Source: a virus
Taxonomy: Duplodnaviria; Caudoviricetes
DNA length: 61,607 bases
Virus record (IMG/VR): IMGVR_UViG_3300048029_000244
Coordinates: 1 to 61,607 of that record
Reading direction: 5' to 3' (one strand)
Below are positions 1 through 61,607 of this stretch, one piece after another. The position numbers and the translations under genes were made by a program. Position 1 is the first letter of the stretch; each line of letters begins with the position of its first letter. The notes beneath the pieces were generated by a model. That model worked only from the letters and a program-made list of their open reading frames with translations. It searched no databases and had not been told where the DNA came from.

Positions 1-65
1 GAGCAGCAAGTGATATAACAGTTGGTATTGAAACATCGCCTTGTGGACAATCATATACTAACGCT
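1..65. repeat. 65-nt exact direct repeat of the window end (61543-61607); circular-assembly overlap
   Basis: gagcagcaag...tatactaacgct is identical at both ends, and the reading frame continues across the junction. Confidence 0.97.
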
Positions 66-302
66 TGGACTATAGAAGAAACTGAAACTATATCAGCTTC
101 AGCAGATGACGACCACCATGTATTTCATTTTGCTTTTGATAATGCAAAACATTTTGAGTCTACAGATAAAATGGCACTATCAATACAGCAATCTGTTGAT
201 TTGCAAAACGCTAATAGATTTTTTTGGGTAACAGCAGTAATAGAATATAACTGGTCAACCTATTTAGGTGGAACTAGCGCTGAATATCCAACTACACCTT
301 AA
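1..302 (+). CDS. C-terminal part of the tail fibre that begins at 58386 (wraps the junction)
   Basis: Frame 3 is open from the start to TAA at 300-302 (AASDITVGIETSPCGQ...EYPTTP), in frame with 58386-61607. Confidence 0.9.
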   Translation, partial: AASDITVGIETSPCGQSYTNAWTIEETETISASADDDHHVFHFAFDNAKHFESTDKMALSIQQSVDLQNANRFFWVTAVIEYNWSTYLGGTSAEYPTTP

Positions 303-308
303 TTTTAT

Positions 309-316
309 TATCTTTG
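309..316 (+). promoter_or_regulatory. Bacteroidota-type -7 promoter element TATCTTTG, 4 nt before ATG
   Basis: TATCTTTG-TAAT-ATG(321) matches the TAnnTTTG consensus. Confidence 0.75.
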
Positions 317-320
317 TAAT

Positions 321-590
321 ATGTCAAAAACATATAAAATAAAAAATTTAAAAACAACGCCTACTAATTTAAGAGAGGGATCGACTTTAGAGTCTATGTA
401 TGTTTGTAATACAACTGCTACAGATCAAACGTTTACAATGTTGTTAGACGATTCTTATGTATACAAGGATGTGGTTATTCCTCCGTACGTAAGTTTGGTA
501 TTAGAAGGCGTAATTTATTATAGTACTAACGAAATATCTATCACATCTGGTAATGCAGACAGTATAGATGTAATTTATACATTAAAGTAA
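321..590 (+). CDS. Small beta-rich hypothetical virion-associated protein
   Basis: 89-aa ORF directly after the tail fibre, with its own promoter motif. Confidence 0.6.
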   Translation: MSKTYKIKNLKTTPTNLREGSTLESMYVCNTTATDQTFTMLLDDSYVYKDVVIPPYVSLVLEGVIYYSTNEISITSGNADSIDVIYTLK

Positions 591-721
591 TGCCAAAGAA
601 AGTATCATGGACATGGGGCGGTAAAAAACATTACGGCACATTCATTAGAGAAACAAAAGATAAAATTTACGCAAGAACTGTAAATGGTAAAGTAAAAACA
701 ATACATAAAAAAAAGAAATAA
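590..721 (+). CDS. 43-aa basic peptide (MPKKVSWTWGGKKHYG...KKKK), not in the ORF track
   Basis: TAATG overlaps at both ends; fills the gap exactly. Confidence 0.75.
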   Translation: MPKKVSWTWGGKKHYGTFIRETKDKIYARTVNGKVKTIHKKKK

Positions 722-987
722 TGCCCGCAAAAAAAGATCCTAGACTTGCAAGAGCTGGAGTTTCTGGTTACAACAAACCAAAACGTACTCCTAAACACAA
801 AACAAAGTCACACATAGTTGTAGCTAAAGAAGGCAATAAAATTAAAACAATAAGGTTTGGTCAACAAGGTAAAACTGGTGACAGAACTATGACTAAACGC
901 GCTAAATCATTTAAAGCAAGACATGCGAAGAATATTAAAAAAGGCAAGATGTCTGCTGCTTACTGGGCAAATAAAGTAAAATGGTAA
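721..987 (+). CDS. Highly basic conserved phage protein (DUF6321-like)
   Basis: K/R-rich, with IRFGQQG and SAAYWANKVKW motifs typical of this family. Confidence 0.7.
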   Translation: MPAKKDPRLARAGVSGYNKPKRTPKHKTKSHIVVAKEGNKIKTIRFGQQGKTGDRTMTKRAKSFKARHAKNIKKGKMSAAYWANKVKW

Positions 988-1223
988 ATAAATTTAAAAA
1001 TATAGGTAAAGACAAGTATAAGCATGCTGTAGCAGGAATTATATTTGCATTAATATTTACAGAGATGGGTCTATCATCAACTAATGTTTTTTTATTGGTG
1101 TTAGCAGTTGGTGTATCTAAAGAAGTATATGACTATTTAGATTACGGTAAGTTTGATAAATGGGATGTATTAGCTACAATAGCTCCAGTATTATTGTATT
1201 ATGTTTTAAATTCAATAATATAA
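981..1223 (+). CDS. Small membrane protein (DKxxH...KE..D, VanZ/YfiM-like)
   Basis: DKYKHAVAG, hydrophobic segments, KEVYD, WDVLAT. Confidence 0.55.
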   Translation: MVNKFKNIGKDKYKHAVAGIIFALIFTEMGLSSTNVFLLVLAVGVSKEVYDYLDYGKFDKWDVLATIAPVLLYYVLNSII

Positions 1224-1459
1224 TGCCTGATAAAAAATCTAAATATTATTACGATTATACAAGAAATATGAGTGACGATAAAATAAAAAACAATAAATGT
1301 TGTAAACCAATTTGCGATAATCCTGATTGCAAATGCGAAGAAAAACCATTTGATACGTCTAAATGGAAAGAAAGTGTACGCAAACTTAATAAGTCAAAGT
1401 TTGATAAGTTTAAAGACACTTTAAAAGGATATACATATTGGTTAAACTTTTTAAATTAA
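1223..1459 (+). CDS. Hypothetical protein with a Cys cluster (CCxxxCxxxxCxC)
   Basis: Probable start is the TAATG-coupled ATG at 1223 rather than 1160. Confidence 0.6.
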   Translation: MPDKKSKYYYDYTRNMSDDKIKNNKCCKPICDNPDCKCEEKPFDTSKWKESVRKLNKSKFDKFKDTLKGYTYWLNFLN

Positions 1460-1463
1460 TATT

Positions 1464-1538
1464 ATGGGATACGGTATGAAAAAGTCTTATGGTAAAATGA
1501 AGCCAAAGAAAAAAAAGACTACAAAGAAAAAAAAATAG
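1464..1538 (+). CDS. 24-aa lysine-rich peptide MGYGMKKSYGKMKPKKKKTTKKKK, not in the ORF track
   Basis: ATG 1464 to TAG 1536-1538, overlapping the next GTG start. Confidence 0.6.
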   Translation: MGYGMKKSYGKMKPKKKKTTKKKK

Positions 1539-2005
1539 TGAAACTACAGGTTGTTAGGTTTAGTTCTAGTGTAGAATCTACATCAGGAGCTTTGTATGTA
1601 TTAGAGGAGGAAGGGCGTAAATTTTTATGTTACACTCTTGAAGATGAACACAGAGACATTAAACTTCGTGGTGAGACTCGTATACCTGCTGGTACTTATA
1701 AGATTGAGTACCGCACAGAAGGTGGCTTTCACGCTAAGTACAGCAAAAGGTTTCAAGATATACACAAAGGAATGCTTCACATCACTGACGTTCCTAATTT
1801 TGACTATATCCTTATTCATTGCGGAAACACAGACAAGCATACCGCTGGTTGTCTCTTGGTGGGGGACACCCAACATAACAACATGGTACAAAAAGAAGGG
1901 TTCGTTGGTCAGTCTACGTTGGCTTACAAAAGAATTTATCCTATTATTGCTAAAGCTTTGGATAAAGGTGAAGAGGTTTATATAACGTATACAGACTTTG
2001 ATTAA
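1538..2005 (+). CDS. DUF5675-family putative endolysin (L,D-transpeptidase-like)
   Basis: CYTLED, TRIPAGTY and ILIHCGNTxxHTAGCLLVG motifs; near a holin. Confidence 0.8.
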   Translation: MKLQVVRFSSSVESTSGALYVLEEEGRKFLCYTLEDEHRDIKLRGETRIPAGTYKIEYRTEGGFHAKYSKRFQDIHKGMLHITDVPNFDYILIHCGNTDKHTAGCLLVGDTQHNNMVQKEGFVGQSTLAYKRIYPIIAKALDKGEEVYITYTDFD

Positions 2006-2014
2006 ATAATTTAA

Positions 2015-2022
2015 TATCTTTG
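2015..2022 (+). promoter_or_regulatory. TAnnTTTG promoter, 4 nt before ATG
   Basis: TATCTTTG-CAAT-ATG(2027). Confidence 0.75.
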
Positions 2023-2026
2023 CAAT

Positions 2027-2413
2027 ATGGCAAGTTCTATTTCTTTAACAGGTAAAAATTCTTTTGTTGCTACAGATACTGGCATCAATAAAGAATTATT
2101 TAATTTTAACATAAATTTAAATAACAGTATAACAAGTGAAGCTGTTTTGTCTGGTGAAATAAATTTAGTTGATAATACTCCTGTAGTTATAAATCAAAAA
2201 ACCCCTGGCATAGGCCATTATATTTATGTAGAAGTTGTAGATGACCCTAGTAATGTAGGCGTAACAATGATGTATGGAAGCACACCTATATCTACTATGT
2301 ATTTAGGAGAAATTATGTTTTTAAAACTTAGAAATACATCTGATATAAAATTAAAACAAAACACAACAGGAGCGCAATCTACTACTGCTAAGTATTTTTT
2401 AATTGAATGGTAA
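2027..2413 (+). CDS. Beta-rich hypothetical structural protein
   Basis: 128-aa ORF similar in layout to the next gene (SGEI/SGVI; C-terminal YFLIE/YLLIE). Confidence 0.6.
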   Translation: MASSISLTGKNSFVATDTGINKELFNFNINLNNSITSEAVLSGEINLVDNTPVVINQKTPGIGHYIYVEVVDDPSNVGVTMMYGSTPISTMYLGEIMFLKLRNTSDIKLKQNTTGAQSTTAKYFLIEW

Positions 2414-2414
2414 T

Positions 2415-2804
2415 ATGGCAAAAACTTATAATTTAAAAGCAGAAGGTACATTTACTATAACAGACAACAATGGTTTAGTAATACAAAATTTAATAGATAG
2501 TCATACATTTTCTACTATTACATCAGACACTATACAAAGTGGTGTTATAAGTATAGTTTCAGGAGCTAGTGAACAGCTTAACATAAAGCCAATAGGAAAT
2601 AGAACTATATTATTTTGCAAAAACAATAACACGTCTACTGGTACAATTAGGTTATCTATTGATGATGGATCGACAGCTATTATATCTCTTAGTCCGCAAG
2701 AATGGTGTTTTGTTCCCTTAGATAAACCTAGTCCTAACATGGATGTGTTTGCTTTAGCTGCTGATGCTGACGGAAGTTTAACGTATTTATTGATTGAGCA
2801 ATAA
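2415..2804 (+). CDS. Beta-rich hypothetical structural protein, probable paralogue of 2027-2413
   Basis: Likely start MAKTYNLK at 2415; shared motif pattern. Confidence 0.6.
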   Translation: MAKTYNLKAEGTFTITDNNGLVIQNLIDSHTFSTITSDTIQSGVISIVSGASEQLNIKPIGNRTILFCKNNNTSTGTIRLSIDDGSTAIISLSPQEWCFVPLDKPSPNMDVFALAADADGSLTYLLIEQ

Positions 2805-3054
2805 AATTCCTATATGGTTATCTACATGGTATTTTATAGATTCTAAAAGAAAAAGAACCTATAAAGTGTCTGACGTATTTGTAAAAGGAGAAAGTGTTAA
2901 GGAGGTTATGAACAATAAAATGTTAGTAAATAAATTTACAGCACTTGCAAATAAACGCAACAAAAGAGTAAAATTGTTATTGAACAAAGTCACACTAGAC
3001 TCACAACACGGTTATGGCCCTAGATATGATGACGAGAAACTTTTTACAAAATGA
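2794..3054 (+). CDS. Hypothetical protein
   Basis: 86-aa ORF overlapping its neighbours in the operon. Confidence 0.55.
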   Translation: MSNKIPIWLSTWYFIDSKRKRTYKVSDVFVKGESVKEVMNNKMLVNKFTALANKRNKRVKLLLNKVTLDSQHGYGPRYDDEKLFTK

Positions 3055-4346
3055 ACTCTAATGATAAATCTATAATAGAAAAAATAAAGAAGTATCTATT
3101 AGCAAACCCTGAAAAATTAAACAGCGACTACGCACAAACTGCTAAATTATTTGAATCTAATTATGAAGCTGTTAGAGGTGTAGCTCGTAGACTTCGCAAT
3201 AAATTAACACCTACAAATAAAAATGAGAAGACCTCGTTTACAGAAAACAAAGATGGTGCTGTTGTTACATGTGAAGACAGTAAAAGAGTCAAAAGTCTGG
3301 AAGACCTTCTCAAAGCTTGTCATGTAGACACAAACGTTTGGGAAGTAGAAAAGTACGATATAGGTACTTATGAAGTTACAGGTTTTGATAAAGCTAAAAG
3401 ACCTATAACAATACCAATGTATAGGACGAAAGCATGGTTAAAAAAAATAAACCCATTACAAAACATAGTAAAAATAAGAGAGGAGCTAGTTGAAGACTTG
3501 ACTCCTCTTTTTGTATCTACCACAAAATATATTATACGTCCAGACAGCTATAAAGATGACGACCCGCATTTATTAGAAATTAATGCATTTGACTTACATC
3601 TTGGTAAAATAGGTATAGACGGTGACGATTATAGTTTAGACATAGCTAGACAAAGAATGATAGACGCATTGACACATCTTATCAAGCGAGCTAGCGGATA
3701 CTATATCAATCAAATATTATTTATAGTTGGTAACGACTTTCTAAACTCTGATGGTGATTGGCCTATAGTAAGCACAACAAAAGGTACTCCGCAATACAAT
3801 ACTGACAAAGGTATTGAAATATATAGGGCGGGAAGAAAGTTGATAGTAGAGTGCATACAAATGTTAGTAGAGTATGCAGACGTACATGTTTGTGTGATAC
3901 CAGGTAATCACGACAGAGAGTCTATGATGCATATAGGTGACGCTTTAGAGATGTTTTATGAAAACAACGAAAATGTCACGGTAGACAACAGTAACTCTAT
4001 GATGAAGTCTTTCGTATATGGACAGTGTCTTATAGTAAATGATCACGGTGACGGCCCTAAACTTAACGACTTACCAGGCATAGTGTCTCAGCGATATAGA
4101 GACATCTGGAGCGACGTTCGTTATGTTGAGGTACATAGAGGTCATTTACACACTAACAAAGCTTATAAGATGCAAGCAGTAGAAGAGCTTAACGGACTTA
4201 CAGTGCGTAATCTGTCTTCTATGTCTGCAACAGATGAGTGGCATGATCAAAAAGGCTATGTAGGTAATATCAAAAAAGCTAGTGCTTTTGTATGGAGCGC
4301 ATACAATGGCGTACAAGCTAAATTAAATTATAATGTAAAAGTATGA
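3051..4346 (+). CDS. Calcineurin-like metallophosphoesterase with an N-terminal HTH-like region
   Basis: DLH, GNDFLNSD, GNHD, HGD and GHLH metal-binding motifs. Confidence 0.85.
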   Translation: MNSNDKSIIEKIKKYLLANPEKLNSDYAQTAKLFESNYEAVRGVARRLRNKLTPTNKNEKTSFTENKDGAVVTCEDSKRVKSLEDLLKACHVDTNVWEVEKYDIGTYEVTGFDKAKRPITIPMYRTKAWLKKINPLQNIVKIREELVEDLTPLFVSTTKYIIRPDSYKDDDPHLLEINAFDLHLGKIGIDGDDYSLDIARQRMIDALTHLIKRASGYYINQILFIVGNDFLNSDGDWPIVSTTKGTPQYNTDKGIEIYRAGRKLIVECIQMLVEYADVHVCVIPGNHDRESMMHIGDALEMFYENNENVTVDNSNSMMKSFVYGQCLIVNDHGDGPKLNDLPGIVSQRYRDIWSDVRYVEVHRGHLHTNKAYKMQAVEELNGLTVRNLSSMSATDEWHDQKGYVGNIKKASAFVWSAYNGVQAKLNYNVKV

Positions 4347-4732
4347 GTATATTAGGTAAAATATTTAACAGTGGCGCTAAAGACTTAGTAGACAGCGTAG
4401 GCAATGCTATTGATAAGATACATACCTCAGCAGAAGAAAAAGAACTTGTAAAGAACGAAATAAACAAAGCCATTTATGAGTTTGAAAAAAGTATGCAGGT
4501 AGAAGTAACTAAACGTTGGGAAGCTGATATGAATGGTAACTGGCTTACTAGATCAATCAGGCCTTTATCTTTAGCATTTTTATTATTAGTGCTTACAGTA
4601 TTTACATTAGTAGACTTTGGCTACGTAGATATGGACATTAAAAATTCTTGGATTGACTTATGGCAACTATTAGCCATCACAGCTTTTGGTGCATACTTCG
4701 GAGGACGCTCGTACGAAAAAATTAAAAAGTAA
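4343..4732 (+). CDS. Holin (3TM/GTA-holin-like)
   Basis: RWEADM..WL..SIRP, two TM segments, C-terminal AYFGGRSYEK. Confidence 0.8.
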   Translation: MSILGKIFNSGAKDLVDSVGNAIDKIHTSAEEKELVKNEINKAIYEFEKSMQVEVTKRWEADMNGNWLTRSIRPLSLAFLLLVLTVFTLVDFGYVDMDIKNSWIDLWQLLAITAFGAYFGGRSYEKIKK

Positions 4733-4846
4733 TTATCTTTTGTAAGGACTTTTATTATACTCTTTTAATAATAAAGAATCAATCTTTTTTATCAGTCTTT
4801 CGTAGTACCTTTTTAGGTTTTTCAGTTTTTGTACCCTTGTTGCCAT
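4733..4846 (-). CDS. 37-aa basic hypothetical peptide, last gene of the minus arm
   Basis: MATRVQKLKNLKRYYER...; its stop abuts the holin stop. Confidence 0.4.
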   Translation of the reverse strand: MATRVQKLKNLKRYYERLIKKIDSLLLKEYNKSPYKR

Positions 4847-4872
4847 ATTTCTTTTTTAATTGATTAGCATAT

Positions 4873-5088
4873 CTAATTGCCGCTTTTATAATAGCTGTCT
4901 TTGATTGTTCCATGAAATGGTCTTGATTTTATTCCTGTTGATGTATTATATCCTGTGCTTGGGTAGTTATAACCAAACATCATTTCAAAAGCATAATCTT
5001 CTTTAATTACTTTAGGTAAATCTATATACCTAGTTTTTGGATCGTTTTCATCTACATATTTAATTATGCTTCTATTTACTCTACCCAT
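4873..5088 (-). CDS. Hypothetical protein
   Basis: ORF packed in the minus-strand operon. Confidence 0.6.
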   Translation of the reverse strand: MGRVNRSIIKYVDENDPKTRYIDLPKVIKEDYAFEMMFGYNYPSTGYNTSTGIKSRPFHGTIKDSYYKSGN

Positions 5089-5285
5089 CCTTCTCCTTCT
5101 TTATAATAAAATTTTAAGTTTAAATGTTCATCTACTTTTGAGTCTACATTAGGGGGAACACCTTCTATCACCCAATCGTGTGATATGTTATAAAGGTCTT
5201 CCACCCCTTTTTCTATAGCCTCTTCTAACTGGTCGTTAGACTTTATATAATATTCTACTTCTATTTTAATTTTAACATATGGCAT
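5076..5285 (-). CDS. Hypothetical protein
   Basis: Likely start MPYVKIK at 5285, coupled to the upstream stop. Confidence 0.55.
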   Translation of the reverse strand: MPYVKIKIEVEYYIKSNDQLEEAIEKGVEDLYNISHDWVIEGVPPNVDSKVDEHLNLKFYYKEGEGWVE

Positions 5286-5488
5286 TATTCCCAGGGTCTT
5301 GGTTTGCGTTTGACTGTGCCGTCTGGCCCACGTCTTATAGCTCCCCATCCTCCATGCTCTCTTATTTTGTTCATATATGTGTCACAACAAGTAGCTTCAG
5401 GATAATATGATTTACCGTCCATTACTTTGATAGTATAAGTAGATACAGTTTTTTCAGACTTACATTTACTACACACAAACTTTGACAT
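5285..5488 (-). CDS. Zinc-ribbon protein (FmdB-like)
   Basis: FVCSKC ... TCC pattern. Confidence 0.55.
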   Translation of the reverse strand: MSKFVCSKCKSEKTVSTYTIKVMDGKSYYPEATCCDTYMNKIREHGGWGAIRRGPDGTVKRKPRPWE

Positions 5489-5676
5489 TACAAATCTTCT
5501 TTTAATATGTTATAAATTTTAGGATCTAAATCCTTAATTTGTTTATAAATTTTCCTAGCTTCTCTTTTAGCTTCGTCTAATTTATACTTAGGAACGTCAA
5601 TTCCTGTTGCTTCATTTATTAAAATGTGAGCTTTGTATAACAGATTACTAGTTCTTTTTTTCATTCTCTTCATCAT
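5488..5676 (-). CDS. Hypothetical protein
   Basis: 62-aa ORF, translationally coupled. Confidence 0.55.
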   Translation of the reverse strand: MMKRMKKRTSNLLYKAHILINEATGIDVPKYKLDEAKREARKIYKQIKDLDPKIYNILKEDL

Positions 5677-5947
5677 TTATTGCTATTTTTAAAAGTACTA
5701 AATATCCTATTAAATCATCTACAGTATCCAAAGTATTTTTATTAATACCTTTATTTTTAATTCTCATTAGCTTATCATCTATCCTAGCTGATATACTATT
5801 TACTGCGTTAGCCTTGCTAAATATGTTAGCAGGTTTGGTAGCTGAGTCTCCGTATTGTTTGTTTTTTTTAAGTAAAAGTCTCAATACTTCTTCCATGTTT
5901 TTTTTGATAAGATACTGCGTATCTCCAGCGTGCTTACTTTGTTTCAT
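5648..5947 (-). CDS. Nucleotide modification-associated domain 1 protein (DUF1599/Nmad1)
   Basis: KKNKQYGDS, RIDDKLMRI and DTVDDLIGY signature. Confidence 0.8.
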   Translation of the reverse strand: MKQSKHAGDTQYLIKKNMEEVLRLLLKKNKQYGDSATKPANIFSKANAVNSISARIDDKLMRIKNKGINKNTLDTVDDLIGYLVLLKIAINDEENEKKN

Positions 5948-6200
5948 CTTTTAAAATTTCTAATTTAACATTCAATATAATATCCATCATAACATCATAA
6001 ACTTCTTCAAGCTCTTTGCTGTTATTCATTTCTCTAACGACATCTGTCTCGTATCTTCTAGACACATTAAGTAATGTATTAAACTTTTTCTTTAATACTT
6101 TATGATGTATACCTTTGATACCATATAGCTGTTCGTTAAAACACCTGAAGGTAGCTATAAGTAATGTTATGTCTACCTGTTGTTCTTTTGTTAACTTCAT
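5934..6200 (-). CDS. Hypothetical protein
   Basis: 88-aa ORF in the operon. Confidence 0.6.
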   Translation of the reverse strand: MKLTKEQQVDITLLIATFRCFNEQLYGIKGIHHKVLKKKFNTLLNVSRRYETDVVREMNNSKELEEVYDVMMDIILNVKLEILKDETK

Positions 6201-6202
6201 AA

Positions 6203-6460
6203 CTAATCTAATAATACCATATATGCCTCAGCATTGTTTCTTCTAAACCAACTTAAACCTTTTCTAAGGGCTTCAACTGATTCATCATCATACATACCTA
6301 ATTCCATTAAGGTAGTTGAACCCATTACAAAGTCATACATAGATAGTTCTATGTTGTTTAAATATATAGACTCGCCAGTGAAGCGATTAGATACTTCAGC
6401 TCCCTCACTGTACAATTCTCCTTCAAACCATTTTGGTAATTTTTGCTCTTTAGTTTTCAT
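6203..6460 (-). CDS. Conserved phage hypothetical protein
   Basis: NRFTGES...GLSWFR..N.EAYMVLLD pattern. Confidence 0.6.
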   Translation of the reverse strand: MKTKEQKLPKWFEGELYSEGAEVSNRFTGESIYLNNIELSMYDFVMGSTTLMELGMYDDESVEALRKGLSWFRRNNAEAYMVLLD

Positions 6461-6462
6461 AA

Positions 6463-6633
6463 TTAATCTTTTAAATATTCTCTAATTCTTGATTCACTTA
6501 GTTTTAAATTTTCTGCTATACGCTTTATACTCCAGCCTTGAAAGTTTAAAAATTTAGCAAGCATAGCCTTTTCTCTTGTGTCAGGTTTTATTATGTCTTG
6601 CCATTCTTTTGATATACTGTTCCAGTTTTTCAT
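6463..6633 (-). CDS. 56-aa HTH DNA-binding protein (sigma region 4/LuxR-like), not in the ORF track
   Basis: GWSIKRIAENLKLSESRIREYLK; ATGA overlap with the upstream gene. Confidence 0.7.
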   Translation of the reverse strand: MKNWNSISKEWQDIIKPDTREKAMLAKFLNFQGWSIKRIAENLKLSESRIREYLKD

Positions 6634-7019
6634 GATAATTTACTTTTTAAATGTTCTATAATGTTATTCATTTTACGTCTATAGTATAAGTCAAACTCTA
6701 CTATAGTTGATACGCCTTCTGGATTCATTTCTCTAGGCTGTTCCTTTTCCCACAGTCTATAGATTACATTACGCATTCTTTGACTTGGTGTTTTAGTTTC
6801 AAACTCAGCCTCCTGACCCGCAGTCTCTACTAAGTCTACCATTTCTTTTTGAACTGGCGATGTAGATATGACTATGTATCCAGGTTGCTTTAATAAACCA
6901 AAAAGTCTCGCCATTGTTTCAGGCGATAACTCAGGTGTTCCTAATGTTACTTTTAATGATGAGTCGACCATTGTTCTAATGCCGTCTACTCCTCCTTCAA
7001 ATACTACTGTGTTTTTCAT
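6630..7019 (-). CDS. Conserved phage protein in the recombination module
   Basis: KTPSQRMRNVIYRLW motif; adjacent to the exonuclease. Confidence 0.6.
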   Translation of the reverse strand: MKNTVVFEGGVDGIRTMVDSSLKVTLGTPELSPETMARLFGLLKQPGYIVISTSPVQKEMVDLVETAGQEAEFETKTPSQRMRNVIYRLWEKEQPREMNPEGVSTIVEFDLYYRRKMNNIIEHLKSKLS

Positions 7020-7023
7020 TGTT

Positions 7024-7848
7024 TTATTTATAAATATCTTCCGATGTTAATGTTACTAAATTTAATTCACCATTAAATTGCTCATACTTTTTTGGATAAT
7101 AGTTTTCAGCAATACACTGTTGATAAGTTTGCAGTAAACTATCTATGTGCAAGTTTGCTTCGTCCATAACAGACTTGTCTAACTCAAACATAGCTATTTC
7201 ATATGGCGCTTCTTTTTCTACTACAGCAAATACAAAACGTGCATCTGGACTTACCAGACCGTTAGCTTGTAATCCACGTAAATAAAATGCAGCCTGTCTG
7301 TCATAACCAAACTTTCTAATACTAGATGTAAAAGCAGATACAGACGTTGTAGTCTTTAAATCTACAACTAAGTCATCATTGTCTCTACGTAAATCTATAA
7401 GGCTCTTACATTTAATTACATGGTTTTTACCATTTTTATCTTGTACTTTTTCTTCCCATATATTTACAGACTCTGCTACACCTTTATTAGACGTAAACAA
7501 TTCAGACATAGTTTTGTTATCATAAACTGCATCTTTCATTGCTAGTATCCTAGAATATTGATCAGTTGTTATTACAACCTTGTCACCTGCTTTAGACATA
7601 TGATTAGCAAAGTCTTCTTTTCCAGCTTTAGTTCTTTTGTCAAGCTTAGGCATTACATAATATAAATCATCAAATTTATCAGACTCTAGCACTGCACAAT
7701 GAAATGCAGAGCCAAATGTCATAGCATCAGTCGGGACAGACTTTTTATCTATCTGAGACTTGAAATATGCAGGGCTTTGTTTTAACCAACTAAGCATTGA
7801 ATTTGTTACATGCTCTTTATCATCATAATAGTTCTCTTGTGTTATCAT
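7024..7848 (-). CDS. RecE/ExoVIII-like PD-(D/E)XK exonuclease (DUF3799-like)
   Basis: FGSAFHCAVLE, DKRTKAGK, VDLKTT, YDRQAAFY, FAVVEKEAPY. Confidence 0.85.
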   Translation of the reverse strand: MITQENYYDDKEHVTNSMLSWLKQSPAYFKSQIDKKSVPTDAMTFGSAFHCAVLESDKFDDLYYVMPKLDKRTKAGKEDFANHMSKAGDKVVITTDQYSRILAMKDAVYDNKTMSELFTSNKGVAESVNIWEEKVQDKNGKNHVIKCKSLIDLRRDNDDLVVDLKTTTSVSAFTSSIRKFGYDRQAAFYLRGLQANGLVSPDARFVFAVVEKEAPYEIAMFELDKSVMDEANLHIDSLLQTYQQCIAENYYPKKYEQFNGELNLVTLTSEDIYK

Positions 7849-7852
7849 AGTT

Positions 7853-8095
7853 TTAGTTTTGTTCTAGGTCTTGTTTTCTAAATTCTCTTTTATATAGTTC
7901 GTAGTTAGGCAAATCCTTAGCGCTACGCTCTATATCTTCGTGCAATTCGCAAATCTTTTTATACAAATCTTCATAATGTTCTGGTGTTTTATGTATGTTT
8001 TTCATTTGTTCTAATACATGTTCTACCACCATTATAGTATACTCCTGATTTGACAGTGCATCTAAATACGCTTTCTCTTTCTTTTTATTAAACAT
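7853..8095 (-). CDS. Hypothetical coiled-coil protein
   Basis: 80-aa ORF in the operon. Confidence 0.55.
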   Translation of the reverse strand: MFNKKKEKAYLDALSNQEYTIMVVEHVLEQMKNIHKTPEHYEDLYKKICELHEDIERSAKDLPNYELYKREFRKQDLEQN

Positions 8096-8558
8096 AATTA
8101 TACTTTAGTTCTTTATTAGTTTGTTTTAATTCTTTGATTTGTCTTTTTAGTTTGAACATTTCAGTTTTAATATCTTCTATTTCTTCTTTTTTAGAGGTAA
8201 TGTTTTCTCTAAGAACATTGTTAGATATTAATAATCTGTGTACTATGTCTGCGTGTTTGTCTTTATCATCTAAGTATGACTTAGCAAACGAGCTTGCAAC
8301 AGCATATGCATTAAAATAATCTTTGTATATCTTGCTTAGCTTATCATATTCTTTGACATGATATATAACAGAAGAATGGTCTCTGTTAATTAACTTGCCA
8401 CAATTATCTAAGCCTAAATCAAATACACGCCTTAATACATTAGACACTATTAGTCTGTGAAATACTAGCTCACGCTTTCTGCTCCTAGACATAAACTCTT
8501 TTTTACTTATGTTATGTTTAACTAAATAATCTTCTATAAACTTCTTTGCTTGTTTCAT
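8088..8558 (-). CDS. DnaA C-terminal (domain IV)-like HTH protein with a coiled-coil tail
   Basis: SRSRKRELVFHR...GKLINRDHSSVIY resembles the DnaA IV R...R...GxxxgRDHtTV.h motif. Confidence 0.7.
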   Translation of the reverse strand: MKQAKKFIEDYLVKHNISKKEFMSRSRKRELVFHRLIVSNVLRRVFDLGLDNCGKLINRDHSSVIYHVKEYDKLSKIYKDYFNAYAVASSFAKSYLDDKDKHADIVHRLLISNNVLRENITSKKEEIEDIKTEMFKLKRQIKELKQTNKELKYNYV

Positions 8559-8923
8559 TATAATACTTTTATAATTACACCTGGGTTAGCTTTATCGTAT
8601 GTGTATGGCTCAAATGATGGTATTATGTTTTCACAGTTATCATCCTCTAACCAACCATACTTAACCATTAGGTCTTGAACAGTTTGACACGGGTTTATGT
8701 AATCAAACTTATGTTTAGATCCCCTAACAAATGTAAATGATATTTTATAGGGGGCTGTCTTACCCTTCAACAAAGACTTAAACCTCTCCTTGTTCGATAA
8801 GTAATCAGCTTTTGTAGACTTGATGTATTTCATCACAGTCTTAGAGTGGATGAGCATTTTGCCCGTCCATCTCTTACCGTTTTTGCTAGAGGGTACATTA
8901 CCCCCTATAAATATCTGGTTCAT
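8558..8923 (-). CDS. RusA-like Holliday junction resolvase
   Basis: VPSSKN, FDYIN and DLMV..GWLEDDN acidic triad pattern. Confidence 0.7.
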   Translation of the reverse strand: MNQIFIGGNVPSSKNGKRWTGKMLIHSKTVMKYIKSTKADYLSNKERFKSLLKGKTAPYKISFTFVRGSKHKFDYINPCQTVQDLMVKYGWLEDDNCENIIPSFEPYTYDKANPGVIIKVL

Positions 8924-8933
8924 AATTTAAAAT

Positions 8934-9527
8934 TTAGAATGGTAAGTCTGCATCTTCATGAGACTGAGAAACCACTTGTGGCTCTACATCCATTTGATTT
9001 AATGAAGACAATAAATTCATGTCATCTTGCGATAATGTTTTATTGTACTTAGAATCATAGGTTAACTTTTTACCCATAGCAGAAGACCACAGATATTTAA
9101 CTGCTGTTTTCTTTTCTGGTTGTTTAGTATCTCTATTCTTACCAATGTATTCTTCAGAAACAAAAGCACATTGTACTCTTTTGTTAATAGCTGCCTTACA
9201 AGCTATGGCGTCTGTAGTAAATTCTTTTACTCCACAGTTCATAAGAAAGTCTTTTAACTGTTTCTTTTTCCAGTCTTTAGACTTAGAGCTGTCAGTTTGT
9301 TTGACTACCCAAAATCTTGCACTAGCCTGTTTACCACACTCTGTTAGCATATAGAACTCTATGAATGGTGAACCACCATATCCTTCTATTTCTGTAGAGT
9401 TTTTAACACCTGTAACAGTACAGACGTACCCGCCTGGTGTTACTCTGCCTGGGTACTTACCATCTTTCTTAAAGTTAGTGTTCCCTCCTTTAAATTCTGC
9501 TAAATTAAAAGCTTCCATTTGAATCAT
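8934..9527 (-). CDS. Single-stranded DNA-binding protein-like (DUF669-type)
   Basis: PGGYVCTV beta motif, acidic C-terminal DADLPF tail, follows the annealase. Confidence 0.65.
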   Translation of the reverse strand: MIQMEAFNLAEFKGGNTNFKKDGKYPGRVTPGGYVCTVTGVKNSTEIEGYGGSPFIEFYMLTECGKQASARFWVVKQTDSSKSKDWKKKQLKDFLMNCGVKEFTTDAIACKAAINKRVQCAFVSEEYIGKNRDTKQPEKKTAVKYLWSSAMGKKLTYDSKYNKTLSQDDMNLLSSLNQMDVEPQVVSQSHEDADLPF

Positions 9528-9552
9528 AATTTTAGTTTTAAATATTAAATAA

Positions 9553-10107
9553 TTACTTTTTCCAGTTAAATCTTACTTTACCATTTTGGTCTTTGGCAGC
9601 TAACTGGATTAAACTGCCTTTATCATCGCGTTTTGCGCCCCAAGTCCACTCTTTAAGTTTTAATCCCCAAGTAGCTTTAGCACGACCTCCTACCTCTTGG
9701 TATTCGCCTTGCTCTAGTTTAACTTGTATTAGAGGAAAGTCGTATAACTCACGACCTATACCCCAATTAAAGCATGCACGCTTAAATGCGTCTGAAGCTT
9801 GACCTTTCTCAGCCTCAGTGTTAGACTCTGTACCCACGTCTTGTTTGCTAACCCACTGATTGATAGTCGGGTTGTATACAGACACAGTACAGTAAAGTCT
9901 ACCGTCTTTTACCTCGTAGCTTTTGCTCCAGTTCTCTGGGCCTACAACTGCGTCTAAGACATTCATATCGTATCTTGCGTCTTTGTAGGCTAAGATTGTA
10001 GCATAGCCACCTTTGTTAATTGATTGTACTCTGAAGTCTATCTGCTCCATTTCCACTGGTTGATTTAATTTTTTAAAATCCATAGTTTTACTTTTTTCTT
10101 GTTTCAT
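9553..10107 (-). CDS. Rad52/Sak-like single-strand annealing protein
   Basis: LAYKDAR...LDAVVGPENW...KGQASDAFKRACFNWGIGRELY. Confidence 0.9.
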   Translation of the reverse strand: MKQEKSKTMDFKKLNQPVEMEQIDFRVQSINKGGYATILAYKDARYDMNVLDAVVGPENWSKSYEVKDGRLYCTVSVYNPTINQWVSKQDVGTESNTEAEKGQASDAFKRACFNWGIGRELYDFPLIQVKLEQGEYQEVGGRAKATWGLKLKEWTWGAKRDDKGSLIQLAAKDQNGKVRFNWKK

Positions 10108-10312
10108 ATCGTTTTATATCTCTGTTAAGCTTTTTAAGTGTTGCTACTGCCAAAACTATCTTAATGAATCTTCTTATAAGTATTGGCGATTTACTTGTAA
10201 TAAGTATAAATCCTATTTCTTTGAAGACTCTATGTAAGATTGATTTGATTGTAGCTTTACTGAAGCCAGTACGTTCAGATACTCTACTTATGATACGTTC
10301 ATAATTAGACAT
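10088..10312 (-). CDS. HU/IHF-like DNA-binding protein (armless)
   Basis: IISRVSERTGFSKATIKSILHRVF resembles the HU N-terminal helices. Confidence 0.6.
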   Translation of the reverse strand: MSNYERIISRVSERTGFSKATIKSILHRVFKEIGFILITSKSPILIRRFIKIVLAVATLKKLNRDIKRYETRKK

Positions 10313-10331
10313 AAATTCTCTTTTTGCTACG

Positions 10332-10339
10332 CTAAAGTA
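10332..10339 (-). promoter_or_regulatory. Possible variant host promoter TACTTTAG upstream of the recombination operon
   Basis: One mismatch to TAnnTTTG, AT-rich upstream, 19 nt before ATG 10312. Confidence 0.35.
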
Positions 10340-10350
10340 ATATTTATTTT

Positions 10351-10500
10351 TTACTTTTTACGCATATTTTTAATTTTTATTAACAAAAATCCTAACCCAG
10401 TTATAGCTATAAATGGTATAAGTTTTATTGATAATATTGCTGTAAAAATTAAGGCTAGCATTCCAATAAATGCCCACCCTACAATATCTACTTCGTTCAT
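10351..10500 (-). CDS. 49-aa membrane peptide, not in the ORF track
   Basis: MNEVDIVGWAFIGMLALIFTAILSIKLIPFIAITGLGFLL...; ATGA overlap with dnaB. Confidence 0.6.
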   Translation of the reverse strand: MNEVDIVGWAFIGMLALIFTAILSIKLIPFIAITGLGFLLIKIKNMRKK

Positions 10501-11780
10501 ATTCTTGACATAAATTTAGTTCGACTTGCGTCAAAGTTCATATTAATTTCTCCTACACCTATATTACGACCTTTAGCAAATATAATCTGCGCTAGGCCAG
10601 CAGAATCAGTGCCGTCTTCGAGTGAGGGGATGTTGTAGTATTCAGGTCTATATAGTAGACAGACTATATCCGCTGCTTGCTCGATTTCACCTGACTCTCT
10701 AAGGTCAGACATAGTAGGTTTAGGATTGCCTCTAAATGATACACCTCTGTTTAGCTGTGATAAAGCTATAACAGATATGTTAAGTTCTTTTGCAAGGTTT
10801 TTAAGCGTCCTTGCAACCATTGAGACTTCTTGTTCTCGCGTACCGTTTTTCTTTCCTTCAACGGAGACGAGTTGGAGGTAGTCGATAAGTACAACCTCAA
10901 CATTGTCATTAATAGCATATTTTCTAATTTTAGATGTTAAATAGTTTAGTGATGTTCTTTTACAATCGTCTATCCTAAGAGGTAAGCTTTCTATTACGCC
11001 TATAGCTTTGTTAACTAATGCTAACTGCTCTTTATCTATTGCGCCTTGATTAAGCTCTCTTAGAGATACACCAGACTCTACACTAATAAGTCTTTGTAGT
11101 AACTGTGGGGCAGACATTTCGTAACTAAATATAGCTACAGGATGTTTAGTCTTAACAGCATTGTATGCAACATTTAAAGCAAAACTTGTTTTACCCATAG
11201 AAGATGCTGCACCAATGATTGTCAAGTCTGTAGGCTGCCAACCATTTGTAAAGTTGTCTAGACACGAGTAACCAGTTGTTACACCAGTAATACCATCGGT
11301 AGCCATGCGGGTCGTTAAAGTCTGATAGTAATCACCAAGTTGAGACACGATTGTTTCGTTATCACTTGCGCTATCAGCTGATATAATGTTTATACCCTTT
11401 TTAAGTACCTCTGATATATTGTCTAGATGTTCTCTATTTTGCATTAAGTTATTTATCTCCAGCAAAACACTACCCATAGATTCATATTTACTATTGTAAA
11501 CCATATCATCTATGACTTGCTCTAACTGAAAGTTAGAATAACCATACTTTTCACAGTCAAATAACACGCCCAGAACTATTTTATCCATTCCTAATTGCTT
11601 ACCAAGTGTTACCAGGTCTATTGCTTTATCAGACTTGTAGACTTTTTTAATTGCATTCCATATCATATTATGATTTGGATCTTGCAATCTAATTTTGTTT
11701 AATCTATCTTCGTGTAAAGCATATGTTTCTGGACTTACTAGTATTCTGCCAATAAGAAACTTTTCTTGTTCTGTGTTCAT
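10497..11780 (-). CDS. dnaB: Replicative DNA helicase DnaB-like
   Basis: Walker A variant GAASSMGKT, FSYEMS, IDYLQL, LSQLNR, DLRESGEIEQ; ATG at 11780 preferred over TTG at 11804. Confidence 0.93.
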   Translation of the reverse strand: MNTEQEKFLIGRILVSPETYALHEDRLNKIRLQDPNHNMIWNAIKKVYKSDKAIDLVTLGKQLGMDKIVLGVLFDCEKYGYSNFQLEQVIDDMVYNSKYESMGSVLLEINNLMQNREHLDNISEVLKKGINIISADSASDNETIVSQLGDYYQTLTTRMATDGITGVTTGYSCLDNFTNGWQPTDLTIIGAASSMGKTSFALNVAYNAVKTKHPVAIFSYEMSAPQLLQRLISVESGVSLRELNQGAIDKEQLALVNKAIGVIESLPLRIDDCKRTSLNYLTSKIRKYAINDNVEVVLIDYLQLVSVEGKKNGTREQEVSMVARTLKNLAKELNISVIALSQLNRGVSFRGNPKPTMSDLRESGEIEQAADIVCLLYRPEYYNIPSLEDGTDSAGLAQIIFAKGRNIGVGEINMNFDASRTKFMSRI

Positions 11781-11787
11781 AGTTTTA

Positions 11788-12429
11788 TTAATTTGTATAT
11801 TCAACTTCAGTGTATGTATACGGCTCTATTTCTTCACATTTAGGACAGTAACTATGATGATCGTCTTCATCATACTCTTGATCTACATCACAGCATTCTG
11901 TTTTGTAAACAACACGACCATCTTTATTATATTCATGTCCATCAATGCAACCAAACATACCAGCATACCCGCCTTCTTCTTCCCATTCATTTTCAAAATC
12001 TAAATTAGAAAATTGTTCTATTAAATGGTTAATAAAGTTTACAGGCGGCCCCCAAGGGGTATCAAATTTAAGAATAAATTGTGAATCTGTAACTTCATGG
12101 ACTTCTACATCACTGCAATTCCATTTACATCCCCAATTTTCTAGAGACCAATCATACCAATTTGTATGACCATACTCTTCTGTCATTATATCTATCTCTG
12201 TTTGTGTCAACCCTCTTTTACTGCCGTCTGCATTTTCTACCCACTGCTCATACTTTACACCGTCTATAGTGCAAAAGCCAGTAGTAATTTCTCTAAAGAT
12301 TGCAGGCATAGGGACAAACCATTCAAAATCAAATGACTCTCTATCATTAGACTTAAACTTGTCATAAAACTTTTTCATTCCCTCTTTAGTTCCTCGAACC
12401 TCCAAGGTATTCCAGCACCAGTTTGGCAT
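11788..12429 (-). CDS. DUF1281/YubB ferredoxin-like domain protein with a C-terminal Cys motif
   Basis: MPNWCWN, NWYDW...NWGCKWN, FDTPWGPP, CC...CPKC. Confidence 0.75.
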   Translation of the reverse strand: MPNWCWNTLEVRGTKEGMKKFYDKFKSNDRESFDFEWFVPMPAIFREITTGFCTIDGVKYEQWVENADGSKRGLTQTEIDIMTEEYGHTNWYDWSLENWGCKWNCSDVEVHEVTDSQFILKFDTPWGPPVNFINHLIEQFSNLDFENEWEEEGGYAGMFGCIDGHEYNKDGRVVYKTECCDVDQEYDEDDHHSYCPKCEEIEPYTYTEVEYTN

Positions 12430-12430
12430 A

Positions 12431-12685
12431 TCAATCTTGTTCTTTTGCGTATTCTAAAACATTATTGTATAAGTCAGAATCAATATGGTCATAATATAAA
12501 TCAGTAATATCGACAGAAATTGTGTTACCATATGTGTCTTCACTGATGTATTGTACCTTAATAATTTCCAACTCTTCTTCAGGTGGTTGCTCCCACGTTC
12601 CAGTATCTTCATAATATCTAAAGTCTACGATTAATGTATAATTATCACTTTCTTCTACGTAATCACTTACTAATGTTTTCTTCAT
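12431..12685 (-). CDS. Acidic hypothetical protein
   Basis: 84-aa ORF, D/E-rich. Confidence 0.55.
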   Translation of the reverse strand: MKKTLVSDYVEESDNYTLIVDFRYYEDTGTWEQPPEEELEIIKVQYISEDTYGNTISVDITDLYYDHIDSDLYNNVLEYAKEQD

Positions 12686-12944
12686 CTTCGTCTTTTTTAT
12701 TTAATGTTTCTTTTAAGCCAATAAAAATATTATCAACTAACTTATGAGCTGTGTCTACAGCATTTAATGTCTTTTCTTTTAATGTAGTTTTAGGCTCTAT
12801 AAGTTTAGCCTCTTCGTAGTTTTTAAGAAAATCTATTGTTAGTTTATGCGCAAAATTCTCTTTTGCTTCATCTTTAAAGCATCCATGTCTAGCTAAATTA
12901 TCAACAATATTGATAGATAGCTCGATATTATTAAAACTTTTCAT
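12663..12944 (-). CDS. Hypothetical protein
   Basis: 93-aa ORF. Confidence 0.55.
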   Translation of the reverse strand: MKSFNNIELSINIVDNLARHGCFKDEAKENFAHKLTIDFLKNYEEAKLIEPKTTLKEKTLNAVDTAHKLVDNIFIGLKETLNKKDEDEENISK

Positions 12945-13007
12945 AATTTTGTACTGTTTTAGTTTTTTAATTATTTGAATAAATAGTTCGAATTTCAGTT
13001 GTTTTAT

Positions 13008-13035
13008 GAAGGGGCGTTCTGCCCCTTCTTTTTTT
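13008..13035 (+). terminator. GC-rich hairpin with a U-tract on the + strand
   Basis: GAAGGGGC-gttct-GCCCCTTC followed by T7. Confidence 0.7.
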
Positions 13036-13327
13036 AATACTCTGGTTTTAAATCAGTTAGTCTTTGTTCTCTTTCCAAGTCTTCAAGCTGTACATCTGTA
13101 GGTTCTGATTTCTTAAACACAACTTGTTTAAGCTTTTTTGTTTGCCTTACATGATTAGCCATAGTATTGACTACTTGAAATACATGATTACAAAGTTTCT
13201 TTTGTAAGTCTTCTATGTTATCACCTGGTTCAACTTCCCAGACTTCTCCATAGTTAATCTTTTGATTCTCAAAGTTACCTGTATTAATAGTAACTGATTG
13301 ATTTGATATAATCTCCTTTACTTTCAT
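13034..13327 (-). CDS. Conserved phage hypothetical protein
   Basis: TINTGNFEN motif typical of a small phage family. Confidence 0.6.
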   Translation of the reverse strand: MKVKEIISNQSVTINTGNFENQKINYGEVWEVEPGDNIEDLQKKLCNHVFQVVNTMANHVRQTKKLKQVVFKKSEPTDVQLEDLEREQRLTDLKPEY

Positions 13328-13328
13328 A

Positions 13329-13766
13329 TTACATTTTTTTTATTAATTCATGAAATTCTTCTGCAAACTTCTTTGCTTCCTGATAATCACCGTTGTCTAT
13401 AGCAGCTTTAACACCTTGTGACATTGCGTAACTAGCAGCAGTCATCATCATACTTTTAGATAGACTTTCTTGCACTGGTTCTAAATCTACTTTTTGTGAA
13501 AATTCAAAAGCGCCTAGTATCGAACCAAGCGCATAGACTTCCATCAAGCTTTGTGGCTCACAGTGATACAATAAGCCAGCCCAGATATGTGAACGCGTAT
13601 GCTGTTCACCTTCTTCAAAGTTTTTGATGTAATCTTTAAAACTCTGTTGTATATCATCAAGTCTACCATCAGGTATACCTAATGCTGCTGATATAGTTTC
13701 TTGTTTTGAATCTAAATTAAAATTAGATAATGTTTCGTTGTAATACTTTTTAAATTCTTTTTTCAT
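13329..13766 (-). CDS. Hypothetical protein
   Basis: 145-aa ORF in the operon. Confidence 0.6.
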   Translation of the reverse strand: MKKEFKKYYNETLSNFNLDSKQETISAALGIPDGRLDDIQQSFKDYIKNFEEGEQHTRSHIWAGLLYHCEPQSLMEVYALGSILGAFEFSQKVDLEPVQESLSKSMMMTAASYAMSQGVKAAIDNGDYQEAKKFAEEFHELIKKM

Positions 13767-13768
13767 AA

Positions 13769-14701
13769 TTAAACTGTTTCTAATATTTCTTTTTCTGTAA
13801 TTGATTTTAATAATTCGGTTAGAAAGGCTTTCTCTCTACCTTGTTTAGTCCACTTAACTTCTAGTAAGTGTTTAATGTTTAACAAATCTTTTACCTCCTG
13901 TGATGTTTCATTACCATAACCAAGGCCATTTGTAGCGTTGCCCTCCAGGTAATTAATCCATGTAGTAAAACCAAAAGCTCTGTATAAACCAGGTATACCT
14001 ATACAAGCTATTCTAGACACGTCTAGTTTTTCTTGTGCAGATTTTAATACGCAGGTAAAACCTTGCTCAGGACTTGAGCCTATTAATTTATTAGACATTA
14101 TTTTATGTGCTACACACATTCCCACAACTTCTACTGCTAAACCACAGCGCTGTAGCATGTCCACAGCAACTGTAGTTAAAGCACCTAGTTTGTTAAGCTG
14201 TTCTTCACTATGCCCGCAGGTCACAGAAAAGTTAACACCAAGTCTAATAACATTTTGTTTTTTACCACGAGTCATAGACTGCCAGTGTTCTGGATCACCA
14301 GATAACACCCTGTCTATGTCTAGTTCTGAACCTGATTCACCAAACTTTCTACGTCTTTTAAACGTATCAGCACGTCTCATCATGTCATCTATGCCGTCCA
14401 TATTCAACAAAACATTTCTATACTCTTCTATATGTTTTAGTGTATTTTGAGAACACTCACCGTTTCTAAGAGCTTCTGTTGTTGATTCTAGACCTTGGAA
14501 CTCAGTACCCCAAGTCCATTCGTCAAACTCACCTTTATCAAGATACTTGCGTTTAGTGGCATTATCTTTAGTAGACTCTACCATATGTGCAACAGAATCA
14601 TAGTGTAGTATTTCTACACCTTTATTCTTATTAAACATACCATAGTCGTATGTAATGCCGTCAGGTAATTTCTTTTTCTTTACAAAAGTTTCTTTTAACA
14701 T
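13769..14701 (-). CDS. vWA-like partner of the MoxR AAA+ ATPase (degenerate MIDAS)
   Basis: GSELDIDRVLSGDPEHW followed by the strand IRLGVNFSVT; adjacent to the AAA+ gene. Confidence 0.6.
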   Translation of the reverse strand: MLKETFVKKKKLPDGITYDYGMFNKNKGVEILHYDSVAHMVESTKDNATKRKYLDKGEFDEWTWGTEFQGLESTTEALRNGECSQNTLKHIEEYRNVLLNMDGIDDMMRRADTFKRRRKFGESGSELDIDRVLSGDPEHWQSMTRGKKQNVIRLGVNFSVTCGHSEEQLNKLGALTTVAVDMLQRCGLAVEVVGMCVAHKIMSNKLIGSSPEQGFTCVLKSAQEKLDVSRIACIGIPGLYRAFGFTTWINYLEGNATNGLGYGNETSQEVKDLLNIKHLLEVKWTKQGREKAFLTELLKSITEKEILETV

Positions 14702-15900
14702 GCTTCTGCTTTTAATAAATTATTTACTTTAACTTTTCTTTTCTCCTCATCAGACCAGTCTATAATTAAACTATTAATAAACTGCTTAACAGTTTTACCT
14801 GTGCTGTGCTGTCTTTGAGCAGAAATAAAAGCACGAGTAGATATAACTCTACGTATTTTATTCTTAGCCACCTCTTTTCTTAGACCTGACAATGCTTTAT
14901 ACATAGGTACATACGTGCATATATCTTTCTCTAGACTTTCATCATAGTCTACTACGACTTTAGATGCAGAGAATCTATCAAGAAATGCTGCGTCCATATA
15001 ATTTCTACCAGCATATTCTATAGAGCCGTTACCCCATGTGTTACCTGCAACCATACATACAAAGTCCTCATGTCTTTTAGCTGTAGGATTATCTTTTCTG
15101 TTTGGTACAGACATAGAGCCATTGGCTAATGCTGAGTTTACAACCAGCATGGTGTTAGCATCTGCTGCGTCTATCTCGTCAAACAAGAAGACACCACCAT
15201 TCTCATAGCAGTCTACAAAGTCAGACTTTACATACGTGCCGTCAAATAACATACGTCCCAGTAGATGAGCTTCTGATAGACCTGCACTACATGATATATG
15301 TTTAAACTTTAGGTTCATAGCTTTAGCTACTTGGTTACACATGTGTGTTTTACCAGAGCCAGATGGCCCTGCAATAAATACTTGACGTTCTATTTGTGCG
15401 TAATACAACACATCTTTAAATGCTTTATGTTGTTTACCTTCAATTTTTACGTCTACACGACCAGGAATGCGTACTAGAGTAGGCTTTAGCTTAGCCACCT
15501 CTTTCTCAACTTTAGCATTAATCTGCTTATTAATGAGTTCTTCACGCTGACCTTCAAGCATGCCTTGTACAGCGTTACTAATTACAGCACCCAGGTCAAG
15601 ACCTAAGTCAATTTTCATTTGGTTTCCTTCCATTTTATCTTTTTTAGGAGTTACTTTTTGTTCTTCTAATTCTTCTACCTCTTCAAACAAATCTTTAGGT
15701 TTTCTATGTTCGTCTATCATTTCTTGTACTATATTAAAGTCAGGATGATAATCAATAATAAAATCTATTAAAGTTTGTTTTGGAGTTCTATTAACTTGTC
15801 CATACATTTCTTCACAAGCACCTTGCACTTGTTTCGATGTTCTTGCAACTTTTCTTAAAAAGTCTACGTTTTCTTTATTTAATTCTAATTTTAAATCCAT
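14695..15900 (-). CDS. MoxR/CbbQ/CobS-type AAA+ ATPase
   Basis: GPSGSGKT, FLFDEIDAA, AGNT, MDAAFLDRF, STR. Confidence 0.9.
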   Translation of the reverse strand: MDLKLELNKENVDFLRKVARTSKQVQGACEEMYGQVNRTPKQTLIDFIIDYHPDFNIVQEMIDEHRKPKDLFEEVEELEEQKVTPKKDKMEGNQMKIDLGLDLGAVISNAVQGMLEGQREELINKQINAKVEKEVAKLKPTLVRIPGRVDVKIEGKQHKAFKDVLYYAQIERQVFIAGPSGSGKTHMCNQVAKAMNLKFKHISCSAGLSEAHLLGRMLFDGTYVKSDFVDCYENGGVFLFDEIDAADANTMLVVNSALANGSMSVPNRKDNPTAKRHEDFVCMVAGNTWGNGSIEYAGRNYMDAAFLDRFSASKVVVDYDESLEKDICTYVPMYKALSGLRKEVAKNKIRRVISTRAFISAQRQHSTGKTVKQFINSLIIDWSDEEKRKVKVNNLLKAEAC

Positions 15901-15928
15901 AATTATTTATTTTTTTTAACGTTATTTA

Positions 15929-16327
15929 TTAAAAGTCTGCTTTAGATGTTTTTAGAAGATATTCTTCTACATCAGATTCTTGCATTCCGTGTATGGGGTT
16001 ACCACACCATTTATCTAACTCTTCAAAATAAAATAAGTCTCCAGAAGGACTTATCATTTGTCCATCTGAATTAAATATTGCCATTTCATACTCATTGTAT
16101 TCTGAAAATGTAAATTGCCCATTTATAATAGATACATACCATCCGTTATCAAAGTCTACAATTGCTCTGTATTGAAAAGTAGCGTATGTTTTATGATACT
16201 TATAATCTTTTCTCCAAAGAATATCTTTAAACTTTAAAGTATTATTATTAGCATCACCAAGAGGCAATGTCTTATGATGATTGAGTATCTCAATTTGATC
16301 ATCTCTTAGGTTTAATGTATTTTCCAT
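15929..16327 (-). CDS. Hypothetical protein
   Basis: FDNGWYVSII...YEMAI motif seen in small phage proteins. Confidence 0.6.
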   Translation of the reverse strand: MENTLNLRDDQIEILNHHKTLPLGDANNNTLKFKDILWRKDYKYHKTYATFQYRAIVDFDNGWYVSIINGQFTFSEYNEYEMAIFNSDGQMISPSGDLFYFEELDKWCGNPIHGMQESDVEEYLLKTSKADF

Positions 16328-16328
16328 A

Positions 16329-16658
16329 TTAACTAAAAATGTTTTTAAATTGGTTAAACAAATCTTTTAACTGTGAGTTAGGCTCGTTGTCTTCAAAGCT
16401 TCTTACCTTCCAAAGACTTACAGTTCTGTTAGTGTCTTTGTCTTTGTAGTCACCTGCAAATGATATAATATCTTTCTCACGTAATTCTTTGACACGTCCT
16501 GTAACCCGATTGATGTCCCAGTCTAAAGACTTGGCTATCATTCTGTTTGTACATTTACCTAGTGTCATTATTGTGTGATACACTTGCGCTTGTCTTCTTG
16601 ACAATGTGCCTTCTTCTAATAATTTGTGGTAGCTGTCTACCGATTTTGGATTTACCAT
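16329..16658 (-). CDS. Winged-HTH transcriptional regulator
   Basis: LSRRQAQVY...TNRMIAKSL...INRVTGRVKELREK. Confidence 0.75.
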   Translation of the reverse strand: MVNPKSVDSYHKLLEEGTLSRRQAQVYHTIMTLGKCTNRMIAKSLDWDINRVTGRVKELREKDIISFAGDYKDKDTNRTVSLWKVRSFEDNEPNSQLKDLFNQFKNIFS

Positions 16659-16660
16659 AA

Positions 16661-16918
16661 CTATCTAATTTTATTAATTTTGTTTAATTCGTTTTCTAAG
16701 TTTCTAAGAGAATCTATATACTTTATTATGTCATCAGTAAGTATGCCAGGTTCTAAATGTTGTAGACTATCAACTAACAACACAGTAGAATTATCTATTA
16801 TGTTTGTTATTATGTCTATATAGTTTTGACATTCTTTTTGTGATAACATTTCTGCTTCTTTTAAAGCACCTTGTGCTTCTGTAAGTTGCTTTTGTAATAT
16901 TTCAATCGCTATATCCAT
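16661..16918 (-). CDS. Hypothetical helical protein
   Basis: 85-aa ORF. Confidence 0.55.
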   Translation of the reverse strand: MDIAIEILQKQLTEAQGALKEAEMLSQKECQNYIDIITNIIDNSTVLLVDSLQHLEPGILTDDIIKYIDSLRNLENELNKINKIR

Positions 16919-17157
16919 TACTTTGATTTTTTACCGTAAACATATTTGTTAATACTAGTGAATACAAATCCAGAGATTAGACCTACGAACAATGCACCTT
17001 GTGTGCCAGTTGTAGACGTAAGTAATATTATACCTGCTGTGTATAACAAGTCTATTAATAGTCTCATAGTTGGGTTGCGTAGCGCCCACTCTGCTTTTGT
17101 GTCCTTTAACATCCAGTACACGCCAAAGGCTGTACCTACTGCTGATAGTAATACCAT
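16918..17157 (-). CDS. Small multi-pass membrane protein
   Basis: Three hydrophobic segments. Confidence 0.6.
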   Translation of the reverse strand: MVLLSAVGTAFGVYWMLKDTKAEWALRNPTMRLLIDLLYTAGIILLTSTTGTQGALFVGLISGFVFTSINKYVYGKKSK

Positions 17158-17158
17158 A

Positions 17159-17335
17159 TTATTCTACTTTTTTATTGGTTAAACGTTCTTCTTCTTGAGA
17201 TTTTTTAAAGCGTTCTAAGTTTTCTTCCATACGCTTAAATCTCTGTTCTTGTCTTATAGCTCCTAATAGTATTATTAGAAACCATATTGATAGTATAAAT
17301 AAAAATGATACTATCATTAACTGTACTTCATTCAT
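17159..17335 (-). CDS. 58-aa membrane-anchored coiled-coil peptide, not in the ORF track
   Basis: MNEVQLMIVSFLFILSIWFLIILLGAIRQEQRFK... Confidence 0.6.
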   Translation of the reverse strand: MNEVQLMIVSFLFILSIWFLIILLGAIRQEQRFKRMEENLERFKKSQEEERLTNKKVE

Positions 17336-17345
17336 AAGTTAAAGT

Positions 17346-17561
17346 TTAAAATTGATTATCCCATCTGTAAGCATACTCATCTCGAACTAAAGACAGGAAC
17401 TTCCAGTCTTCTAATTGTTCTTGTTCAGTATACTCTCTGACAGTAACATCAATTGGTTTATAATTCATTATAGTCTTAGGCTCAAAGTCTTTAGATTTGA
17501 GAAATTTGTACGTCCAAGTACCTGGTACTTTAATGACGTAGTAACCGAAAATTGTTTTCAC
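17346..17561 (-). CDS. Hypothetical early protein
   Basis: 71-aa ORF with a GTG start. Confidence 0.5.
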   Translation of the reverse strand: MKTIFGYYVIKVPGTWTYKFLKSKDFEPKTIMNYKPIDVTVREYTEQEQLEDWKFLSLVRDEYAYRWDNQF

Positions 17562-17690
17562 TTTCTTTATTTAGATGATTAATAATTTGTTTTTATGCAA
17601 CTTTTGTTTTAAACGGGACTTGCATATGTCCTAAAAAACCCCGAACTTTGGTGGGTGAGTGGTCTACTATTACTTATTAGTATTAAACTT

Positions 17691-17820
17691 CTAAATAACA
17701 AATAGACAGTTATACCACTTACAGTTCAGGGTATTACAGTTCTAAATTACTGATAATCAAACAGTTATACTCTATTATCCACTAAATCATTACAAAATAG
17801 ACAGATTATATAGGGTATTA
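17691..17820. repeat. Imperfect direct-repeat array in the largest non-coding gap (candidate origin/regulatory array)
   Basis: CTAAAT x3 (17691, 17742, 17782), ACAG(A)TTATA x3, AAATAGACAG x2, AGGGTATTA x2. Confidence 0.55.
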
Positions 17821-17843
17821 GACTATATCTTACTCTTAAACGT

Positions 17844-18056
17844 TTATGCAAACTTTTCGAGTGAATATCTATCTTCTACTTGTTTATTGTAGATTTCTGT
17901 ATAATTGTTAGTAACTTTTTTAGCTTTATTACTTATTACAGTGTAGCCTTTATCTATTAGATATTGCTTTTTGTAATGAAAGTTTTTAAGCTTTAGTTTA
18001 TTACGAGTATCAATCTTATTGATCTCATAATTAATGTCAATCTTTTCGTACTTCAT
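17844..18056 (-). CDS. Hypothetical early protein
   Basis: 70-aa ORF. Confidence 0.5.
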   Translation of the reverse strand: MKYEKIDINYEINKIDTRNKLKLKNFHYKKQYLIDKGYTVISNKAKKVTNNYTEIYNKQVEDRYSLEKFA

Positions 18057-18058
18057 GA

Positions 18059-18469
18059 TTAAATAGTTTCTATAGAATAGTTTTTATATCTATTTCTCAT
18101 ATTCATATACTTAGACTTAGTAGTAAATACAAAGTATCTATTACCTCGTTGAGAAATCTTAGAGAGTGTTATGACAGGATTGTCTATGTTACCCATTGAT
18201 TTCATATATTCTATAAGTGTCTTGACATTTCTTTTCTGAAGATTGTCCCATACTGATTCCATTCTCTTTGGTAAGTCTGAATAGAAATGTACTGGAAGGT
18301 CTTCAGTTTCTTTGAAGTTAATGTCTGACAAATGAGCTTCAATATAATTGATGCCATCGTAGTCTTTCTTCAGTGTCTTAGACATCTTGAAGAGTTCTTG
18401 GTAGTTAGCTAGTATAGTAGTTCTACTAATAGCTGTTCTAGCCGATTGATAATGATTTAAATAGTTCAC
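18059..18469 (-). CDS. Hypothetical early protein
   Basis: 136-aa ORF with a GTG start. Confidence 0.55.
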   Translation of the reverse strand: MNYLNHYQSARTAISRTTILANYQELFKMSKTLKKDYDGINYIEAHLSDINFKETEDLPVHFYSDLPKRMESVWDNLQKRNVKTLIEYMKSMGNIDNPVITLSKISQRGNRYFVFTTKSKYMNMRNRYKNYSIETI

Positions 18470-18568
18470 TTTAAAATTGTTTTAAAAAGTTAATTAATTG
18501 CGTCTCGTATTTACTTACTATTACTGCGAGACATAACAGTAATATAGATTGAATGATATACTCCATAA

Positions 18569-18793
18569 TTATTTAGTTAGTTTTTCTTTTAATTGTAACA
18601 TTTTATGTGAAGAGATATACATTAGCTTAGTGTAAAAGGCTGCGTCAGTTCCTAGTTTAGTTCCTATAGCTTTTGATAAAGAGAAATCGAAATTACCCAT
18701 TGACCTATCAAATCCATCTGTTACACCATCCGAAAATGACTCTTGCTTGTGCTTTGCGTATGCAATAGCTTTTTTGAAATTGTATTTAGACAT
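18569..18793 (-). CDS. First gene of the minus arm, hypothetical
   Basis: 74-aa ORF next to the divergence point. Confidence 0.55.
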   Translation of the reverse strand: MSKYNFKKAIAYAKHKQESFSDGVTDGFDRSMGNFDFSLSKAIGTKLGTDAAFYTKLMYISSHKMLQLKEKLTK

Positions 18794-18939
18794 AACGTTT
18801 TATGTATTGTGGGCATAATGTTGCCCTGATTAGAATTGAACCCCCGTACAAAGATTGATAATGTGTGAGGGGGCGTACACACATATAGCATCACTCATTC
18901 ACCAAAACAAAAATTTTTTTTTTATAGCTTTGTAGTACA
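18794..18939. promoter_or_regulatory. Divergent control region between the early and late arms, with hairpins and C5/G5 tracts
   Basis: GGGCA/TGCCC and ATGTGTG/CACACAT stems, CCCCC 18841-45, GGGGG 18869-73, TAGCTTTG 18925-32. Confidence 0.65.
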
Positions 18940-19161
18940 ATGGATATAAACTTAGAAAACGGTAGAATAGTTTGCACTGATAATGGATTGTATTGTATAG
19001 AAAAGTATTACCGTGACTTTGACAATCTATTAAATGACTTTTACGAAATGTCACCTAAGATAATAAAAAACGATTTTAACATATTAAATCACAAGTATTT
19101 TGTGATAGATAAAAAAGAGTTCAGATTTATGCTTAGAATCTATTTGGAAGGAAAACGTTAA
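18940..19161 (+). CDS. Hypothetical protein, first late gene
   Basis: 73-aa ORF 7 nt after TAGCTTTG. Confidence 0.55.
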   Translation: MDINLENGRIVCTDNGLYCIEKYYRDFDNLLNDFYEMSPKIIKNDFNILNHKYFVIDKKEFRFMLRIYLEGKR

Positions 19162-19166
19162 CTTTG
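19159..19166 (+). promoter_or_regulatory. TAnnTTTG promoter, 4 nt before ATG
   Basis: TAACTTTG-CAAT-ATG(19171). Confidence 0.75.
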
Positions 19167-19170
19167 CAAT

Positions 19171-19704
19171 ATGTATTTATTGAAGGTGAGCAAAAAGGGT
19201 AGTATCCATAAAGATGCTGATAGCGTAACACTTGTTCCAGAATTTAAAAAACTGCTTGCAGCAGAGGGTATGGGTGAGACAGCTATGAAATGGGTGGCGT
19301 TAATGCACGACTATGAAAGCCCATATAGATATTTGTCTATAGATGAAAGAGCAAAAGCAGTTAGCAAAGATTTATATAACGATTTTAGTTGGAAGGGTGC
19401 TAACAAGCCAGTATTAAAGGCAGCTGTAGAAAAATATAAAAAATTACAATTTGATCCTCTTGACGAACAACTTATAGCATTTAATGCAAAAATTGATCAG
19501 TTTACTAAGTATATGAACAGCATGATTATCAATGACGACAATGCAGAGAGTTTACAGAAATTAATGATTGGGATAGAAAAGATATTGAAGACACGTCAGA
19601 CTTTGCTAGACGTGATAGAGCGTAGAGGTGAAAGACAAAAGATTGTCGGTGATAAACAAATGTCATTTTTAGAAAACAAACTAAACAGAGACCAAGATGC
19701 ATGA
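19171..19704 (+). CDS. Probable terminase small subunit (crAss-type gene upstream of TerL)
   Basis: Helical 177-aa protein with D..SPY, overlapping the terL start. Confidence 0.55.
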   Translation: MYLLKVSKKGSIHKDADSVTLVPEFKKLLAAEGMGETAMKWVALMHDYESPYRYLSIDERAKAVSKDLYNDFSWKGANKPVLKAAVEKYKKLQFDPLDEQLIAFNAKIDQFTKYMNSMIINDDNAESLQKLMIGIEKILKTRQTLLDVIERRGERQKIVGDKQMSFLENKLNRDQDA

Positions 19705-21505
19705 TGTACAGAAGTACAGACCTATTGTAAACAATGGACATCCAGATTTAAGTCCAGACTCTATATCATACCAGGAGTACTGGGAGCAAGAGCGTGATAG
19801 ATGCATAAATGGTTATAAGCCTAGGGGTATGGATAAAATTTCAGGCAAATACTACTTTTACTTAAATTACTTTAAAATATTAGGTAACTCTGGCGAAAGA
19901 GGTAATCGTAAGACTTTAATTAGTCCTTGGTACAGAGAAATGGACAAAGAGTACTTTGATTTGTTTGAAACATGTAAAGACGAAGAAAAAGGTATGATAG
20001 TTATAAAAGCCAGGGATAAAGGCTTTAGTTATATGAACTCTGGCCTATTAGCTCACGAATTTACATTCTTTCCCTTTAACGATGTTGGTGTAGCAGCTGG
20101 ACTGCAATCATCAGCTACATCATTCTTTAATAAAGTAAAAAATGGACTTAATAATATTCATTCTAATTTTAGACATTCCACTTTACGTGATACTGACGAA
20201 ATATATAAATCAGGATATAAAGTAAAGAACAAAGACGGTAAATGGGAGGTAGGCGGTTATCAGTCGCAGATTATATGCAGAACAATGGATAACCCTGAAG
20301 TATTTAAGGGTGAGCGTCTAGGTGTTATGGTATTTGAGGAAGCGGGGGAGTTTAAACGTCTTAAAAACGCATACATGTCTTCCAAAGCATGTTTTATGGA
20401 TGGAGACATACAATATGGCGTTCCAGTGATTGGTGGTACGGGTGGTGACATTACTAAGTCTTCTAAGGACTTTATGGAGATGTATTACAACGCAGACGCG
20501 TTTAATCTTATTCCTATGTTTATTCCTGCTAGTAGAGCGTACTACGGATTTTATGATATTCAGTCGGGAATAGAAGATGAGCCTGGAGCTAGAAAAAAAC
20601 TACTAGACGATAGAAAGAAAGTAGAAACCGATCAAAAAGCATACAACCTTCATTTACAAAACTACCCTATGTCTGTAGAGGAGGCGTTTCTAAACACCAA
20701 GTCTAGTAGGTTTGACATTTCTCGTATTAACGGGCAACGTGCTAGAATCATGTCAGATTCTAAGTTTAAAGGTCAAATACAAAAAGGTAACTTACATTGG
20801 ACTTTGGACGACAACGGCTTAGAAGCCGTGGAGTTTGAACCACACCCACACGGAAAATTCAAAATACTTGACCACCCGCGAACCAACTTCGTTGGTTTAG
20901 ACGTGGGAGGAGTAGATAGCTACGATCAAGATCAAGCAGGAGCTAGTACGTCTGAGGGGTGCGCGATGATATATAGAAGGTTTTTAAATGTAGACGAGCC
21001 AGGTGATTATATAGTAGCAGAATATACAGACAGGCCTGAGAGAAAGGAAGACTTTTATGATGGCGTTTTAAAACTTGCAGTGTATTATAATTCTAAAATG
21101 CTGATAGAATATACTAAAATAGCAATTATAGATTATTTTAAAAAAGAAGGCATGCAAAAGTATTTAAAAGAAAAGCCTGCGTCTGCACATAATATAAAAA
21201 CATTGACAAGAAATACATACGGAGTACATATGAATAAGCAAGTTAAGTCATACATGGAAGACTTAATGGACGATTACATTAGATCGTCAGTTGCAGACAT
21301 ATGGTTTTATGAATTACTGGAAGAGTTGTCATTTTATGGACAGCGAAACACAGACCGAGCTATAGCATTTGGATTATGTTTGTTACATAATAATGATAAC
21401 TATAGACGTAAAGTTTTGGATGCAGAAGAAAAAATTAGTAAAGAATCCTTGGGATTTCGTAAATTTGCAATGAATAGTCAAGGTATACCTAAAAAAATCA
21501 AATAA
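19697..21505 (+). CDS. terL: Terminase large subunit
   Basis: YYFYLNY, Walker A-like KARDKGFSY, Walker B VFEEAG, GGTGG, nuclease GVDSYD. Confidence 0.93.
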   Translation: MHDVQKYRPIVNNGHPDLSPDSISYQEYWEQERDRCINGYKPRGMDKISGKYYFYLNYFKILGNSGERGNRKTLISPWYREMDKEYFDLFETCKDEEKGMIVIKARDKGFSYMNSGLLAHEFTFFPFNDVGVAAGLQSSATSFFNKVKNGLNNIHSNFRHSTLRDTDEIYKSGYKVKNKDGKWEVGGYQSQIICRTMDNPEVFKGERLGVMVFEEAGEFKRLKNAYMSSKACFMDGDIQYGVPVIGGTGGDITKSSKDFMEMYYNADAFNLIPMFIPASRAYYGFYDIQSGIEDEPGARKKLLDDRKKVETDQKAYNLHLQNYPMSVEEAFLNTKSSRFDISRINGQRARIMSDSKFKGQIQKGNLHWTLDDNGLEAVEFEPHPHGKFKILDHPRTNFVGLDVGGVDSYDQDQAGASTSEGCAMIYRRFLNVDEPGDYIVAEYTDRPERKEDFYDGVLKLAVYYNSKMLIEYTKIAIIDYFKKEGMQKYLKEKPASAHNIKTLTRNTYGVHMNKQVKSYMEDLMDDYIRSSVADIWFYELLEELSFYGQRNTDRAIAFGLCLLHNNDNYRRKVLDAEEKISKESLGFRKFAMNSQGIPKKIK

Positions 21506-23770
21506 ATGTATAATACAATTACATTTCCTAAACAGCTGTTGTTAGACAGTGAAAAAACAGAAGAATGGTGTGAAGCCATGATAGATGCTATAATGAGTAC
21601 TATGAACACAGATGATTCGCCATTAGTTCATTCTAGACTTGATGATATTAGAAATTATAACATTTACAATGGACATGTAGATGTAGATGAATATAGGTAT
21701 GTTACTGAGCAGTATGGAGCTGCTTACCCAGCCAAATTAGTAAATTATCCTATTATAAGTCCTAAAATAGATTTGTTAATGGGTGAAGACTTGACTAGAC
21801 CTATAAATAAAAAAATATCTACAATAAATAAAGAAGCAGCTGTAAGAAAAATTGATGCTAAGTTAGCAATAGAAATTAAAAAGCTAATCAAAAATCAAAT
21901 TGAAGAAATGAAGCAAATGGCTCCTGCTGATTTGCATATAAAAATGGACGACGTTCCTATGCCAGACGATGTAGAAAAATACATGATGTATAACTACAAA
22001 GAGGCAGTTGAAGAAGTTGTAGAAGATGGTTTAGATTATATAATAAATAAATATAATTTAAAAGATGTTTTTAAAACAGCATTTAGAGATTTACTTGTAA
22101 CGTCTAAAGAATTTTACAAAGTCTACATTAAAAACGGAGATCCATACGTTAGACGAGTAGATCCTAGAAATGTTATATATGATACAAATTCTGAGTCAGA
22201 TTATTTAGATGACGCGCAATGGATAGGTGAAGAAAGATGGCTTTCCATAAACGAAGTTTTAGATGAATATTCAGAAGAGTTAAGTAAAGAAGATATATTT
22301 ACTATAGAAGAAATGGGTCGTGTATCATCATCAAGAGCCGCTGAAGTTTATAATCAAGACTTTGAATGGTTAGATTGGAATGATGTAAGCGGAACTAGAG
22401 TTAGAGTAGTAAGTTGCGAGTGGAAATCTATAAAGCCTATAAAGTTTAAGGTGTCGGAAAATAAATTTGATCCTGCTAGACCATTTAAAAAAGTAGTTCC
22501 TGATAACTATAAGAAAAAAAAAGGTGACCATATAGAAACTAGATACATAGATGATATATGGGAAGGTACAAAAATAGGTGGTAAAGTTTTGGTAAACTGT
22601 AGACGTAGGCCTAATCAAGTAAGATCGGTAGATGATTACGCTAGCACTCCATTGTCATATGTAGGTGTAATAAGAAATAATAGTACAGGAAGACCACAAT
22701 CTCTTGTAGACTTACTACACAATATACAAATGCTATATAATATTACAATGTATAATATTGAACTTGCTATGGCTCGTTCAGGTGGTAAAGCTGTAGTATA
22801 TGACGTTTCACAATTACCTACTAACATAGGAATGGATATACAAGATGTAATGTATCATTTAAAAAATGATGGGATTATACCTATAAATAGTAAAGATGAA
22901 GGTAATCAAATGGCATCATTTAATCAGTTTCAACAAATAGACTTTACTATATCACAATCTATATCTCAATTATTTAACTTAAAATTAATGCTAGAAGAAA
23001 CTGCTGGTCAAATATCTGGTATTAGTAGACAAAGAGCTGGAGCTATTAATACAAGTGAATATGTAGGTAATGTTCAAAGATCTGTACAGCAGTCTGCGTT
23101 AACTACAGAAACTTGGTTTTTTATGCATAATGAGGTTAAAAAACGTGTTTTAGAAAGAACTGCTAACCTTATGAAAATAGCATGGAAGTCTGGAGTTAAA
23201 GCTGCAACTATACTTGGAGATGGCGCGTATAAAATATTAAACGTTATGCCAAAAGAAATTGCTTTAAATGATTATGGTTTATTTTTAGGCGATACTGGCA
23301 AAGAACAACAAGACAAGCAAGTTATAAATCAAATAGCTCAAGCTGCTATGCAGTCTGGTAAAGCAGGCTTGTTAGATGTTTTAAGGGTTTTAAAAGCTGA
23401 TACAGCTACAGAAGCTGAACATACTTTAGAAAAAGCCTTAGAGGTTATGAATAAACAACAAGCTCAACAACAACAATTAATGCAACAGCAAGCTGAAATG
23501 CAAGAGCAAATGAAGCAAGCTGAGCATGATAGAGCATTAGAGCTAGAAAATGTTAGAGTAGGTGGAAAAGTAAAAGTCGCTGAAATAGAAACTGAAGCTA
23601 AAAAACAAATAGCTGATTTAAAAGATGATGGCGATAGAGATATTGCAGACATGAAAGAAAAGGTTAAAATGAAAGAGTCTGGAATAGACGTAAATCAACT
23701 TAACCAAACACAACAACAACCACCCAACAATAAGTCTAACAATAAAAGTCTAGATGAATTATTAGGATAA
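21506..23770 (+). CDS. Portal protein (crAss-type)
   Basis: FPKQ..., NYPIISPKIDLLMGE, WEGTKIG, G+SRQR.G motifs; follows terL. Confidence 0.9.
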   Translation: MYNTITFPKQLLLDSEKTEEWCEAMIDAIMSTMNTDDSPLVHSRLDDIRNYNIYNGHVDVDEYRYVTEQYGAAYPAKLVNYPIISPKIDLLMGEDLTRPINKKISTINKEAAVRKIDAKLAIEIKKLIKNQIEEMKQMAPADLHIKMDDVPMPDDVEKYMMYNYKEAVEEVVEDGLDYIINKYNLKDVFKTAFRDLLVTSKEFYKVYIKNGDPYVRRVDPRNVIYDTNSESDYLDDAQWIGEERWLSINEVLDEYSEELSKEDIFTIEEMGRVSSSRAAEVYNQDFEWLDWNDVSGTRVRVVSCEWKSIKPIKFKVSENKFDPARPFKKVVPDNYKKKKGDHIETRYIDDIWEGTKIGGKVLVNCRRRPNQVRSVDDYASTPLSYVGVIRNNSTGRPQSLVDLLHNIQMLYNITMYNIELAMARSGGKAVVYDVSQLPTNIGMDIQDVMYHLKNDGIIPINSKDEGNQMASFNQFQQIDFTISQSISQLFNLKLMLEETAGQISGISRQRAGAINTSEYVGNVQRSVQQSALTTETWFFMHNEVKKRVLERTANLMKIAWKSGVKAATILGDGAYKILNVMPKEIALNDYGLFLGDTGKEQQDKQVINQIAQAAMQSGKAGLLDVLRVLKADTATEAEHTLEKALEVMNKQQAQQQQLMQQQAEMQEQMKQAEHDRALELENVRVGGKVKVAEIETEAKKQIADLKDDGDRDIADMKEKVKMKESGIDVNQLNQTQQQPPNNKSNNKSLDELLG

Positions 23771-23774
23771 GTTG

Positions 23775-23782
23775 TATATTTG
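23775..23782 (+). promoter_or_regulatory. TAnnTTTG promoter for the scaffold/MCP operon
   Basis: TATATTTG 27 nt upstream of ATG 23810. Confidence 0.65.
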
Positions 23783-23809
23783 CAAAGGAGTAACAAAATT
23801 AAACATAAT

Positions 23810-24748
23810 ATGGAAGAGAATAAAACAGCATTAGTTAATAATGATACTGAGTCTACACCAGTAGAAGAAAGTAAGTTTAACCCAATAACATTTTCTGGAG
23901 TAACACCAGGAGATGAAATAGATGAAGATGTTAATACAGAAATTGTTGATAATATTGAAACTGAAAAAACCGAAGAAACGGATGATTGGTCATTTGAAGA
24001 CGAAGAAACGGTTGCAACAGATCCTAATGAAGCGGGAAGAGATGAGGTTAACTGGGCGAGAGTTGCAGCAGAGCTTGGACTTGATACAGGAAGCACAAAA
24101 GAAGAAATAAAAGAAGCTTTAAAAAATAAAGAAAAAACTGAAGAAACAAAAAAAGAAGAAAGTTCTGATAATGAATTTACACAATTAGAAAGTGTATTAA
24201 ATTTAGACGACAAAGGTTTAATGGTCGAAGAGCTTAAGGCTAGAGGATTTGCAGATTCTGAAATAGAAGATTACATAGACAGACTTGAAGATGCTGGCAC
24301 ATTAAAATACGAAGCTTTAAAAGTTAGAAATGAAATTAGAAAACACATAGTTTCTAAAGAGTCACAAGTTAAGGAAGAGGCTAAAGCTAAAAAAGAAGCG
24401 GAAGCTAAACAAATAGAAGAAAATAAAATAGCTTTACAAAAAACCATAAAAGACAGAGAAGATTTTTATGGATATAATTTAGGTAAGGAACAAAAGAAAG
24501 AAGTATATAAATATATCACAAGCGGTGATTTTTATAAAGATTTGAGTTCATCTCATGAAGAGGTGTTTGAGCAAGCGATGTTTAAATTGTTCAAAGAACG
24601 AGTAATGTCGCTACAGTCTAAAAAAGGTTATGAGGATGGTAAGTCCCAAATTTTAGACAACATAACATCTCCTGATTTAGGTAGAACTTCAAAACCGAGA
24701 CCCGTACAATCAAAGGCATTTGATCCGTCACAGTTCTCAAAAAAATAG
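23810..24748 (+). CDS. Capsid scaffolding-like protein
   Basis: Acidic, coiled-coil, between portal and MCP; ATG 23810 preferred over TTG 23780. Confidence 0.75.
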   Translation: MEENKTALVNNDTESTPVEESKFNPITFSGVTPGDEIDEDVNTEIVDNIETEKTEETDDWSFEDEETVATDPNEAGRDEVNWARVAAELGLDTGSTKEEIKEALKNKEKTEETKKEESSDNEFTQLESVLNLDDKGLMVEELKARGFADSEIEDYIDRLEDAGTLKYEALKVRNEIRKHIVSKESQVKEEAKAKKEAEAKQIEENKIALQKTIKDREDFYGYNLGKEQKKEVYKYITSGDFYKDLSSSHEEVFEQAMFKLFKERVMSLQSKKGYEDGKSQILDNITSPDLGRTSKPRPVQSKAFDPSQFSKK

Positions 24749-24834
24749 TCAGATAGTGTATGAAGTCTGACTGAAATGAAGCTTAGTGCAAGACAAAGTC
24801 TAACTAACAAGTGGATTTGAAAGTAATTCATACA
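24747..24834 (+). ncRNA. Candidate cis-acting structured RNA (pseudoknot) in the MCP leader
   Basis: AGTCAGA/TCTGACT stem; loop TGTATGAA complementary to TTCATACA (24827-34); internal stems TTAGT/ACTAA and AGAC/GTCT. Confidence 0.55.
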
Positions 24835-24876
24835 AGAGATTTTTTATTATTATTAATTTTTTAAATTTTTTTCAAA

Positions 24877-26349
24877 ATGAAAACTTATAGTGGTTCTTAT
24901 GGAAAGGATACAGAAAGAAGTAATTCTCTTGTAGAAAACCTTTTGAAATATCCTGAAATTTCGAAAACATTGGTACGTCAGCACCAACGTTATTCTTTAA
25001 CATACTTATTAGAAAGAGCAGGTCGCTTTTCTAATGCAAAAGTATTAGCTGACAATTCTTATGAGTGGAAAGTATTAGGTAGATCTAACAAGCCATTAGT
25101 TGCTGGTGCCGCTGGTAAAGCTGCTCCTGATGATAGTGGATCTGCTGGAACTTATGCTGATGATACAGTAACTACAAGTCCTAATGATTTATTTTATATT
25201 AAATTTAAATCTAACGCGGCTAACGATCACCACATTACAGTTAACAGAAATGATGTTGTAAGATTTGCTTCTGGAGCTACTGCTCTTGTTCTTTCTGTAG
25301 GTGATGTTACTAGTGGCGAAGCTGAAATCAAATTTAGATTAATAGGTACAACAGACTTAGCAGCTACAGATTATGATGCTGATGTTATTGCTGGTACTAT
25401 TTCTTCTGCATTTGGTGAGGCTTCTTTAGGATCTACTGTTGGTCAAACTCAAGTATATCCAGACACATACAAAAACTGGTTAACTATTTCTCGTAAAAAG
25501 AAAAGAGTTACAGGTTCTCAGTTGTCTGATGTAACTTGGATTGAAAACAATGGTCAAGCTCTTTGGTATTTTACCGCTGAGGAATTAATGATCCAAGAGT
25601 TTATGTATCAATTAGAATTAGCTCGTTGGTATGGTGTAAAATCTGCTGGTTTAGGTGGTGCTGTAGGCGCTCCAGGTGAAAACACAGCTACTACATTAAC
25701 TGATGCTGATGGTACACTTGTACAAACAGGTGATGGTCTTTTAGCTCAAATTGCTGGATCTAATGATGGTTCTTACTCAGGTTCTTTAACTGAAGAAGCT
25801 ATCGTAGATTATATGGCTGATCTTTCTAAAAATGCTACTGGTGCTGAAGGTAACGAGTACGTTGTAATGACAGGTACTGAGGGACGTAAGCAATTCCACA
25901 GAGCTATGAAAGATTTGTTGGTAGGCCCAGGTTCATCTTCTAACGGTGCAGGTGGAGCTACAGTATTTGATGTTAAAGCTGGTCAAGATGTTGAGTTAGG
26001 TGTTAACTTTACTTCTTACAACGCTTTAGGTAACAAAATTACTGTTGCACACTGTCCAGTGTTTGATGATCCTAACTTACACAGCTCTGCTTTAGAGTCT
26101 GGTAAAATGGTATTTTTAGACTTTGGAGCTGAAGGTGATGGTTCTAACATTGAGCTTATTGCTAAAGGTGCTGATGGATATAACAGAAACTATATCCGTA
26201 AGTATATTCCAGGTATGGTTAATCCTTACGACTACAAAGGTATGATGGCTGCTAATGGCGATGATGCATTTGAATGTCACGTAATGTCTGAGTCAGGAAT
26301 TATTGTAAGAAACCCACTTTCTTGTGGTATCTTCTCTAAGACTTCATAA
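24877..26349 (+). CDS. Major capsid protein (crAss-type HK97 fold)
   Basis: YEWKV, GDGLLAQI, V+TG..G...F..A, HCPVFDD, GIIVRNP; position after the scaffold; followed by a terminator. Confidence 0.9.
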   Translation: MKTYSGSYGKDTERSNSLVENLLKYPEISKTLVRQHQRYSLTYLLERAGRFSNAKVLADNSYEWKVLGRSNKPLVAGAAGKAAPDDSGSAGTYADDTVTTSPNDLFYIKFKSNAANDHHITVNRNDVVRFASGATALVLSVGDVTSGEAEIKFRLIGTTDLAATDYDADVIAGTISSAFGEASLGSTVGQTQVYPDTYKNWLTISRKKKRVTGSQLSDVTWIENNGQALWYFTAEELMIQEFMYQLELARWYGVKSAGLGGAVGAPGENTATTLTDADGTLVQTGDGLLAQIAGSNDGSYSGSLTEEAIVDYMADLSKNATGAEGNEYVVMTGTEGRKQFHRAMKDLLVGPGSSSNGAGGATVFDVKAGQDVELGVNFTSYNALGNKITVAHCPVFDDPNLHSSALESGKMVFLDFGAEGDGSNIELIAKGADGYNRNYIRKYIPGMVNPYDYKGMMAANGDDAFECHVMSESGIIVRNPLSCGIFSKTS

Positions 26350-26364
26350 ACATTAATACTAATT

Positions 26365-26392
26365 TGGGAGAGGTTAACGCCTCTCTCATTTT
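26365..26392 (+). terminator. Intrinsic terminator-like hairpin after MCP
   Basis: TGGGAGAGG-ttaacg-CCTCTCTCA-TTTT. Confidence 0.7.
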
Positions 26393-26423
26393 AGAACAGG
26401 TATTAACAAAAATTTTAAATATT

Positions 26424-27098
26424 ATGAAACATTTAGTTCAATTAATGGTTAAATCGCCAAAAAGATTTTCTACATTATCTTTATCTAAATATAAAGATGA
26501 AAAAGGTAAATGGAGAGTTTATACAGATATTAATGGAGAAGAGCAAGAAATATGGAAGCTTACAAGAGCTTCATTGTTTTTAGACATATCAGAAAAGCAA
26601 GATAAAAAACTATATGAATTTTTAAAAGACCACCCTTTATCTACAAAAAGTTATACTATAACAGATTTAAGACAAAAAGAAGAAGTGGAAGTAGAAAATT
26701 TACTTACATCGGCAGACGCTATATTAATAGCTTCTAAAATGGGTATAGCTGAAACTAATGACTTTGCTAGACTTTTAGGCATAACTTTAGACGCAGATCA
26801 AGACGTAATTAAAGCTAGACTTATTAAAATAGCTAATACAAAGCCAGAAAAGTTTTTAGACCTTTATCATCATCCTGAAAAAGATGAAATGGTATTTATC
26901 AAAAAAGCTTTAGATAAAAAAATTATTGTTAGAAGTAATGGTGTTTACAAGCACAATAGAATAACATTAGGTCTCACAGAGGAAGCTGTAATGACATGGT
27001 TAAAAGAAAACGCTGATGTCTATGCATTGATGAAACAAGAATTAAGAGGCAACGTAAAAGTAGATGTTAAACCAAAATCTAAAAAAGTTAAAGCTTAA
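26424..27098 (+). CDS. crAss conserved post-MCP protein (portal-vertex/gene-75-like)
   Basis: Y.FLK.HP, P..FL, IKKALDKKII motifs; true start after the hairpin. Confidence 0.65.
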   Translation: MKHLVQLMVKSPKRFSTLSLSKYKDEKGKWRVYTDINGEEQEIWKLTRASLFLDISEKQDKKLYEFLKDHPLSTKSYTITDLRQKEEVEVENLLTSADAILIASKMGIAETNDFARLLGITLDADQDVIKARLIKIANTKPEKFLDLYHHPEKDEMVFIKKALDKKIIVRSNGVYKHNRITLGLTEEAVMTWLKENADVYALMKQELRGNVKVDVKPKSKKVKA

Positions 27099-28501
27099 TG
27101 ACGTTTCAAGAGGCACATGATTTGATAGACTTGCTGTTAGATAAAGCAGATCAAGCATATTTTACAACAACAGAAAAGGATAAGTTTCTTACTATGGCTA
27201 TTATGGAGTGGTATGAAAAAGTAGTTTCAGATTATGGAAACAATCCAAGTCAAGATCATCATGAGGCAGCTAAATATATTGTATCAGAAGTAAAAACTTT
27301 TAAAGATGGTAACGGTAGTATAAGAGTGCATAATAACACTTCTAACACTACTCCTTATCCTTATAATACATACATGGGATTATCTTATCCTTTATACAGT
27401 ATTATTGATATGAGAGTAAGAACTAGTTCAAGCGCTTCTTGGGAAAGTGTTAATCCAGCTCCTCCTGGTGTTGTAAATGACAATGTTAGCGATCCTTTTA
27501 ATAAGCCAACATTAACTCATAGAAGATACAATATGGATGGAACTAGAATACAGGTTCATCCTAATAACGATATTTTAAATAACGATGCTAGAATTACTAT
27601 TAAAAAAACATCTGGAGCTTTAAGCAGCTATAATATATTGTTAGAAGGTAGTGGATACAGCACCACTAATTTAGTTACAAATGGAGATTTTGCTACAGAC
27701 TTATCTGGCTGGAATCCTACTTATAATGTTTCGCATGATAATGGTAAAGCTAAATTTGACATTACATCAGACCAACAAGAAATAAGACAAGAAGACATAG
27801 ATTTTAAAGACGGAAAGTGTTATCAAATAAAGTTTACTGTAGATGGAGGAACAGCAGGAGAAAAATTACAAGTCACTGATTATATTACAGGAACAGGAGG
27901 GTTAGTAGGAGCAGATAATCAGATTACATTGACTGGCTCTCAAATTGATGTAGCTATAGGGTGGAAGGCAAACGCTGATTCTGTCAAGATAAAAATTCAG
28001 ACAGAGGCTGCCCTAACGTCTGCTGTAACAATAGACAATGTAGAGGTTATGGAAGTACCAAGCATTACAGTGTTAGACAACACCGCAACCACAAAGCCTT
28101 TATTAGTGCCTATAACTCAATCAGGCTCAGTAACAAGTGTATATATACAAAACGCTGGAGTTGGCTCTACTATAAGTAGTCAAGAGGTTTTGGTTAGTGG
28201 TAGTCCAACTTCATCATCTTATTATTTAGATTATTTTAAATATCCTATATTATCTAATGTTGCTGGTGGCGCTTTTAATGAAGCTCATGAAAATCCAGGA
28301 ACATCAGATATACAGTTAGGAGCAGGTTCTTTAAGATATGGCCCAAAAGGATTTGACGATACAGCTACAGGTGTAACAAACTGGGGTTGTGGGCCAGAAG
28401 CTGCTGAGTCTATAGTTAAAAAAGCTGTAAGAATGATGACTGCAAATATAGAAAGTCCTCTTTATCAAGTAAATTCTATTGAAGAGAAACGAAGTGAATA
28501 A
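27098..28501 (+). CDS. Neck/tail ring protein with a large internal beta-domain insertion
   Basis: LLLDK....F...E.D.FL N-terminus, Y..YP and IV..AV C-terminus; internal NLVTNGDF...IDNV module. Confidence 0.65.
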   Translation: MTFQEAHDLIDLLLDKADQAYFTTTEKDKFLTMAIMEWYEKVVSDYGNNPSQDHHEAAKYIVSEVKTFKDGNGSIRVHNNTSNTTPYPYNTYMGLSYPLYSIIDMRVRTSSSASWESVNPAPPGVVNDNVSDPFNKPTLTHRRYNMDGTRIQVHPNNDILNNDARITIKKTSGALSSYNILLEGSGYSTTNLVTNGDFATDLSGWNPTYNVSHDNGKAKFDITSDQQEIRQEDIDFKDGKCYQIKFTVDGGTAGEKLQVTDYITGTGGLVGADNQITLTGSQIDVAIGWKANADSVKIKIQTEAALTSAVTIDNVEVMEVPSITVLDNTATTKPLLVPITQSGSVTSVYIQNAGVGSTISSQEVLVSGSPTSSSYYLDYFKYPILSNVAGGAFNEAHENPGTSDIQLGAGSLRYGPKGFDDTATGVTNWGCGPEAAESIVKKAVRMMTANIESPLYQVNSIEEKRSE

Positions 28502-28534
28502 TATTAAAGAGGCTCTTTTTGTTTCTCCTTGTTC

Positions 28535-28575
28535 GAAAGTAGGTGGATTCACTATCAGTGATGAAGCCTATTTTC
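28535..28575 (+). other. Intergenic stem-loop with an internal purine loop
   Basis: GAAAGTAGG/CCTATTTTC outer stem, TCAC/GTGA inner stem. Confidence 0.5.
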
Positions 28576-28587
28576 ATTTAATTTAAT

Positions 28588-28595
28588 TAACTTTG
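28588..28595 (+). promoter_or_regulatory. TAnnTTTG promoter, 4 nt before ATG
   Basis: TAACTTTG-CAAT-ATG(28600). Confidence 0.75.
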
Positions 28596-28599
28596 CAAT

Positions 28600-29247
28600 A
28601 TGGCTACGTTAAAAGAAATAGTATACAACATAAAGAATATAGCTGAGGGTGGTTTTAGTCAAGACACAGACTCTAAAATATCTACATTACAAGTAGAGTT
28701 TTTAGTGCATACATACAGAGCGCAGCTTTTATTACAATATTCTAATAACGGCAGAAAACTACATCCTGAGACTTTACAATCACATGTAGTTACTATAGAT
28801 GGTGCAGACGTAAAAAAAGTAACTTTACCAAGTCTAGTACAATTTAATAGTCAAAGAGCTATAAAAAGCATAAGAGCTAAAATAGGATCTACAGAAAATA
28901 TAGAGGTGTTTCTTTCGTCTGAAGGTATGACTACGTACTCATCGTCTAATAAATTTACAGGATTATCAAAAAAAGCTTATTTAAAAAATGGTGAGCTGCA
29001 TTTTAATTTTAACACAGATACAAGTGACACTATAACTATATTAGGATGTTTTTCTAATCCTAAAGACGTAAGCACATATGTTGATGACGATACTACAGAG
29101 TATCCATTGCCACAAGAGTTAGTTACTGTTTTAACACAGCAAATATTACAAAATGAATATAGAGTTGTTATAAACGAGCCAAGAGACAAAGAAGTAGATG
29201 GACAAACACCTAGAGAGAAAGTACAAGGACAAGTACGTCAGCGTTAA
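28600..29247 (+). CDS. Tail ring protein (crAss-type)
   Basis: TLKEIVYNI, YRAQLL, F.NP, YPLP motifs; position. Confidence 0.7.
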   Translation: MATLKEIVYNIKNIAEGGFSQDTDSKISTLQVEFLVHTYRAQLLLQYSNNGRKLHPETLQSHVVTIDGADVKKVTLPSLVQFNSQRAIKSIRAKIGSTENIEVFLSSEGMTTYSSSNKFTGLSKKAYLKNGELHFNFNTDTSDTITILGCFSNPKDVSTYVDDDTTEYPLPQELVTVLTQQILQNEYRVVINEPRDKEVDGQTPREKVQGQVRQR

Positions 29248-29620
29248 AGATATATACAAGTCTATAAAGTCTGACATAAATAATATAAGCTATACTAATT
29301 TTTATAGTATAGTAAAGACGTTTTTTGAAGAATTGATACGTGAGTTAGTCGTAGACAAAGCTACAGTTACATTACCAGCTAAAATGGGTAAAGTATATAT
29401 AAAGAAAATGCTACACAAAAGAGCTTTTCATTATAGATGCAATGTAAATGAAGTAGATAATAACGGTAAAAGGGTAGTTTATAAAGTACCGATATTAAAC
29501 GACTATTATTATAAGGTAGTTTGGTTGCGGCCAAAAAAATATAAAATGGCAAAATTAATGCCAATGGGATTTTTTAAAAAAGCTATAAAAAAAGAATTAG
29601 AAATAGGTAACGATTTTTAA
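29198..29620 (+). CDS. IHF-like protein of the crAss structural block
   Basis: F..IV..FFE......VTLP.KMG.+YI.K pattern; conserved position before the tail tubular gene. Confidence 0.7.
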   Translation: MDKHLERKYKDKYVSVKDIYKSIKSDINNISYTNFYSIVKTFFEELIRELVVDKATVTLPAKMGKVYIKKMLHKRAFHYRCNVNEVDNNGKRVVYKVPILNDYYYKVVWLRPKKYKMAKLMPMGFFKKAIKKELEIGNDF

Positions 29621-29621
29621 A

Positions 29622-30281
29622 ATGGAATTTGTATCAGTAAATAGAATTATTGCAGCAGTAGGAAGAAACCTAGGCATGTCTGACGTAAATATGTATGCAG
29701 ACTCAATAATAGAATGGTCTTTTGAAGCTGAAAAGTTTATAGGAGGACTTAATTCATTTTTAAAGCAAGAAGATGATTTAACTATATCAGGGTATAGAGC
29801 GTCTTTGCCGTCTAATATAGTTAAGGTTTTAAGTGTGTCTAAAGGTCAAACTATATTAAAACCTACACATGCATATTTTAGAGGTAACGCAACAGGCGAC
29901 GATGCAGATACCGACAATATGGTAGACAACTCTCGTTACTATATACAAGATGGATACATAAATGTTAAATGTGATGATGGAGAAAAAATTACTATATCAT
30001 CTTTAATTATACCTACAGACACAAATGGTTATCCTAAAATTAATGAAGCACATGTAGAAGCGGTAACGGCGTATTGCATGTGGATGTTAAAAAATATAGA
30101 TTACTACAATGGCAAGGCTCCTCAATATGTAGTAAATGATTTACAAAAAAGATGGATATTTTTGTGCGGTCAGGCAAGAGGTGTAGATGGTATGCCATCA
30201 TCAGCTGAGCTAACAGAAGCTGCATCATATTGGAATACATTAATACCTATTAAATCTAAAAACGGTTTAAAAAATCTATAA
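29622..30281 (+). CDS. Tail tubular/ring protein
   Basis: IIEW..EA...IG, P.D..GYP.I, EA+.AYC, W..LC.QAR. Confidence 0.75.
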   Translation: MEFVSVNRIIAAVGRNLGMSDVNMYADSIIEWSFEAEKFIGGLNSFLKQEDDLTISGYRASLPSNIVKVLSVSKGQTILKPTHAYFRGNATGDDADTDNMVDNSRYYIQDGYINVKCDDGEKITISSLIIPTDTNGYPKINEAHVEAVTAYCMWMLKNIDYYNGKAPQYVVNDLQKRWIFLCGQARGVDGMPSSAELTEAASYWNTLIPIKSKNGLKNL

Positions 30282-30284
30282 AAA

Positions 30285-33200
30285 ATGCCAGAATCTACGC
30301 CTAATACATTTCAAGGTGGTTTAAACATGGATTTAGATCCAAGGTTACAGCCTAAAGGAACTTACAGAGATGCTAACAATATTAAAGTATTAAGCACAGA
30401 GGGTAATACTTTTACAATAGAAAATATTAAAGGCACTACAGAGGTATTAAATACAGGAGAAACAGATGGTAATATAGTAGGTTATTATTCTTTTTCAGAC
30501 AAACTGGTAGTGATGCATGTTTTAGGTTCAAACAGAGACACGTCTGTTACTAAAATATTTATGTATTCGTTAAATGATAGCAATGTGTTTGTAAGCGAGC
30601 AGACAAATACTGGTGTAGACACGCACATATACTCTGCTAATATGCAAATGGATGAACGTATACCAGTTAAAATAGTAGGTTTATTAGAAAACAAATCAGT
30701 AAGAAGAATATATTGGACAGATAATGTAAATCCTGTAAGGTCTATAAACTTACAAAAAGAAGCTTATGAAATAGATACCTATCCTATATCTACAACAATA
30801 TTGCCTGTAAATAATTTAAGCTTATTACCAGAGTCTATAGTGAGCGGCCCGTATTTATCAAGCGTAATAGGCGGAACATTACCTGTTGGTGCTTATCAGT
30901 ATTGTACACAATATTTAACTTCTGATGGAGCCAAAACAGCTATAGGGCCTTTTTCTGGTATGTATCACACTACAGCAAACATAGGTAATTATGATCAGTT
31001 TGGAGGATCGCCGCAAGGGGTGGGTTCTGCTATGGGTTTTAATATAAAAATGACTAACGTAGACAATAGGTTTGAAAAAATAATTTTATACGCTTTGTTT
31101 TATGATAGTAAAGATGGTGCAACAAGATCATATAAAGTTTCCGAAAGATATTTATCAGGACAATCTACTATAAATTTTGTACATACTACATTAGATTCTG
31201 ATCAAGAAATTGGTATTAATGAAATACTAGAGCCTACTAATTCATTTGATTTAGCTAAAGATTTAGCCATAAAAGACAATATATTATTTGCAGCAAACAC
31301 GCGTAAAACAGATTCCTTTATAACAAGTGATGAATTTGATTGTCAATTGTTAAGATGGGATTATAACGGTAATCAATCTTATACGCGAGAATTATCTAGT
31401 GGAGCTTATGTAAGAACAAATCAAGGTTATAATGGTCATAGATTTTTGCCAGGCAAATATTATACTGCATATAGCAAAGGAATGAGCTCTTCTGTTAATA
31501 CTATAAGAAATACATTTTATCCTGCGAAAACAGATGGTTTTGTTATAGGAACAGCATACGAAGAAACGTTTAGTTCATCTACTACTATACAAAATTTAAA
31601 CATACATACTTCTGCGAATTTTATAAACAACGGAAGCACAAGTAGTGTAAATGAATATGAACTAGAGGATAAATTAGTATACACGTGGATTTTAAAACTA
31701 GACACAAATAATGATGGATCATACGATAAATATTGGAATGGATCTAGTTTTGTTAACTCATCATCTAGTTTTGATATAAATGGATCTGGAGCAAACTCTG
31801 TGCATAATATGTATGAAAATAGTTATGCTGTATTTTGGGATAACATAAATATAAATATTGAAGGATCTGATATTAACACACTATCTATATACAAAATAAG
31901 CGTAGAGTTAGATGCGGTTACATATGATGGACATAGCAATAATAATCCTCCTCAAAGTATAGTAACATCACATAATTATACTAGTAGTTTATTCGGTTTG
32001 CAAATTGTATCGGCTCAAGGTTTATCGTCTGAAGGAGGATATTCTTACAACATATTAACTACTGTGCCAGTAGATGAAGCAAACAATGTAGATAAATTAT
32101 GCAGAGTTTTAGGAGCGCAATCCGCAGGATTTGGTGTAGGAGCAGGAGTTAGAATGTCATTTGCTACTACATACAAAGAATCAGATAATATATCAGGACA
32201 AGCAGACGATTTTCCTTTTATAAGCGCAAACGAAAGTATACCTGATTTAGATGTAAATAATGTAGATTCTAAAATATTTACTTCTACAGCTTCTGTGTCT
32301 AATAAAGATCCATTAATGATGAGTCTTAAAGGATATAAAAGAGGTGAAATATATAGATTTGGTATTTTATTTTATGATAAAAAAGGAAATCCTATAAATA
32401 CTTTATGGATGGGAGATGTACAAATGCCTTATCATGATGATAGAAATTTAGAGCTTGTACATACATTTGAACATAGAAGCCCTACAGATAGTTCTCCAGT
32501 TGCTGTAGTATACGCTAAGCCTCCAAGAAAAAATGGAATTGCGGTGGCTGAAGATTATAGATTAGATGTAGTTGAGGGTATAGCTGTTCCTGGATATGTA
32601 GACACTTATGAGTTTGTTGATGAGCCAGAATACCATGTAGACACTAACAATAAACAAAATTATTTATATCCTTGTATTAGTCAAAATGAAGCAGATACAA
32701 GAAGTTTTAGCCATTTAACTTTAGACTTAGTTTGTAAATTTGAAGTAAAATTACCACAATCTGTAATAGACAAAGTATCAGGATTTAGAATAGTTAGAGC
32801 AGAACGTAGCGAAGAAGACTCTACTATTATGCAGCAAGGTTTAGCTGTGGCCGTTTCTAGAATTATACACGAAGATGATGACAGAGATATTAAAATAGGA
32901 GATTCTAATGCTGCCAACAGAAAAGCTATGAATGATACTGGTAATAAGTATAGTTCGCATTATGCGTTAGGCGAAAATATATATCCAAATGAAGCTGATG
33001 AACAAAACGGAACAAGCCCACAGTCTTATATATTTGGGAATAATTATCATCAAAATTATTCTGATGTTAGTGGTGTAGGTAGAAACTGGATGTCTCCAGC
33101 TGGTATGTTTGTGTTATACAGTCCTGATAGTTTATTTGGCGCATATCCATATAAATTTCAATCAGGAGATAGGGCTAAGTGTATAAGTGTTATTAATTTA

Positions 33201-35411
33201 AAAGATAATGTGCAATTTAGCGCAGGATCTGCTTATACATATGGCAGCACAGACACTACAACAACAAAAAGATTTTATGGAAAAAAAGAAATAAATAGCA
33301 CTGATGGACAACATGTGTACGTTGGCAAAACATATACTAATGATACTCAATTTTATAGATTAAGAAATGTAACTAAACCAGATGGTAGAAACGGAATAAA
33401 TTATTACACACAAAACAATAATGATTTTGGTCATTATTATAATGGCGACGGCAACACAACAGCAAATAATGCTCAAGGCTTATTTAGCGCCAATGTTAAT
33501 TTAACAAAAGGTGTCGAGTTGTCAGAAGGAGATAGCGCTTCAAGACCTTTATCTAACAGTTCTAGATTGTTTTACAATGTTAGTATAGGTAGTTGTAAAA
33601 ATCAAGGTTTATTAGATACTGGTTTGGTTGATGCAGATGAAGATACGCATCAGGGCTATGTAGAAACATACATGAAAACACAAAGCACTGTAGGTTATGA
33701 AACTAATAAAAGTATACAAAAAGGTAATAGATGTATTTTTCTTCAAAGCGATACTGGCAGAGTTCGTGTGCCTAATTTAAATAGGGCTTTATTAGGAGAT
33801 GCAAAAATATTATGGAATAATACTTATAGGATTAAAAAAATACCAAGTTATGCTTTAGTAGAAATAAAAAAATCTACATCAGAAGCTTCTTCTATATATG
33901 GTGGAGTACAAGATGATTCTTTATACGCCACTAGATACATACAGGCAGGCGAGTTTACTAGAGTATCGTCTAGTCACACACCTAGTACAAACTTCAAACA
34001 AACTGTAGCAGGTGGAGACACATTTGTAAGTATATTTTCGCATCAGTTAACTATGTCTCATTTTCATCCAGATGGATCTTCAGCTAAAGTAATAACTTTT
34101 CCTGTAGAGTCTAGAGTAAATGTAGACATGAGAAGTGGACAGCATTTAGGCTCTAAATTTATAAACGCAGGATTTTTTCCAGACGTTTTACCAAATGTAA
34201 ATGATTTACTTTATAATAATATATATAGTCAAGAGCCTAATTTAAAAGGATATTTGTCTGTAAACGAAAGAAAAAGATCTCTTGATTTAAATCAACCTAA
34301 CAATATATCTTATAGTAAAACTAAACTATCTGGAGAAAGAACAGATTCTTTTAGAAGTTTTCCTATTGCTCAGTTTCATGACGTAGAAAACGTTTCAGGC
34401 GAAATAAACGCTCTAGTTAATTTTAGAGATGATTTATACTTTTTACAAGACACAGGTTTTGGAAAATTATTTATAAATTCTAGAACTTTATTAGGATCAC
34501 AAAATGATATATTATTAGGCTCTGCTAATACTATAGAAAATCACGCATATATAACTAAACAATTTGGAGGTTTACATAGGGAAGGTATAATATCTACAGA
34601 CACATCTATTTATTTTATAGATGCTGTAAATAAAAAAATACACAGATATGCAGATGGTTTTAGTACTATATCAGACAAATCTATAATGAAGTTTATGAAC
34701 GACATTATACCAGACGTGTCATCATATAAATCTAAAACATCTACAATATATTCAAGAGTGCCAGATTCGCAATTTATATTTGCGCAAGAAGCTAAAGGTG
34801 TTTCTTTAGGATATAATCAACAAGAAAAAAGAGTGTTCTTTAGTTTTGCTGATTATCAAAATAGTCAAATAAACAAAAAAACTATAACCTATAATGAATT
34901 TATGAATGCATTTGAAAGTAAATTAGATGCATTTCCACCTTTATGGATAACGCATAATGGTAAATTGTATTGCCATGGTCGTATACAGCCAACTATGGGT
35001 AGTAGTAATGTAAATTGTAGCAAAATACATTTGTTTGATTCAGACGCTGCAAATAGAGGTAAAATGATAGATGTTACATATCCACAGGACATAGAAATTA
35101 TAGTTTCAGACTCTCCTTTAGACAGTAAAAAGTTTGACACTTGTGAAGTAATAGGAGATGTTGATAATTCTGGTGTAGTAAGTTTAACTGGGGCTACGTT
35201 TAGTACAGATAAAACAGCTGAACAGTCTACTACATTTGCTTCAGACTTAATACATAAAGTAAGAGAAGGAATTTTAAGGTTTCCTTTAAGAGGAAAATCA
35301 GCTACAAAAAGATTAGTGGGAACTTATGCTAAAATAAAATTAACAAATAATAATAACTCTAAATTTAGTATCTTTGCTATTAAGGCAAAAATTAGAAAAT
35401 CTTTTCAATAA
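30285..35411 (+). CDS. Tail stabilisation/muzzle protein
   Basis: NTFQGGLNMDLDP, IYWTDNVNP, GYKRGEIYRFGI, GGDTF, FP+ESRVN motifs; 1708 aa. Confidence 0.85.
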   Translation: MPESTPNTFQGGLNMDLDPRLQPKGTYRDANNIKVLSTEGNTFTIENIKGTTEVLNTGETDGNIVGYYSFSDKLVVMHVLGSNRDTSVTKIFMYSLNDSNVFVSEQTNTGVDTHIYSANMQMDERIPVKIVGLLENKSVRRIYWTDNVNPVRSINLQKEAYEIDTYPISTTILPVNNLSLLPESIVSGPYLSSVIGGTLPVGAYQYCTQYLTSDGAKTAIGPFSGMYHTTANIGNYDQFGGSPQGVGSAMGFNIKMTNVDNRFEKIILYALFYDSKDGATRSYKVSERYLSGQSTINFVHTTLDSDQEIGINEILEPTNSFDLAKDLAIKDNILFAANTRKTDSFITSDEFDCQLLRWDYNGNQSYTRELSSGAYVRTNQGYNGHRFLPGKYYTAYSKGMSSSVNTIRNTFYPAKTDGFVIGTAYEETFSSSTTIQNLNIHTSANFINNGSTSSVNEYELEDKLVYTWILKLDTNNDGSYDKYWNGSSFVNSSSSFDINGSGANSVHNMYENSYAVFWDNININIEGSDINTLSIYKISVELDAVTYDGHSNNNPPQSIVTSHNYTSSLFGLQIVSAQGLSSEGGYSYNILTTVPVDEANNVDKLCRVLGAQSAGFGVGAGVRMSFATTYKESDNISGQADDFPFISANESIPDLDVNNVDSKIFTSTASVSNKDPLMMSLKGYKRGEIYRFGILFYDKKGNPINTLWMGDVQMPYHDDRNLELVHTFEHRSPTDSSPVAVVYAKPPRKNGIAVAEDYRLDVVEGIAVPGYVDTYEFVDEPEYHVDTNNKQNYLYPCISQNEADTRSFSHLTLDLVCKFEVKLPQSVIDKVSGFRIVRAERSEEDSTIMQQGLAVAVSRIIHEDDDRDIKIGDSNAANRKAMNDTGNKYSSHYALGENIYPNEADEQNGTSPQSYIFGNNYHQNYSDVSGVGRNWMSPAGMFVLYSPDSLFGAYPYKFQSGDRAKCISVINLKDNVQFSAGSAYTYGSTDTTTTKRFYGKKEINSTDGQHVYVGKTYTNDTQFYRLRNVTKPDGRNGINYYTQNNNDFGHYYNGDGNTTANNAQGLFSANVNLTKGVELSEGDSASRPLSNSSRLFYNVSIGSCKNQGLLDTGLVDADEDTHQGYVETYMKTQSTVGYETNKSIQKGNRCIFLQSDTGRVRVPNLNRALLGDAKILWNNTYRIKKIPSYALVEIKKSTSEASSIYGGVQDDSLYATRYIQAGEFTRVSSSHTPSTNFKQTVAGGDTFVSIFSHQLTMSHFHPDGSSAKVITFPVESRVNVDMRSGQHLGSKFINAGFFPDVLPNVNDLLYNNIYSQEPNLKGYLSVNERKRSLDLNQPNNISYSKTKLSGERTDSFRSFPIAQFHDVENVSGEINALVNFRDDLYFLQDTGFGKLFINSRTLLGSQNDILLGSANTIENHAYITKQFGGLHREGIISTDTSIYFIDAVNKKIHRYADGFSTISDKSIMKFMNDIIPDVSSYKSKTSTIYSRVPDSQFIFAQEAKGVSLGYNQQEKRVFFSFADYQNSQINKKTITYNEFMNAFESKLDAFPPLWITHNGKLYCHGRIQPTMGSSNVNCSKIHLFDSDAANRGKMIDVTYPQDIEIIVSDSPLDSKKFDTCEVIGDVDNSGVVSLTGATFSTDKTAEQSTTFASDLIHKVREGILRFPLRGKSATKRLVGTYAKIKLTNNNNSKFSIFAIKAKIRKSFQ
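35369..35376 (+). promoter_or_regulatory. Internal TAnnTTTG promoter for the cargo operon
   Basis: TATCTTTG near the 3' end of the muzzle gene, 34 nt before ATG 35411. Confidence 0.55.
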
Positions 35412-36112
35412 TGGTAGATTCACAAAATTTTGAAAATGAAGTACAACAGTTAAAGTTATTACCTCAATATTCGGGCATGTCAGATGACATGATTAGACAA
35501 ATGATTTTGCAAGAAACACCGCAAAATACATCGCAAAATACACCTTTAACAAGCGGAGATTTTGGTATGTCTACAGACAATCAAATAAATTACGGATCTA
35601 CTAGTGAATATCCTATGATGTCTACTTATGATTTTAATCTTAATACGCAAAGTCCTAAAGGATTTGATTTAGGTAAAACTGTGGGAACAGCACAAAACAT
35701 ATATAAAACTATAGGTGGTAAAGAAGGCATAAATAAAGTTAAAAGTTTTTTAGGCTTAAGTAAAAAAGCAGATAATACTATGGGTTTAAATCTAACTAAC
35801 GCTTTACCTACAAATGGAACAGGAGGTTTATCTGGATTATTAGGAAAGTTGGGCATAGGTGGCGGAGGTGCAGGTGCAGGCGCAGGTTCAGGTGCATTAG
35901 CAGGTTTAGCGCCAGCGTTACCATTTTTAGCAGTAGGGGCTGGCTTATTAGCATTAAAAGCCAAAAAGAAAAAGAAGAAGCTTATGCAAAAAATGAAAGC
36001 AGAAGAAGAATATAGAGAAAGAAAATTAGAACAAAAACAAGAGTTAATAGATGCTAATGTAGAATATATGCAAACAGCACAACAATACAATAATCCGTAC
36101 AAAATAGATTAA
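35411..36112 (+). CDS. Internal virion (ejection) protein with a Gly/Ala-rich membrane segment
   Basis: GGGGAGAGAG...LPFLAVGAGLLAL then poly-K and coiled coil. Confidence 0.65.
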   Translation: MVDSQNFENEVQQLKLLPQYSGMSDDMIRQMILQETPQNTSQNTPLTSGDFGMSTDNQINYGSTSEYPMMSTYDFNLNTQSPKGFDLGKTVGTAQNIYKTIGGKEGINKVKSFLGLSKKADNTMGLNLTNALPTNGTGGLSGLLGKLGIGGGGAGAGAGSGALAGLAPALPFLAVGAGLLALKAKKKKKKLMQKMKAEEEYRERKLEQKQELIDANVEYMQTAQQYNNPYKID

Positions 36113-36113
36113 A

Positions 36114-38498
36114 ATGGCACCTAAACCACTTAATATAAATTTTGAAAATCCTAATGTAGATAAATTCTTATTTGGATTGTATTCTGTAGAACATGGTAAT
36201 GATGGTACTTTTGATGTAGGTAAATTAAATATACCTTACGTAGAAAAAGGTACTAAAAACGTAGTTACATCTACAGCTAGAGGTGGTTTTCAGTTTATTA
36301 AATCTACAAGAGATGAAATATTAAATAAATATGGATATGATGCTTGGTCAGACAATATAGAAGAGCAAAAAAAAGCTACTATGGCTTTGATTATAAGTAC
36401 AAGACCAGGGGCTGCAACATTAATAGAAAACGGAGAATTTGAAAAAGCTAGAAAAAATATAGGAGGAGTCTTGTTTGAAGGTTTATCAGATAAACATAAA
36501 AGAGTATTTAATAAAGCTACTAAAGACAAAGACAATTGGTCAAAAATTAAAGTAGTAAATAATTTAGAAGAAAATTTAATTAATAAAAAGAATAAATTAA
36601 CTAATTATGTTAACGAAGGCGGTTATACTGTAAGGTCTAATTGGGATAGTAACTCTAAATCTTTTGTTAATGTAGACTTAGATAATAATAAATTAAATTT
36701 TTATTCCTCATATGACGATATAAATATATCTGACGATGAAACTACAACTGATGCTACAGATAATAAAACTAAAAAGCCAAAAGCTCCTAAAGCTAAAACT
36801 GTAAGTTTAGACAAAAATTATAGGGTTTATGATAATAGTTCTGGCAAGTATTTACAAATTAATAGTAAGTATAATACAGAAACAAAACAATGGAGTCATA
36901 AAGCTGTTGGAGACACTGATTTAAATGACAAAGAAATTGCTGAAATTGGCAGCATGTATACTGATCCATTAGGAAGAACTCCAAAAGGAAGTACTACTCG
37001 TTATCAAAAAAGAACATTAGAAGACGGTACAGTTTATTATACTGGTCATTCGTCAGATGGTGAAGAACAAACGTCTTTTCAAAAAAGATTTTCATTTTTT
37101 GATACGCCGCCAACACAAGCAGAAACAGATACAAAAACACTTAAAACATTAAGTGATAATTTTTCTAAAAAAACACAAGGAGACAATTCTATAAAATCGT
37201 TAGAGCCTGAAAAAAATGAAATTTTAATTAAAGAAACAAATGATAGAAAACAAAATTTAGAAAAATTAAACAAAAAATATTTAGCTACTAGAAAGCCTGA
37301 AGATAAAATTGCATACGACAAAGCTCTAGAAGATTATAATAAATTTATAACTGATAATAAAGTTCCAACTAACAATCAGCTAGTAAATTTAACTACTAAA
37401 GAAAAAGCTTTACGAGAAACTTTAGCTGAAATGCAATCTAATCCTGATAATTTTACTGAAGCAGATATTATTGATGTACAAAAGAAAATAGATAAAGTAG
37501 CAATAGACATGTCTGTTATACAGGGAAATCCTAGAGCTACAGGCCCTTTTGGACATTCGCAAGAGCAAGTATCAAGCGTAGTTGTTGAAGATTCAGATTT
37601 AGAAAAAAGATACAGTACTGAAGATAAAAAAGTAGAACCTGTAGGATCAACAGAAGTTACTTATGATGACAGTGGAAACATAAGCGTAGAAGAAGCGCCT
37701 ACAGAAGTTGTAGAAGACAAACCTGTAGACGAAACTACTGAAACTACTGAAATAACAAATGAAATTCCAGAGGTCGTTGTAAGTGGGGATGATACTGATG
37801 ATGTTAGTGTTGATAATCGTCCTGTAGTACAGGAAGGGCCCTTAGCCGCTATAGGAGGTATAGGCACTGTTGTTTCAGCATTAGTAGGTGCTAAAGCATT
37901 AAGTCAAGCGTCTAAAGATCCTGAGATATTAGATATGCCAGAAATATCTGAAGCATTTAAAGCTGAATTATATCAAGCAGAACAATTATCTAAACAAGGC
38001 TTTAGACCTACAGAAGAAAGAGCTATACGTAAAGGAATTAAAGAAAGTTATGATTTAGGTGTAGAAAACGCTATTAGAGGAACTGCTGGCGATAGAGCTA
38101 AATTTCTTGCCATGACAGGAGTGTTAGATAGTCAGAGGCAATCTGCGCTATTAGACTTCGCTGCAAAAGATGAGGCTGTTAGACAGCAAAATAAAGACGC
38201 ATACAATCAAATGCTAAACTTCAAAGAGTCTTACGAAAAACAAAATGCTTTACAGTTAAGACAAGAAAAAATGCAACAAATGCAAGCAAGACAATCTAGC
38301 GCTTCTGCATTAGGAGCTGCTGCTCTTAAAACAGCTATGGATAATATTAATAACGCTAAAGGAGATCAAATGCAAAGAAGATATATTGCTTCTCTAACTG
38401 GCGACAATGTAAAGGTAGAAAACACATCTTTTTTAGACAGCTTAGGATTAGGTGGTATAAAAAACATGTTTGAATCTAACACAAATACTGAAGGATAA
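36114..38498 (+). CDS. Cargo/ejection protein with an N-terminal lysozyme-like (lambda R-type) domain
   Basis: FL..L..VE ... STARGGFQFIKST motif; C-terminal Gly/Ala-rich and Q-rich helices. Confidence 0.7.
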   Translation: MAPKPLNINFENPNVDKFLFGLYSVEHGNDGTFDVGKLNIPYVEKGTKNVVTSTARGGFQFIKSTRDEILNKYGYDAWSDNIEEQKKATMALIISTRPGAATLIENGEFEKARKNIGGVLFEGLSDKHKRVFNKATKDKDNWSKIKVVNNLEENLINKKNKLTNYVNEGGYTVRSNWDSNSKSFVNVDLDNNKLNFYSSYDDINISDDETTTDATDNKTKKPKAPKAKTVSLDKNYRVYDNSSGKYLQINSKYNTETKQWSHKAVGDTDLNDKEIAEIGSMYTDPLGRTPKGSTTRYQKRTLEDGTVYYTGHSSDGEEQTSFQKRFSFFDTPPTQAETDTKTLKTLSDNFSKKTQGDNSIKSLEPEKNEILIKETNDRKQNLEKLNKKYLATRKPEDKIAYDKALEDYNKFITDNKVPTNNQLVNLTTKEKALRETLAEMQSNPDNFTEADIIDVQKKIDKVAIDMSVIQGNPRATGPFGHSQEQVSSVVVEDSDLEKRYSTEDKKVEPVGSTEVTYDDSGNISVEEAPTEVVEDKPVDETTETTEITNEIPEVVVSGDDTDDVSVDNRPVVQEGPLAAIGGIGTVVSALVGAKALSQASKDPEILDMPEISEAFKAELYQAEQLSKQGFRPTEERAIRKGIKESYDLGVENAIRGTAGDRAKFLAMTGVLDSQRQSALLDFAAKDEAVRQQNKDAYNQMLNFKESYEKQNALQLRQEKMQQMQARQSSASALGAAALKTAMDNINNAKGDQMQRRYIASLTGDNVKVENTSFLDSLGLGGIKNMFESNTNTEG

Positions 38499-40396
38499 TG
38501 GCAGGAATTGGTCTAAATACAGCTTTATTAGGTTTGTTTTCATCAGACAAAAAACAAGCTAAAGCTAGAGAAATGCAAATAGCTCAACAAATGTACAGCA
38601 AAGAACAAGCTGAGCTGAAACAACAATATGAGCTAGACGCGTCTTTAAGAGAGCAACAATTAGCGTATGATAAAAACGCTAAAATAATAACCACTAAAAG
38701 AGAAGAGGTTGCAAAACTTCAAAACAATTTAGATGATTTATATGATCAAGTAAGGGAGGGCGCAAAAAAATACGGGAATGCACAAAAATATATGTTAGCT
38801 GAAGGCAACGATTTGTTGTACAAAGGAAGAGCTAAATATGAACAAGAAATAGATAGAATTAAATTAAATCAAGATAACATTAGTAAGTTTATGGAGGCTA
38901 GCGATGATAGTCCATTACTAATGCATAATGATGAAATAAAAAGATATAACGACTATTTAAATGGCAAAACTGATACTTATACGTTTAAAGGGCTGTTAAC
39001 AGAAATAGACGATGGTTATATTACAGAAGGACAAAAGGGTGTAAATATACAGCCTACAGATATTTTAGATCACGGACAAAACAAAAGAGCTATTACGCAA
39101 AACTATATAAGAGAACATGATGGTCAGCAGCCAACAGAAATAGATTTAATAAATTATACTAGAGAAAAATATATAGGTGATGGACAAGTTACAGGTACTG
39201 CTGAAATTAAAACATCATTTGGTAATGAAATTGCTAAATTAAGTGAATTAACATTGAATTTAGTAGCGCCTCCACAAAAAGCATTTACAGAATCTTTTGA
39301 TGAAACATTTAAAAATGTTGGCGATCAAGCTATGCAATTTGGTTACGATCCTTCTAAAAGAGCCTCTATGAAAAATGGAAAGCGTATAAATACAGGAGGA
39401 ATGATGTTTACACAATCGCCAGACTTGCAAGATGCTATTGGATACGCAGCATTTAATGGTAGAAAAAATGGTACTTTTTATAATCCAAACCCTAAGTTAG
39501 CATTAAAAACAGAAAATGGTATTCCAGTAACTTCTTCGGATTTAGAAGAAGAAAGATTTAATAATGTGTTTAATATAGACACAACAACTTTGCATGATGA
39601 AGATGGTAATATGATTACTGATTCAGATACTGGTTGGGAAATATTTGGTAAAGAATCTAAAACAATAGACGCTAGACTGAATGGTTATTTTTATGGAACA
39701 CAAATAACATATTTAGATGAAAACACTGGTGAATTGAAAACATCTTTAATAACTGAAAACACAGACCCAGAAAAAGCAGCAGAGCTAGAGCAAAACTTTA
39801 GAAATGCACAATCTAGAAAAACTGTATTGTTAGCAGAGCTACAAGAAAAAGATGCATTAAGAGATGATTTTTATTATAAAGTAATAGACATGAATCCTAA
39901 CATGCAGACTGCTGTAAATGAATATATGGATAATGATGAGTTATCAGCTGTTATGAATCAAAATGCTGATGCTAAAAAAATGATAGAAAGCAAAAAAGCT
40001 AACGCTGAACAAATGCTACAAGCCGAAAATGGCATAATGGAGTACACAGGAGATAACAACGGCACTGTAATGATTTACAATACATTAGGGCCAGAAGTTA
40101 TGAAGTCTATGAATTATCACGGCGTAGATAATAATATGTTTGGCAACATTATGGCTTTTAATATGCTTAGAATACCTGAAGGCACAGAAAAACCAGGAGC
40201 TGTATTACAACAAAATATAAGAAACATGTATACAGAGTTAGGTCAAGAATCTGATTTTAGTAAAGCTTTAAAAGGTGGTTCTGCAACTTTTAATTCTTAT
40301 CTTCGCAAATCAGGGATATTTGCTGATTCAGAGTTGTATGAAAAATACAGATTGTTGTCAGGAAATTGGAACGCATACGCAAAAAATAAAAAATAA
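38498..40396 (+). CDS. Cargo/ejection protein
   Basis: 632 aa, N-terminal coiled coil, between cargo genes. Confidence 0.6.
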   Translation: MAGIGLNTALLGLFSSDKKQAKAREMQIAQQMYSKEQAELKQQYELDASLREQQLAYDKNAKIITTKREEVAKLQNNLDDLYDQVREGAKKYGNAQKYMLAEGNDLLYKGRAKYEQEIDRIKLNQDNISKFMEASDDSPLLMHNDEIKRYNDYLNGKTDTYTFKGLLTEIDDGYITEGQKGVNIQPTDILDHGQNKRAITQNYIREHDGQQPTEIDLINYTREKYIGDGQVTGTAEIKTSFGNEIAKLSELTLNLVAPPQKAFTESFDETFKNVGDQAMQFGYDPSKRASMKNGKRINTGGMMFTQSPDLQDAIGYAAFNGRKNGTFYNPNPKLALKTENGIPVTSSDLEEERFNNVFNIDTTTLHDEDGNMITDSDTGWEIFGKESKTIDARLNGYFYGTQITYLDENTGELKTSLITENTDPEKAAELEQNFRNAQSRKTVLLAELQEKDALRDDFYYKVIDMNPNMQTAVNEYMDNDELSAVMNQNADAKKMIESKKANAEQMLQAENGIMEYTGDNNGTVMIYNTLGPEVMKSMNYHGVDNNMFGNIMAFNMLRIPEGTEKPGAVLQQNIRNMYTELGQESDFSKALKGGSATFNSYLRKSGIFADSELYEKYRLLSGNWNAYAKNKK

Positions 40397-40398
40397 TT

Positions 40399-43300
40399 AT
40401 GCCAAATAATTTTTTAGATGGTTTAGAACAGCCACAATCTACACAAAAATCTCAACAAAATTTTGATCAAATAGCTCAGCAACAAAATGAGGTTATTAAA
40501 AGAGCCTCTGAAAGCGTAGCAGAGCAACAAAGATTTGGATCTACTGGTATGGTTCAGCCAGACAGTTTTGCGGCAGACACAAGAGATATATTTATGTCTG
40601 GTGCAGAAAAAACTAAAAGGTCATTAGTTGCAGGTACAGGAGATGTAATGGAACAAGTTATAGACTTGACACAATTAGCGTATAACTATGCTACTCCATT
40701 AGGCATGGCAGAGCAAGCTTTAGGATTAGATTTTAGCAAAAACATTTTTGACTGGGTAGAAGAAAATACTGCTGGTCAACTACAAGAATATGGCGTAAAA
40801 TATAGAAAGCCAGGTACTGAGGATTTTAAATGGTCAGACTTAGGTACAGCAGATTTTTGGACTACAGACTTTGCTAGGCAAATGCCAAATTTACTTACAA
40901 TGATGGCTGGTGGTATGGGTCTTGCAAAAGGAGCAGGAAACCTTATGACTAGAATGGCTAGTAAATCTTTAGCTAAAAAAAGCGGAAAATTAACTACAGA
41001 TATGTTAACTAAAACTTCAGCTGGTTCGCAGTTTGGAGGTAAAGGGTTAGGTAAATTATTTACTAAAGGGCCTAAAGGAGTTGCATTAACTAATCAAGGT
41101 AAGGCAGTTGCAGGATTAGGTGGTGGTGCTGGCATGAACATAGTAGACGGCGCAATAGTGTCTGGTATGGCTTACGATAGAGCATTAGATGAGTTTGGCA
41201 CAGATGAAGAAGGCAGAAGATTAGCTGGTCAAATAGCAGGCAATATATTTGTAGATAATTCAAAATGGATAGCTGTAGACGCGGTGTCATGGTCTTTTAC
41301 TTTTGGTGGTGGCTCTAAGTTGTTACTACCTAAAGCTGTACAAAAAATGAACCAGTCTAAGTCTACTTTTGGTAAAAGGGTAAAAAATATACTAATTAAT
41401 AGTGGAGTTGGCGCTACAGCTGGGGCATCTATTGCAGGCGCAGCTACATTAGGTGAAGAAGGCATGAGTGACTCTATGTTAAAAGGCGCAGCTGTAGGAC
41501 TAGGAGCAGGTTTATTGCCAGGAAGATCAGGTGCAAGAGCATCAGTATTAATAGCTCCTGAAGGGATAGAAGAAATGTTTCAAGAAACATATCAAGAGTG
41601 GATTGAAAAGAAAGCTTTAAATGAGGCTAGAGGAGAAGAAGAAAAAACACCAACATATTGGGACTTTTATTCATCAGACAAAGCAAGGCGTACAAAAGCT
41701 GTATCATTATTTTCTGGTATGACTGGTGCTACTATAAGCAGATATACTAATTTAATAAACGATGTAGCTGAAAGAAGCTTTCAAAACGATCAACGTATAG
41801 ATAGTATAACGCGCTCTATGAACAGATTAAATGTAGATGAGACATACGAAAAGTCTGACGCTATTAGAGAGGCTGTAAGAGAGGCTGTAAAGTATGACAA
41901 TCAAGAGTCTCTAAAATCCTGGCTTAATGAAGAAGCGGCTAAAGATAATGGCTCAGTAGACGAAAGGTTTAGAGATGAAATGATGTCTTTGATAGACAAC
42001 ATGACGTCTATTAAAGAAAAAATAGGCACTAATGTAGATTTTACTACAAGTGAAGAACGTGTGTTATTTGAAGAGCATTCTTTAATGGCTATGCGTGAAG
42101 ATGATTATAATAATCAAAAAAGTATATACGAAAGCAATTTAGCAGAATTACAGGCTGATATAGATAAAATAAATAGATCTAGACAGACTGATAAAAACAA
42201 AAAAAATGCTATAAAAAACATTAATACATTAATAGAGGTAGAAAACGAAAAATTTGCTCAGCTAGAAAACAACTATAATGCATTACAAAACGAATCACAG
42301 TCTAACATAAATGATTTTACTACTAAGGCATTAGAAAAAGCAAAAAACAGAAATAAAGTAAATAAAGAAAATTTTGTTTCATTAGTTAATAAAGCAGCTG
42401 CTAAATCTAAATCTATAGCTAAAAAGTTTGTAGCATCATTTAATGAAATGAAAACAGCTTATGCTGAAGCTACGTCACAAGCTAAACAACAGCAAGTTTT
42501 AGACGAACAAGGTAACCCTGTATTAGACGAGCAAGGAAAGCCTGTAATGGAGCAAGCTCCTGAAGACATGTCTGACAATAGATATAATACGTTTGTAGAC
42601 AATATAGTTAAAGAAATAAAGATAGGCGCTGAAAACGAACTAGAAGGGTTTACAGATGAAGAAATTAAGTCTATTGCTATCAATGCATTAACAAAAGCAG
42701 GAATAACAAATGAGACAAGTTTGGATAATTTGCCTGATAATTTCGATGTAAAGCTAGAAGAAATAGTTGATAACGAAATAAAATTACTTACAGAAGAAAA
42801 AAAGAAAAATCAACCATCATTATTTCAAAAAATAAAAACTAAAACTAAAGAAGTAGTAGATAGTGTAAAAGATAAAATAACAACAAAAAAAGAAGATATA
42901 GAAACAGGTCGTAAAGTCGATGCACAAACTGCGACAGAACAAAAAGTTTCTAAAGAAGAAAAGCCTACACCTAAAGAGTCTATAAAAAAGAAGGCTGACA
43001 ATAAAGATTTAAGAATTATAAAAAAATTAGAAGATCAAATAGCTGAATTAAAGTTAAAAGAAAAGCTTACAGATATAGAGCAAAAGGTTTTAAACAAAAC
43101 AAAAAAAGCATTAGAATCTATATTATCTAGAATAGAGCGATCTAAAATAGATGAAGATAAAAAAATAGTAGATCCTAAAAAAATATTAAAAGATAAAAAG
43201 AAAGACGCTAAAAGGAAAAACGAATACAAAACAGCTTGGTACAACCCTATGCGTATTTTAGAAAAACGCAAATTAAAAGCTAAGCGTGATAAAGAAATTA

Positions 43301-46300
43301 AACTAGCGCAAGATGAATATCAAGAGTATGTAAAAAAGAATAAGCCTAGTTACATATATGCTATGAGAGATGCTAAAACTCCACAGCAGTCTATACAAAT
43401 AGCATCAGATATAAGCTCATTATTTGGTCAAGGAACATTAGGTAGTGTATTAGGAGGTGTTATATATGGAAAGGTAAATCCAGATTTATATAACACCATT
43501 AAGCATGAGTTCGGACATGTTTTGTGGCCAGCTTTAGAAGGATTACCTATTAAAGATTCTTTAATAAAATTAATTGCACAAGATAAAACAGCATTTAAAA
43601 AAGTAGCTCAAATGTATCCTGAAAATATATTGTTTGATACATCAGAAGGGCCAATGCTAATAGAGGAAATGTTATCTAATGTAGAAATGATTAAGCAGTT
43701 GTTAAATCACGACATAACATTAGAGGCAGACATAAAAGCTTTACAAGACAAAATGGCTTCTGGACAAATATATAGCGCCGAAGTAAATCTTATTATAGAC
43801 AAAATAAAAAGTTTACAAAGCATAGTACCTGCGGCTATAGAAAACCAAGAAGTTATACAAGAGGAAATATTTGCTCAAATGTTAGAGATGGATGATGTAA
43901 CATTAGAAAACATTATAACGTCTGACGTAAAAACTACAAAATCTTACAAAAGAAAAACAAAGATAGCTTTAGAAAAATTAGAAGCTATCACAAAAAAATC
44001 TAATGAAGAACAAGATAAAGAAATATTAAAATCATTAGATGATGAGTATAGAAAAGCGCAGGGAGAAGGTATAAATACATTTTTAGAAATATTTAAAGCA
44101 CAATCAGAAAAACGTAGAAAAAAGACTCCTATAGAAAAAGCATCTAGACGTGTTATGCGTCAAAAAAGCAAAGGTTTTGTAAGAGATATAAATATAATAT
44201 CAGAAATAGCAGCTAATTTAAATAGACAGGTTTCTGATGCAGTAGCAGAAAATACACAAAGATATAATGTATTGCTAGAAGAATCTGTAAATGAATTACA
44301 AGCTATTAATAATCCTACACAGGAGCAAATAAGCGAAATATTAGAAGCTAAAGCCTTAGAGTTTACAATGTATGATGAATCAGAGTTGTCTAACATCAAT
44401 ATAGGCGAAGACTTTGAAAAAGCTATAGCTGGTAAACTACTAGGAGATATTACTATATTAGGTGTGTTTGGTGATAGTATAATAACTGAAAAGCTAAAAG
44501 AAGCTGATATAATTAACGAAAAATCACAACGTATACCATTTGCTTTTGAAGAAGAGTTAGATCAATATATAGAAAGCAATGACAATCCATTAGTGCAAAA
44601 CGAAAGATCATCTGCATCTAAATTAATTGAAGCGTTTGCACAGTTTGCTTATTCAAGAACAGGTAGAGCTAAAATAGCTACTAAAGAAAAGTTTGCAGAG
44701 TTTACTAAAAAGAGTCCATCTTTATTAAGACAAAATTTACGTAGAGAGTTACACAAGTCAATAAAACATAATGGCGACATAGTTTCTTTTAATGAGTTCT
44801 TACAAAATCTTAAAGAATCTAAATCGTTAGAAGTAAAATTATTTAACGAGTTTATAGAGCTTGAATTTTTTGAGCTAACACAAGCTCCATACGGTTCAGA
44901 ACAATTCTTTACAAGTGTTGCTAGAAGCATTTATCACGAAGCTAGTAGTAATGTAGTAGAAAACAGAGATATATTATTTTATCAAGAAGAAGACAGTAGA
45001 TTTGATTTTGTATTTAATTTAAGCGAATTAGAGTCTTTTTATTCAGAAGCTTTGATTAATGAAAATGTATTTTACGATACAAATGAATTTGTAAATGCAT
45101 TAGACAACAATTCTACAATACATGATGCTATTAAGTTTTTAAAAAGAAAAGGCATTATAAATGATAATATATATAAATCATACATAGACGAAAATGCTAT
45201 AATGAATACTAAGTCTATAGTAGTAGATGGTAAAATGATGTCTATAAAAGATGCTGTAAAATATTATCCAGCTAATAAGGCAGCTCTTTTAAAACAACTA
45301 GCATCTTCATCTATTATAGCTAGTAGAGATTTAAACCAAACTACATTAGTAGAAATGGCTAAACTTAATACACGCACTAGCTTACTAAACAAAACTAGCG
45401 CGTTGTACGAAAACTTTGATAGCATACTTAAATATTTACAAGACCCTACTAGACCTACTAATGACAAAATAAAAACATTAGCAAACAGTAGTGTGTTTTC
45501 TTTGTTGCTTAAAAAAGGTATAACACCTATAATATCAGCAACATCTGGCGCTGAAGTAACTAAAGCAGAGGGTTATAAATTTGGCAGCAGTTACGTTAAC
45601 ATGACGTCAGAAGAAATGTTTATAAGTGATGTGTTGCGTTATATTTCCCAAGACGAATCATATCAAATGCCTATAATGGTATTTGAAGGTAAATCTAGAA
45701 GATACAATGTAACTGTTCCCAAATATAAAAGTTTGCATAAAAAAAATGGAGCTTTTGATGAAGTGTTTGTTATAAAGTCTTTGGCTAAAGAAATATCTAA
45801 AGCAAGGTATAAAAATGGAAAAGGAGACAAAGTATCAAGGTTGTTTAAAAAACCAGGGTCAGGTAAAACTATAATAGAGCAAATAACAGATAAAAAAGTT
45901 TTAGACGAGTATGTAAATCAATTAAAAGAGCAAATCAAAACACACCCTTATATACTTAAAAATCTAATAGAAAGCGGTAAAATAAAATCAGATACAAAAA
46001 AATTACCTAGAAAGTTATTAGAAGAAATGGTAGTGTCTAATGCTTTAAACAAATACTCTGCTCAAAAATCATTAGTAGCAGATCATGCTGAAAGAAAAGA
46101 TGCTATAGATTACGTAAAACGATCAGCTATGGCTATAGCTAGACGTAGACCTATATTTGATGAGTTAGAGGTTATAGTAACTCCAGACATATATTATAAC
46201 CCTAATGCAGAGCCAGGTTTACAATATATTAATGAACCAAAAGAAGGTTATAGCATAGTAGACGATTCTCAGTCTTGGATATTGCCTGAAGATAAAAAAC

Positions 46301-49300
46301 TAGCAGATGAAAATGCTGGATTAGGTAATGAATATGGTTCTGTTTTAAAAACAGTGTATTCTGGTAAAGACACTAGGTCACAATCTTTAGATTCAGGAGA
46401 TTTATATCTTAAACACAACACAGTAGTGTTAAGTGACGCTATAGTAGAAGAAGCAATAAAATCAGGGAATGTAACATTAGCTAAGCTTAGAGCGGTTATG
46501 CGTTCTAGAAAAAATCATATAGCAGGTAATTTTAGTAAAAATGTGCCAGTGATAGCAATGTCTCAATCTTCTGTAAAATCAGACATTAACAATTTTTTTG
46601 TTAAAACATTAAACGTAGACGATGTAAGAGTTAATATGTCAGACATTATAAGCACATTTAACGACTCTAAATACAATGCGTTAGAGTTAGAGTTATTGTT
46701 AACAGAAAACGTTTCTACAGACCTTATAAATGTAGGCAGAGAAAAACCTATAAAACAAATAAGTTTAGAAGAGTTTAATAAAACTATGGACGACAGATAT
46801 GTAGTTGATGGGCTATATAGAGGTTTAGATGGTAAAAAGTTTGGTATACAAAATATACTAGAGTCTAAAAGAAACGAAGAGTCATCTACAGTGCCTATAC
46901 AATTGCTGTCTAATATACTACAAGCTTTGCCTGAAGACATGAAGTCTGTAGGTTTAGAAGTAACACAATTGTACACAGAAGCTGTTGCCTTGTCGCAGCA
47001 AGAAGTTCTAGATTCTATAGAAAAAGAATTATCTGAGTATATAGATCCTAAGTGGGCAGGCAATCCATTGTCATATTTAGTACAAAGCGGTAATGTAAAC
47101 TTGCCGTCAGTACAATCTAAATTAATGGAAGTTATATCTAAAAGTGTAATATTAGGATCTACTAAATTTAGAAGTCCAGGGGGTATAGCTTTTGAAACAT
47201 CTCCAGTAGGTATACCATTAGCTTCTAGAGTTAAAACTAAAACATTAAAGTCTGCATATGGTTTAGGAACAGAAATATTTACTCTGCCTGATAATTTAAC
47301 TGTATCTGAAATTATATTGCCAGCAGCTATGTCTAAAAACTTTAAAAAAGGAGATATAGTAACAGCTACTCGTGTACCAGCAGATAAACTTGCTATGACA
47401 CAAACTTTTGTTATAAAAGAATTTTTAGATGAAGATGCAGGTCAAGTAACGATGATACCGCCAGCAGTATCTGCTATATTAGGTTCTGACAAAGATGGTG
47501 ACTCGTTATTTATAGATGGTAAATATGCAGAGCCTAAAACAGATTCTCAGAAGGCTTACAATAGATTCCATAATAAATTAACGGATTTCCTTTCTGATCC
47601 TAATATGGATGAAATTACAAGTAAATCATTAGAGGGTATAGAAGACTTTTTAAATATTAAAGACCCTAGACTTAGTACAGATATATTATCACCTGTTTTT
47701 GATAAACAGTCTGCACAAAACAATGTAGATATTAGAAATATACTAGGTGTAGCTATAATAGCATTAAGAGACACAAACTATTTGTCTTTTTATAATGCAT
47801 CTTTATTAGGTTCTGTTACGCTAGAAAACTCTACAGAAAATAAATTTGAAGACAGCGTTAACGGTGCAGAAGTAGAATTTGTAAGTAAGCTAGTAAATTT
47901 AATTTTAGATAATGCTAAATACCAAAGAGTCTTTAGCTTAGGCATAAATAGTTTAGTTATAAAAGACGCTATAATTTTGTCTAGACTAGGTTTTGACTAC
48001 GAAACAGTATTAGAGTTTTTAAATAAAGAAGAGGTTGTTAGAATGTATAAATATTCTAATAGAGCTAATATTTTAAAGTCTGTTGACCCTAAACACGGTC
48101 ATTATGAACCTGCGTTTTTAAGTTGGCTAGAAGGCAAGAAAAACATGGACGCGTACGAATACATAAACGACAACGATCCAAAAAATATAGAGTCATTAAA
48201 ACAAGAGTATTATGGCTCTGTAAAACCTTTACACAAAACAGACGCGTATAGAAAGAAAAAAGCTTTATCTAAATTAGATCAAAAATTAGTTTCTGAAAAA
48301 GGAAGTCTATTTAATTTATTATCTAAAGACACACCTAAATCAACAGAGGTAAATCTTTCTATTATAAGAATGTTGTCTGATGTAAAAAATGATATATCTT
48401 CATTTAGTGACATATTAAATGTTTATAACACTAATCCGCAAAGCGTGTTAGAAATAAAAGCAAGACAAGAAAACTACGAAAAGTCTAAAAATTTCCCATT
48501 AGGTTTAATTTTGCCAGAGTCATTACAAAATGATCCTATCTTAAATAATAGGCTAAATGCTTTAGTAGCTTTAGAGGAAAAGTATGAGTCTACAAATTCT
48601 TTTTCTAATAAGTCTATAAATAAATTATACGAGGCATTTTCTAAAATATTTAATTTTGATAAAGGCTATAAGTCTAAATCTATGTCTATGTATGTAGAAA
48701 ACACTATAATGGACAAAGCATTATCTAGCGTTATAAACACTAATGCTACAGAGTTTATGTTAAGTGACATTTTAAATAAATTAAAAGATGTACAGCAAAC
48801 TAAATTAGATATAGACTCGGTGTTTTTTTTATTAGTTAACATATCAGAAGATTCTATGTTTATAAATCAAGATATAGTTTCTAGAGCAACAGACCAAGAA
48901 AGCCTTGCGGAAATGCGTGAAATGCTTTTAGAAGAGCTTAAAGACATAACTATAGATGTGCAGTCTTCAGCTACTTCACCTATGCAAACTATGTCTGTAT
49001 ACGAAGCACTAGCTACATATGAGTATAATAAAACTAACAAAATGAACGAAAAGTCTAGGCTTAGATTTAGCGATAATATGTTAGCGTTATTTGATCCTAA
49101 ATTTGTAAAGTCTATAAATAATGCATTATCTATAGAAAACGTAACAAAGCTTTCCAAGTTTAATAGAGAGTCTTTATTAGATTTAGCTGAGCAAAACACA
49201 TCGTCTGTAGTAAGATTGTATCAATCAGAAATTACTGATAATATTAACGACAATACAATTTATTTAAAAGACAACAAATTAACTATACCTTATAGTAAAT

Positions 49301-51873
49301 TTACATCTAGCAATAGAAATTTAATCAACGCATTGTTTACAGCTGTAAATAGACCAGACGGCACTATAGCAGAGTATACATTAGACAATGATAAAATTAA
49401 AGGTTTATTAGACTTAGGTGTAGATGCTATGCCGCTTATCATAGAAGATGAGCTGCACTATATAGATTTAAAGACTATAGGTACAGATCCTAAAAATTCT
49501 ATAAAAAAAAAGACTAATTTAATAGAGCCTGATACTAATGTAGACGAATCTGCACGTTTAATATTAGAAAATCAACAAAAAAATATTAGTCAAGGTAAAG
49601 TAATGAGAAGAAAAACTATTTCTGACTCATCATTACTGTCCTATAATCCTAGAATGACTCTTGAAGATTATGCTATAGCAAGAAATGTAGATGTAAATTT
49701 ATTGTCTAATGACAGCGTAAATGCAGAGTTAAAAAAACAGCACAACAAAATGTCTAGGTCAAAAGACTATATAAACTCTTTTTTAAAAAACATTTATTCT
49801 AATTTAAACAACTATAGTAAAGACGAATTAATGCGTCTTGCTACAGATATATCCTCTGAGTATGAAATAGAAGAGTTGGCTAAACAAGCTATAGTTAAAG
49901 AAATAAGTATAGTATTGGCTCAAAAAGCTAGAGACGAACAAATAGCTTTAAATCCAGAAGGTTACGAAAAGTATGATGAAAAAGATGTAAGCTTTTTAAA
50001 AAAATGGTTAATGTCTAATGACGTAGACACAAACAATCCTGATGTACAAGCTATGACAAGAATTATTGAAAAGGAATATTTTTTGTTTACGCAGGAATAC
50101 AATAAAGAAGCTAGACCTATAAAAGAAATAGCTAAGAAATTAAAGTCTAAAGCACGTAAAGATTTAGGTTTAGTTAAGTATTTGAGGTTGTGGACTTTAG
50201 GAAAATTAAATGCGCATGTATATAGAAATATATATCAAACTGTAAAAGAAGGTGAAAATGAATATGTAGTTTTGAAAAAAGAAACTACAGGATTAACTAA
50301 TCTAGAAAAACAATTTCACGCAGAATTTACAAGAGTTATGGAGATACATCAAAGTAATTACAAAGGAGAAATACCATATCAAGCTATTAACATGAACGAA
50401 TCTTTTTCTAAACAAGGTTTGTATGGATTGTATTTATCTAGTGAAGGTATGGAGTCACATTTAAATTCTGTGCCAGTGTACGCTGTAAATCCTATGACTG
50501 GCAACAGAGAACAAAAAACATTTGTAGAATGGAAAGAATTATATTCTAATAAAGATGTAAATAAAAATAATTTTAAAAATTTACAAAACTTTAGGTCAAT
50601 TAAATCAAAAGCTATTGAGTTGGCAAAAAAAGGTATAGATGAAGATGGAAGGCAAATTGCATTCGATCAATCATATATAAAAATGTTGTTAGGAACGCAA
50701 GAGACATCAGGACATATTAATATGAAAAATATTAATTTAAAAGAATTTGCGTCTTTAGACCTAGAGTCTATAGCTTTAAAAACATTAAGAAGCAATATGT
50801 TTAAATACGGTACAAAAAACATAGGTGGTAAGTTTGAAGGTTTTGACAAGTTAGGCGTATTGATAGATGGAATTATAGAGTATAATGACATAAATCCTAA
50901 CATAAAAGAATGGGTAGAAACAATATACAAAGGCTATATTAAAGAAGGTAAGATGCCACAAGGTAAGCTAGGTAAGTTTGGTAAAGCGCTAGATGCGTTT
51001 GTATTATTTACTACATTAAAAGTTTTAGGGCCTTGGAATATTATGATTCCTATAAGCAATATAGCAATAGGTAAATATCAACAGCTAAGAGCAACAGGAA
51101 TGAAGCAATTTTTAAAAGGTGAGTCTAGATTTATAAATCCTGCTAACTATAAAAAGAACGCAGCTATTATAAGAAATTTTGTAGGTTTTGATTTATCTAT
51201 GTATGAATCATTTTATACAATGAAAGAAAAAACACCTTTTGATCAAATAGCAGACTTAATTATGTTGCCTATGGAGCAGTCTGAAAAATACATACAAGGA
51301 GCAGGGTTTTTGAGTTATTTGACAAAAGAAGAATACGACAATATAACTACAGACGAAAATGGGCATGTTAAATATATAGACGAAACAAAAGCATTAAGTC
51401 CAGAAAGAATAGCTGAAATTATGGAAAATGTAAGACGCGAGCAAGGTAAAGGATACAATATAACTAATCAAAGGTTAACAGGTATGTATGCTACTAGTAG
51501 ATTGTTATTTCAATTTAAAAAGTACATTCCAACTTTAGTAACAGAAAGATTTGGTAAAGATAGATTGGATAGATTTGGCAGAAATGTTATAGGCAGTAAT
51601 ACGGCTGTTGCCAAACTATTTACATCATATTTAAAAGGCGAAATAAAATTATCAGACTTAGATAAACAGCCAGAACATATTAAATACGGTATAAGAAAAT
51701 TAAGAAACGGTATATTTTTTAGTTTAGCTATAGCTGCTATGGCTGGATGGGACGAAGAAGATGATTGGATGGACAAGCTATCAAAAGACACAAGACTTTT
51801 ATATGATACTTCTAAATACAAATATAGACTGACACCATCAGCATATTGGAATATGAAGTCTATTATAAACTAA
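40399..51873 (+). CDS. Giant virion-associated RNA polymerase polyprotein (with a zincin-like domain)
   Basis: RxP (TRVP) then GSDKDGD (47488-47502); D..KR, KTVY, YLKH and SSVK motifs; HEFGH (43504-43518) plus downstream EE..A. Confidence 0.85.
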   Translation: MPNNFLDGLEQPQSTQKSQQNFDQIAQQQNEVIKRASESVAEQQRFGSTGMVQPDSFAADTRDIFMSGAEKTKRSLVAGTGDVMEQVIDLTQLAYNYATPLGMAEQALGLDFSKNIFDWVEENTAGQLQEYGVKYRKPGTEDFKWSDLGTADFWTTDFARQMPNLLTMMAGGMGLAKGAGNLMTRMASKSLAKKSGKLTTDMLTKTSAGSQFGGKGLGKLFTKGPKGVALTNQGKAVAGLGGGAGMNIVDGAIVSGMAYDRALDEFGTDEEGRRLAGQIAGNIFVDNSKWIAVDAVSWSFTFGGGSKLLLPKAVQKMNQSKSTFGKRVKNILINSGVGATAGASIAGAATLGEEGMSDSMLKGAAVGLGAGLLPGRSGARASVLIAPEGIEEMFQETYQEWIEKKALNEARGEEEKTPTYWDFYSSDKARRTKAVSLFSGMTGATISRYTNLINDVAERSFQNDQRIDSITRSMNRLNVDETYEKSDAIREAVREAVKYDNQESLKSWLNEEAAKDNGSVDERFRDEMMSLIDNMTSIKEKIGTNVDFTTSEERVLFEEHSLMAMREDDYNNQKSIYESNLAELQADIDKINRSRQTDKNKKNAIKNINTLIEVENEKFAQLENNYNALQNESQSNINDFTTKALEKAKNRNKVNKENFVSLVNKAAAKSKSIAKKFVASFNEMKTAYAEATSQAKQQQVLDEQGNPVLDEQGKPVMEQAPEDMSDNRYNTFVDNIVKEIKIGAENELEGFTDEEIKSIAINALTKAGITNETSLDNLPDNFDVKLEEIVDNEIKLLTEEKKKNQPSLFQKIKTKTKEVVDSVKDKITTKKEDIETGRKVDAQTATEQKVSKEEKPTPKESIKKKADNKDLRIIKKLEDQIAELKLKEKLTDIEQKVLNKTKKALESILSRIERSKIDEDKKIVDPKKILKDKKKDAKRKNEYKTAWYNPMRILEKRKLKAKRDKEIKLAQDEYQEYVKKNKPSYIYAMRDAKTPQQSIQIASDISSLFGQGTLGSVLGGVIYGKVNPDLYNTIKHEFGHVLWPALEGLPIKDSLIKLIAQDKTAFKKVAQMYPENILFDTSEGPMLIEEMLSNVEMIKQLLNHDITLEADIKALQDKMASGQIYSAEVNLIIDKIKSLQSIVPAAIENQEVIQEEIFAQMLEMDDVTLENIITSDVKTTKSYKRKTKIALEKLEAITKKSNEEQDKEILKSLDDEYRKAQGEGINTFLEIFKAQSEKRRKKTPIEKASRRVMRQKSKGFVRDINIISEIAANLNRQVSDAVAENTQRYNVLLEESVNELQAINNPTQEQISEILEAKALEFTMYDESELSNINIGEDFEKAIAGKLLGDITILGVFGDSIITEKLKEADIINEKSQRIPFAFEEELDQYIESNDNPLVQNERSSASKLIEAFAQFAYSRTGRAKIATKEKFAEFTKKSPSLLRQNLRRELHKSIKHNGDIVSFNEFLQNLKESKSLEVKLFNEFIELEFFELTQAPYGSEQFFTSVARSIYHEASSNVVENRDILFYQEEDSRFDFVFNLSELESFYSEALINENVFYDTNEFVNALDNNSTIHDAIKFLKRKGIINDNIYKSYIDENAIMNTKSIVVDGKMMSIKDAVKYYPANKAALLKQLASSSIIASRDLNQTTLVEMAKLNTRTSLLNKTSALYENFDSILKYLQDPTRPTNDKIKTLANSSVFSLLLKKGITPIISATSGAEVTKAEGYKFGSSYVNMTSEEMFISDVLRYISQDESYQMPIMVFEGKSRRYNVTVPKYKSLHKKNGAFDEVFVIKSLAKEISKARYKNGKGDKVSRLFKKPGSGKTIIEQITDKKVLDEYVNQLKEQIKTHPYILKNLIESGKIKSDTKKLPRKLLEEMVVSNALNKYSAQKSLVADHAERKDAIDYVKRSAMAIARRRPIFDELEVIVTPDIYYNPNAEPGLQYINEPKEGYSIVDDSQSWILPEDKKLADENAGLGNEYGSVLKTVYSGKDTRSQSLDSGDLYLKHNTVVLSDAIVEEAIKSGNVTLAKLRAVMRSRKNHIAGNFSKNVPVIAMSQSSVKSDINNFFVKTLNVDDVRVNMSDIISTFNDSKYNALELELLLTENVSTDLINVGREKPIKQISLEEFNKTMDDRYVVDGLYRGLDGKKFGIQNILESKRNEESSTVPIQLLSNILQALPEDMKSVGLEVTQLYTEAVALSQQEVLDSIEKELSEYIDPKWAGNPLSYLVQSGNVNLPSVQSKLMEVISKSVILGSTKFRSPGGIAFETSPVGIPLASRVKTKTLKSAYGLGTEIFTLPDNLTVSEIILPAAMSKNFKKGDIVTATRVPADKLAMTQTFVIKEFLDEDAGQVTMIPPAVSAILGSDKDGDSLFIDGKYAEPKTDSQKAYNRFHNKLTDFLSDPNMDEITSKSLEGIEDFLNIKDPRLSTDILSPVFDKQSAQNNVDIRNILGVAIIALRDTNYLSFYNASLLGSVTLENSTENKFEDSVNGAEVEFVSKLVNLILDNAKYQRVFSLGINSLVIKDAIILSRLGFDYETVLEFLNKEEVVRMYKYSNRANILKSVDPKHGHYEPAFLSWLEGKKNMDAYEYINDNDPKNIESLKQEYYGSVKPLHKTDAYRKKKALSKLDQKLVSEKGSLFNLLSKDTPKSTEVNLSIIRMLSDVKNDISSFSDILNVYNTNPQSVLEIKARQENYEKSKNFPLGLILPESLQNDPILNNRLNALVALEEKYESTNSFSNKSINKLYEAFSKIFNFDKGYKSKSMSMYVENTIMDKALSSVINTNATEFMLSDILNKLKDVQQTKLDIDSVFFLLVNISEDSMFINQDIVSRATDQESLAEMREMLLEELKDITIDVQSSATSPMQTMSVYEALATYEYNKTNKMNEKSRLRFSDNMLALFDPKFVKSINNALSIENVTKLSKFNRESLLDLAEQNTSSVVRLYQSEITDNINDNTIYLKDNKLTIPYSKFTSSNRNLINALFTAVNRPDGTIAEYTLDNDKIKGLLDLGVDAMPLIIEDELHYIDLKTIGTDPKNSIKKKTNLIEPDTNVDESARLILENQQKNISQGKVMRRKTISDSSLLSYNPRMTLEDYAIARNVDVNLLSNDSVNAELKKQHNKMSRSKDYINSFLKNIYSNLNNYSKDELMRLATDISSEYEIEELAKQAIVKEISIVLAQKARDEQIALNPEGYEKYDEKDVSFLKKWLMSNDVDTNNPDVQAMTRIIEKEYFLFTQEYNKEARPIKEIAKKLKSKARKDLGLVKYLRLWTLGKLNAHVYRNIYQTVKEGENEYVVLKKETTGLTNLEKQFHAEFTRVMEIHQSNYKGEIPYQAINMNESFSKQGLYGLYLSSEGMESHLNSVPVYAVNPMTGNREQKTFVEWKELYSNKDVNKNNFKNLQNFRSIKSKAIELAKKGIDEDGRQIAFDQSYIKMLLGTQETSGHINMKNINLKEFASLDLESIALKTLRSNMFKYGTKNIGGKFEGFDKLGVLIDGIIEYNDINPNIKEWVETIYKGYIKEGKMPQGKLGKFGKALDAFVLFTTLKVLGPWNIMIPISNIAIGKYQQLRATGMKQFLKGESRFINPANYKKNAAIIRNFVGFDLSMYESFYTMKEKTPFDQIADLIMLPMEQSEKYIQGAGFLSYLTKEEYDNITTDENGHVKYIDETKALSPERIAEIMENVRREQGKGYNITNQRLTGMYATSRLLFQFKKYIPTLVTERFGKDRLDRFGRNVIGSNTAVAKLFTSYLKGEIKLSDLDKQPEHIKYGIRKLRNGIFFSLAIAAMAGWDEEDDWMDKLSKDTRLLYDTSKYKYRLTPSAYWNMKSIIN

Positions 51874-51880
51874 TTTTTAC

Positions 51881-51888
51881 TAACTTTG
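51881..51888 (+). promoter_or_regulatory. TAnnTTTG promoter for the fibre operon
   Basis: TAACTTTG in the intergenic gap, 25 nt before ATG 51914. Confidence 0.7.
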
Positions 51889-51913
51889 TAATTAACTTAA
51901 AATACAATAGAAA

Positions 51914-52177
51914 ATGGCTAATATTAACGACCAATTTAACAATTCATTTGCTACACAAGGTAATAAAATTGTTACAGGAACAACAGCTGTAACAGCTACA
52001 TCTGGTACATATTTTGCTGTTCAATTCATCACAGATTGTACGCCTACTACATTTACTGTAGCTAATGGAGACGGTACATACTCTGGTATTGAATACGCAC
52101 AAGGTACTGTAGTATATGGTGATATAACAGCAATTACAGCTGGCGCTAGCGAAACATATATTTTATATAAGAAATAA
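51914..52177 (+). CDS. Head-spike base-like small beta protein (copy 1)
   Basis: 87 aa, directly precedes an MLGLG-start fibre; paralogue of 57007-57279. Confidence 0.6.
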   Translation: MANINDQFNNSFATQGNKIVTGTTAVTATSGTYFAVQFITDCTPTTFTVANGDGTYSGIEYAQGTVVYGDITAITAGASETYILYKK

Positions 52178-54771
52178 TGTTAGGATTAGGAATAAGTAAG
52201 TCTGCTCAGGGTGTAAAGTCTGGCATTGCAAAACTATTAAATAGTTTAAAAAGACGTGCAGAGTATTTTGAAAATAAAAATGACTCTAAGTCTGAAATAA
52301 AAGTTTTAAAAGACTACGAGCTATTAGACAAAGCTACTATACTACTTACTCCTACTGCAACAAGTGATGCAAGGGTACACTCTGCAAAGACTTATACAGG
52401 TGAAAACGTTTTAACAGGAAATAACTCTACATTTGATAGTGGCATTGGTGATTGGCAAGCTTATAATGGAGCGGCTGGAGCGAGTGTAGCTCATAGTACA
52501 GACAAGTTAGAAGTAACTTTGTCATCAAGCGAAGGTGGAGCGAGAATAAATACGAGCTCTCTTTTTACAGGTAGTCAAGCAGGGAAAACTTTAAAAGTAA
52601 GAGCTAGAATTTGGAAAGGCACTTCAACACATTCTACTATTGCTATTTACGTTGGTGGTGTTCAAAAATTTGTAACTATATCTTCTACACCTACTTATTT
52701 TGAAGTATTTTTAAAGCCAACAAACACAGGCTATTTAACAATATATAGAGCAGGTACAGGTAGTACAGGCACGTATTTTATTGATGATGTATCAGTAATA
52801 GACGTATCATCAGACTTTGACTTCGATAGAGCAAGTAGTGCTACAAGAATAAACTCTGATGGTTTAGTACAAGATATGCAGAGTATTACTGACCCTGAAT
52901 TAGTACTTAATGGTGATTTTGAGGAGTTGGGTGATAATAATTTAACAGCCCCTTGGGTAGAGGGTAATGGTTGGAGTACAATTACTGATGGTATTTTTTG
53001 TGATGGTTCAGTTGATGGTGGACACACTAAAAATAATGTAGAAATGACGGACTACAATGGAAAGGCATTTTTATTAACTTATACTTTATCAAACGTAACT
53101 GATAGTAGCACATTAAAATATAAATTTGGTGGGGGTTCATTAGTTTCTATTAGTGGAACAGAAGGAACACATAGCGTATATATAACTAATGATGCTACTG
53201 TTGATAATTTTCAATTCGTTTCAACAGCAGGTTGGGCAGGTTATATAACCAATATATCTCTAAAACAAGTAGACCCTAATGATAGGTGGACTTTAGATAC
53301 AGGTTGGAGTATAGAAGATGGTGTTGCTAATTTTAATGACACAATAGCTACTACTAATGCTGTATTAAGACAGGACAACTTAACTTTAACAAATGGTAAT
53401 ACATATGAGTTAAGTTTTAATGTAAACAATACTTCAGGAACAGGAGAAATAAAATTTCAAGCAACAGGTGGTGGTTCTGATGGTCTGGGGGGTTACCAGG
53501 TATATAGCGGTGTAAATACTTTATATTTTACTCCAACAGCAAATAGAACTACACTTAAAATATTTGGTAGAGATACATACGGTAGTTTTACAATAGACAA
53601 CGTTTCATTAAAAGACATTACATTTAGTACAGATGTAGATTTAGCTAGAATAAACTATGATAGTAATGGAGAGAATGGTCATATATTGTTAGAGCCTACT
53701 TCTACTAATCTTGTTGCTTATAGTGAGGATTTTAGTCAGTGGAGTAATGTATATGCCGCACTAACACCAAATCAATCTAGTCCTGATGGTTCTAATAATG
53801 CTTATATAATAGAAGATGATAGTGCTGTTGCTTATAGAAAAGTTGATGAAACTATAACAACCAATGCTACGCCGCATACTTTTTCTGTGTTTATTAAAAA
53901 GAAAACAAGTTCAGTAAATTCCTATAGCGGAATACAAATGGGAATGGGGTTTTCTTATATAGTATTTGACAGCTTTAATGGAACATACTATGAACACGAC
54001 AACACCAACTATGATAATGTTGAAGTGCAGGATTTTAATTCTAATTGGTGGAGGTTAAAACTAACTGCTACTGTAACAACATCAACTAGAATAGCTTTAT
54101 GGGGCGCAATATCTTCGTCAGCTACAAATATTAACAATGGAGCAACGGGTAGTGAAATATTTTATGGCGCACAACTCGAAGAACTACCCTACGCTACATC
54201 GTACATACCGAATCACGGAACAGCAGTAGGTGTTACAAGAGCGGCAGAAACACTAACAGGTAGTGGTAATAGTACATTGATAAACACTACGGAAGGAACT
54301 TTATATTTAGAATCTAAACTTGGTAGCTTAACAGGAACTAAGCTTTTTTCTATTGGTGGCGGTACAAATAATGCTGACCCTGCTGTTATAATGGGTTATA
54401 GTTCTCAAAATATGTATATAGATATACAAGATGGAGGCTCTTTAATATCTACACCATCTGACAAAACTATAAGCGGAATTAATACTAGTTCATATAATAA
54501 AATGGCAATAAAGTACACTACAACTAATGTTACGGTTTACTTGAATGGCGTTAAAAAACATACGGAAACTATTGATTTTACTCCTGATACAAATGTAATT
54601 AAATCGTTATATGGTGGTTATTCAGCTGGCAGTAAGTTTGAAGGTGCGGTCAAAGCACTAGCAGTATTTAATGAAGCACTAACAGATGACGAACTAGAAT
54701 TACTAACAGGTGTAACTAATTATGGTTCATTTAGTGAACTAGCATCAGCTAACGGATATACAATAATATAA
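52177..54771 (+). CDS. Head spike/fibre protein with CBM-like inserts and a LamG-like C-terminus
   Basis: MLGLG start; F.RAS.AT, LLEP.STNL, GAQLEE...TSYIP...TRAA; LVLNGDFEE...IDNVSL. Confidence 0.75.
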   Translation: MLGLGISKSAQGVKSGIAKLLNSLKRRAEYFENKNDSKSEIKVLKDYELLDKATILLTPTATSDARVHSAKTYTGENVLTGNNSTFDSGIGDWQAYNGAAGASVAHSTDKLEVTLSSSEGGARINTSSLFTGSQAGKTLKVRARIWKGTSTHSTIAIYVGGVQKFVTISSTPTYFEVFLKPTNTGYLTIYRAGTGSTGTYFIDDVSVIDVSSDFDFDRASSATRINSDGLVQDMQSITDPELVLNGDFEELGDNNLTAPWVEGNGWSTITDGIFCDGSVDGGHTKNNVEMTDYNGKAFLLTYTLSNVTDSSTLKYKFGGGSLVSISGTEGTHSVYITNDATVDNFQFVSTAGWAGYITNISLKQVDPNDRWTLDTGWSIEDGVANFNDTIATTNAVLRQDNLTLTNGNTYELSFNVNNTSGTGEIKFQATGGGSDGLGGYQVYSGVNTLYFTPTANRTTLKIFGRDTYGSFTIDNVSLKDITFSTDVDLARINYDSNGENGHILLEPTSTNLVAYSEDFSQWSNVYAALTPNQSSPDGSNNAYIIEDDSAVAYRKVDETITTNATPHTFSVFIKKKTSSVNSYSGIQMGMGFSYIVFDSFNGTYYEHDNTNYDNVEVQDFNSNWWRLKLTATVTTSTRIALWGAISSSATNINNGATGSEIFYGAQLEELPYATSYIPNHGTAVGVTRAAETLTGSGNSTLINTTEGTLYLESKLGSLTGTKLFSIGGGTNNADPAVIMGYSSQNMYIDIQDGGSLISTPSDKTISGINTSSYNKMAIKYTTTNVTVYLNGVKKHTETIDFTPDTNVIKSLYGGYSAGSKFEGAVKALAVFNEALTDDELELLTGVTNYGSFSELASANGYTII

Positions 54772-56390
54772 TGGGAAAAGGTATAGTAAAATTAGGTGAA
54801 GGCCAATGGGCAGTTAAAGATGGTAATCTATTGGCTGCTAAAGAAACTAATGGTAGATTTAAGAATGCAGAGTTTACTGTCACTAGAGGTACAGATGCTA
54901 CTTATGTAGGTAAAGATGGTTTGATAAAGACAACACCGAGCTTTTATAACCTACTTGATTATAGTGAAGATTTTAGTGAGTGGACTACAACGGGAACCGC
55001 AAACGTAACGCCAAATACATCAATAGCACCTAATGGAACACAAACAGCAAGTACATTAAATATAGTTGATTCAACTTATTTTTACAAATCAATATCAACG
55101 GGTTCGGGGACTTTCACTCTTAGCTGTTATGTTAAAGTTTCAAGTGGTACAAATGATTTTAAAATGCAAAGTTTTAGTGGAACAGATGGGGCTAATACAA
55201 GTAGCGTGTTTACTGCTACGACGGAATGGCAAAGGTTTGAACATACTGTTACTGTGTCTGTTGATTCTAATTTTTATCCCGTATTTATTTCATCGCCTTT
55301 AACGGGTGGAGATTTTCAAATATGGGGCGCACAATTAGTAGAAGGAACAGAAGCATTAGACTATCAATACACTAATGGTAAAGAAGGAATACCTCGTATA
55401 GACTTTACAAATAACCCTGATGGTCATTTATTACTTGAACCTGAGAGTAGAAATCTTTTCGATTATAGTGAGGATTTTGAACCTCCAAAATGGAATAAAA
55501 GCCAGAGTGAATTACTGTATGGTTTTCAATCGCCAACAGGTTTAAATACTGCAACAAAAATTACAGCGACAGGTGCAGACCCATATGTATATAAATCTGT
55601 AAACGTTACGCAAAATCAAACATATACTTTTAGCGTTTACTGCAAAGGTGAAGGGTCTTCTGTAGAAAAAACTGCTAGAGTTTTATTTTGGTACGGTTTG
55701 GGAACAGCCGCGGGGGCTACAATAAGCCATGAATTTAACTTAACTAGTGGCTGGGAGCGAGTACAATTTCAAACAACTCCAACAGGGTCAGGAACATTGT
55801 TTTTTAGAGTAGATATTCCTGCCAACTCATCTGAAGTAGGTGATGTTGCTTACATTTGGGGCGCTCAAGTAGAAGAACTATCCTACCCAACTTCTTACAT
55901 ACCTACTAATGGTTCACAAGTAACTAGAGATGCAGAAATAGTGTCAAGAGAAAGTATAGATGAGATTGACATACCACAAGAAGAAGGCACAATTTATTTA
56001 GAGCTAGAAGGGTATGAAAAAAATACAGAGATATTTAATTTTGATAGAAGTACATCTAACTCTATTCACGTTGGTACAGACAACGACGGAGCGCTAAAAG
56101 TTTGGGGTTATTATGAGCCAAGCGGTACAGGAACTGTTGCTTCAGCTTTGCTAAACAATAACACAAAAAAAGTTGCTATTGCTTTTAAAAACGGAAGTTT
56201 TATAGTGTATGCTGATGGAGAAGAAGAATTAAACACATCTACTTTTGTTTGGACCCCTACTGATTCTATAGATAGACTATACTTTAATCGAGGTGGTTAT
56301 ATAGCGTCACAAGGTTTGTCTAAAGTAAAAGCATTAAGAATATATAAAGAAGCGTTTAACACCACTCAATTAGATGAGTTAACAAGTTAA
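54771..56390 (+). CDS. Head fibre paralogue (same repeat domain, LamG-like end)
   Basis: FTVTRGTDAT, LLLEPESRNL, WGAQVEE...TSYIPT...TRDA. Confidence 0.75.
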   Translation: MGKGIVKLGEGQWAVKDGNLLAAKETNGRFKNAEFTVTRGTDATYVGKDGLIKTTPSFYNLLDYSEDFSEWTTTGTANVTPNTSIAPNGTQTASTLNIVDSTYFYKSISTGSGTFTLSCYVKVSSGTNDFKMQSFSGTDGANTSSVFTATTEWQRFEHTVTVSVDSNFYPVFISSPLTGGDFQIWGAQLVEGTEALDYQYTNGKEGIPRIDFTNNPDGHLLLEPESRNLFDYSEDFEPPKWNKSQSELLYGFQSPTGLNTATKITATGADPYVYKSVNVTQNQTYTFSVYCKGEGSSVEKTARVLFWYGLGTAAGATISHEFNLTSGWERVQFQTTPTGSGTLFFRVDIPANSSEVGDVAYIWGAQVEELSYPTSYIPTNGSQVTRDAEIVSRESIDEIDIPQEEGTIYLELEGYEKNTEIFNFDRSTSNSIHVGTDNDGALKVWGYYEPSGTGTVASALLNNNTKKVAIAFKNGSFIVYADGEEELNTSTFVWTPTDSIDRLYFNRGGYIASQGLSKVKALRIYKEAFNTTQLDELTS

Positions 56391-56392
56391 TT

Positions 56393-56758
56393 ATGAATAA
56401 AATAGGAAAATACGAATTTAATAGTTCAGTACAAGCAGATGATATGATAGCTGCTTTAGGAACAACAACAACAGAATTAGGTGATGTAGTGCCTTCGCAC
56501 AATCATTGTGTAGTTAGACTTGGCTATATTGTTTTAGAGCAAGGTGAGTATAACGAAAGTGGTGAGCAAACAAAAGCACCTGTACTATCTGATAAATACC
56601 ACGTAGATGTATTGTGGAAAGGCTTAGAGCCTGTTGATGCAGAAGCAGAGGTTTTATCTTATGTAGAGCCTAGTGGCTGGTCAGACTTTAGAATAGACTT
56701 AGAAGGCAATGGTGTGCATTCGTTTATGGGTCTAAATTATGTAGATTATAAATTTTAA
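56393..56758 (+). CDS. Fibre-associated hypothetical protein
   Basis: YHVDVLW, GVHSF.G motifs; follows the fibre genes. Confidence 0.55.
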   Translation: MNKIGKYEFNSSVQADDMIAALGTTTTELGDVVPSHNHCVVRLGYIVLEQGEYNESGEQTKAPVLSDKYHVDVLWKGLEPVDAEAEVLSYVEPSGWSDFRIDLEGNGVHSFMGLNYVDYKF

Positions 56759-56763
56759 ATATT

Positions 56764-57003
56764 ATGAGTAAGGAAACAAAATTAACAGAAGAAGAGTTAA
56801 AAGAATTACAAGAAGTAATTTCTACGTCTAACAAAATTAAATTAGAACTAGGAAGCATAGAAACACAAAAGCATTATTTGTTACATGAGCATGCATCAGT
56901 AATAGATAAAATGAATGATGTGCAAGCCAAACTAGAAGAAAAGTATGGCAAAATGAATGTAGATATAAATACAGGAGATATATCTTATGTAGAAGAAGAA
57001 TAA
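56764..57003 (+). CDS. Small coiled-coil protein (fibre chaperone-like)
   Basis: EEL..LQ...LEEKYG..+D+.TG. Confidence 0.55.
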   Translation: MSKETKLTEEELKELQEVISTSNKIKLELGSIETQKHYLLHEHASVIDKMNDVQAKLEEKYGKMNVDINTGDISYVEEE

Positions 57004-57006
57004 ACT

Positions 57007-57279
57007 ATGGCAAATATTAATGATCATTTTAATCAATCTTTTGCTAGACAAGGCACTAAACTTGTATCTGGTACATCTATAACCAATATTCCAGCAGGAA
57101 CATATATGGCTGTACAGTTTATTACAAAGTCTACGCCTACTACACTTAAAACACATTACGAACCAGGAGTACAATATACAACAACATATGCGCAGGGCAT
57201 GATATTATATATAGACGTGTCTGATATAAGTCTTCCTTCAGGTGAAAAAGCAATTCTTTATAAAAGAGTTCCATGCTAG
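57007..57279 (+). CDS. Head-spike base-like small beta protein (copy 2)
   Basis: MANINDHFNQSFARQG versus MANINDQFNNSFATQG; AVQFIT, YAQG and ILYK shared. Confidence 0.65.
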   Translation: MANINDHFNQSFARQGTKLVSGTSITNIPAGTYMAVQFITKSTPTTLKTHYEPGVQYTTTYAQGMILYIDVSDISLPSGEKAILYKRVPC

Positions 57280-57977
57280 GTCTTGGTTTAAATATAGCCA
57301 AGCCTTACATGATTCATGAACTTGACATGCTTACAATACCAAATTTATTAATGTGGTATGAAAGAGGAGCTGCTATATTATTTAGACAGGCATTTGTGCA
57401 GGAGTGGCCTAACCACCCAGAATTAAATAGCGCCTATGATTTAGTTCAAACTAATGTAAACAATATGCCTAATGTATTTACTAATGGAGCTGATAATTAT
57501 ACGTTCACTGGCACAAGTGAATTAGTGAGTGCAACACAAAAAGATTTTTCTGAGTTCACTATTGTAGTAACATTAAACTTAAACGAGTCTGTAAATTTAA
57601 CTAACGAAGGATTGTTAGGTAGAAAACTTAATGACTTAATAAAATTATATAGAGGCGGTAGTCCTACAAGGGTAGGCTATAAATTAGAGGGAACAAACTA
57701 TGATGGAAACAACATGGATATACATTATCCTTTTGGAGACTTTGTTATGTCTTTTATAAGATACTCAGATGGATTGTCTTTAATTAGAATAAACGGAGAA
57801 ATTATAGAAGGCATACAAACAAATATTTTAGACTCTTTAAGATTTAACCAGGTAGGTAGTGGTACATTATCTGGAGTAGGTCTAGACTCTATAGTATATG
57901 AAATAGCAATATTTGAAAACAGTTTAACAGACTATGATTTAGAAAATGTAGAAGATTATTTATTATCAAGAATATAA
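57273..57977 (+). CDS. Second MLGLG-start spike protein with a LamG/concanavalin-like domain
   Basis: MLGLGL start, L.MWY, YEIAIF...L...VEDYL. Confidence 0.65.
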   Translation: MLGLGLNIAKPYMIHELDMLTIPNLLMWYERGAAILFRQAFVQEWPNHPELNSAYDLVQTNVNNMPNVFTNGADNYTFTGTSELVSATQKDFSEFTIVVTLNLNESVNLTNEGLLGRKLNDLIKLYRGGSPTRVGYKLEGTNYDGNNMDIHYPFGDFVMSFIRYSDGLSLIRINGEIIEGIQTNILDSLRFNQVGSGTLSGVGLDSIVYEIAIFENSLTDYDLENVEDYLLSRI

Positions 57978-58264
57978 TGGCAACCGCAGCACAAGAAATA
58001 GCATTAATGCAACAAAGAATGGATACTTTAGAAAAGAAGATTGATGACATGGATAAGAAGTTAGACAATTTAACTTCACAATTATTAAATCCTGACGATG
58101 GTTTTGTTGCTAGAGTTAATAAAAATACAGCGTTTAGAAAAGACATGGAAGAACTTGTGTCTGAAATATACGCTATGAAAAGATGGAGAAGAACAATAGA
58201 CTATGTGGTAAAAGCTTTAGTAGTTGCTGTAATAGGTAGTATAGTCAAAATATTTTTTATGTAA
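57977..58264 (+). CDS. Coiled-coil protein with a C-terminal TM segment (holin/XhlA-like)
   Basis: Heptad region then VVKALVVAVIGSIVKIFF. Confidence 0.55.
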   Translation: MATAAQEIALMQQRMDTLEKKIDDMDKKLDNLTSQLLNPDDGFVARVNKNTAFRKDMEELVSEIYAMKRWRRTIDYVVKALVVAVIGSIVKIFFM

Positions 58265-58386
58265 TGAGAAAAATAGCGTCAACGTTTAAATACAAGTCTA
58301 AAACTAAAAGACCAGGTGTGCATTCTAAAAATGCCAGTAAAAATAAGTCTGGATATAAATCTAAGTATAGAGGTCAAGGTAAATAA
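58264..58386 (+). CDS. 40-aa basic peptide ending KYRGQGK, not in the ORF track
   Basis: MRKIASTFKYKSKTKRPGVHSK...YRGQGK; TAATG coupling on both sides. Confidence 0.75.
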   Translation: MRKIASTFKYKSKTKRPGVHSKNASKNKSGYKSKYRGQGK

Positions 58387-61300
58387 TGAAATGGATAGGA
58401 CAACACATATGGGACTTTGTATCAAGGTTTAGAAATGATGTATACTTAGAAGACCTTGACGCTTCAAGCGGCACGTCTGCTTTAGTAGTAGACGCTCAAG
58501 GTAAAGTACATATCAACACTGGTCTAGCTACAGGCGGAGGCTCAGAGTATGTAAGTCTACCAGTAAGGTTTGAAGAAGCTGTATCAAAAGGAGACCCTGT
58601 TTATATTAGTGGTTATCACGGTTCGGTAGGCCCTGTGATAGTTGCTAAGGCAGACGCATCTAGTGCTAGCCACATGCCTGCTTTTGGATTAGCAGATGCT
58701 GATTACACACAAAACTCTACAGGTCACGCCATATCAATAGGTAACTTACAAGACATAGATACTAGTGATTATAGTGTTGGAGACACGTTATACGTAGCTT
58801 CAGGCGGTGGACTAACTAACGTAAAACCTACGGGCGCAAACTTAATACAAAACGTAGCTACAGTATCAAGGTCTAACGCTAACAATGGACAGTTAGAAGT
58901 TGTAGCAACTGGTAGAACTAATGATGTACCAGCACCATTATACATTGACCACGCTAATCAACGCGTTGGTATTGGAGCTACTAGTCCTGGTGAAAAGCTA
59001 GAAGTTAATGGTAATATAAAAATTGGGGATAATCAAAGAATAGCTTTTGGTAGCGGTGACGACTTAAGAATAACTCACGACAGTACAAACAGCTATATAC
59101 AAAACTTTACTGGTCATTTAAACATTATAAACCAAGCTGATGATAAAGATATAATATTCAAATCAGACGATGGCTCGGGCGGAGTTGAAACATATTTCTT
59201 TTTAGATGGTAGTAATGGTCTAACAACTTTCCCTGACAACAAAAAGCTTGGCTTTGGAAACGCTAGTGATTTAAGAATACAACACGATGGTAGCGATAGC
59301 TATATAAGCCAGGTTGGAACTGGCAATCTATACATACAAAACAGTGTTGACGACAAAGACATTATATTTCAATCAGATGATGGCTCTGGAGGTGTTACAA
59401 CTTATTTAGCTATTGATGGCAGTACTAATAGAGTTAATTTTAATAAACCTATAAAAATAGTTGATAGCACAGCTATAAACATAGGCTCAGGTTTAGATTT
59501 AAGATTAACGCATGATGGTACAGATTCTTTAATACAAAATTTTGAAGGTAATTTAGAAATACAGCAACGGGCAGACGACAAAGACATTATACTAATGTCC
59601 GATGATGGTTCTGGCGGGCAAACTGCTTACTTAACTTTAGATGGTACTAACGTTAGAACTAAATTCCACAAAACTGTAAATCTAGAAGATGATGTACAGC
59701 TACAAATAGGTAATTCACAAGATTTAAAACTATATCATAGCGGGACACATAGTTATATTAGTCAAGAAGGTGTTGGTGATTTATATATTCAAACTCTAAC
59801 TGATGATCGCGACATAATATTTTTAAGTGATGATGGTAGTGGTGGTGTAGCAGAATATTTTAGAATTGATGGTGGATTAGGTCATACAACTATTTCCAAG
59901 AGATTAAGAGCTAACGACAACGTAGACTTTGCCGTAGGAACAGGTAACGACTTGCGATTAGTGCATGATGGCACACATTCGTACATGACTAATTACACTG
60001 GTGATTTTTATATAGCTAATCATAGCGACGACAAACACATAATATTTCAATCAGACGATGGTAGCGGGGGTTTAGCGGAATACTTTAGAGTTCATGGTGG
60101 AGCTGAAATAGTTTTATTTAGCAAAGAAGCTAGGTTTGCTGATAATGTTAAACTAAAACTAGGAACAGGACCTGATTTTGAATTATACCACAACGGTACA
60201 AGCAGCGTTATACAGGATCTTACAGGAGATTTATATTATAGAACTTGGGCTGGTAGTATGATTTTTGAACAAAATCAAAACGATGGTGACATTATATTCA
60301 AGTCTGACGATGGTTCTGGAGGCGTTGAAACATATTTCTTTTTAGACGGTAGCGAAGGCGTTGTAAACTTTCCAGATAACAAAAGACTGACATTTGGTAC
60401 TGGTCGTGATTTATTTTTATACCACGATGGAACAAACGCTACGTTTAAAAACTACGTTGGCGATATTGTAATACAAAATGAAGCTAATGACAAAGACATA
60501 ATATTTAAGTCTGATGACGGTTCAGGTGGAGTAACAGAATACTTTAGGTTAGATGGTAGTGTTGGTGCAGGTTCTACTGTCCACACAGTATTTCCAGATA
60601 ATAGTAAAGCAGTGTTTGGTACTGGATTAGACACGCAAATATATCATGATGGTAGCAACTCTTACATCAAACAACAAGGTGGAGGAGATCTCTATATACA
60701 GCAAACAACTGACGACAAAGATATAGTACTACAGTCAGATGACGGTTCAGGTGGAGTAACAGCCTACTTAACTTTAGATGGTAGTGCTGTGGCGAACAAA
60801 TTTAGTGAAAAAGTACAAATATACAAACTTGATGCTACAGCAAATCCAAGATTATCTATTGGTAGACAAGCGCAAGAAAGCATAAACTTTGACGTTGAAG
60901 ATAGGACAGCTAGAATATATCACAGACAAGATGAAACAACAGGCAATCATGTTTTAAAGCTTACTGTAGATTCAGATACTTCTGACACTAAGGATATACA
61001 TTTAGGGTTTAGAGATGCAGATGGTTCTAACGAGTCTATTAAATTTACTGTTGATGAAAGTGGTAATGTAGGTGTTGGTACTACTGATCCATCTGAAAAA
61101 CTACATATTGTAGGAGATTTAAAAGTAGCTACAAATGCTGATGCTGGTGTTATACATTTTGGCGATACAAGTGATGAAACAAAAATAGTAGGATATGACT
61201 CTAGCGACTCCAATACAAGGTTTGATTTTTTTACATCTGGCTCTAAAAAGCTAACTATACTTGACAGCGGCAACGTTGGTATTGGAACTGATAGTCCATC

Positions 61301-61607
61301 TGAAAAGCTAGAGGTTGATGGTAATATAAAGTTAAGCGGTAATTTAGATATTGAAGGTAGTGTACAAAAACAAATACAAGTATTTCCAATGAACTTTGTA
61401 GATGATTTAGGCACAGATAAACACTTTATGCCGTTTGTAACCGCTAATGAGCAAACAGCTAATTATCAAGAAGAAGCTTGTATGGTTATGCCAGCAGACG
61501 GTAGAGTTGTATCTGTAACGGTACACTACGCTCAGATGCACGGAGCAGCAAGTGATATAACAGTTGGTATTGAAACATCGCCTTGTGGACAATCATATAC
61601 TAACGCT
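58386..61607 (+). CDS. Long tail fibre (1152 aa including 1-302) with eight SDDGSGG repeats; missed by the ORF track
   Basis: Open frame from MKWIGQHIWDF to the window end; VGIG..SP.EKL.V.G fibre motifs x3. Confidence 0.88.
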   Translation, partial: MKWIGQHIWDFVSRFRNDVYLEDLDASSGTSALVVDAQGKVHINTGLATGGGSEYVSLPVRFEEAVSKGDPVYISGYHGSVGPVIVAKADASSASHMPAFGLADADYTQNSTGHAISIGNLQDIDTSDYSVGDTLYVASGGGLTNVKPTGANLIQNVATVSRSNANNGQLEVVATGRTNDVPAPLYIDHANQRVGIGATSPGEKLEVNGNIKIGDNQRIAFGSGDDLRITHDSTNSYIQNFTGHLNIINQADDKDIIFKSDDGSGGVETYFFLDGSNGLTTFPDNKKLGFGNASDLRIQHDGSDSYISQVGTGNLYIQNSVDDKDIIFQSDDGSGGVTTYLAIDGSTNRVNFNKPIKIVDSTAINIGSGLDLRLTHDGTDSLIQNFEGNLEIQQRADDKDIILMSDDGSGGQTAYLTLDGTNVRTKFHKTVNLEDDVQLQIGNSQDLKLYHSGTHSYISQEGVGDLYIQTLTDDRDIIFLSDDGSGGVAEYFRIDGGLGHTTISKRLRANDNVDFAVGTGNDLRLVHDGTHSYMTNYTGDFYIANHSDDKHIIFQSDDGSGGLAEYFRVHGGAEIVLFSKEARFADNVKLKLGTGPDFELYHNGTSSVIQDLTGDLYYRTWAGSMIFEQNQNDGDIIFKSDDGSGGVETYFFLDGSEGVVNFPDNKRLTFGTGRDLFLYHDGTNATFKNYVGDIVIQNEANDKDIIFKSDDGSGGVTEYFRLDGSVGAGSTVHTVFPDNSKAVFGTGLDTQIYHDGSNSYIKQQGGGDLYIQQTTDDKDIVLQSDDGSGGVTAYLTLDGSAVANKFSEKVQIYKLDATANPRLSIGRQAQESINFDVEDRTARIYHRQDETTGNHVLKLTVDSDTSDTKDIHLGFRDADGSNESIKFTVDESGNVGVGTTDPSEKLHIVGDLKVATNADAGVIHFGDTSDETKIVGYDSSDSNTRFDFFTSGSKKLTILDSGNVGIGTDSPSEKLEVDGNIKLSGNLDIEGSVQKQIQVFPMNFVDDLGTDKHFMPFVTANEQTANYQEEACMVMPADGRVVSVTVHYAQMHGAASDITVGIETSPCGQSYTNA
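61543..61607. repeat. End copy of the 65-nt circular overlap
   Basis: Identical to 1-65. Confidence 0.97.

Follow-up and report, generated by a model that had tools for sequence, protein, structure and literature searches.

A compact crAss-type phage genome with a predicted giant virion RNA polymerase and without a detectable DNA polymerase or primase

The genomes of crAss-like phages reach up to 192 kb in print, and the published list of their core genes includes those for DnaB, a PD-(D/E)XK nuclease and a metallophosphatase (PMC7886860), all of which recur in the genome described here. An earlier note on this genome held that typical Crassvirales encode PolA or PolB, which is true of typical members but not universal, polymerase-less crAss-like phages having already been published (PMC7886860). 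The epsilon crAss-like phages (such as crAssE-Sib) are described as being without a DNA polymerase (PMC7886860, PMC11054128); their genomes, of ~145-192 kb, are reported to keep a (different) primase, whereas the lineage presented here has genomes of 60-67 kb and no detectable primase. An additional loss of the primase, in a genome of 60-67 kb, was not found reported in the literature searched. The literature describes the families Pachyviridae and Pervagoviridae as related to Crassvirales or as its sister clades (PMC9855967, PMC13558084).

The window, i.e. the whole stretch of 61,607 nucleotides analysed here, contains no N, and its first 65 nt are identical to its last 65 nt, so that its unique length is 61,542 bp. 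The record is classed as 'direct terminal repeats' in IMG/VR, with a CheckV completeness of 100%. Since the repeat lies inside an open reading frame (ORF), it represents an assembly overlap rather than a physical end, which speaks for the possibility that the contig is an incomplete or mis-circularised piece of a ~100-kb crAss-like genome, with the polymerase and primase on the missing part. Against it stand, in addition to the CheckV estimate, three relatives colinear with the window, G002 (60,318 bp), G006 (67,187 bp) and G008 (65,046 bp, self-closing with a 59-nt end repeat), which show the same gene circle despite break points that fall elsewhere, either within the giant gene or separating the terminase genes; the genes flanking the junction of the window on either side are contiguous within G002 and G006. 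Moreover, tblastn confirmed 232 TerL relatives in IMG/VR, of which the 80 kept do not exceed 67,187 bp, and PolA, PolB, DnaG_N and Prim-Pol were found in none of the six relatives at least 90% complete. The fragment explanation is thus very improbable and close to refuted. The window is a complete, circular-mapping genome of an uncultured phage, closing on itself as the earlier note had stated, with the ORF over the junction in frame; the share of about 19% that the note had given to a single gene is borne out as well (11,475 nt, 18.6% of the unique length). The phage is a member of a populous lineage with genomes of 60-67 kb rather than a one-off. A near-identical sequence was traced to sequencing runs labelled seawater, and a scan of 185,579 species genomes contained no relatives.

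The plus-strand arm carries a virion module of the crAss type, as previously proposed, with Pfam matches for the capsid, both ring proteins and the muzzle protein (Table 1). The portal is as much as 31% identical to those of Crassvirales (E 5e-82, cr4_1), and the lineage profiles of ring protein 1 and of the DUF5675 protein match, respectively, crAss001 gp43 (E 2e-10) and gp30, annotated as 'L,D-carboxypeptidase' (E 2.9e-15). The long arm runs from the virion genes through two cargo-position proteins to the 3,824-aa protein, i.e. in the crAss001 order from gp40 to gp47. The small-terminase candidate has no match in the Pfam or PHROG scans and is kept at 64-86% in G002, G011, G006 and G008; the 140-aa protein is kept across the lineage, with no above-cut-off family match in the same scans. 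No Pfam or PHROG model matched the two candidate cargo proteins, for which the Atlas feature leads are crAss_CARG1 (0.81) and crAss_CARGO2 (0.86), both under the reliable range. The 864- and 539-aa tail or receptor-binding proteins are not kept in G006 or G008.

Table 1. Features of the window with their positions, strand and the basis of each assignment
Feature	Position	Strand	Basis
65-nt overlap	1..65 = 61543-61607		Inside tail-fibre-like ORF; signals circular-mapping assembly
DUF5675 protein, candidate endolysin, crAss001 gp30-like	1538..2005	+	Pfam DUF5675 E 3e-29
Metallophosphatase-type nuclease, SbcD-like	3051..4346	+	phrog_704 'DNA repair exonuclease' E 8e-66; Pfam Metallophos 2e-4
Holin	4343..4732	+	phrog_3427 E 5e-23
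RecE-like PD-(D/E)XK exonuclease	7024..7848	-	Pfam DUF3799 E 5.8e-28; phrog_412 'exonuclease VIII' E 2.6e-60
Candidate origin-binding protein, 156 aa, DnaA domain-IV-type helix-turn-helix	8088..8558	-	Pfam Bac_DnaA_C E 1.7e-9
RusA-like Holliday-junction resolvase	8558..8923	-	PHROG name, phrog_1682 E 9e-22
SSB-like OB-fold protein, invariant C-terminal D-x-D-[LM]-P-F tip	8934..9527	-	Alignment and fold model
Rad52/Sak-type single-strand annealing protein	9553..10107	-	Pfam Rad52_Rad22 E 5e-9; phrog_1097 E 8e-27
DnaB-family replicative helicase, DnaB N-terminal domain, no primase domain	10497..11804	-	DnaB_C 8e-84; DnaB 1.6e-10
Accessory pair: DUF7192 protein (310 aa) and AAA_5/CobS-like ATPase (401 aa)	13769..15900	-	Family matches
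Small-terminase candidate, 177 aa, directly upstream of TerL	19171..19704	+	Position only
Terminase large subunit (TerL)	19697..21505	+	phrog_6681 E 1.3e-90; 26-28% identity to Suoliviridae TerL
Portal protein	21506..23770	+	phrog_6547 E 5e-113; P22_portal 1e-10
crAss-type major capsid protein	24877..26349	+	Pfam Crass_capsid PF23898 E 2e-37, residues 25-484
Tail ring protein 2	28600..29247	+	Pfam CrAss_Ring_2 E 2.3e-19
140-aa protein at HU/IHF-like gp42 position of crAss001	29198..29620	+	Synteny
Tail ring protein 1, crAss001 gp43-like	29622..30281	+	Pfam CrAss_Ring_1 E 4.7e-30
Muzzle protein, 1,708 aa	30285..35411	+	Pfam crAss_MUZ PF25731 E 3.2e-127
Candidate ejected cargo proteins, 794 and 632 aa	36114..40396	+	crAss001 gp45/gp46 cargo position, synteny
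Giant protein, 3,824 aa	40399..51873	+	Predicted gp66-like core of a virion RNA polymerase with two barrels, residues ~2000-2800
Two tail or receptor-binding proteins, 864 and 539 aa	52177..56390	+	phrog_5939 'tail protein' E 8e-40, 1.5e-38
Tail-fibre-like protein, 1,152 aa, crosses junction to 302	58386..61607	+	phrog_13518, phrog_8745, phrog_9942 'tail fiber'

The giant protein has no sequence match to any described protein. The lineage profile of its core likewise found no sequence-level match among PDB chains (best E 1.7) or crAss001 ORFs (the stretch with gp47, gp49 and the last 516 nt of gp50), and the polymerase assignment therefore rests on the predicted fold and the motif. The AlphaFold2 model of residues 2000-2800 (pLDDT 72.8, pTM 0.71) has as its top Foldseek match, and the sole one at E <= 0.001, the virion RNA polymerase of phi14:2 (6vr4_A, E 1.7e-8, prob 1.00). 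By VIA-align, it superimposes on 6vr4_B with Z 19.5 and an rmsd of 4.4 over 589 residues, the runners-up being RDR2 (13.2), QDE-1 (11.0) and multisubunit RNA polymerases (~9-10). The sequence DKDGD occupies residues 2364-2368, and the motif G[SA]DxDGD[SA] is invariant in all 11 giant-gene loci; in an 18-row alignment with a mean column identity of 25%, the invariant columns are G363, D365, D367, G368, D369 and N389. The frame is open over 3,707-4,110 aa in the nine of 11 relatives with the gene uncut by a contig end; in G008 it is split by the contig ends, and G003 has no match. The centre of the giant protein is thus predicted to be a two-barrel RNA polymerase like gp66 of phi14:2, in agreement with the giant virion RNA polymerase originally suggested.

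The genes for replication and recombination on the short minus-strand arm form a set in the style of lambdoid phages or P22; the DnaB, Rad52/Sak, RecE-like, RusA-like and SSB-like proteins listed in the earlier note were all recovered by Pfam, PHROG or fold. DnaB was found in all six relatives at least 90% complete. The tip of the SSB-like protein, located past a variable linker, has D192, D194, P196 and F197 invariant in 13 sequences; in fold, the model of this protein (pLDDT 77.7) comes closest to PrgE, an OB-fold protein of plasmid origin (E 4.2e-5, prob 1.00), with weak matches to bacterial SSBs ranking after it. Pfam points to an RNase H-like fold for the RusA-like protein (Terminase_3C 9e-5, under cut-off). 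The metallophosphatase nuclease, 61-81% identical in G002, G006 and G008, is encoded next to the holin on the plus-strand arm, and the DUF7192 and AAA_5/CobS-like pair is limited to the window and G002. DnaA-box-like sites are not enriched in the window (25 observed against 19.7 expected, 12 of 100 shuffles reaching 25), and the search for them identified no replication origin. The Pfam scans of the window proteins gave no repressor or integrase.

With regard to a replicase, the Pfam scan of 67 window proteins gave no match to a DNA polymerase or primase family, and in the PHROG scan of 48 proteins, rows named after polymerase or primase fell only on P-loop ATPase regions: within DnaB, phrog_239 'DNA primase/helicase' aligns to the helicase portion alone, and the AAA+ ATPase accounts for the phrog_168 match ('clamp loader of DNA polymerase', E 1.6e-5). 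Six-frame searches with PF00476, PF00136, PF08275 and PF09250 (PolA, PolB, DnaG_N and Prim-Pol) were negative in all 12 records, i.e. the window and 11 relatives including the six mentioned above. A second set, consisting of PF13155, PF13662, PF01807, PF03175, PF07733, PF08706 and TIGR01391 (respectively, Toprim_2, Toprim_4, DnaG zinc ribbon, protein-primed PolB, Pol III alpha, D5_N and TIGR01391 itself), matched none of five near-complete lineage genomes. As controls, the same PolA probe matched crAss001 and Lbo-JY46, Toprim_2 matched crAss001, and TIGR01391 matched crAss001, phi14:2 and FpV4. Judged from these profiles, the lineage has no detectable DNA polymerase or primase, as had been claimed for the window.

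It is nevertheless conceivable, albeit improbable, that a DNA polymerase or primase is present and too divergent for profile HMMs, either among the unassigned minus-arm proteins or in parts of the 794-, 632- and 3,824-aa proteins. The earlier assertion that all ORFs longer than 300 aa are assigned holds at the family or fold level for 12 of 16, the remaining four (322, 467, 794 and 632 aa) being placed only according to where they lie within the virion module and to weak Atlas leads; these four, together with ~3,000 residues of the giant protein without family or fold assignment, leave room for such an enzyme. The polymerase core of the giant protein itself escaped every sequence method, PF08275 missed the primase of crAss001, and neither PF13155 nor TIGR01391 picked up the TOPRIM primase/helicase that is annotated in elemoE, so a very divergent primase could escape sequence profiles. 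On the other hand, the sole unassigned ORFs of replicative-polymerase length (794 and 632 aa) sit between the muzzle and polymerase genes, at the cargo positions of crAss001 gp45 and gp46, and the Atlas clusters nearest to them are of cargo proteins and lysozymes rather than polymerases. The lineage-conserved unassigned proteins of the minus arm, with 74-129 aa, are small for a primase, and those of 213 and 310 aa are missing from G006 and G008.

In the TerL tree, the lineage is positioned outside the sampled Crassvirales crown, a split with support of 100/98 separating it, together with Elemovirus and phi46:3, from all sampled Crassvirales; the tree has several long branches and an assumed root, and neither Intestiviridae nor the marine clades C1-C4 are sampled in it. 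Grouping the lineage with Suoliviridae, its best BLAST matches, is rejected by the AU test (p 0.022). The lineage thus seems to stand beside the sampled Crassvirales rather than being nested inside them. The tree neighbours, i.e. Elemovirus elemoE, phi46:3 (Pachyviridae) and FpV4, likewise have no match to PolA or PolB (PF00476, PF00136), and fewer changes would therefore be needed if the crown had gained its replisome. Given this position and these neighbours, loss is no more likely than an ancestor that was already small and host-dependent. The alternative, that these are secondarily reduced Crassvirales having lost the polymerase, primase, SNF2 and SF1 helicases and nucleotide-metabolism genes, is possible but rather doubtful in view of the split, the AU test and the polymerase-less neighbours. 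It draws on virion proteins that, in contrast to those of Pachyviridae, are recognisably crAss-type in sequence, on the description of the primase as the one replication gene conserved in all crAss-like phages (PMC10136315), and on the precedent reported for lineage-level polymerase loss in cyanopodoviruses (PMC9860041). The description of the genome as a crAss virion and RNA polymerase module joined to a host-dependent replication module stands with respect to the gene contents of both, whereas the designation 'reduced' is not supported as worded.

Based on the above results, a complete genome that combines a crAss-type virion and polymerase with host-dependent replication, in a lineage beside Crassvirales, is the best explanation as a whole, and one that we regard as probable. 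Without a DNA polymerase or primase encoded in its genome, the phage most likely relies on host enzymes to copy its DNA. By analogy with phi14:2 and crAss001, the giant protein would be packaged in the virion and ejected together with the DNA, and would then transcribe the early genes of the minus arm. The candidate origin-binding protein may load the phage DnaB. The DnaG primase and the Pol III holoenzyme of the host, which would carry out all DNA synthesis, could be brought in by the N-terminal domain of DnaB and by the SSB-like protein through its D-x-D-[LM]-P-F tip. Recombination by the nuclease and annealase would aid later replication, and junctions would presumably be resolved ahead of headful-type packaging.

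Concerning the known systems, the window has matches to Crassvirales (crAss001, phi14:2 and Suoliviridae such as cr114_1 and cr4_1) in its capsid, portal, muzzle and both ring proteins; its gene order is that of crAss001 from ring 2 through to the polymerase, and a gp66-like two-barrel virion RNA polymerase with DxDGD is predicted as in phi14:2. The window differs from the Crassvirales records compared in size (61.5 kb versus 83-106 kb) and in lacking detectable PolA/PolB and DnaG-type primase, and its Pfam matches include no SNF2 helicase, SF1 helicase or nucleotide-metabolism family. Its polymerase core lies in one protein, whereas the neighbouring genes gp47, gp49 and gp50 of crAss001 are all annotated as RNA polymerase subunits. 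The crAss-like Flavobacterium phage FpV4 shares the absence of a PF00476 or PF00136 match, but its genome is 88 kb long and is matched weakly by Toprim_2 and DnaG.

The ~73-kb flavobacterial podophages of the families Pachyviridae (Cellulophaga phage phi46:3) and Pervagoviridae resemble the window in their small size, low G+C, lack of PolA/PolB and a host-dependent-style set, theirs comprising a DnaA-like protein, SSB, annealase and RusA. Their TerL identity to the window is, however, 19%, and portal and capsid similarity is not detectable by tblastn; phi46:3 has an integrase and a repressor, no ORF longer than 1,612 aa, and no polymerase motif or profile match was found in it. Elemovirus (Flavobacterium phage vB_FspP_elemoE_6-9C, 59,979 bp) is similar in genome size, its two divergent arms, the order of TerL, portal and structural genes ending in a 3,694-aa 'structural protein', and an annealase (Erf-type) with an exonuclease, no DNA polymerase being annotated or detected there. 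It differs by its annotated TOPRIM primase/helicase, by a TerL match spanning 46% of the query at 25.5% identity, and by a giant protein with no BLAST similarity to that of the window (best E 0.073) and no DxDGD motif.

Replication modules of the P22/lambda type combine an initiator and a DnaB-family helicase of the phage with the primase and Pol III of the host, and an annealase/exonuclease pair and a RusA-type resolvase are encoded nearby. Unlike these, the module of the window is combined with a crAss-type virion and an RNA polymerase predicted to be injected.

The window closes on itself, as the earlier note had claimed: its first and last 65 nt are exactly identical, it contains no N, and IMG/VR classes the record under 'direct terminal repeats' with a CheckV completeness estimate of 100%, the unique length being 61,542 bp. 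Since the repeat lies inside a gene—a frame of 1,152 aa that continues across the junction—it reflects a circular-mapping assembly whose ends overlap rather than a physical terminus. A search of IMG/VR with the large terminase subunit (TerL) yielded 232 relatives confirmed by tblastn, 80 of which were kept, including 12 contigs of at least 50 kb (the longest of 67,187 bp); four relatives were retrieved whole. Three of these, G002 (60,318 bp; TerL 92% identical to that of the window), G006 (67,187 bp; 68%) and G008 (65,046 bp; 68%), have the gene set and the circular gene order of the window with other break points: G002 and G008 are interrupted within the giant gene, and G006 is interrupted between the small-terminase candidate and TerL. 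In G002 and G006, the genes on either side of the window junction adjoin each other inside the contig. With the same gene circle opened elsewhere in the relatives, a missing segment hiding a replicase is very unlikely. It should be pointed out that G008, the second closed genome, carries 10 N and a 59-nt end repeat of its own, which looks like another assembly overlap rather than a terminus. The G+C content of the window stays between 0.29 and 0.37 all along, the strand skew flips at about 4.7 kb and 18.5 kb together with the gene orientation, and no tRNA genes were found.

Main features of the window with their positions and best supporting matches
Feature	Position	Strand	Length	Evidence
Virion arm	18.9 kb, through junction, to 4.7 kb	+
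Replication arm	4.8-18.9 kb	-
TerL	19697-21505	+		PHROG match 1.3e-90
Portal				PHROG match 5e-113
crAss-type major capsid			490 aa	Crass_capsid (Pfam) E 2e-37, residues 25-484
Tail ring 2				CrAss_Ring_2 (Pfam) E 2.3e-19
Tail ring 1				CrAss_Ring_1 (Pfam) E 4.7e-30
Muzzle				crAss_MUZ (Pfam) E 3.2e-127
Giant gene	40399-51873	+	3,824 aa	18.6% of genome
Junction-spanning ORF	from 58386, stop ending at 302		1,152 aa	in frame over junction
SSB-like protein	8934-9527		197 aa	C-terminus ...EDADLPF
74-aa ORF beside DnaB	10088-10312	-	74 aa	Bac_DNA_binding (HU/IHF) E 1e-3, sub-threshold
Cys/Trp-rich protein	11788-12429	-	213 aa	DUF1281_C E 2.3e-8
AAA_5/CobS-like ATPase and DUF7192 protein (accessory pair)	13769-15900	-		phrog_249 E 9e-56 (ATPase)
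Longest non-coding gap of the early arm	17562-17843			short repeats
DnaB-family helicase				DnaB_C 8e-84; DnaB N-terminal domain 1.6e-10
Rad52/Sak-type annealase	replication arm
RecE-like PD-(D/E)XK nuclease				DUF3799 5.8e-28; phrog_412 2.6e-60
RusA-like resolvase				phrog_1682 9e-22
DnaA-domain-IV protein			156 aa	helix-turn-helix, 1.7e-9

The plus-strand arm encodes a virion of the crAss type, in agreement with the claim made from the sequence alone, the matches of the capsid, both rings and the muzzle all exceeding the curated Pfam cut-offs. The records listed in tblastn searches with the portal (60 of 125, taken across the full ranking) and with the capsid (the best 30 of 62) come from Crassvirales, from phages of the FpV4 type or from faecal 'Bacteriophage sp.', the last being short and unannotated; among these listed matches, identities are 20-31% and complete genomes measure at least 88 kb, with one exception of 75,754 bp. 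The order of genes—ring 2, a 140-aa ORF, ring 1, muzzle, (a 233-aa protein), proteins of 794 and 632 aa and the giant gene—parallels gp40, gp42 (HU/IHF-like), gp43, gp44, gp45, gp46 and gp47 of crAss001 (Crassvirales), the 140-aa ORF, itself with no family match, occupying the position of gp42. Neither Pfam nor PHROGs yielded an HMM match for the 794- and 632-aa proteins; their Atlas scores of 0.81-0.89 are leads only, among them the crAss cargo-1 (0.81) and cargo-2 (0.86) clusters, both sub-threshold. The giant gene is followed on its 3' side by variable tail or fibre proteins and then by a DUF5675 protein, a metallophosphatase nuclease and a holin. When lineage profiles of 16 window proteins were compared with the ORFs of crAss001, elemoE (Elemovirus) and phi46:3 (Pachyviridae), two matches were obtained, i.e. 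ring 1 with gp43 and the DUF5675 protein with the gp30 carboxypeptidase (E 2.9e-15), both of crAss001.

The giant gene indeed takes up nearly the share of about 19% of the genome previously ascribed to one gene, and its product escapes sequence comparison: it has no match in Pfam or PHROGs, none among PDB chains by phmmer, and none in 50,697 phage records searched by tblastn with its first 3,000 aa, while its lineage profile retrieves nothing from PDB chains either (best E 1.7). Among 1.84 billion representative proteins scanned, no more than 32 relatives came up, 11 of them of 3,703-4,045 aa and the remainder mostly far shorter. Within the lineage, the frame is open over 3,707-4,110 aa in those 9 of 11 relatives where no contig end cuts it; it is split by the contig ends in G008 and has no match in G003, which is 86% complete. 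Its identity falls to about 50% where TerL is 92% identical (G001, G002) and to about 30% where TerL is 68% identical (G004-G010), a divergence far faster than that of TerL, which suggests a strong diversifying pressure on an injected protein.

A single DxDGD site is present in the giant protein, DKDGD at residues 2364-2368, and the block G[SA]DxDGD[SA] around it is found at 11 of 11 loci, the invariant alignment columns being G363, D365, D367, G368, D369 and N389 (18 rows, mean column identity 25%). About 35 residues before this block, TRIPAHxK is likewise conserved, and the two together resemble the NRAPTLH...NADFDGD of the bacterial β′ subunit. An AlphaFold2 model of residues 2000-2800 (pLDDT 72.8, pTM 0.71) has as its top Foldseek match in the PDB 6vr4_A, the virion RNA polymerase gp66 of phi14:2 (E 1.7e-8, prob 1.00, 866 columns), the sole match at E <= 0.001; the lower ones are single-chain two-barrel polymerases (P32 gp64, P74 gp62, P23-45 gp96, QDE-1 and RDR2). 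Independently of Foldseek, VIA-align placed 6vr4_B first (Z 19.5, rmsd 4.4, 589 residues, chain residues 1022-1860), ahead of RDR2 (13.2), QDE-1 (11.0) and multisubunit polymerases (about 9-10). As judged from this model and the motif, the giant protein has a gp66-type RNA polymerase at its centre, in line with the giant virion polymerase suspected at first reading; the assignment covers residues 2000-2800, with about 2,000 residues before and about 1,000 after lying outside it. The profile of the polymerase core found nothing below E 0.049 in crAss001 (gp50 incomplete), elemoE, phi46:3 and part of phi14:2. An N4-like (Schitoviridae) identity, raised by the genome size and the giant protein, was dropped because the organism tallies from TerL, portal and capsid tblastn listed no N4-like phage and because the fold matched is that of the two-barrel gp66 and not of a T7-like polymerase.

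The minus-strand arm contains the replication genes. DnaB, the Sak-type annealase, the RecE-like nuclease and the RusA-like resolvase were all recovered as announced in the earlier note, the fifth member of that set, an SSB, being retained solely as SSB-like. This 197-aa protein has no Pfam or PHROG family match; its model (pLDDT 77.7) resembles best PrgE, a plasmid OB-fold DNA-binding protein (E 4.2e-5, prob 1.00, TM 0.40-0.42), and canonical SSBs only weakly (E 0.05-0.3). Its tip follows a variable linker, and all 13 sequences compared, the most distant at 42% identity, retain D192, D194, P196 and F197. The window shares with G002, G006 and G008 the helicase, annealase, SSB-like protein, resolvase, nuclease and metallophosphatase nuclease as well as four small proteins of 74-129 aa, and with G002 only the accessory pair, which is absent from G006 and G008. 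The 74-aa ORF beside DnaB, with a sub-threshold HU/IHF match, is kept in all three relatives. The Cys/Trp-rich protein, matching the Api92-like ferredoxin-like DUF1281_C, overlaps the end of DnaB. PDB sequence searches with the 310-, 213- and 197-aa proteins gave nothing below E 0.06, and the claim that every ORF longer than 300 aa could be assigned did not hold, some of the long ORFs having no assignment. DnaA boxes are not enriched in the window, a replication origin was not found there, and non-coding repeats amount at most to short two-copy families. One candidate for a promoter or origin is the early arm's longest non-coding gap, where the two copies of an imperfect 25-nt direct repeat (80% identity) lie 51 nt apart, alongside other short repeats.

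Concerning the DNA polymerase and primase, both reported missing in the earlier note, all the searches were negative. The 67 window proteins gave no match to any such Pfam family, and where 48 of them met polymerase- or primase-named PHROGs, only P-loop ATPase regions were involved: phrog_239 ('DNA primase/helicase') is restricted to the helicase portion of DnaB, and the match of phrog_168 ('clamp loader of DNA polymerase', E 1.6e-5) falls on the AAA+ ATPase. Six-frame HMM searches for PolA (PF00476), PolB (PF00136), DnaG_N and Prim-Pol found none in the window and 11 relatives (0 of 12 records, 0 of 6 among those at least 90% complete), the same procedure recovering DnaB_C in 9 of the 12 and in all six most complete ones. 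Five near-complete lineage genomes were equally negative for Toprim_2, Toprim_4, the DnaG zinc ribbon, protein-primed PolB, Pol III alpha, D5_N and TIGR01391. As for the controls, PolA was detected in crAss001 and Lbo-JY46, Toprim_2 in crAss001, and TIGR01391 weakly in crAss001, phi14:2 and FpV4 (2e-5 to 4e-4); PF08275 missed crAss001, and both Toprim_2 and TIGR01391 were blind to the annotated TOPRIM primase/helicase of elemoE. At the level of sequence profiles, the absence of crAss-type primases and of polymerase families A, B and C is well supported, without being a proof against a very divergent enzyme.

The gene content, the polymerase-core fold and the conserved SSB-like tip were observed, whereas every step in the following course of infection is inferred. 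If the phage behaves like phi14:2 and crAss001, the giant protein would be packaged along with the two proteins in cargo position and ejected through the muzzle, after which the polymerase core would transcribe the early arm. Replication of the P22 and lambda types serves as the model for the subsequent steps: an origin-binding protein, for which the DnaA-domain-IV protein is a candidate, would load the phage DnaB; the helicase, together with the SSB-like protein through its D-x-D-[LM]-P-F tip, may recruit the DnaG and Pol III of the host; and the nuclease/annealase pair with the resolvase would probably serve recombination-dependent replication and concatemer processing. With regard to the host, no TerL relative was present in 185,579 species genomes, which therefore offer no host or prophage lead; this, together with the lack of detectable integrase and repressor families in the window, fits a lytic lifestyle without proving it. 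Near-identical sequence occurs in 12 runs labelled as seawater metagenomes, from 12 studies, which hold 0.22-0.90 of the sampled words (runs with small word shares were left out of the habitat evidence), and the best-holding run may be the source sample. The low G+C content and the seawater-labelled runs are only suggestive of a Bacteroidota host.

The TerL phylogeny against Crassvirales called for in the earlier note was calculated for 25 rows and 610 columns (LG+C20+F+G4), covering seven members of the window lineage, six Suoliviridae, six Steigviridae, one member of the Crevaviridae, one epsilon crAss-like phage, FpV4, Lbo-JY46, elemoE and phi46:3. The window lineage is monophyletic (93/97), and a split with 100/98 support separates it, along with elemoE and phi46:3, from all sampled Crassvirales, FpV4, Lbo-JY46 and the epsilon phage; it thus lies outside the sampled families. 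Forcing the clade to join Suoliviridae, where its best BLAST matches are, is 35 log-likelihood units worse (AU p 0.022). It should be noted that the tree is one of TerL alone, contains several long branches, does not include Intestiviridae and the marine clades C1-C4 (PMC11502894), and has its root placed on elemoE and phi46:3 by assumption. Lbo-JY46, a 125-kb phage of the cyanobacterium Leptolyngbya with a split PolA match, groups with the epsilon phage csAssE-Sib (100/100) and is a phage with a crAss-type terminase whose host lies outside the Bacteroidota. The 88-kb crAss relative FpV4 (NC_041872.1) has weak Toprim_2 and DnaG matches and may be among the environmental crAss-like phages that PMC7886860 mentions as having no polymerase. 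The TerL matches of three Suoliviridae contain in-frame stops under table 11 (cr114_1, 10; cr272_1, 3; cr113_1, 7), fitting the stop-codon reassignment reported for that group.

The interpretation in the earlier note—a crAss virion and transcription module joined to a host-dependent replication module in a reduced or divergent lineage—was largely right, except for the word 'reduced'. PolA and PolB were detected neither in elemoE and phi46:3 nor in FpV4 (PF00476, PF00136), and epsilon crAss-like phages are described as devoid of a DNA polymerase in PMC7886860 and PMC11054128. Phages without a polymerase are therefore common around the base of the assemblage, so that a reduction is not demonstrated, and acquiring the replisome in the crown would take no more changes. 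We tentatively suggest, with rather less than even confidence, that the lineage never possessed a replisome of its own and survives as a sister branch of Crassvirales. If so, the crAss virion and the injected two-barrel RNA polymerase would have come first, in a podophage of about 60 kb using host enzymes, and the primase/polymerase/helicase block defining today's Crassvirales would have been added later. On that view, no smaller genome carrying a gp66-type virion RNA polymerase would be known, and the window would serve as a minimal model of crAss biology. A cultured member of the lineage, should one be obtained, would provide a compact system for early transcription driven by a virion RNA polymerase.

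As far as the searches reach, what is new is a virion recognizable as crAss by sequence together with a gp66-type polymerase recognizable by fold within one protein of 3.8 kaa, in a populous lineage of 60-67 kb beside the sampled Crassvirales that lacks both DNA polymerase and primase. The lineage bears on the question of gain versus loss of the crAss replisome and indicates that the crAss virion and transcription module is able to run on host-dependent replication, in a genome about 60% the size of the 97 kb of p-crAssphage. Since the polymerase core was invisible to all the sequence methods tried, phages of this kind will be overlooked or wrongly classified in marker- or profile-based screens. 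The distinctness from described phages was upheld as to the exact combination: the literature searched, supplementary tables excepted, describes no phage of the crAss type that, at about 60 kb, carries a virion RNA polymerase but neither of the two enzymes. It was not upheld more broadly, polymerase-less crAss-like phages and small flavobacterial relatives being already known. The gene-presence tables of PMC7886860, PMC11502894 and PMC13558084 may contain polymerase-less environmental genomes, possibly of this very lineage.

Compared with Crassvirales, the window shares the capsid, both rings and the muzzle by Pfam and, by motif and fold, the giant RNA polymerase with its β′-like DxDGD barrel, the packaging of which is presumed; it differs in that profile searches of the lineage retrieve neither a DnaG-type primase nor a family A or B DNA polymerase. 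PMC10136315 names the giant RNA polymerase as a hallmark and the primase as the sole universally conserved replication gene of crAss-like phages, so that of these two hallmarks the lineage keeps only the former. Marine Crassvirales with the full core gene set are described in PMC11502894 and PMC13558084, the latter placing 155 of 167 geNomad-'Crassvirales' marine vMAGs with terL in sister clades with Pachyviridae and Pervagoviridae. These two families (73 kb) are tied to Crassvirales by capsid and terminase structure, according to PMC9855967. By sequence comparison only, the window capsid hit no Cellulophaga record in tblastn (E limit 1e-5); the portal, at the same limit, hit two, the one listed being phi14:2 of the Steigviridae, and the TerL of phi46:3 is 19% identical to that of the window. 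At the sequence level, the protein gp18 of elemoE (NC_055854.1, 48851-59935), considered as a possible homologue of the giant protein, shows no similarity to it (best BLAST E 0.073) and lacks DxDGD. Unlike the window, elemoE (59,979 bp) encodes a primase/helicase, and its TerL is 25.5% identical across 46% of the query; among cultured phages, it nevertheless has the closest layout, including a terminal 'structural protein' of 3,694 aa. The lineage forms a phylogenetic bridge from Crassvirales to the small flavobacterial podophages of Pachyviridae, Pervagoviridae and Elemovirus.

Follow-up and report, generated by a model that had tools for sequence, protein, structure and literature searches.

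CrAss-like phages rank with the most abundant of all known phages, and they obtain hundreds of capsid subunits per particle from genes that adjoin low-copy genes. Elsewhere among phages, RNA phages carry small coat-protein operator hairpins with a constrained loop and closing pair at the start codon, and the HK022 put and lambda nut boxB RNAs are one or two small cis-acting hairpins that are transcribed within a long phage operon, just downstream of the promoter and upstream of terminators. Cellulophaga phage phi14:2 is the only marine crAss-like phage for which transcription has been studied. According to the part of that study drawn on here, its late RNAs are made by the host RNA polymerase and the major capsid protein (MCP) gene gives the transcript that tops all others in abundance, yet promoter motifs precede the homologues of the portal and pre-MCP genes and none is reported upstream of the MCP gene itself (10.1101/2020.03.07.982082). 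Hosts of the same phylum ignore Shine-Dalgarno sequences and tune initiation through mRNA structure, as the abstract of PMC6847099 states, which makes mRNA structure the obvious control lever in such hosts. Here, we describe the MCP leader of a marine crAss-like phage, a conserved and structured stretch that is probably a new element and probably tunes capsid-protein output.

Results

The window, by which we mean the whole stretch of DNA that was analysed (61,607 nucleotides), is a complete crAss-like phage genome of 61.6 kb. The phage has no close isolate: the best tblastn match of its MCP is in Flavobacterium phage FpV4 at 24% identity, a nucleotide query of 24300–25300 against the phage collection gave no match, and a search of genome contigs for MCP relatives found none. 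Four of the 12 RNA runs listed, from one study, contain 51–54% of the words sampled from 23500–26500 (metatranscriptome runs kept as contigs). The gap between the MCP gene, with its ATG at 24877, and the gene upstream of it covers 128 nt (24749–24876) and is the biggest within the + strand structural block. A direct coordinate check recovered every sequence feature that an earlier note on this DNA had described here, including a U/A-rich tract ahead of the MCP start. The features are as follows.

23775–23782, + strand: candidate Bacteroidota-type −7 box TATATTTG, between the portal stop codon (23768–70) and the ATG at 23810; putative function.
23810–24748, + strand: upstream gene, 312 aa from ATG 23810 (start given by the ORF finder, TTG 23780); stop codon TAG 24746–48.
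24747–24772, + strand: stem 1, 7 bp, AGTCAGA (24747–53) and TCTGACT (24766–72) being exact reverse complements; 12-nt loop; predicted energy −10.0 kcal/mol.
24757–24764, + strand: loop segment TGTATGAA, proposed 5′ strand of a pseudoknot; exact complement of TTCATACA at 24827–34.
24783–24807, + strand: hairpin 2, with lower stem TTAGT (24783–87) and ACTAA (24803–07), an internal loop, apex AGAC (24791–94) and GTCT (24798–24801), and an AAA triloop (24795–97).
24822–24840, + strand: block AGTAATTCATACAAGAGAT, conserved in the alignment; contains TTCATACA (24827–34), proposed 3′ strand of the pseudoknot.
24840–24876, + strand: A/U tract, 37 nt, 36 of 37 positions A/T, reaching the MCP start codon.
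24877–26349, + strand: MCP gene, 490 aa; Pfam Crass_capsid PF23898 (E 2e-37); PHROG 11589, major head protein.

The 5′ arm of stem 1 includes the AG of the TAG stop codon, a second TGAA lies at 24777–80, and the apex of hairpin 2 (24791–24801) is the core that is kept across the family. The block at 24822–40 occurs once in the whole window; within it, AGTAATTCAT is identical in 11 of 11 aligned sequences of the window's clade, and the rest varies by one A/G column and by one relative with a short deletion. The A/U tract would be an initiation region without a Shine-Dalgarno sequence, by analogy with the hosts of the same phylum treated in the abstract of PMC6847099. The 312-aa upstream protein is rich in charged residues (E, D and K) and by synteny occupies the portal/MCP interval, the slot of g092 in phi14:2. 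From its position and composition one may guess that it could be the scaffold, as the earlier note had labelled it, but searches of Pfam, PHROG and PDB returned no match.

Energy does not single out the leader: the minimum free energy of 24740–24880 is −20.4 kcal/mol against −20.69 ± 2.98 kcal/mol in shuffles (z 0.10), 102 of 200 shuffles fold as well or better, and a Watson–Crick stem of at least 7 bp arises in 23% of shuffles of the gap. The case that stem 1 and hairpin 2 are real is made by compensatory changes in relatives. Across 10 distinct relatives with leaders of 126–129 nt, such changes occur in two of the seven pairs of stem 1 (A-U to G-C, with 95.7% of cells paired) and in three of the ten pairs of hairpin 2; these five pairs compare with 0–2 in slid controls. 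The covariation score of the whole structure is 0.199 against 0.129 ± 0.012 in shuffles, a value reached by 0 of 500, and RNAalifold recovers both helices from an alignment built without structure. One pair of relatives differs at six positions over 99 aligned nt, all of them in hairpin 2, with the pairing intact in both. The G-U pairs seen on the + strand, for example in GGAC/GTCT and TCAGG/CCTGG, point to an RNA of mRNA sense. Covariation thus shows that both stem 1 and hairpin 2 fold in the + strand RNA.

Conservation leads in the same direction. The first 92 nt of the leader are 79–94% identical to diverged relatives, compared with 67–72% at fourfold sites of the MCP gene and 45–52% at those of the upstream gene, and identity in the A/U tract between diverged relatives is only 53–61%. 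By these alignments the structured part of the leader is more conserved than the synonymous sites of the flanking genes. The suggestion of an unannotated, conserved cis-RNA structure in the MCP leader is therefore borne out, since two helices covary and conservation exceeds that of the flanking synonymous sites.

The covariation check gave a divided result for the full architecture proposed in the earlier note: stem 1 and hairpin 2 covary, but the helix between loop 1 and TTCATACA has no compensatory change. Together with stem 1 this helix would make an H-type pseudoknot acting as a switch or stabiliser for MCP expression, which ribosomes terminating at TAG 24746–48 would melt; we hold this as a tentative possibility that is more doubtful than not. 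The complementarity is exact over 8 bp (duplex energy −8.1 kcal/mol), and a complement to the 8-nt loop segment arises in only 0.5% of shuffles when the loop alone may pair, but on a broad search 28% of shuffles contain a helix at least as good that joins the 5′ and 3′ parts of the leader. Pairing is kept in 98.6% of cells in the 10 distinct relatives, with the three variable pairs switching only between A-U and G-U; these three vary one-sidedly, none of the eight pairs is compensatory, and the shuffle control is uninformative, as the observed value is reached by all 500 of 500 shuffles. RNAalifold predicts a local 3-bp hairpin that accounts equally well for the A/G change at 24832, and a short deletion in one relative (approximately 3 nt by eye) leaves 6 bp of the helix, at −3.3 kcal/mol.

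The first helix of such a pseudoknot, stem 1, both covaries and is recovered by RNAalifold, and by our own reasoning loop lengths of 3, 1 and 54 nt permit the topology. However, stem 1 is limited to two small clades and is missing from most of the family. In the other clade that has it, a different 12-nt loop has a possible 6-bp partner (including G-U) at the corresponding place following TAATT, as is the case in 5% of shuffles, but an equally good match anywhere downstream is found in 37%. In the largest clade the corresponding segment likewise forms one strand of a helix, with its partner downstream. We therefore regard the loop 1/TTCATACA pairing as only permitted. The alternative pairing offered by the second TGAA was not upheld: TTCAT and the second ATGAA form 5 bp, the fifth of which is broken in three of 10 sequences, and there is no covariation.

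The part that extends across the family is the apex of hairpin 2, a short variable stem of 3–5 bp with a C-G closing pair and a RAN triloop. Among 115 unique leaders of 60 nt or more, this C-RAN-G hairpin is found with at least 4 bp in 86 (1.75 in shuffles), in 17 variants, and with at least 3 bp in 104 (4.3 in shuffles); in one clade, 11 unique leaders are without it. It lies 59–87 nt upstream of the MCP start. The architecture around this core varies between clades, and in 11 of the 49 leaders of the largest clade the third stem pair is flipped, with U-A in place of A-U. The leader element is specific to a family of crAss-like phages, uncultured and marine, whose genomes measure approximately 60 kb. 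Gaps of only 6–33 nt are present in MCP relatives at 40–47% identity, in FpV4 and in phi14:2, so the element is not essential for crAss-type capsid expression.

Throughout the 17 variants the stem sequence is free, while the closing C-G, the A in the middle of the loop and a purine at loop position one are kept. This pattern is typical of a hairpin recognised by a protein, and the C-RAN-G hairpin could by analogy serve as an operator. The RNA-binding protein that it recruits, whether the MCP, the scaffold-like protein or a different factor of phage or host, would time or autoregulate MCP translation. The maintained distance to the ATG fits such an operator, as does an unpaired A or small internal loop beneath the apex in several clades. 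The same distance is too great for a direct block of the ribosome, no candidate binding protein was identified, and hairpins of this type are no commoner in the rest of the genome than expected (the window has 12, shuffles 10.2 ± 2.4), and we consider an operator improbable. The last count, together with the single copy of the 24822–40 block, led us to reject a repeated promoter or operator.

Several further readings of the leader were tried and dropped. The upstream stop codon is buried in a helix in the window and in some clades, but not as a rule: its mean pairing probability is 0.57 against 0.47 in the shuffled leader and is higher in only 70 of 115 leaders. A long-range helix that joins the end of the upstream ORF to sequence beyond the hairpin is present in several clades, where the individual cases are mostly within chance. 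A small ORF of 12–14 codons from 24776 has its frame broken in one clade member, and the compensatory changes of the hairpin alter its residues radically.

The same phage carries an ORF of 3824 aa. Virion polymerases of the N4 type are associated with hairpin promoters, and a promoter of this kind was considered on account of that ORF and rejected, given that the genome has no second copy of the hairpin and that the gene after it is a late one.

The Rfam search that the earlier note had called for returned no family at its cut-off. A cmscan of 24300–25300 against 4227 models (Rfam 15, E up to 10) gave three sub-threshold hits, with scores (and cut-offs) of 18.7 (55), 15.7 (35) and 13.8 (42.3) bits. 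The structured part of the leader has none of them on its + strand; the lowest-scoring is a Hovlinc hit on the − strand at 24433–84. A scan of the whole window at the gathering threshold gave 0 matches. We accordingly discard the suggestion of a self-cleaving ribozyme that cuts the polycistronic mRNA before the MCP gene. Conserved structure in an intercistronic position is the only observation in its favour; neither a known ribozyme nor any other Rfam model reaches its cut-off, and a conserved core consisting of an 11-nt hairpin with few invariant unpaired bases leaves this idea next to no credibility.

The candidate −7 box at 23775–82 has the sequence type TAnnTTTG, which, with a TTG-type −33 element, we take to be the host promoter consensus and which agrees with the phi14:2 upstream regions. 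Boxes of this type lie upstream of phi14:2 g092 and g093 and of its middle genes g070, g075, g108 and g110, where they correspond to mapped middle-gene promoters, and they precede other genes of the window phage. None of 138 unique MCP leaders contains one; the nearest TAnnTTTG-like match in the window's leader, TGGATTTG at 24811–18, is not conserved in the clade. An intrinsic terminator scan of 19000–30000 gave 11 terminator-like sites, none within 24749–24876. Because the box is missing from the leaders and present elsewhere, and because the gap has no terminator-like site, we infer that the MCP gene is co-transcribed with the upstream 312-aa gene, on a transcript that would start at the 23775–82 box and run through both genes and the leader between them.

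The gap might instead hold two signals at the DNA level, with hairpins that terminate the upstream transcript or shield its 3′ end, a non-canonical late MCP promoter in the blocks after hairpin 2, and a true 5′ UTR consisting of the A/U tract only. In many phages the capsid gene has its own promoter, the block after hairpin 2 is conserved by sequence and not by pairing, and the abundance of the phi14:2 MCP mRNA cited above would suit such a promoter. TTGAAA is found at 24817–22, and in the largest clade TTGAAA is followed after 15–19 nt by TAAAAT-like hexamers. In relatives from the window's own clade, however, this −35-like hexamer is not kept and reads TCAAAA or TCAAGA, and a spread of 15–19 nt is wide for a promoter spacer; a sigma-70-type promoter would show TTGACA-like and TATAAT-like hexamers at a spacing of 16–18 nt that relatives keep. 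The blocks of the largest clade are better read as the two halves of a 12-bp hairpin whose loop varies in length; the only changes in this hairpin are purine to purine opposite U or C to U opposite G. The absence of TAnnTTTG from all 138 leaders also speaks against a promoter here, given that the box is used elsewhere in the window phage and in phi14:2, and a sigma-70 scan gave nothing on the + strand of the gap. On the side of termination, the sequence after stem 1 is GAAATGAAG and that after hairpin 2 is CAAGTGG, with no U-run after any stem of the gap, in line with the empty terminator scan. Two DNA-level signals are thus an unlikely account of the gap, although a non-canonical internal promoter within it is possible.

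Discussion

We favour, with moderate confidence, an intercistronic mRNA leader, conserved and structured, through which capsid-protein expression is controlled at a step after transcription. On the co-transcript the folded leader would uncouple MCP expression from the upstream gene post-transcriptionally. It may do so by marking or protecting the 5′ end of a processed MCP mRNA, or by keeping the A/U-rich start region, which has no Shine-Dalgarno sequence, free of pairing with upstream coding RNA; an unpaired start region would then let new ribosomes load at a high rate. The loop 1/TTCATACA pairing may supply a third helix in the window's clade, and the model works without it. Against this leader model we count a fold that is no more stable than shuffles. 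The differences in architecture from clade to clade mean that there may be no single mechanism. The AGTAATTCATRCAAGAGAT block is without explanation in the model.

A further-reaching reading would have the C-RAN-G hairpin recognised by a post-transcriptional control system dedicated to it, in which a phage or host factor binds the hairpin and the flanking helices, including in the window's clade a loop 1–TTCATACA pseudoknot, switch so as to time or boost capsid synthesis; the system would belong to this large phage family. The reasoning is that expression would have to be set by RNA structure because the host ribosomes ignore Shine-Dalgarno sequences. We give this reading a low probability; if true, it would be the first class of cis-regulatory RNA described for crAss-like phages. 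The leader element is nonetheless a small hairpin of a familiar general kind with a putative function. A covarying RNA element at the capsid junction, in hundreds of environmental phage contigs, provides a testable handle on capsid expression, and the hairpin is a candidate new RNA motif for Rfam-type libraries.

In comparison with known systems, phi14:2 has the same gene order as the window (TerL, portal, unnamed protein, MCP, the last two being g092 and g091), with TAnnTTTG boxes upstream of its portal and pre-MCP genes and not of its MCP gene. It differs in having a gap of 31 nt without hairpins, and its MCP has no tblastn match to that of the window at E 1. The put and nut RNAs differ from the leader in their adjacent promoter and terminators, which our promoter and terminator scans did not find around the leader, and no Rfam family was matched at its cut-off. 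The intercistronic region of E. coli papBA, an intercistronic processing or stabilising element, has no sequence similarity to the leader. The targets of T4 gene 32 protein and RegA, in the part of PMC3014915 drawn on here, resemble the leader hairpin in being small and lying in the leader of a gene whose phage protein is abundant, with a stem of free sequence but constraints on loop and closing pair; those operators overlap or adjoin the start codon, whereas the hairpin of the window's family stands well upstream. The plastid intercistronic expression element, as described in the portion of PMC2230500 consulted, shares no sequence with the leader and is likened to it by structure and position only, but it too is a short structured element between the cistrons of one transcript, and it allows an abundant product to be made from its own stable, translatable unit, which is a candidate role for the MCP leader described here.

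Genome and leader layout

A conserved RNA structure on the + strand occupies the junction of the major capsid protein (MCP) gene and its upstream gene, in a 128-nt leader (24749-24876) that is the largest gap within the + strand structural block. All leader elements described in an earlier note were found in place:

24746-48, + strand: stop codon (TAG) of the upstream ORF
24747-53 and 24766-72, + strand: stem 1, AGTCAGA pairing exactly with TCTGACT
24757-64, + strand: stem 1 loop octamer TGTATGAA, exact complement of TTCATACA at 24827-34
24777-80, + strand: second TGAA
24783-87 and 24803-07, + strand: hairpin 2, TTAGT with ACTAA around AGAC-AAA-GTCT (24791-24801)
24840-76, + strand: A/U tract, 36/37 A/T
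24877, + strand: ATG of the MCP gene, 128 nt past the upstream stop

Folding energy alone gives no signal for this structure: 24740-24880 has a minimum free energy of -20.4 kcal/mol versus -20.69 +/- 2.98 for shuffled sequences, and 102 of 200 shuffles fold as well or better. A 14-codon ORF (24776-24820, MKLSARQSLTNKWI) overlapping hairpin 2 has 12-14 codons in most clade members, is frame-shifted in one, and probably exists only as a side effect of RNA sequence conservation.

The record is a complete virus of 61,607 bp and carries direct terminal repeats. In Pfam, the MCP hits Crass_capsid (E 2e-37) and a protein of 1708 aa hits the crAss muzzle protein; in PHROG, TerL, portal and MCP all have matches. 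The gene order is TerL, portal, unnamed protein, MCP. No isolate in the phage collection is close: by tblastn the MCP reaches at most 24% identity, with Flavobacterium phage FpV4, and a nucleotide search with 24300-25300 returned no match. Neither PHROG nor Pfam nor PDB gives a match for the 312-aa upstream protein, in which E, D and K are very abundant, so that the name 'scaffold' used in the earlier note is a guess from position and composition. A 3824-aa ORF (40399-51873), also without Pfam or PHROG match, may, from its size and place in a crAss-like genome, be the counterpart of the virion-packaged giant protein carrying RNA polymerase in Cellulophaga phage phi14:2. Two large non-coding stretches, 17562-17843 (282 nt) and 18794-18939 (146 nt), lie where - and + strand gene blocks diverge, the latter with a G+C-rich inverted repeat judged by eye.

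Conservation in relatives

MCP-seeded scans of viral and metagenome contigs yielded 296 loci (297 sequences with the window), of which 288 of 297 had a placeable upstream stop and MCP ATG, giving 138 unique leaders, 115 of at least 60 nt and 23 shorter. Leaders measure 126-129 nt in the window's clade (40 sequences, 12 unique leaders), and gaps measure 6-33 nt in relatives with 40-47% MCP identity. As far as these contigs indicate, the element occurs in a large group of uncultured marine crAss-like phages.

Among 11 aligned members of the window's clade (10 distinct), compensatory changes affect 2/7 pairs of stem 1, all A-U to G-C, and 3/10 pairs of hairpin 2. Overall, 96.3% of cells are paired, versus 25-34% with partners slid, and 5 pairs change on both sides, versus 2.2 +/- 0.8 in shuffles (3/500 reach 5) and 0-2 in slid controls. 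RNAalifold recovered both helices on a longer alignment built without structure, and together these data show that stem 1 and hairpin 2 are real helices. Identity to diverged relatives is 79-94% over the structured 92 nt, exceeding that at fourfold sites (67-72% in the MCP gene, 45-52% in the upstream gene) and in the A/U tract (53-61%); the structured part is therefore under purifying selection. The earlier note's unannotated cis-RNA in the MCP leader is hence borne out by covariation and selection. Two relatives, L105:1372-1470 and L103:1372-1470, differ by 6 changes over 99 aligned nt, all in 15 columns of hairpin 2, which turn AGAC/GTCT into GAAAC/GTTTC and leave the hairpin paired in both; the pattern suggests either exchange of the hairpin as a module or a rapid series of compensating changes.

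Deep conservation in the leader centres on the apex of hairpin 2, here termed the core hairpin. It combines a 3-5-bp stem of variable sequence, a C-G closing pair and a RAN triloop, in 17 variants (for example AGAC-AAA-GTCT, AGTC-AAA-GACT, GGGC-GAT-GCCC, AGGC-AAA-GCCT, TGGC-AAT-GCCA and GAGC-AAA-GCTC). With at least 4 bp it is found in 86 of the 115 unique leaders of at least 60 nt (1.75 in shuffles), and with at least 3 bp in 104 (4.3 in shuffles); 11 leaders of one clade lack it. The loop centre lies a median 18 nt past the stop and 69 nt (range 59-87) upstream of the ATG. In the largest clade the third stem pair flips from A-U to U-A in 11/49 leaders (unbiased alignment), and G-U pairs are seen on the + strand only, the pattern that mRNA-sense RNA would give. 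Over the whole window the C-RAN-G hairpin type shows no enrichment (12 counted, 10.2 expected).

Other clades embed the core hairpin differently. In one (A5 alignment; L159, L157, L152 and 13 others) it is enclosed by a helix in which the last sense codon and stop (AGAGTA) pair with TACTCT or TATTCT ~50 nt downstream; one pair is G-C in 11 sequences, A-U in 3 and G-U in 2. Where the last codon carries a synonymous G-to-A, the partner strand has C-to-T. In another clade the stop lies within a stem of 12-14 bp that the core hairpin caps, but family leaders do not generally bury the stop codon. The common denominator across clades is the core hairpin together with A/U-rich sequence up to the ATG. 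The largest clade (A6 alignment; L224:1395-1500 and 48 other leaders) carries a second, A-U-rich hairpin of 12 bp (GTTAATTGRRCA with TGTTTAATTAAT) with a loop of variable length, ending ~17-25 nt short of the MCP ATG. The only changes in it replace one purine by another opposite U, or C by U opposite G, and its 5' strand matches window block 24823-34.

Candidate pseudoknot

The earlier note paired the stem 1 loop with 24827-34, a pseudoknot that could switch MCP expression. The complementarity is exact over 8 bp (duplex energy -8.1 kcal/mol), arises in 0.5% of shuffles if the loop alone may pair, and 98.6% of its cells remain paired in relatives; the only other clade with stem 1 has a different loop, with 6 bp possible at the matching place (5% of shuffles). 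Covariation, present in stem 1 and hairpin 2, does not extend to this helix, where compensatory change affects 0/8 pairs. The three variable pairs alternate only between A-U and G-U, so that the shuffle control (500/500 reach the observed value) cannot separate the models, and a local 3-bp hairpin would account for one of these changes as well. When any 5'-part segment may pair with any 3'-part segment, 28% of shuffles equal the helix, and stem 1 is absent from most of the family. An alternative pairing with the second ATGAA has 5 bp, one broken in 3/10 sequences. The sequence permits the pseudoknot, and such a switch, compatible with the post-transcriptional role preferred below, is possible but doubtful.

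Promoter, terminator and Rfam searches

No terminator-like and no + strand sigma-70-like sites were found in the gap 24749-24876. TAnnTTTG, the Bacteroidota-type -7 box consensus, occurs 126 times in the window, an enrichment over the 96.8 +/- 8.9 expected, and precedes the ATGs at 321, 2027, 18940, 19171 and 28600 by 4-7 nt, a spacing that would make leaderless or nearly leaderless mRNAs:

309-323, + strand: box, 4 nt to ATG
2015-2029, + strand: box, 4 nt to ATG
18925-18942, + strand: box, 7 nt to ATG
19159-19173, + strand: box, 4 nt to ATG
28588-28602, + strand: box, 4 nt to ATG

The 15-mer TAACTTTGCAATATG stands at both 19159 and 28588. Within 23768-23812, a further such box (TATATTTG, 23775-82) follows the portal stop and precedes an in-frame ATG at 23810. 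This ATG is therefore the probable start of the upstream gene (312 aa), in place of the TTG 23780 listed by the ORF finder, and the gene probably has its own promoter, as does phi14:2 g092.

An odd internal MCP promoter beside the hairpins would fit two conserved -35/-10-like blocks, 15-19 nt apart, in the largest clade. However, RNAalifold makes these blocks the strands of the 12-bp hairpin, and their changes all keep pairing; TTGAAA (24817-22) of the window is not retained within its clade, and 0/138 unique leaders contain the host-type TAnnTTTG box, which leaves such a promoter unlikely.

Rfam gave 0 matches at the gathering threshold over the whole window and only three sub-threshold hits for 24300-25300 at E up to 10; none of the known ribozyme or leader families fits. 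The self-cleaving ribozyme floated in the earlier note fits no Rfam family and is extremely improbable.

Proposed role

From the promoter and terminator results we infer that the MCP is read from an upstream-starting transcript and that the gap acts as RNA. The transcript would probably start at the box 23775-82, and the leader would then act post-transcriptionally, raising or uncoupling MCP expression. That the structure is a functional RNA we consider likely; this overall reading of its action is slightly favoured. Tentatively, we prefer a version in which it marks or protects the 5' end of a processed MCP-encoding mRNA; it might otherwise insulate the unstructured A/U start region from upstream coding RNA. 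Binding of the core hairpin as a protein operator would be compatible with this overall reading and seems quite improbable.

A post-transcriptional role fits hosts that, in the accessible text of PMC6847099, tune initiation by mRNA structure instead of Shine-Dalgarno pairing. It also fits phi14:2, for which the accessible text of 10.1101/2020.03.07.982082 gives MCP mRNA as the most abundant and reports no promoter motif upstream of the MCP gene.

A literature search, not exhaustive, found no description of the element, which matches no Rfam family and is of a familiar kind, the cis-acting structured mRNA leader. Phage phi14:2 shares the gene order TerL, portal, unnamed protein, MCP. It has TAnnTTTG-type boxes upstream of g070, g075, g108, g110, g092 and g093 but not of its MCP gene g091, and g070 and g110 show the close box-to-ATG spacing of the five window genes. 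The gap before the MCP gene, in contrast, is 31 nt in phi14:2 and 29 nt in FpV4, compared with 128 nt in the window.
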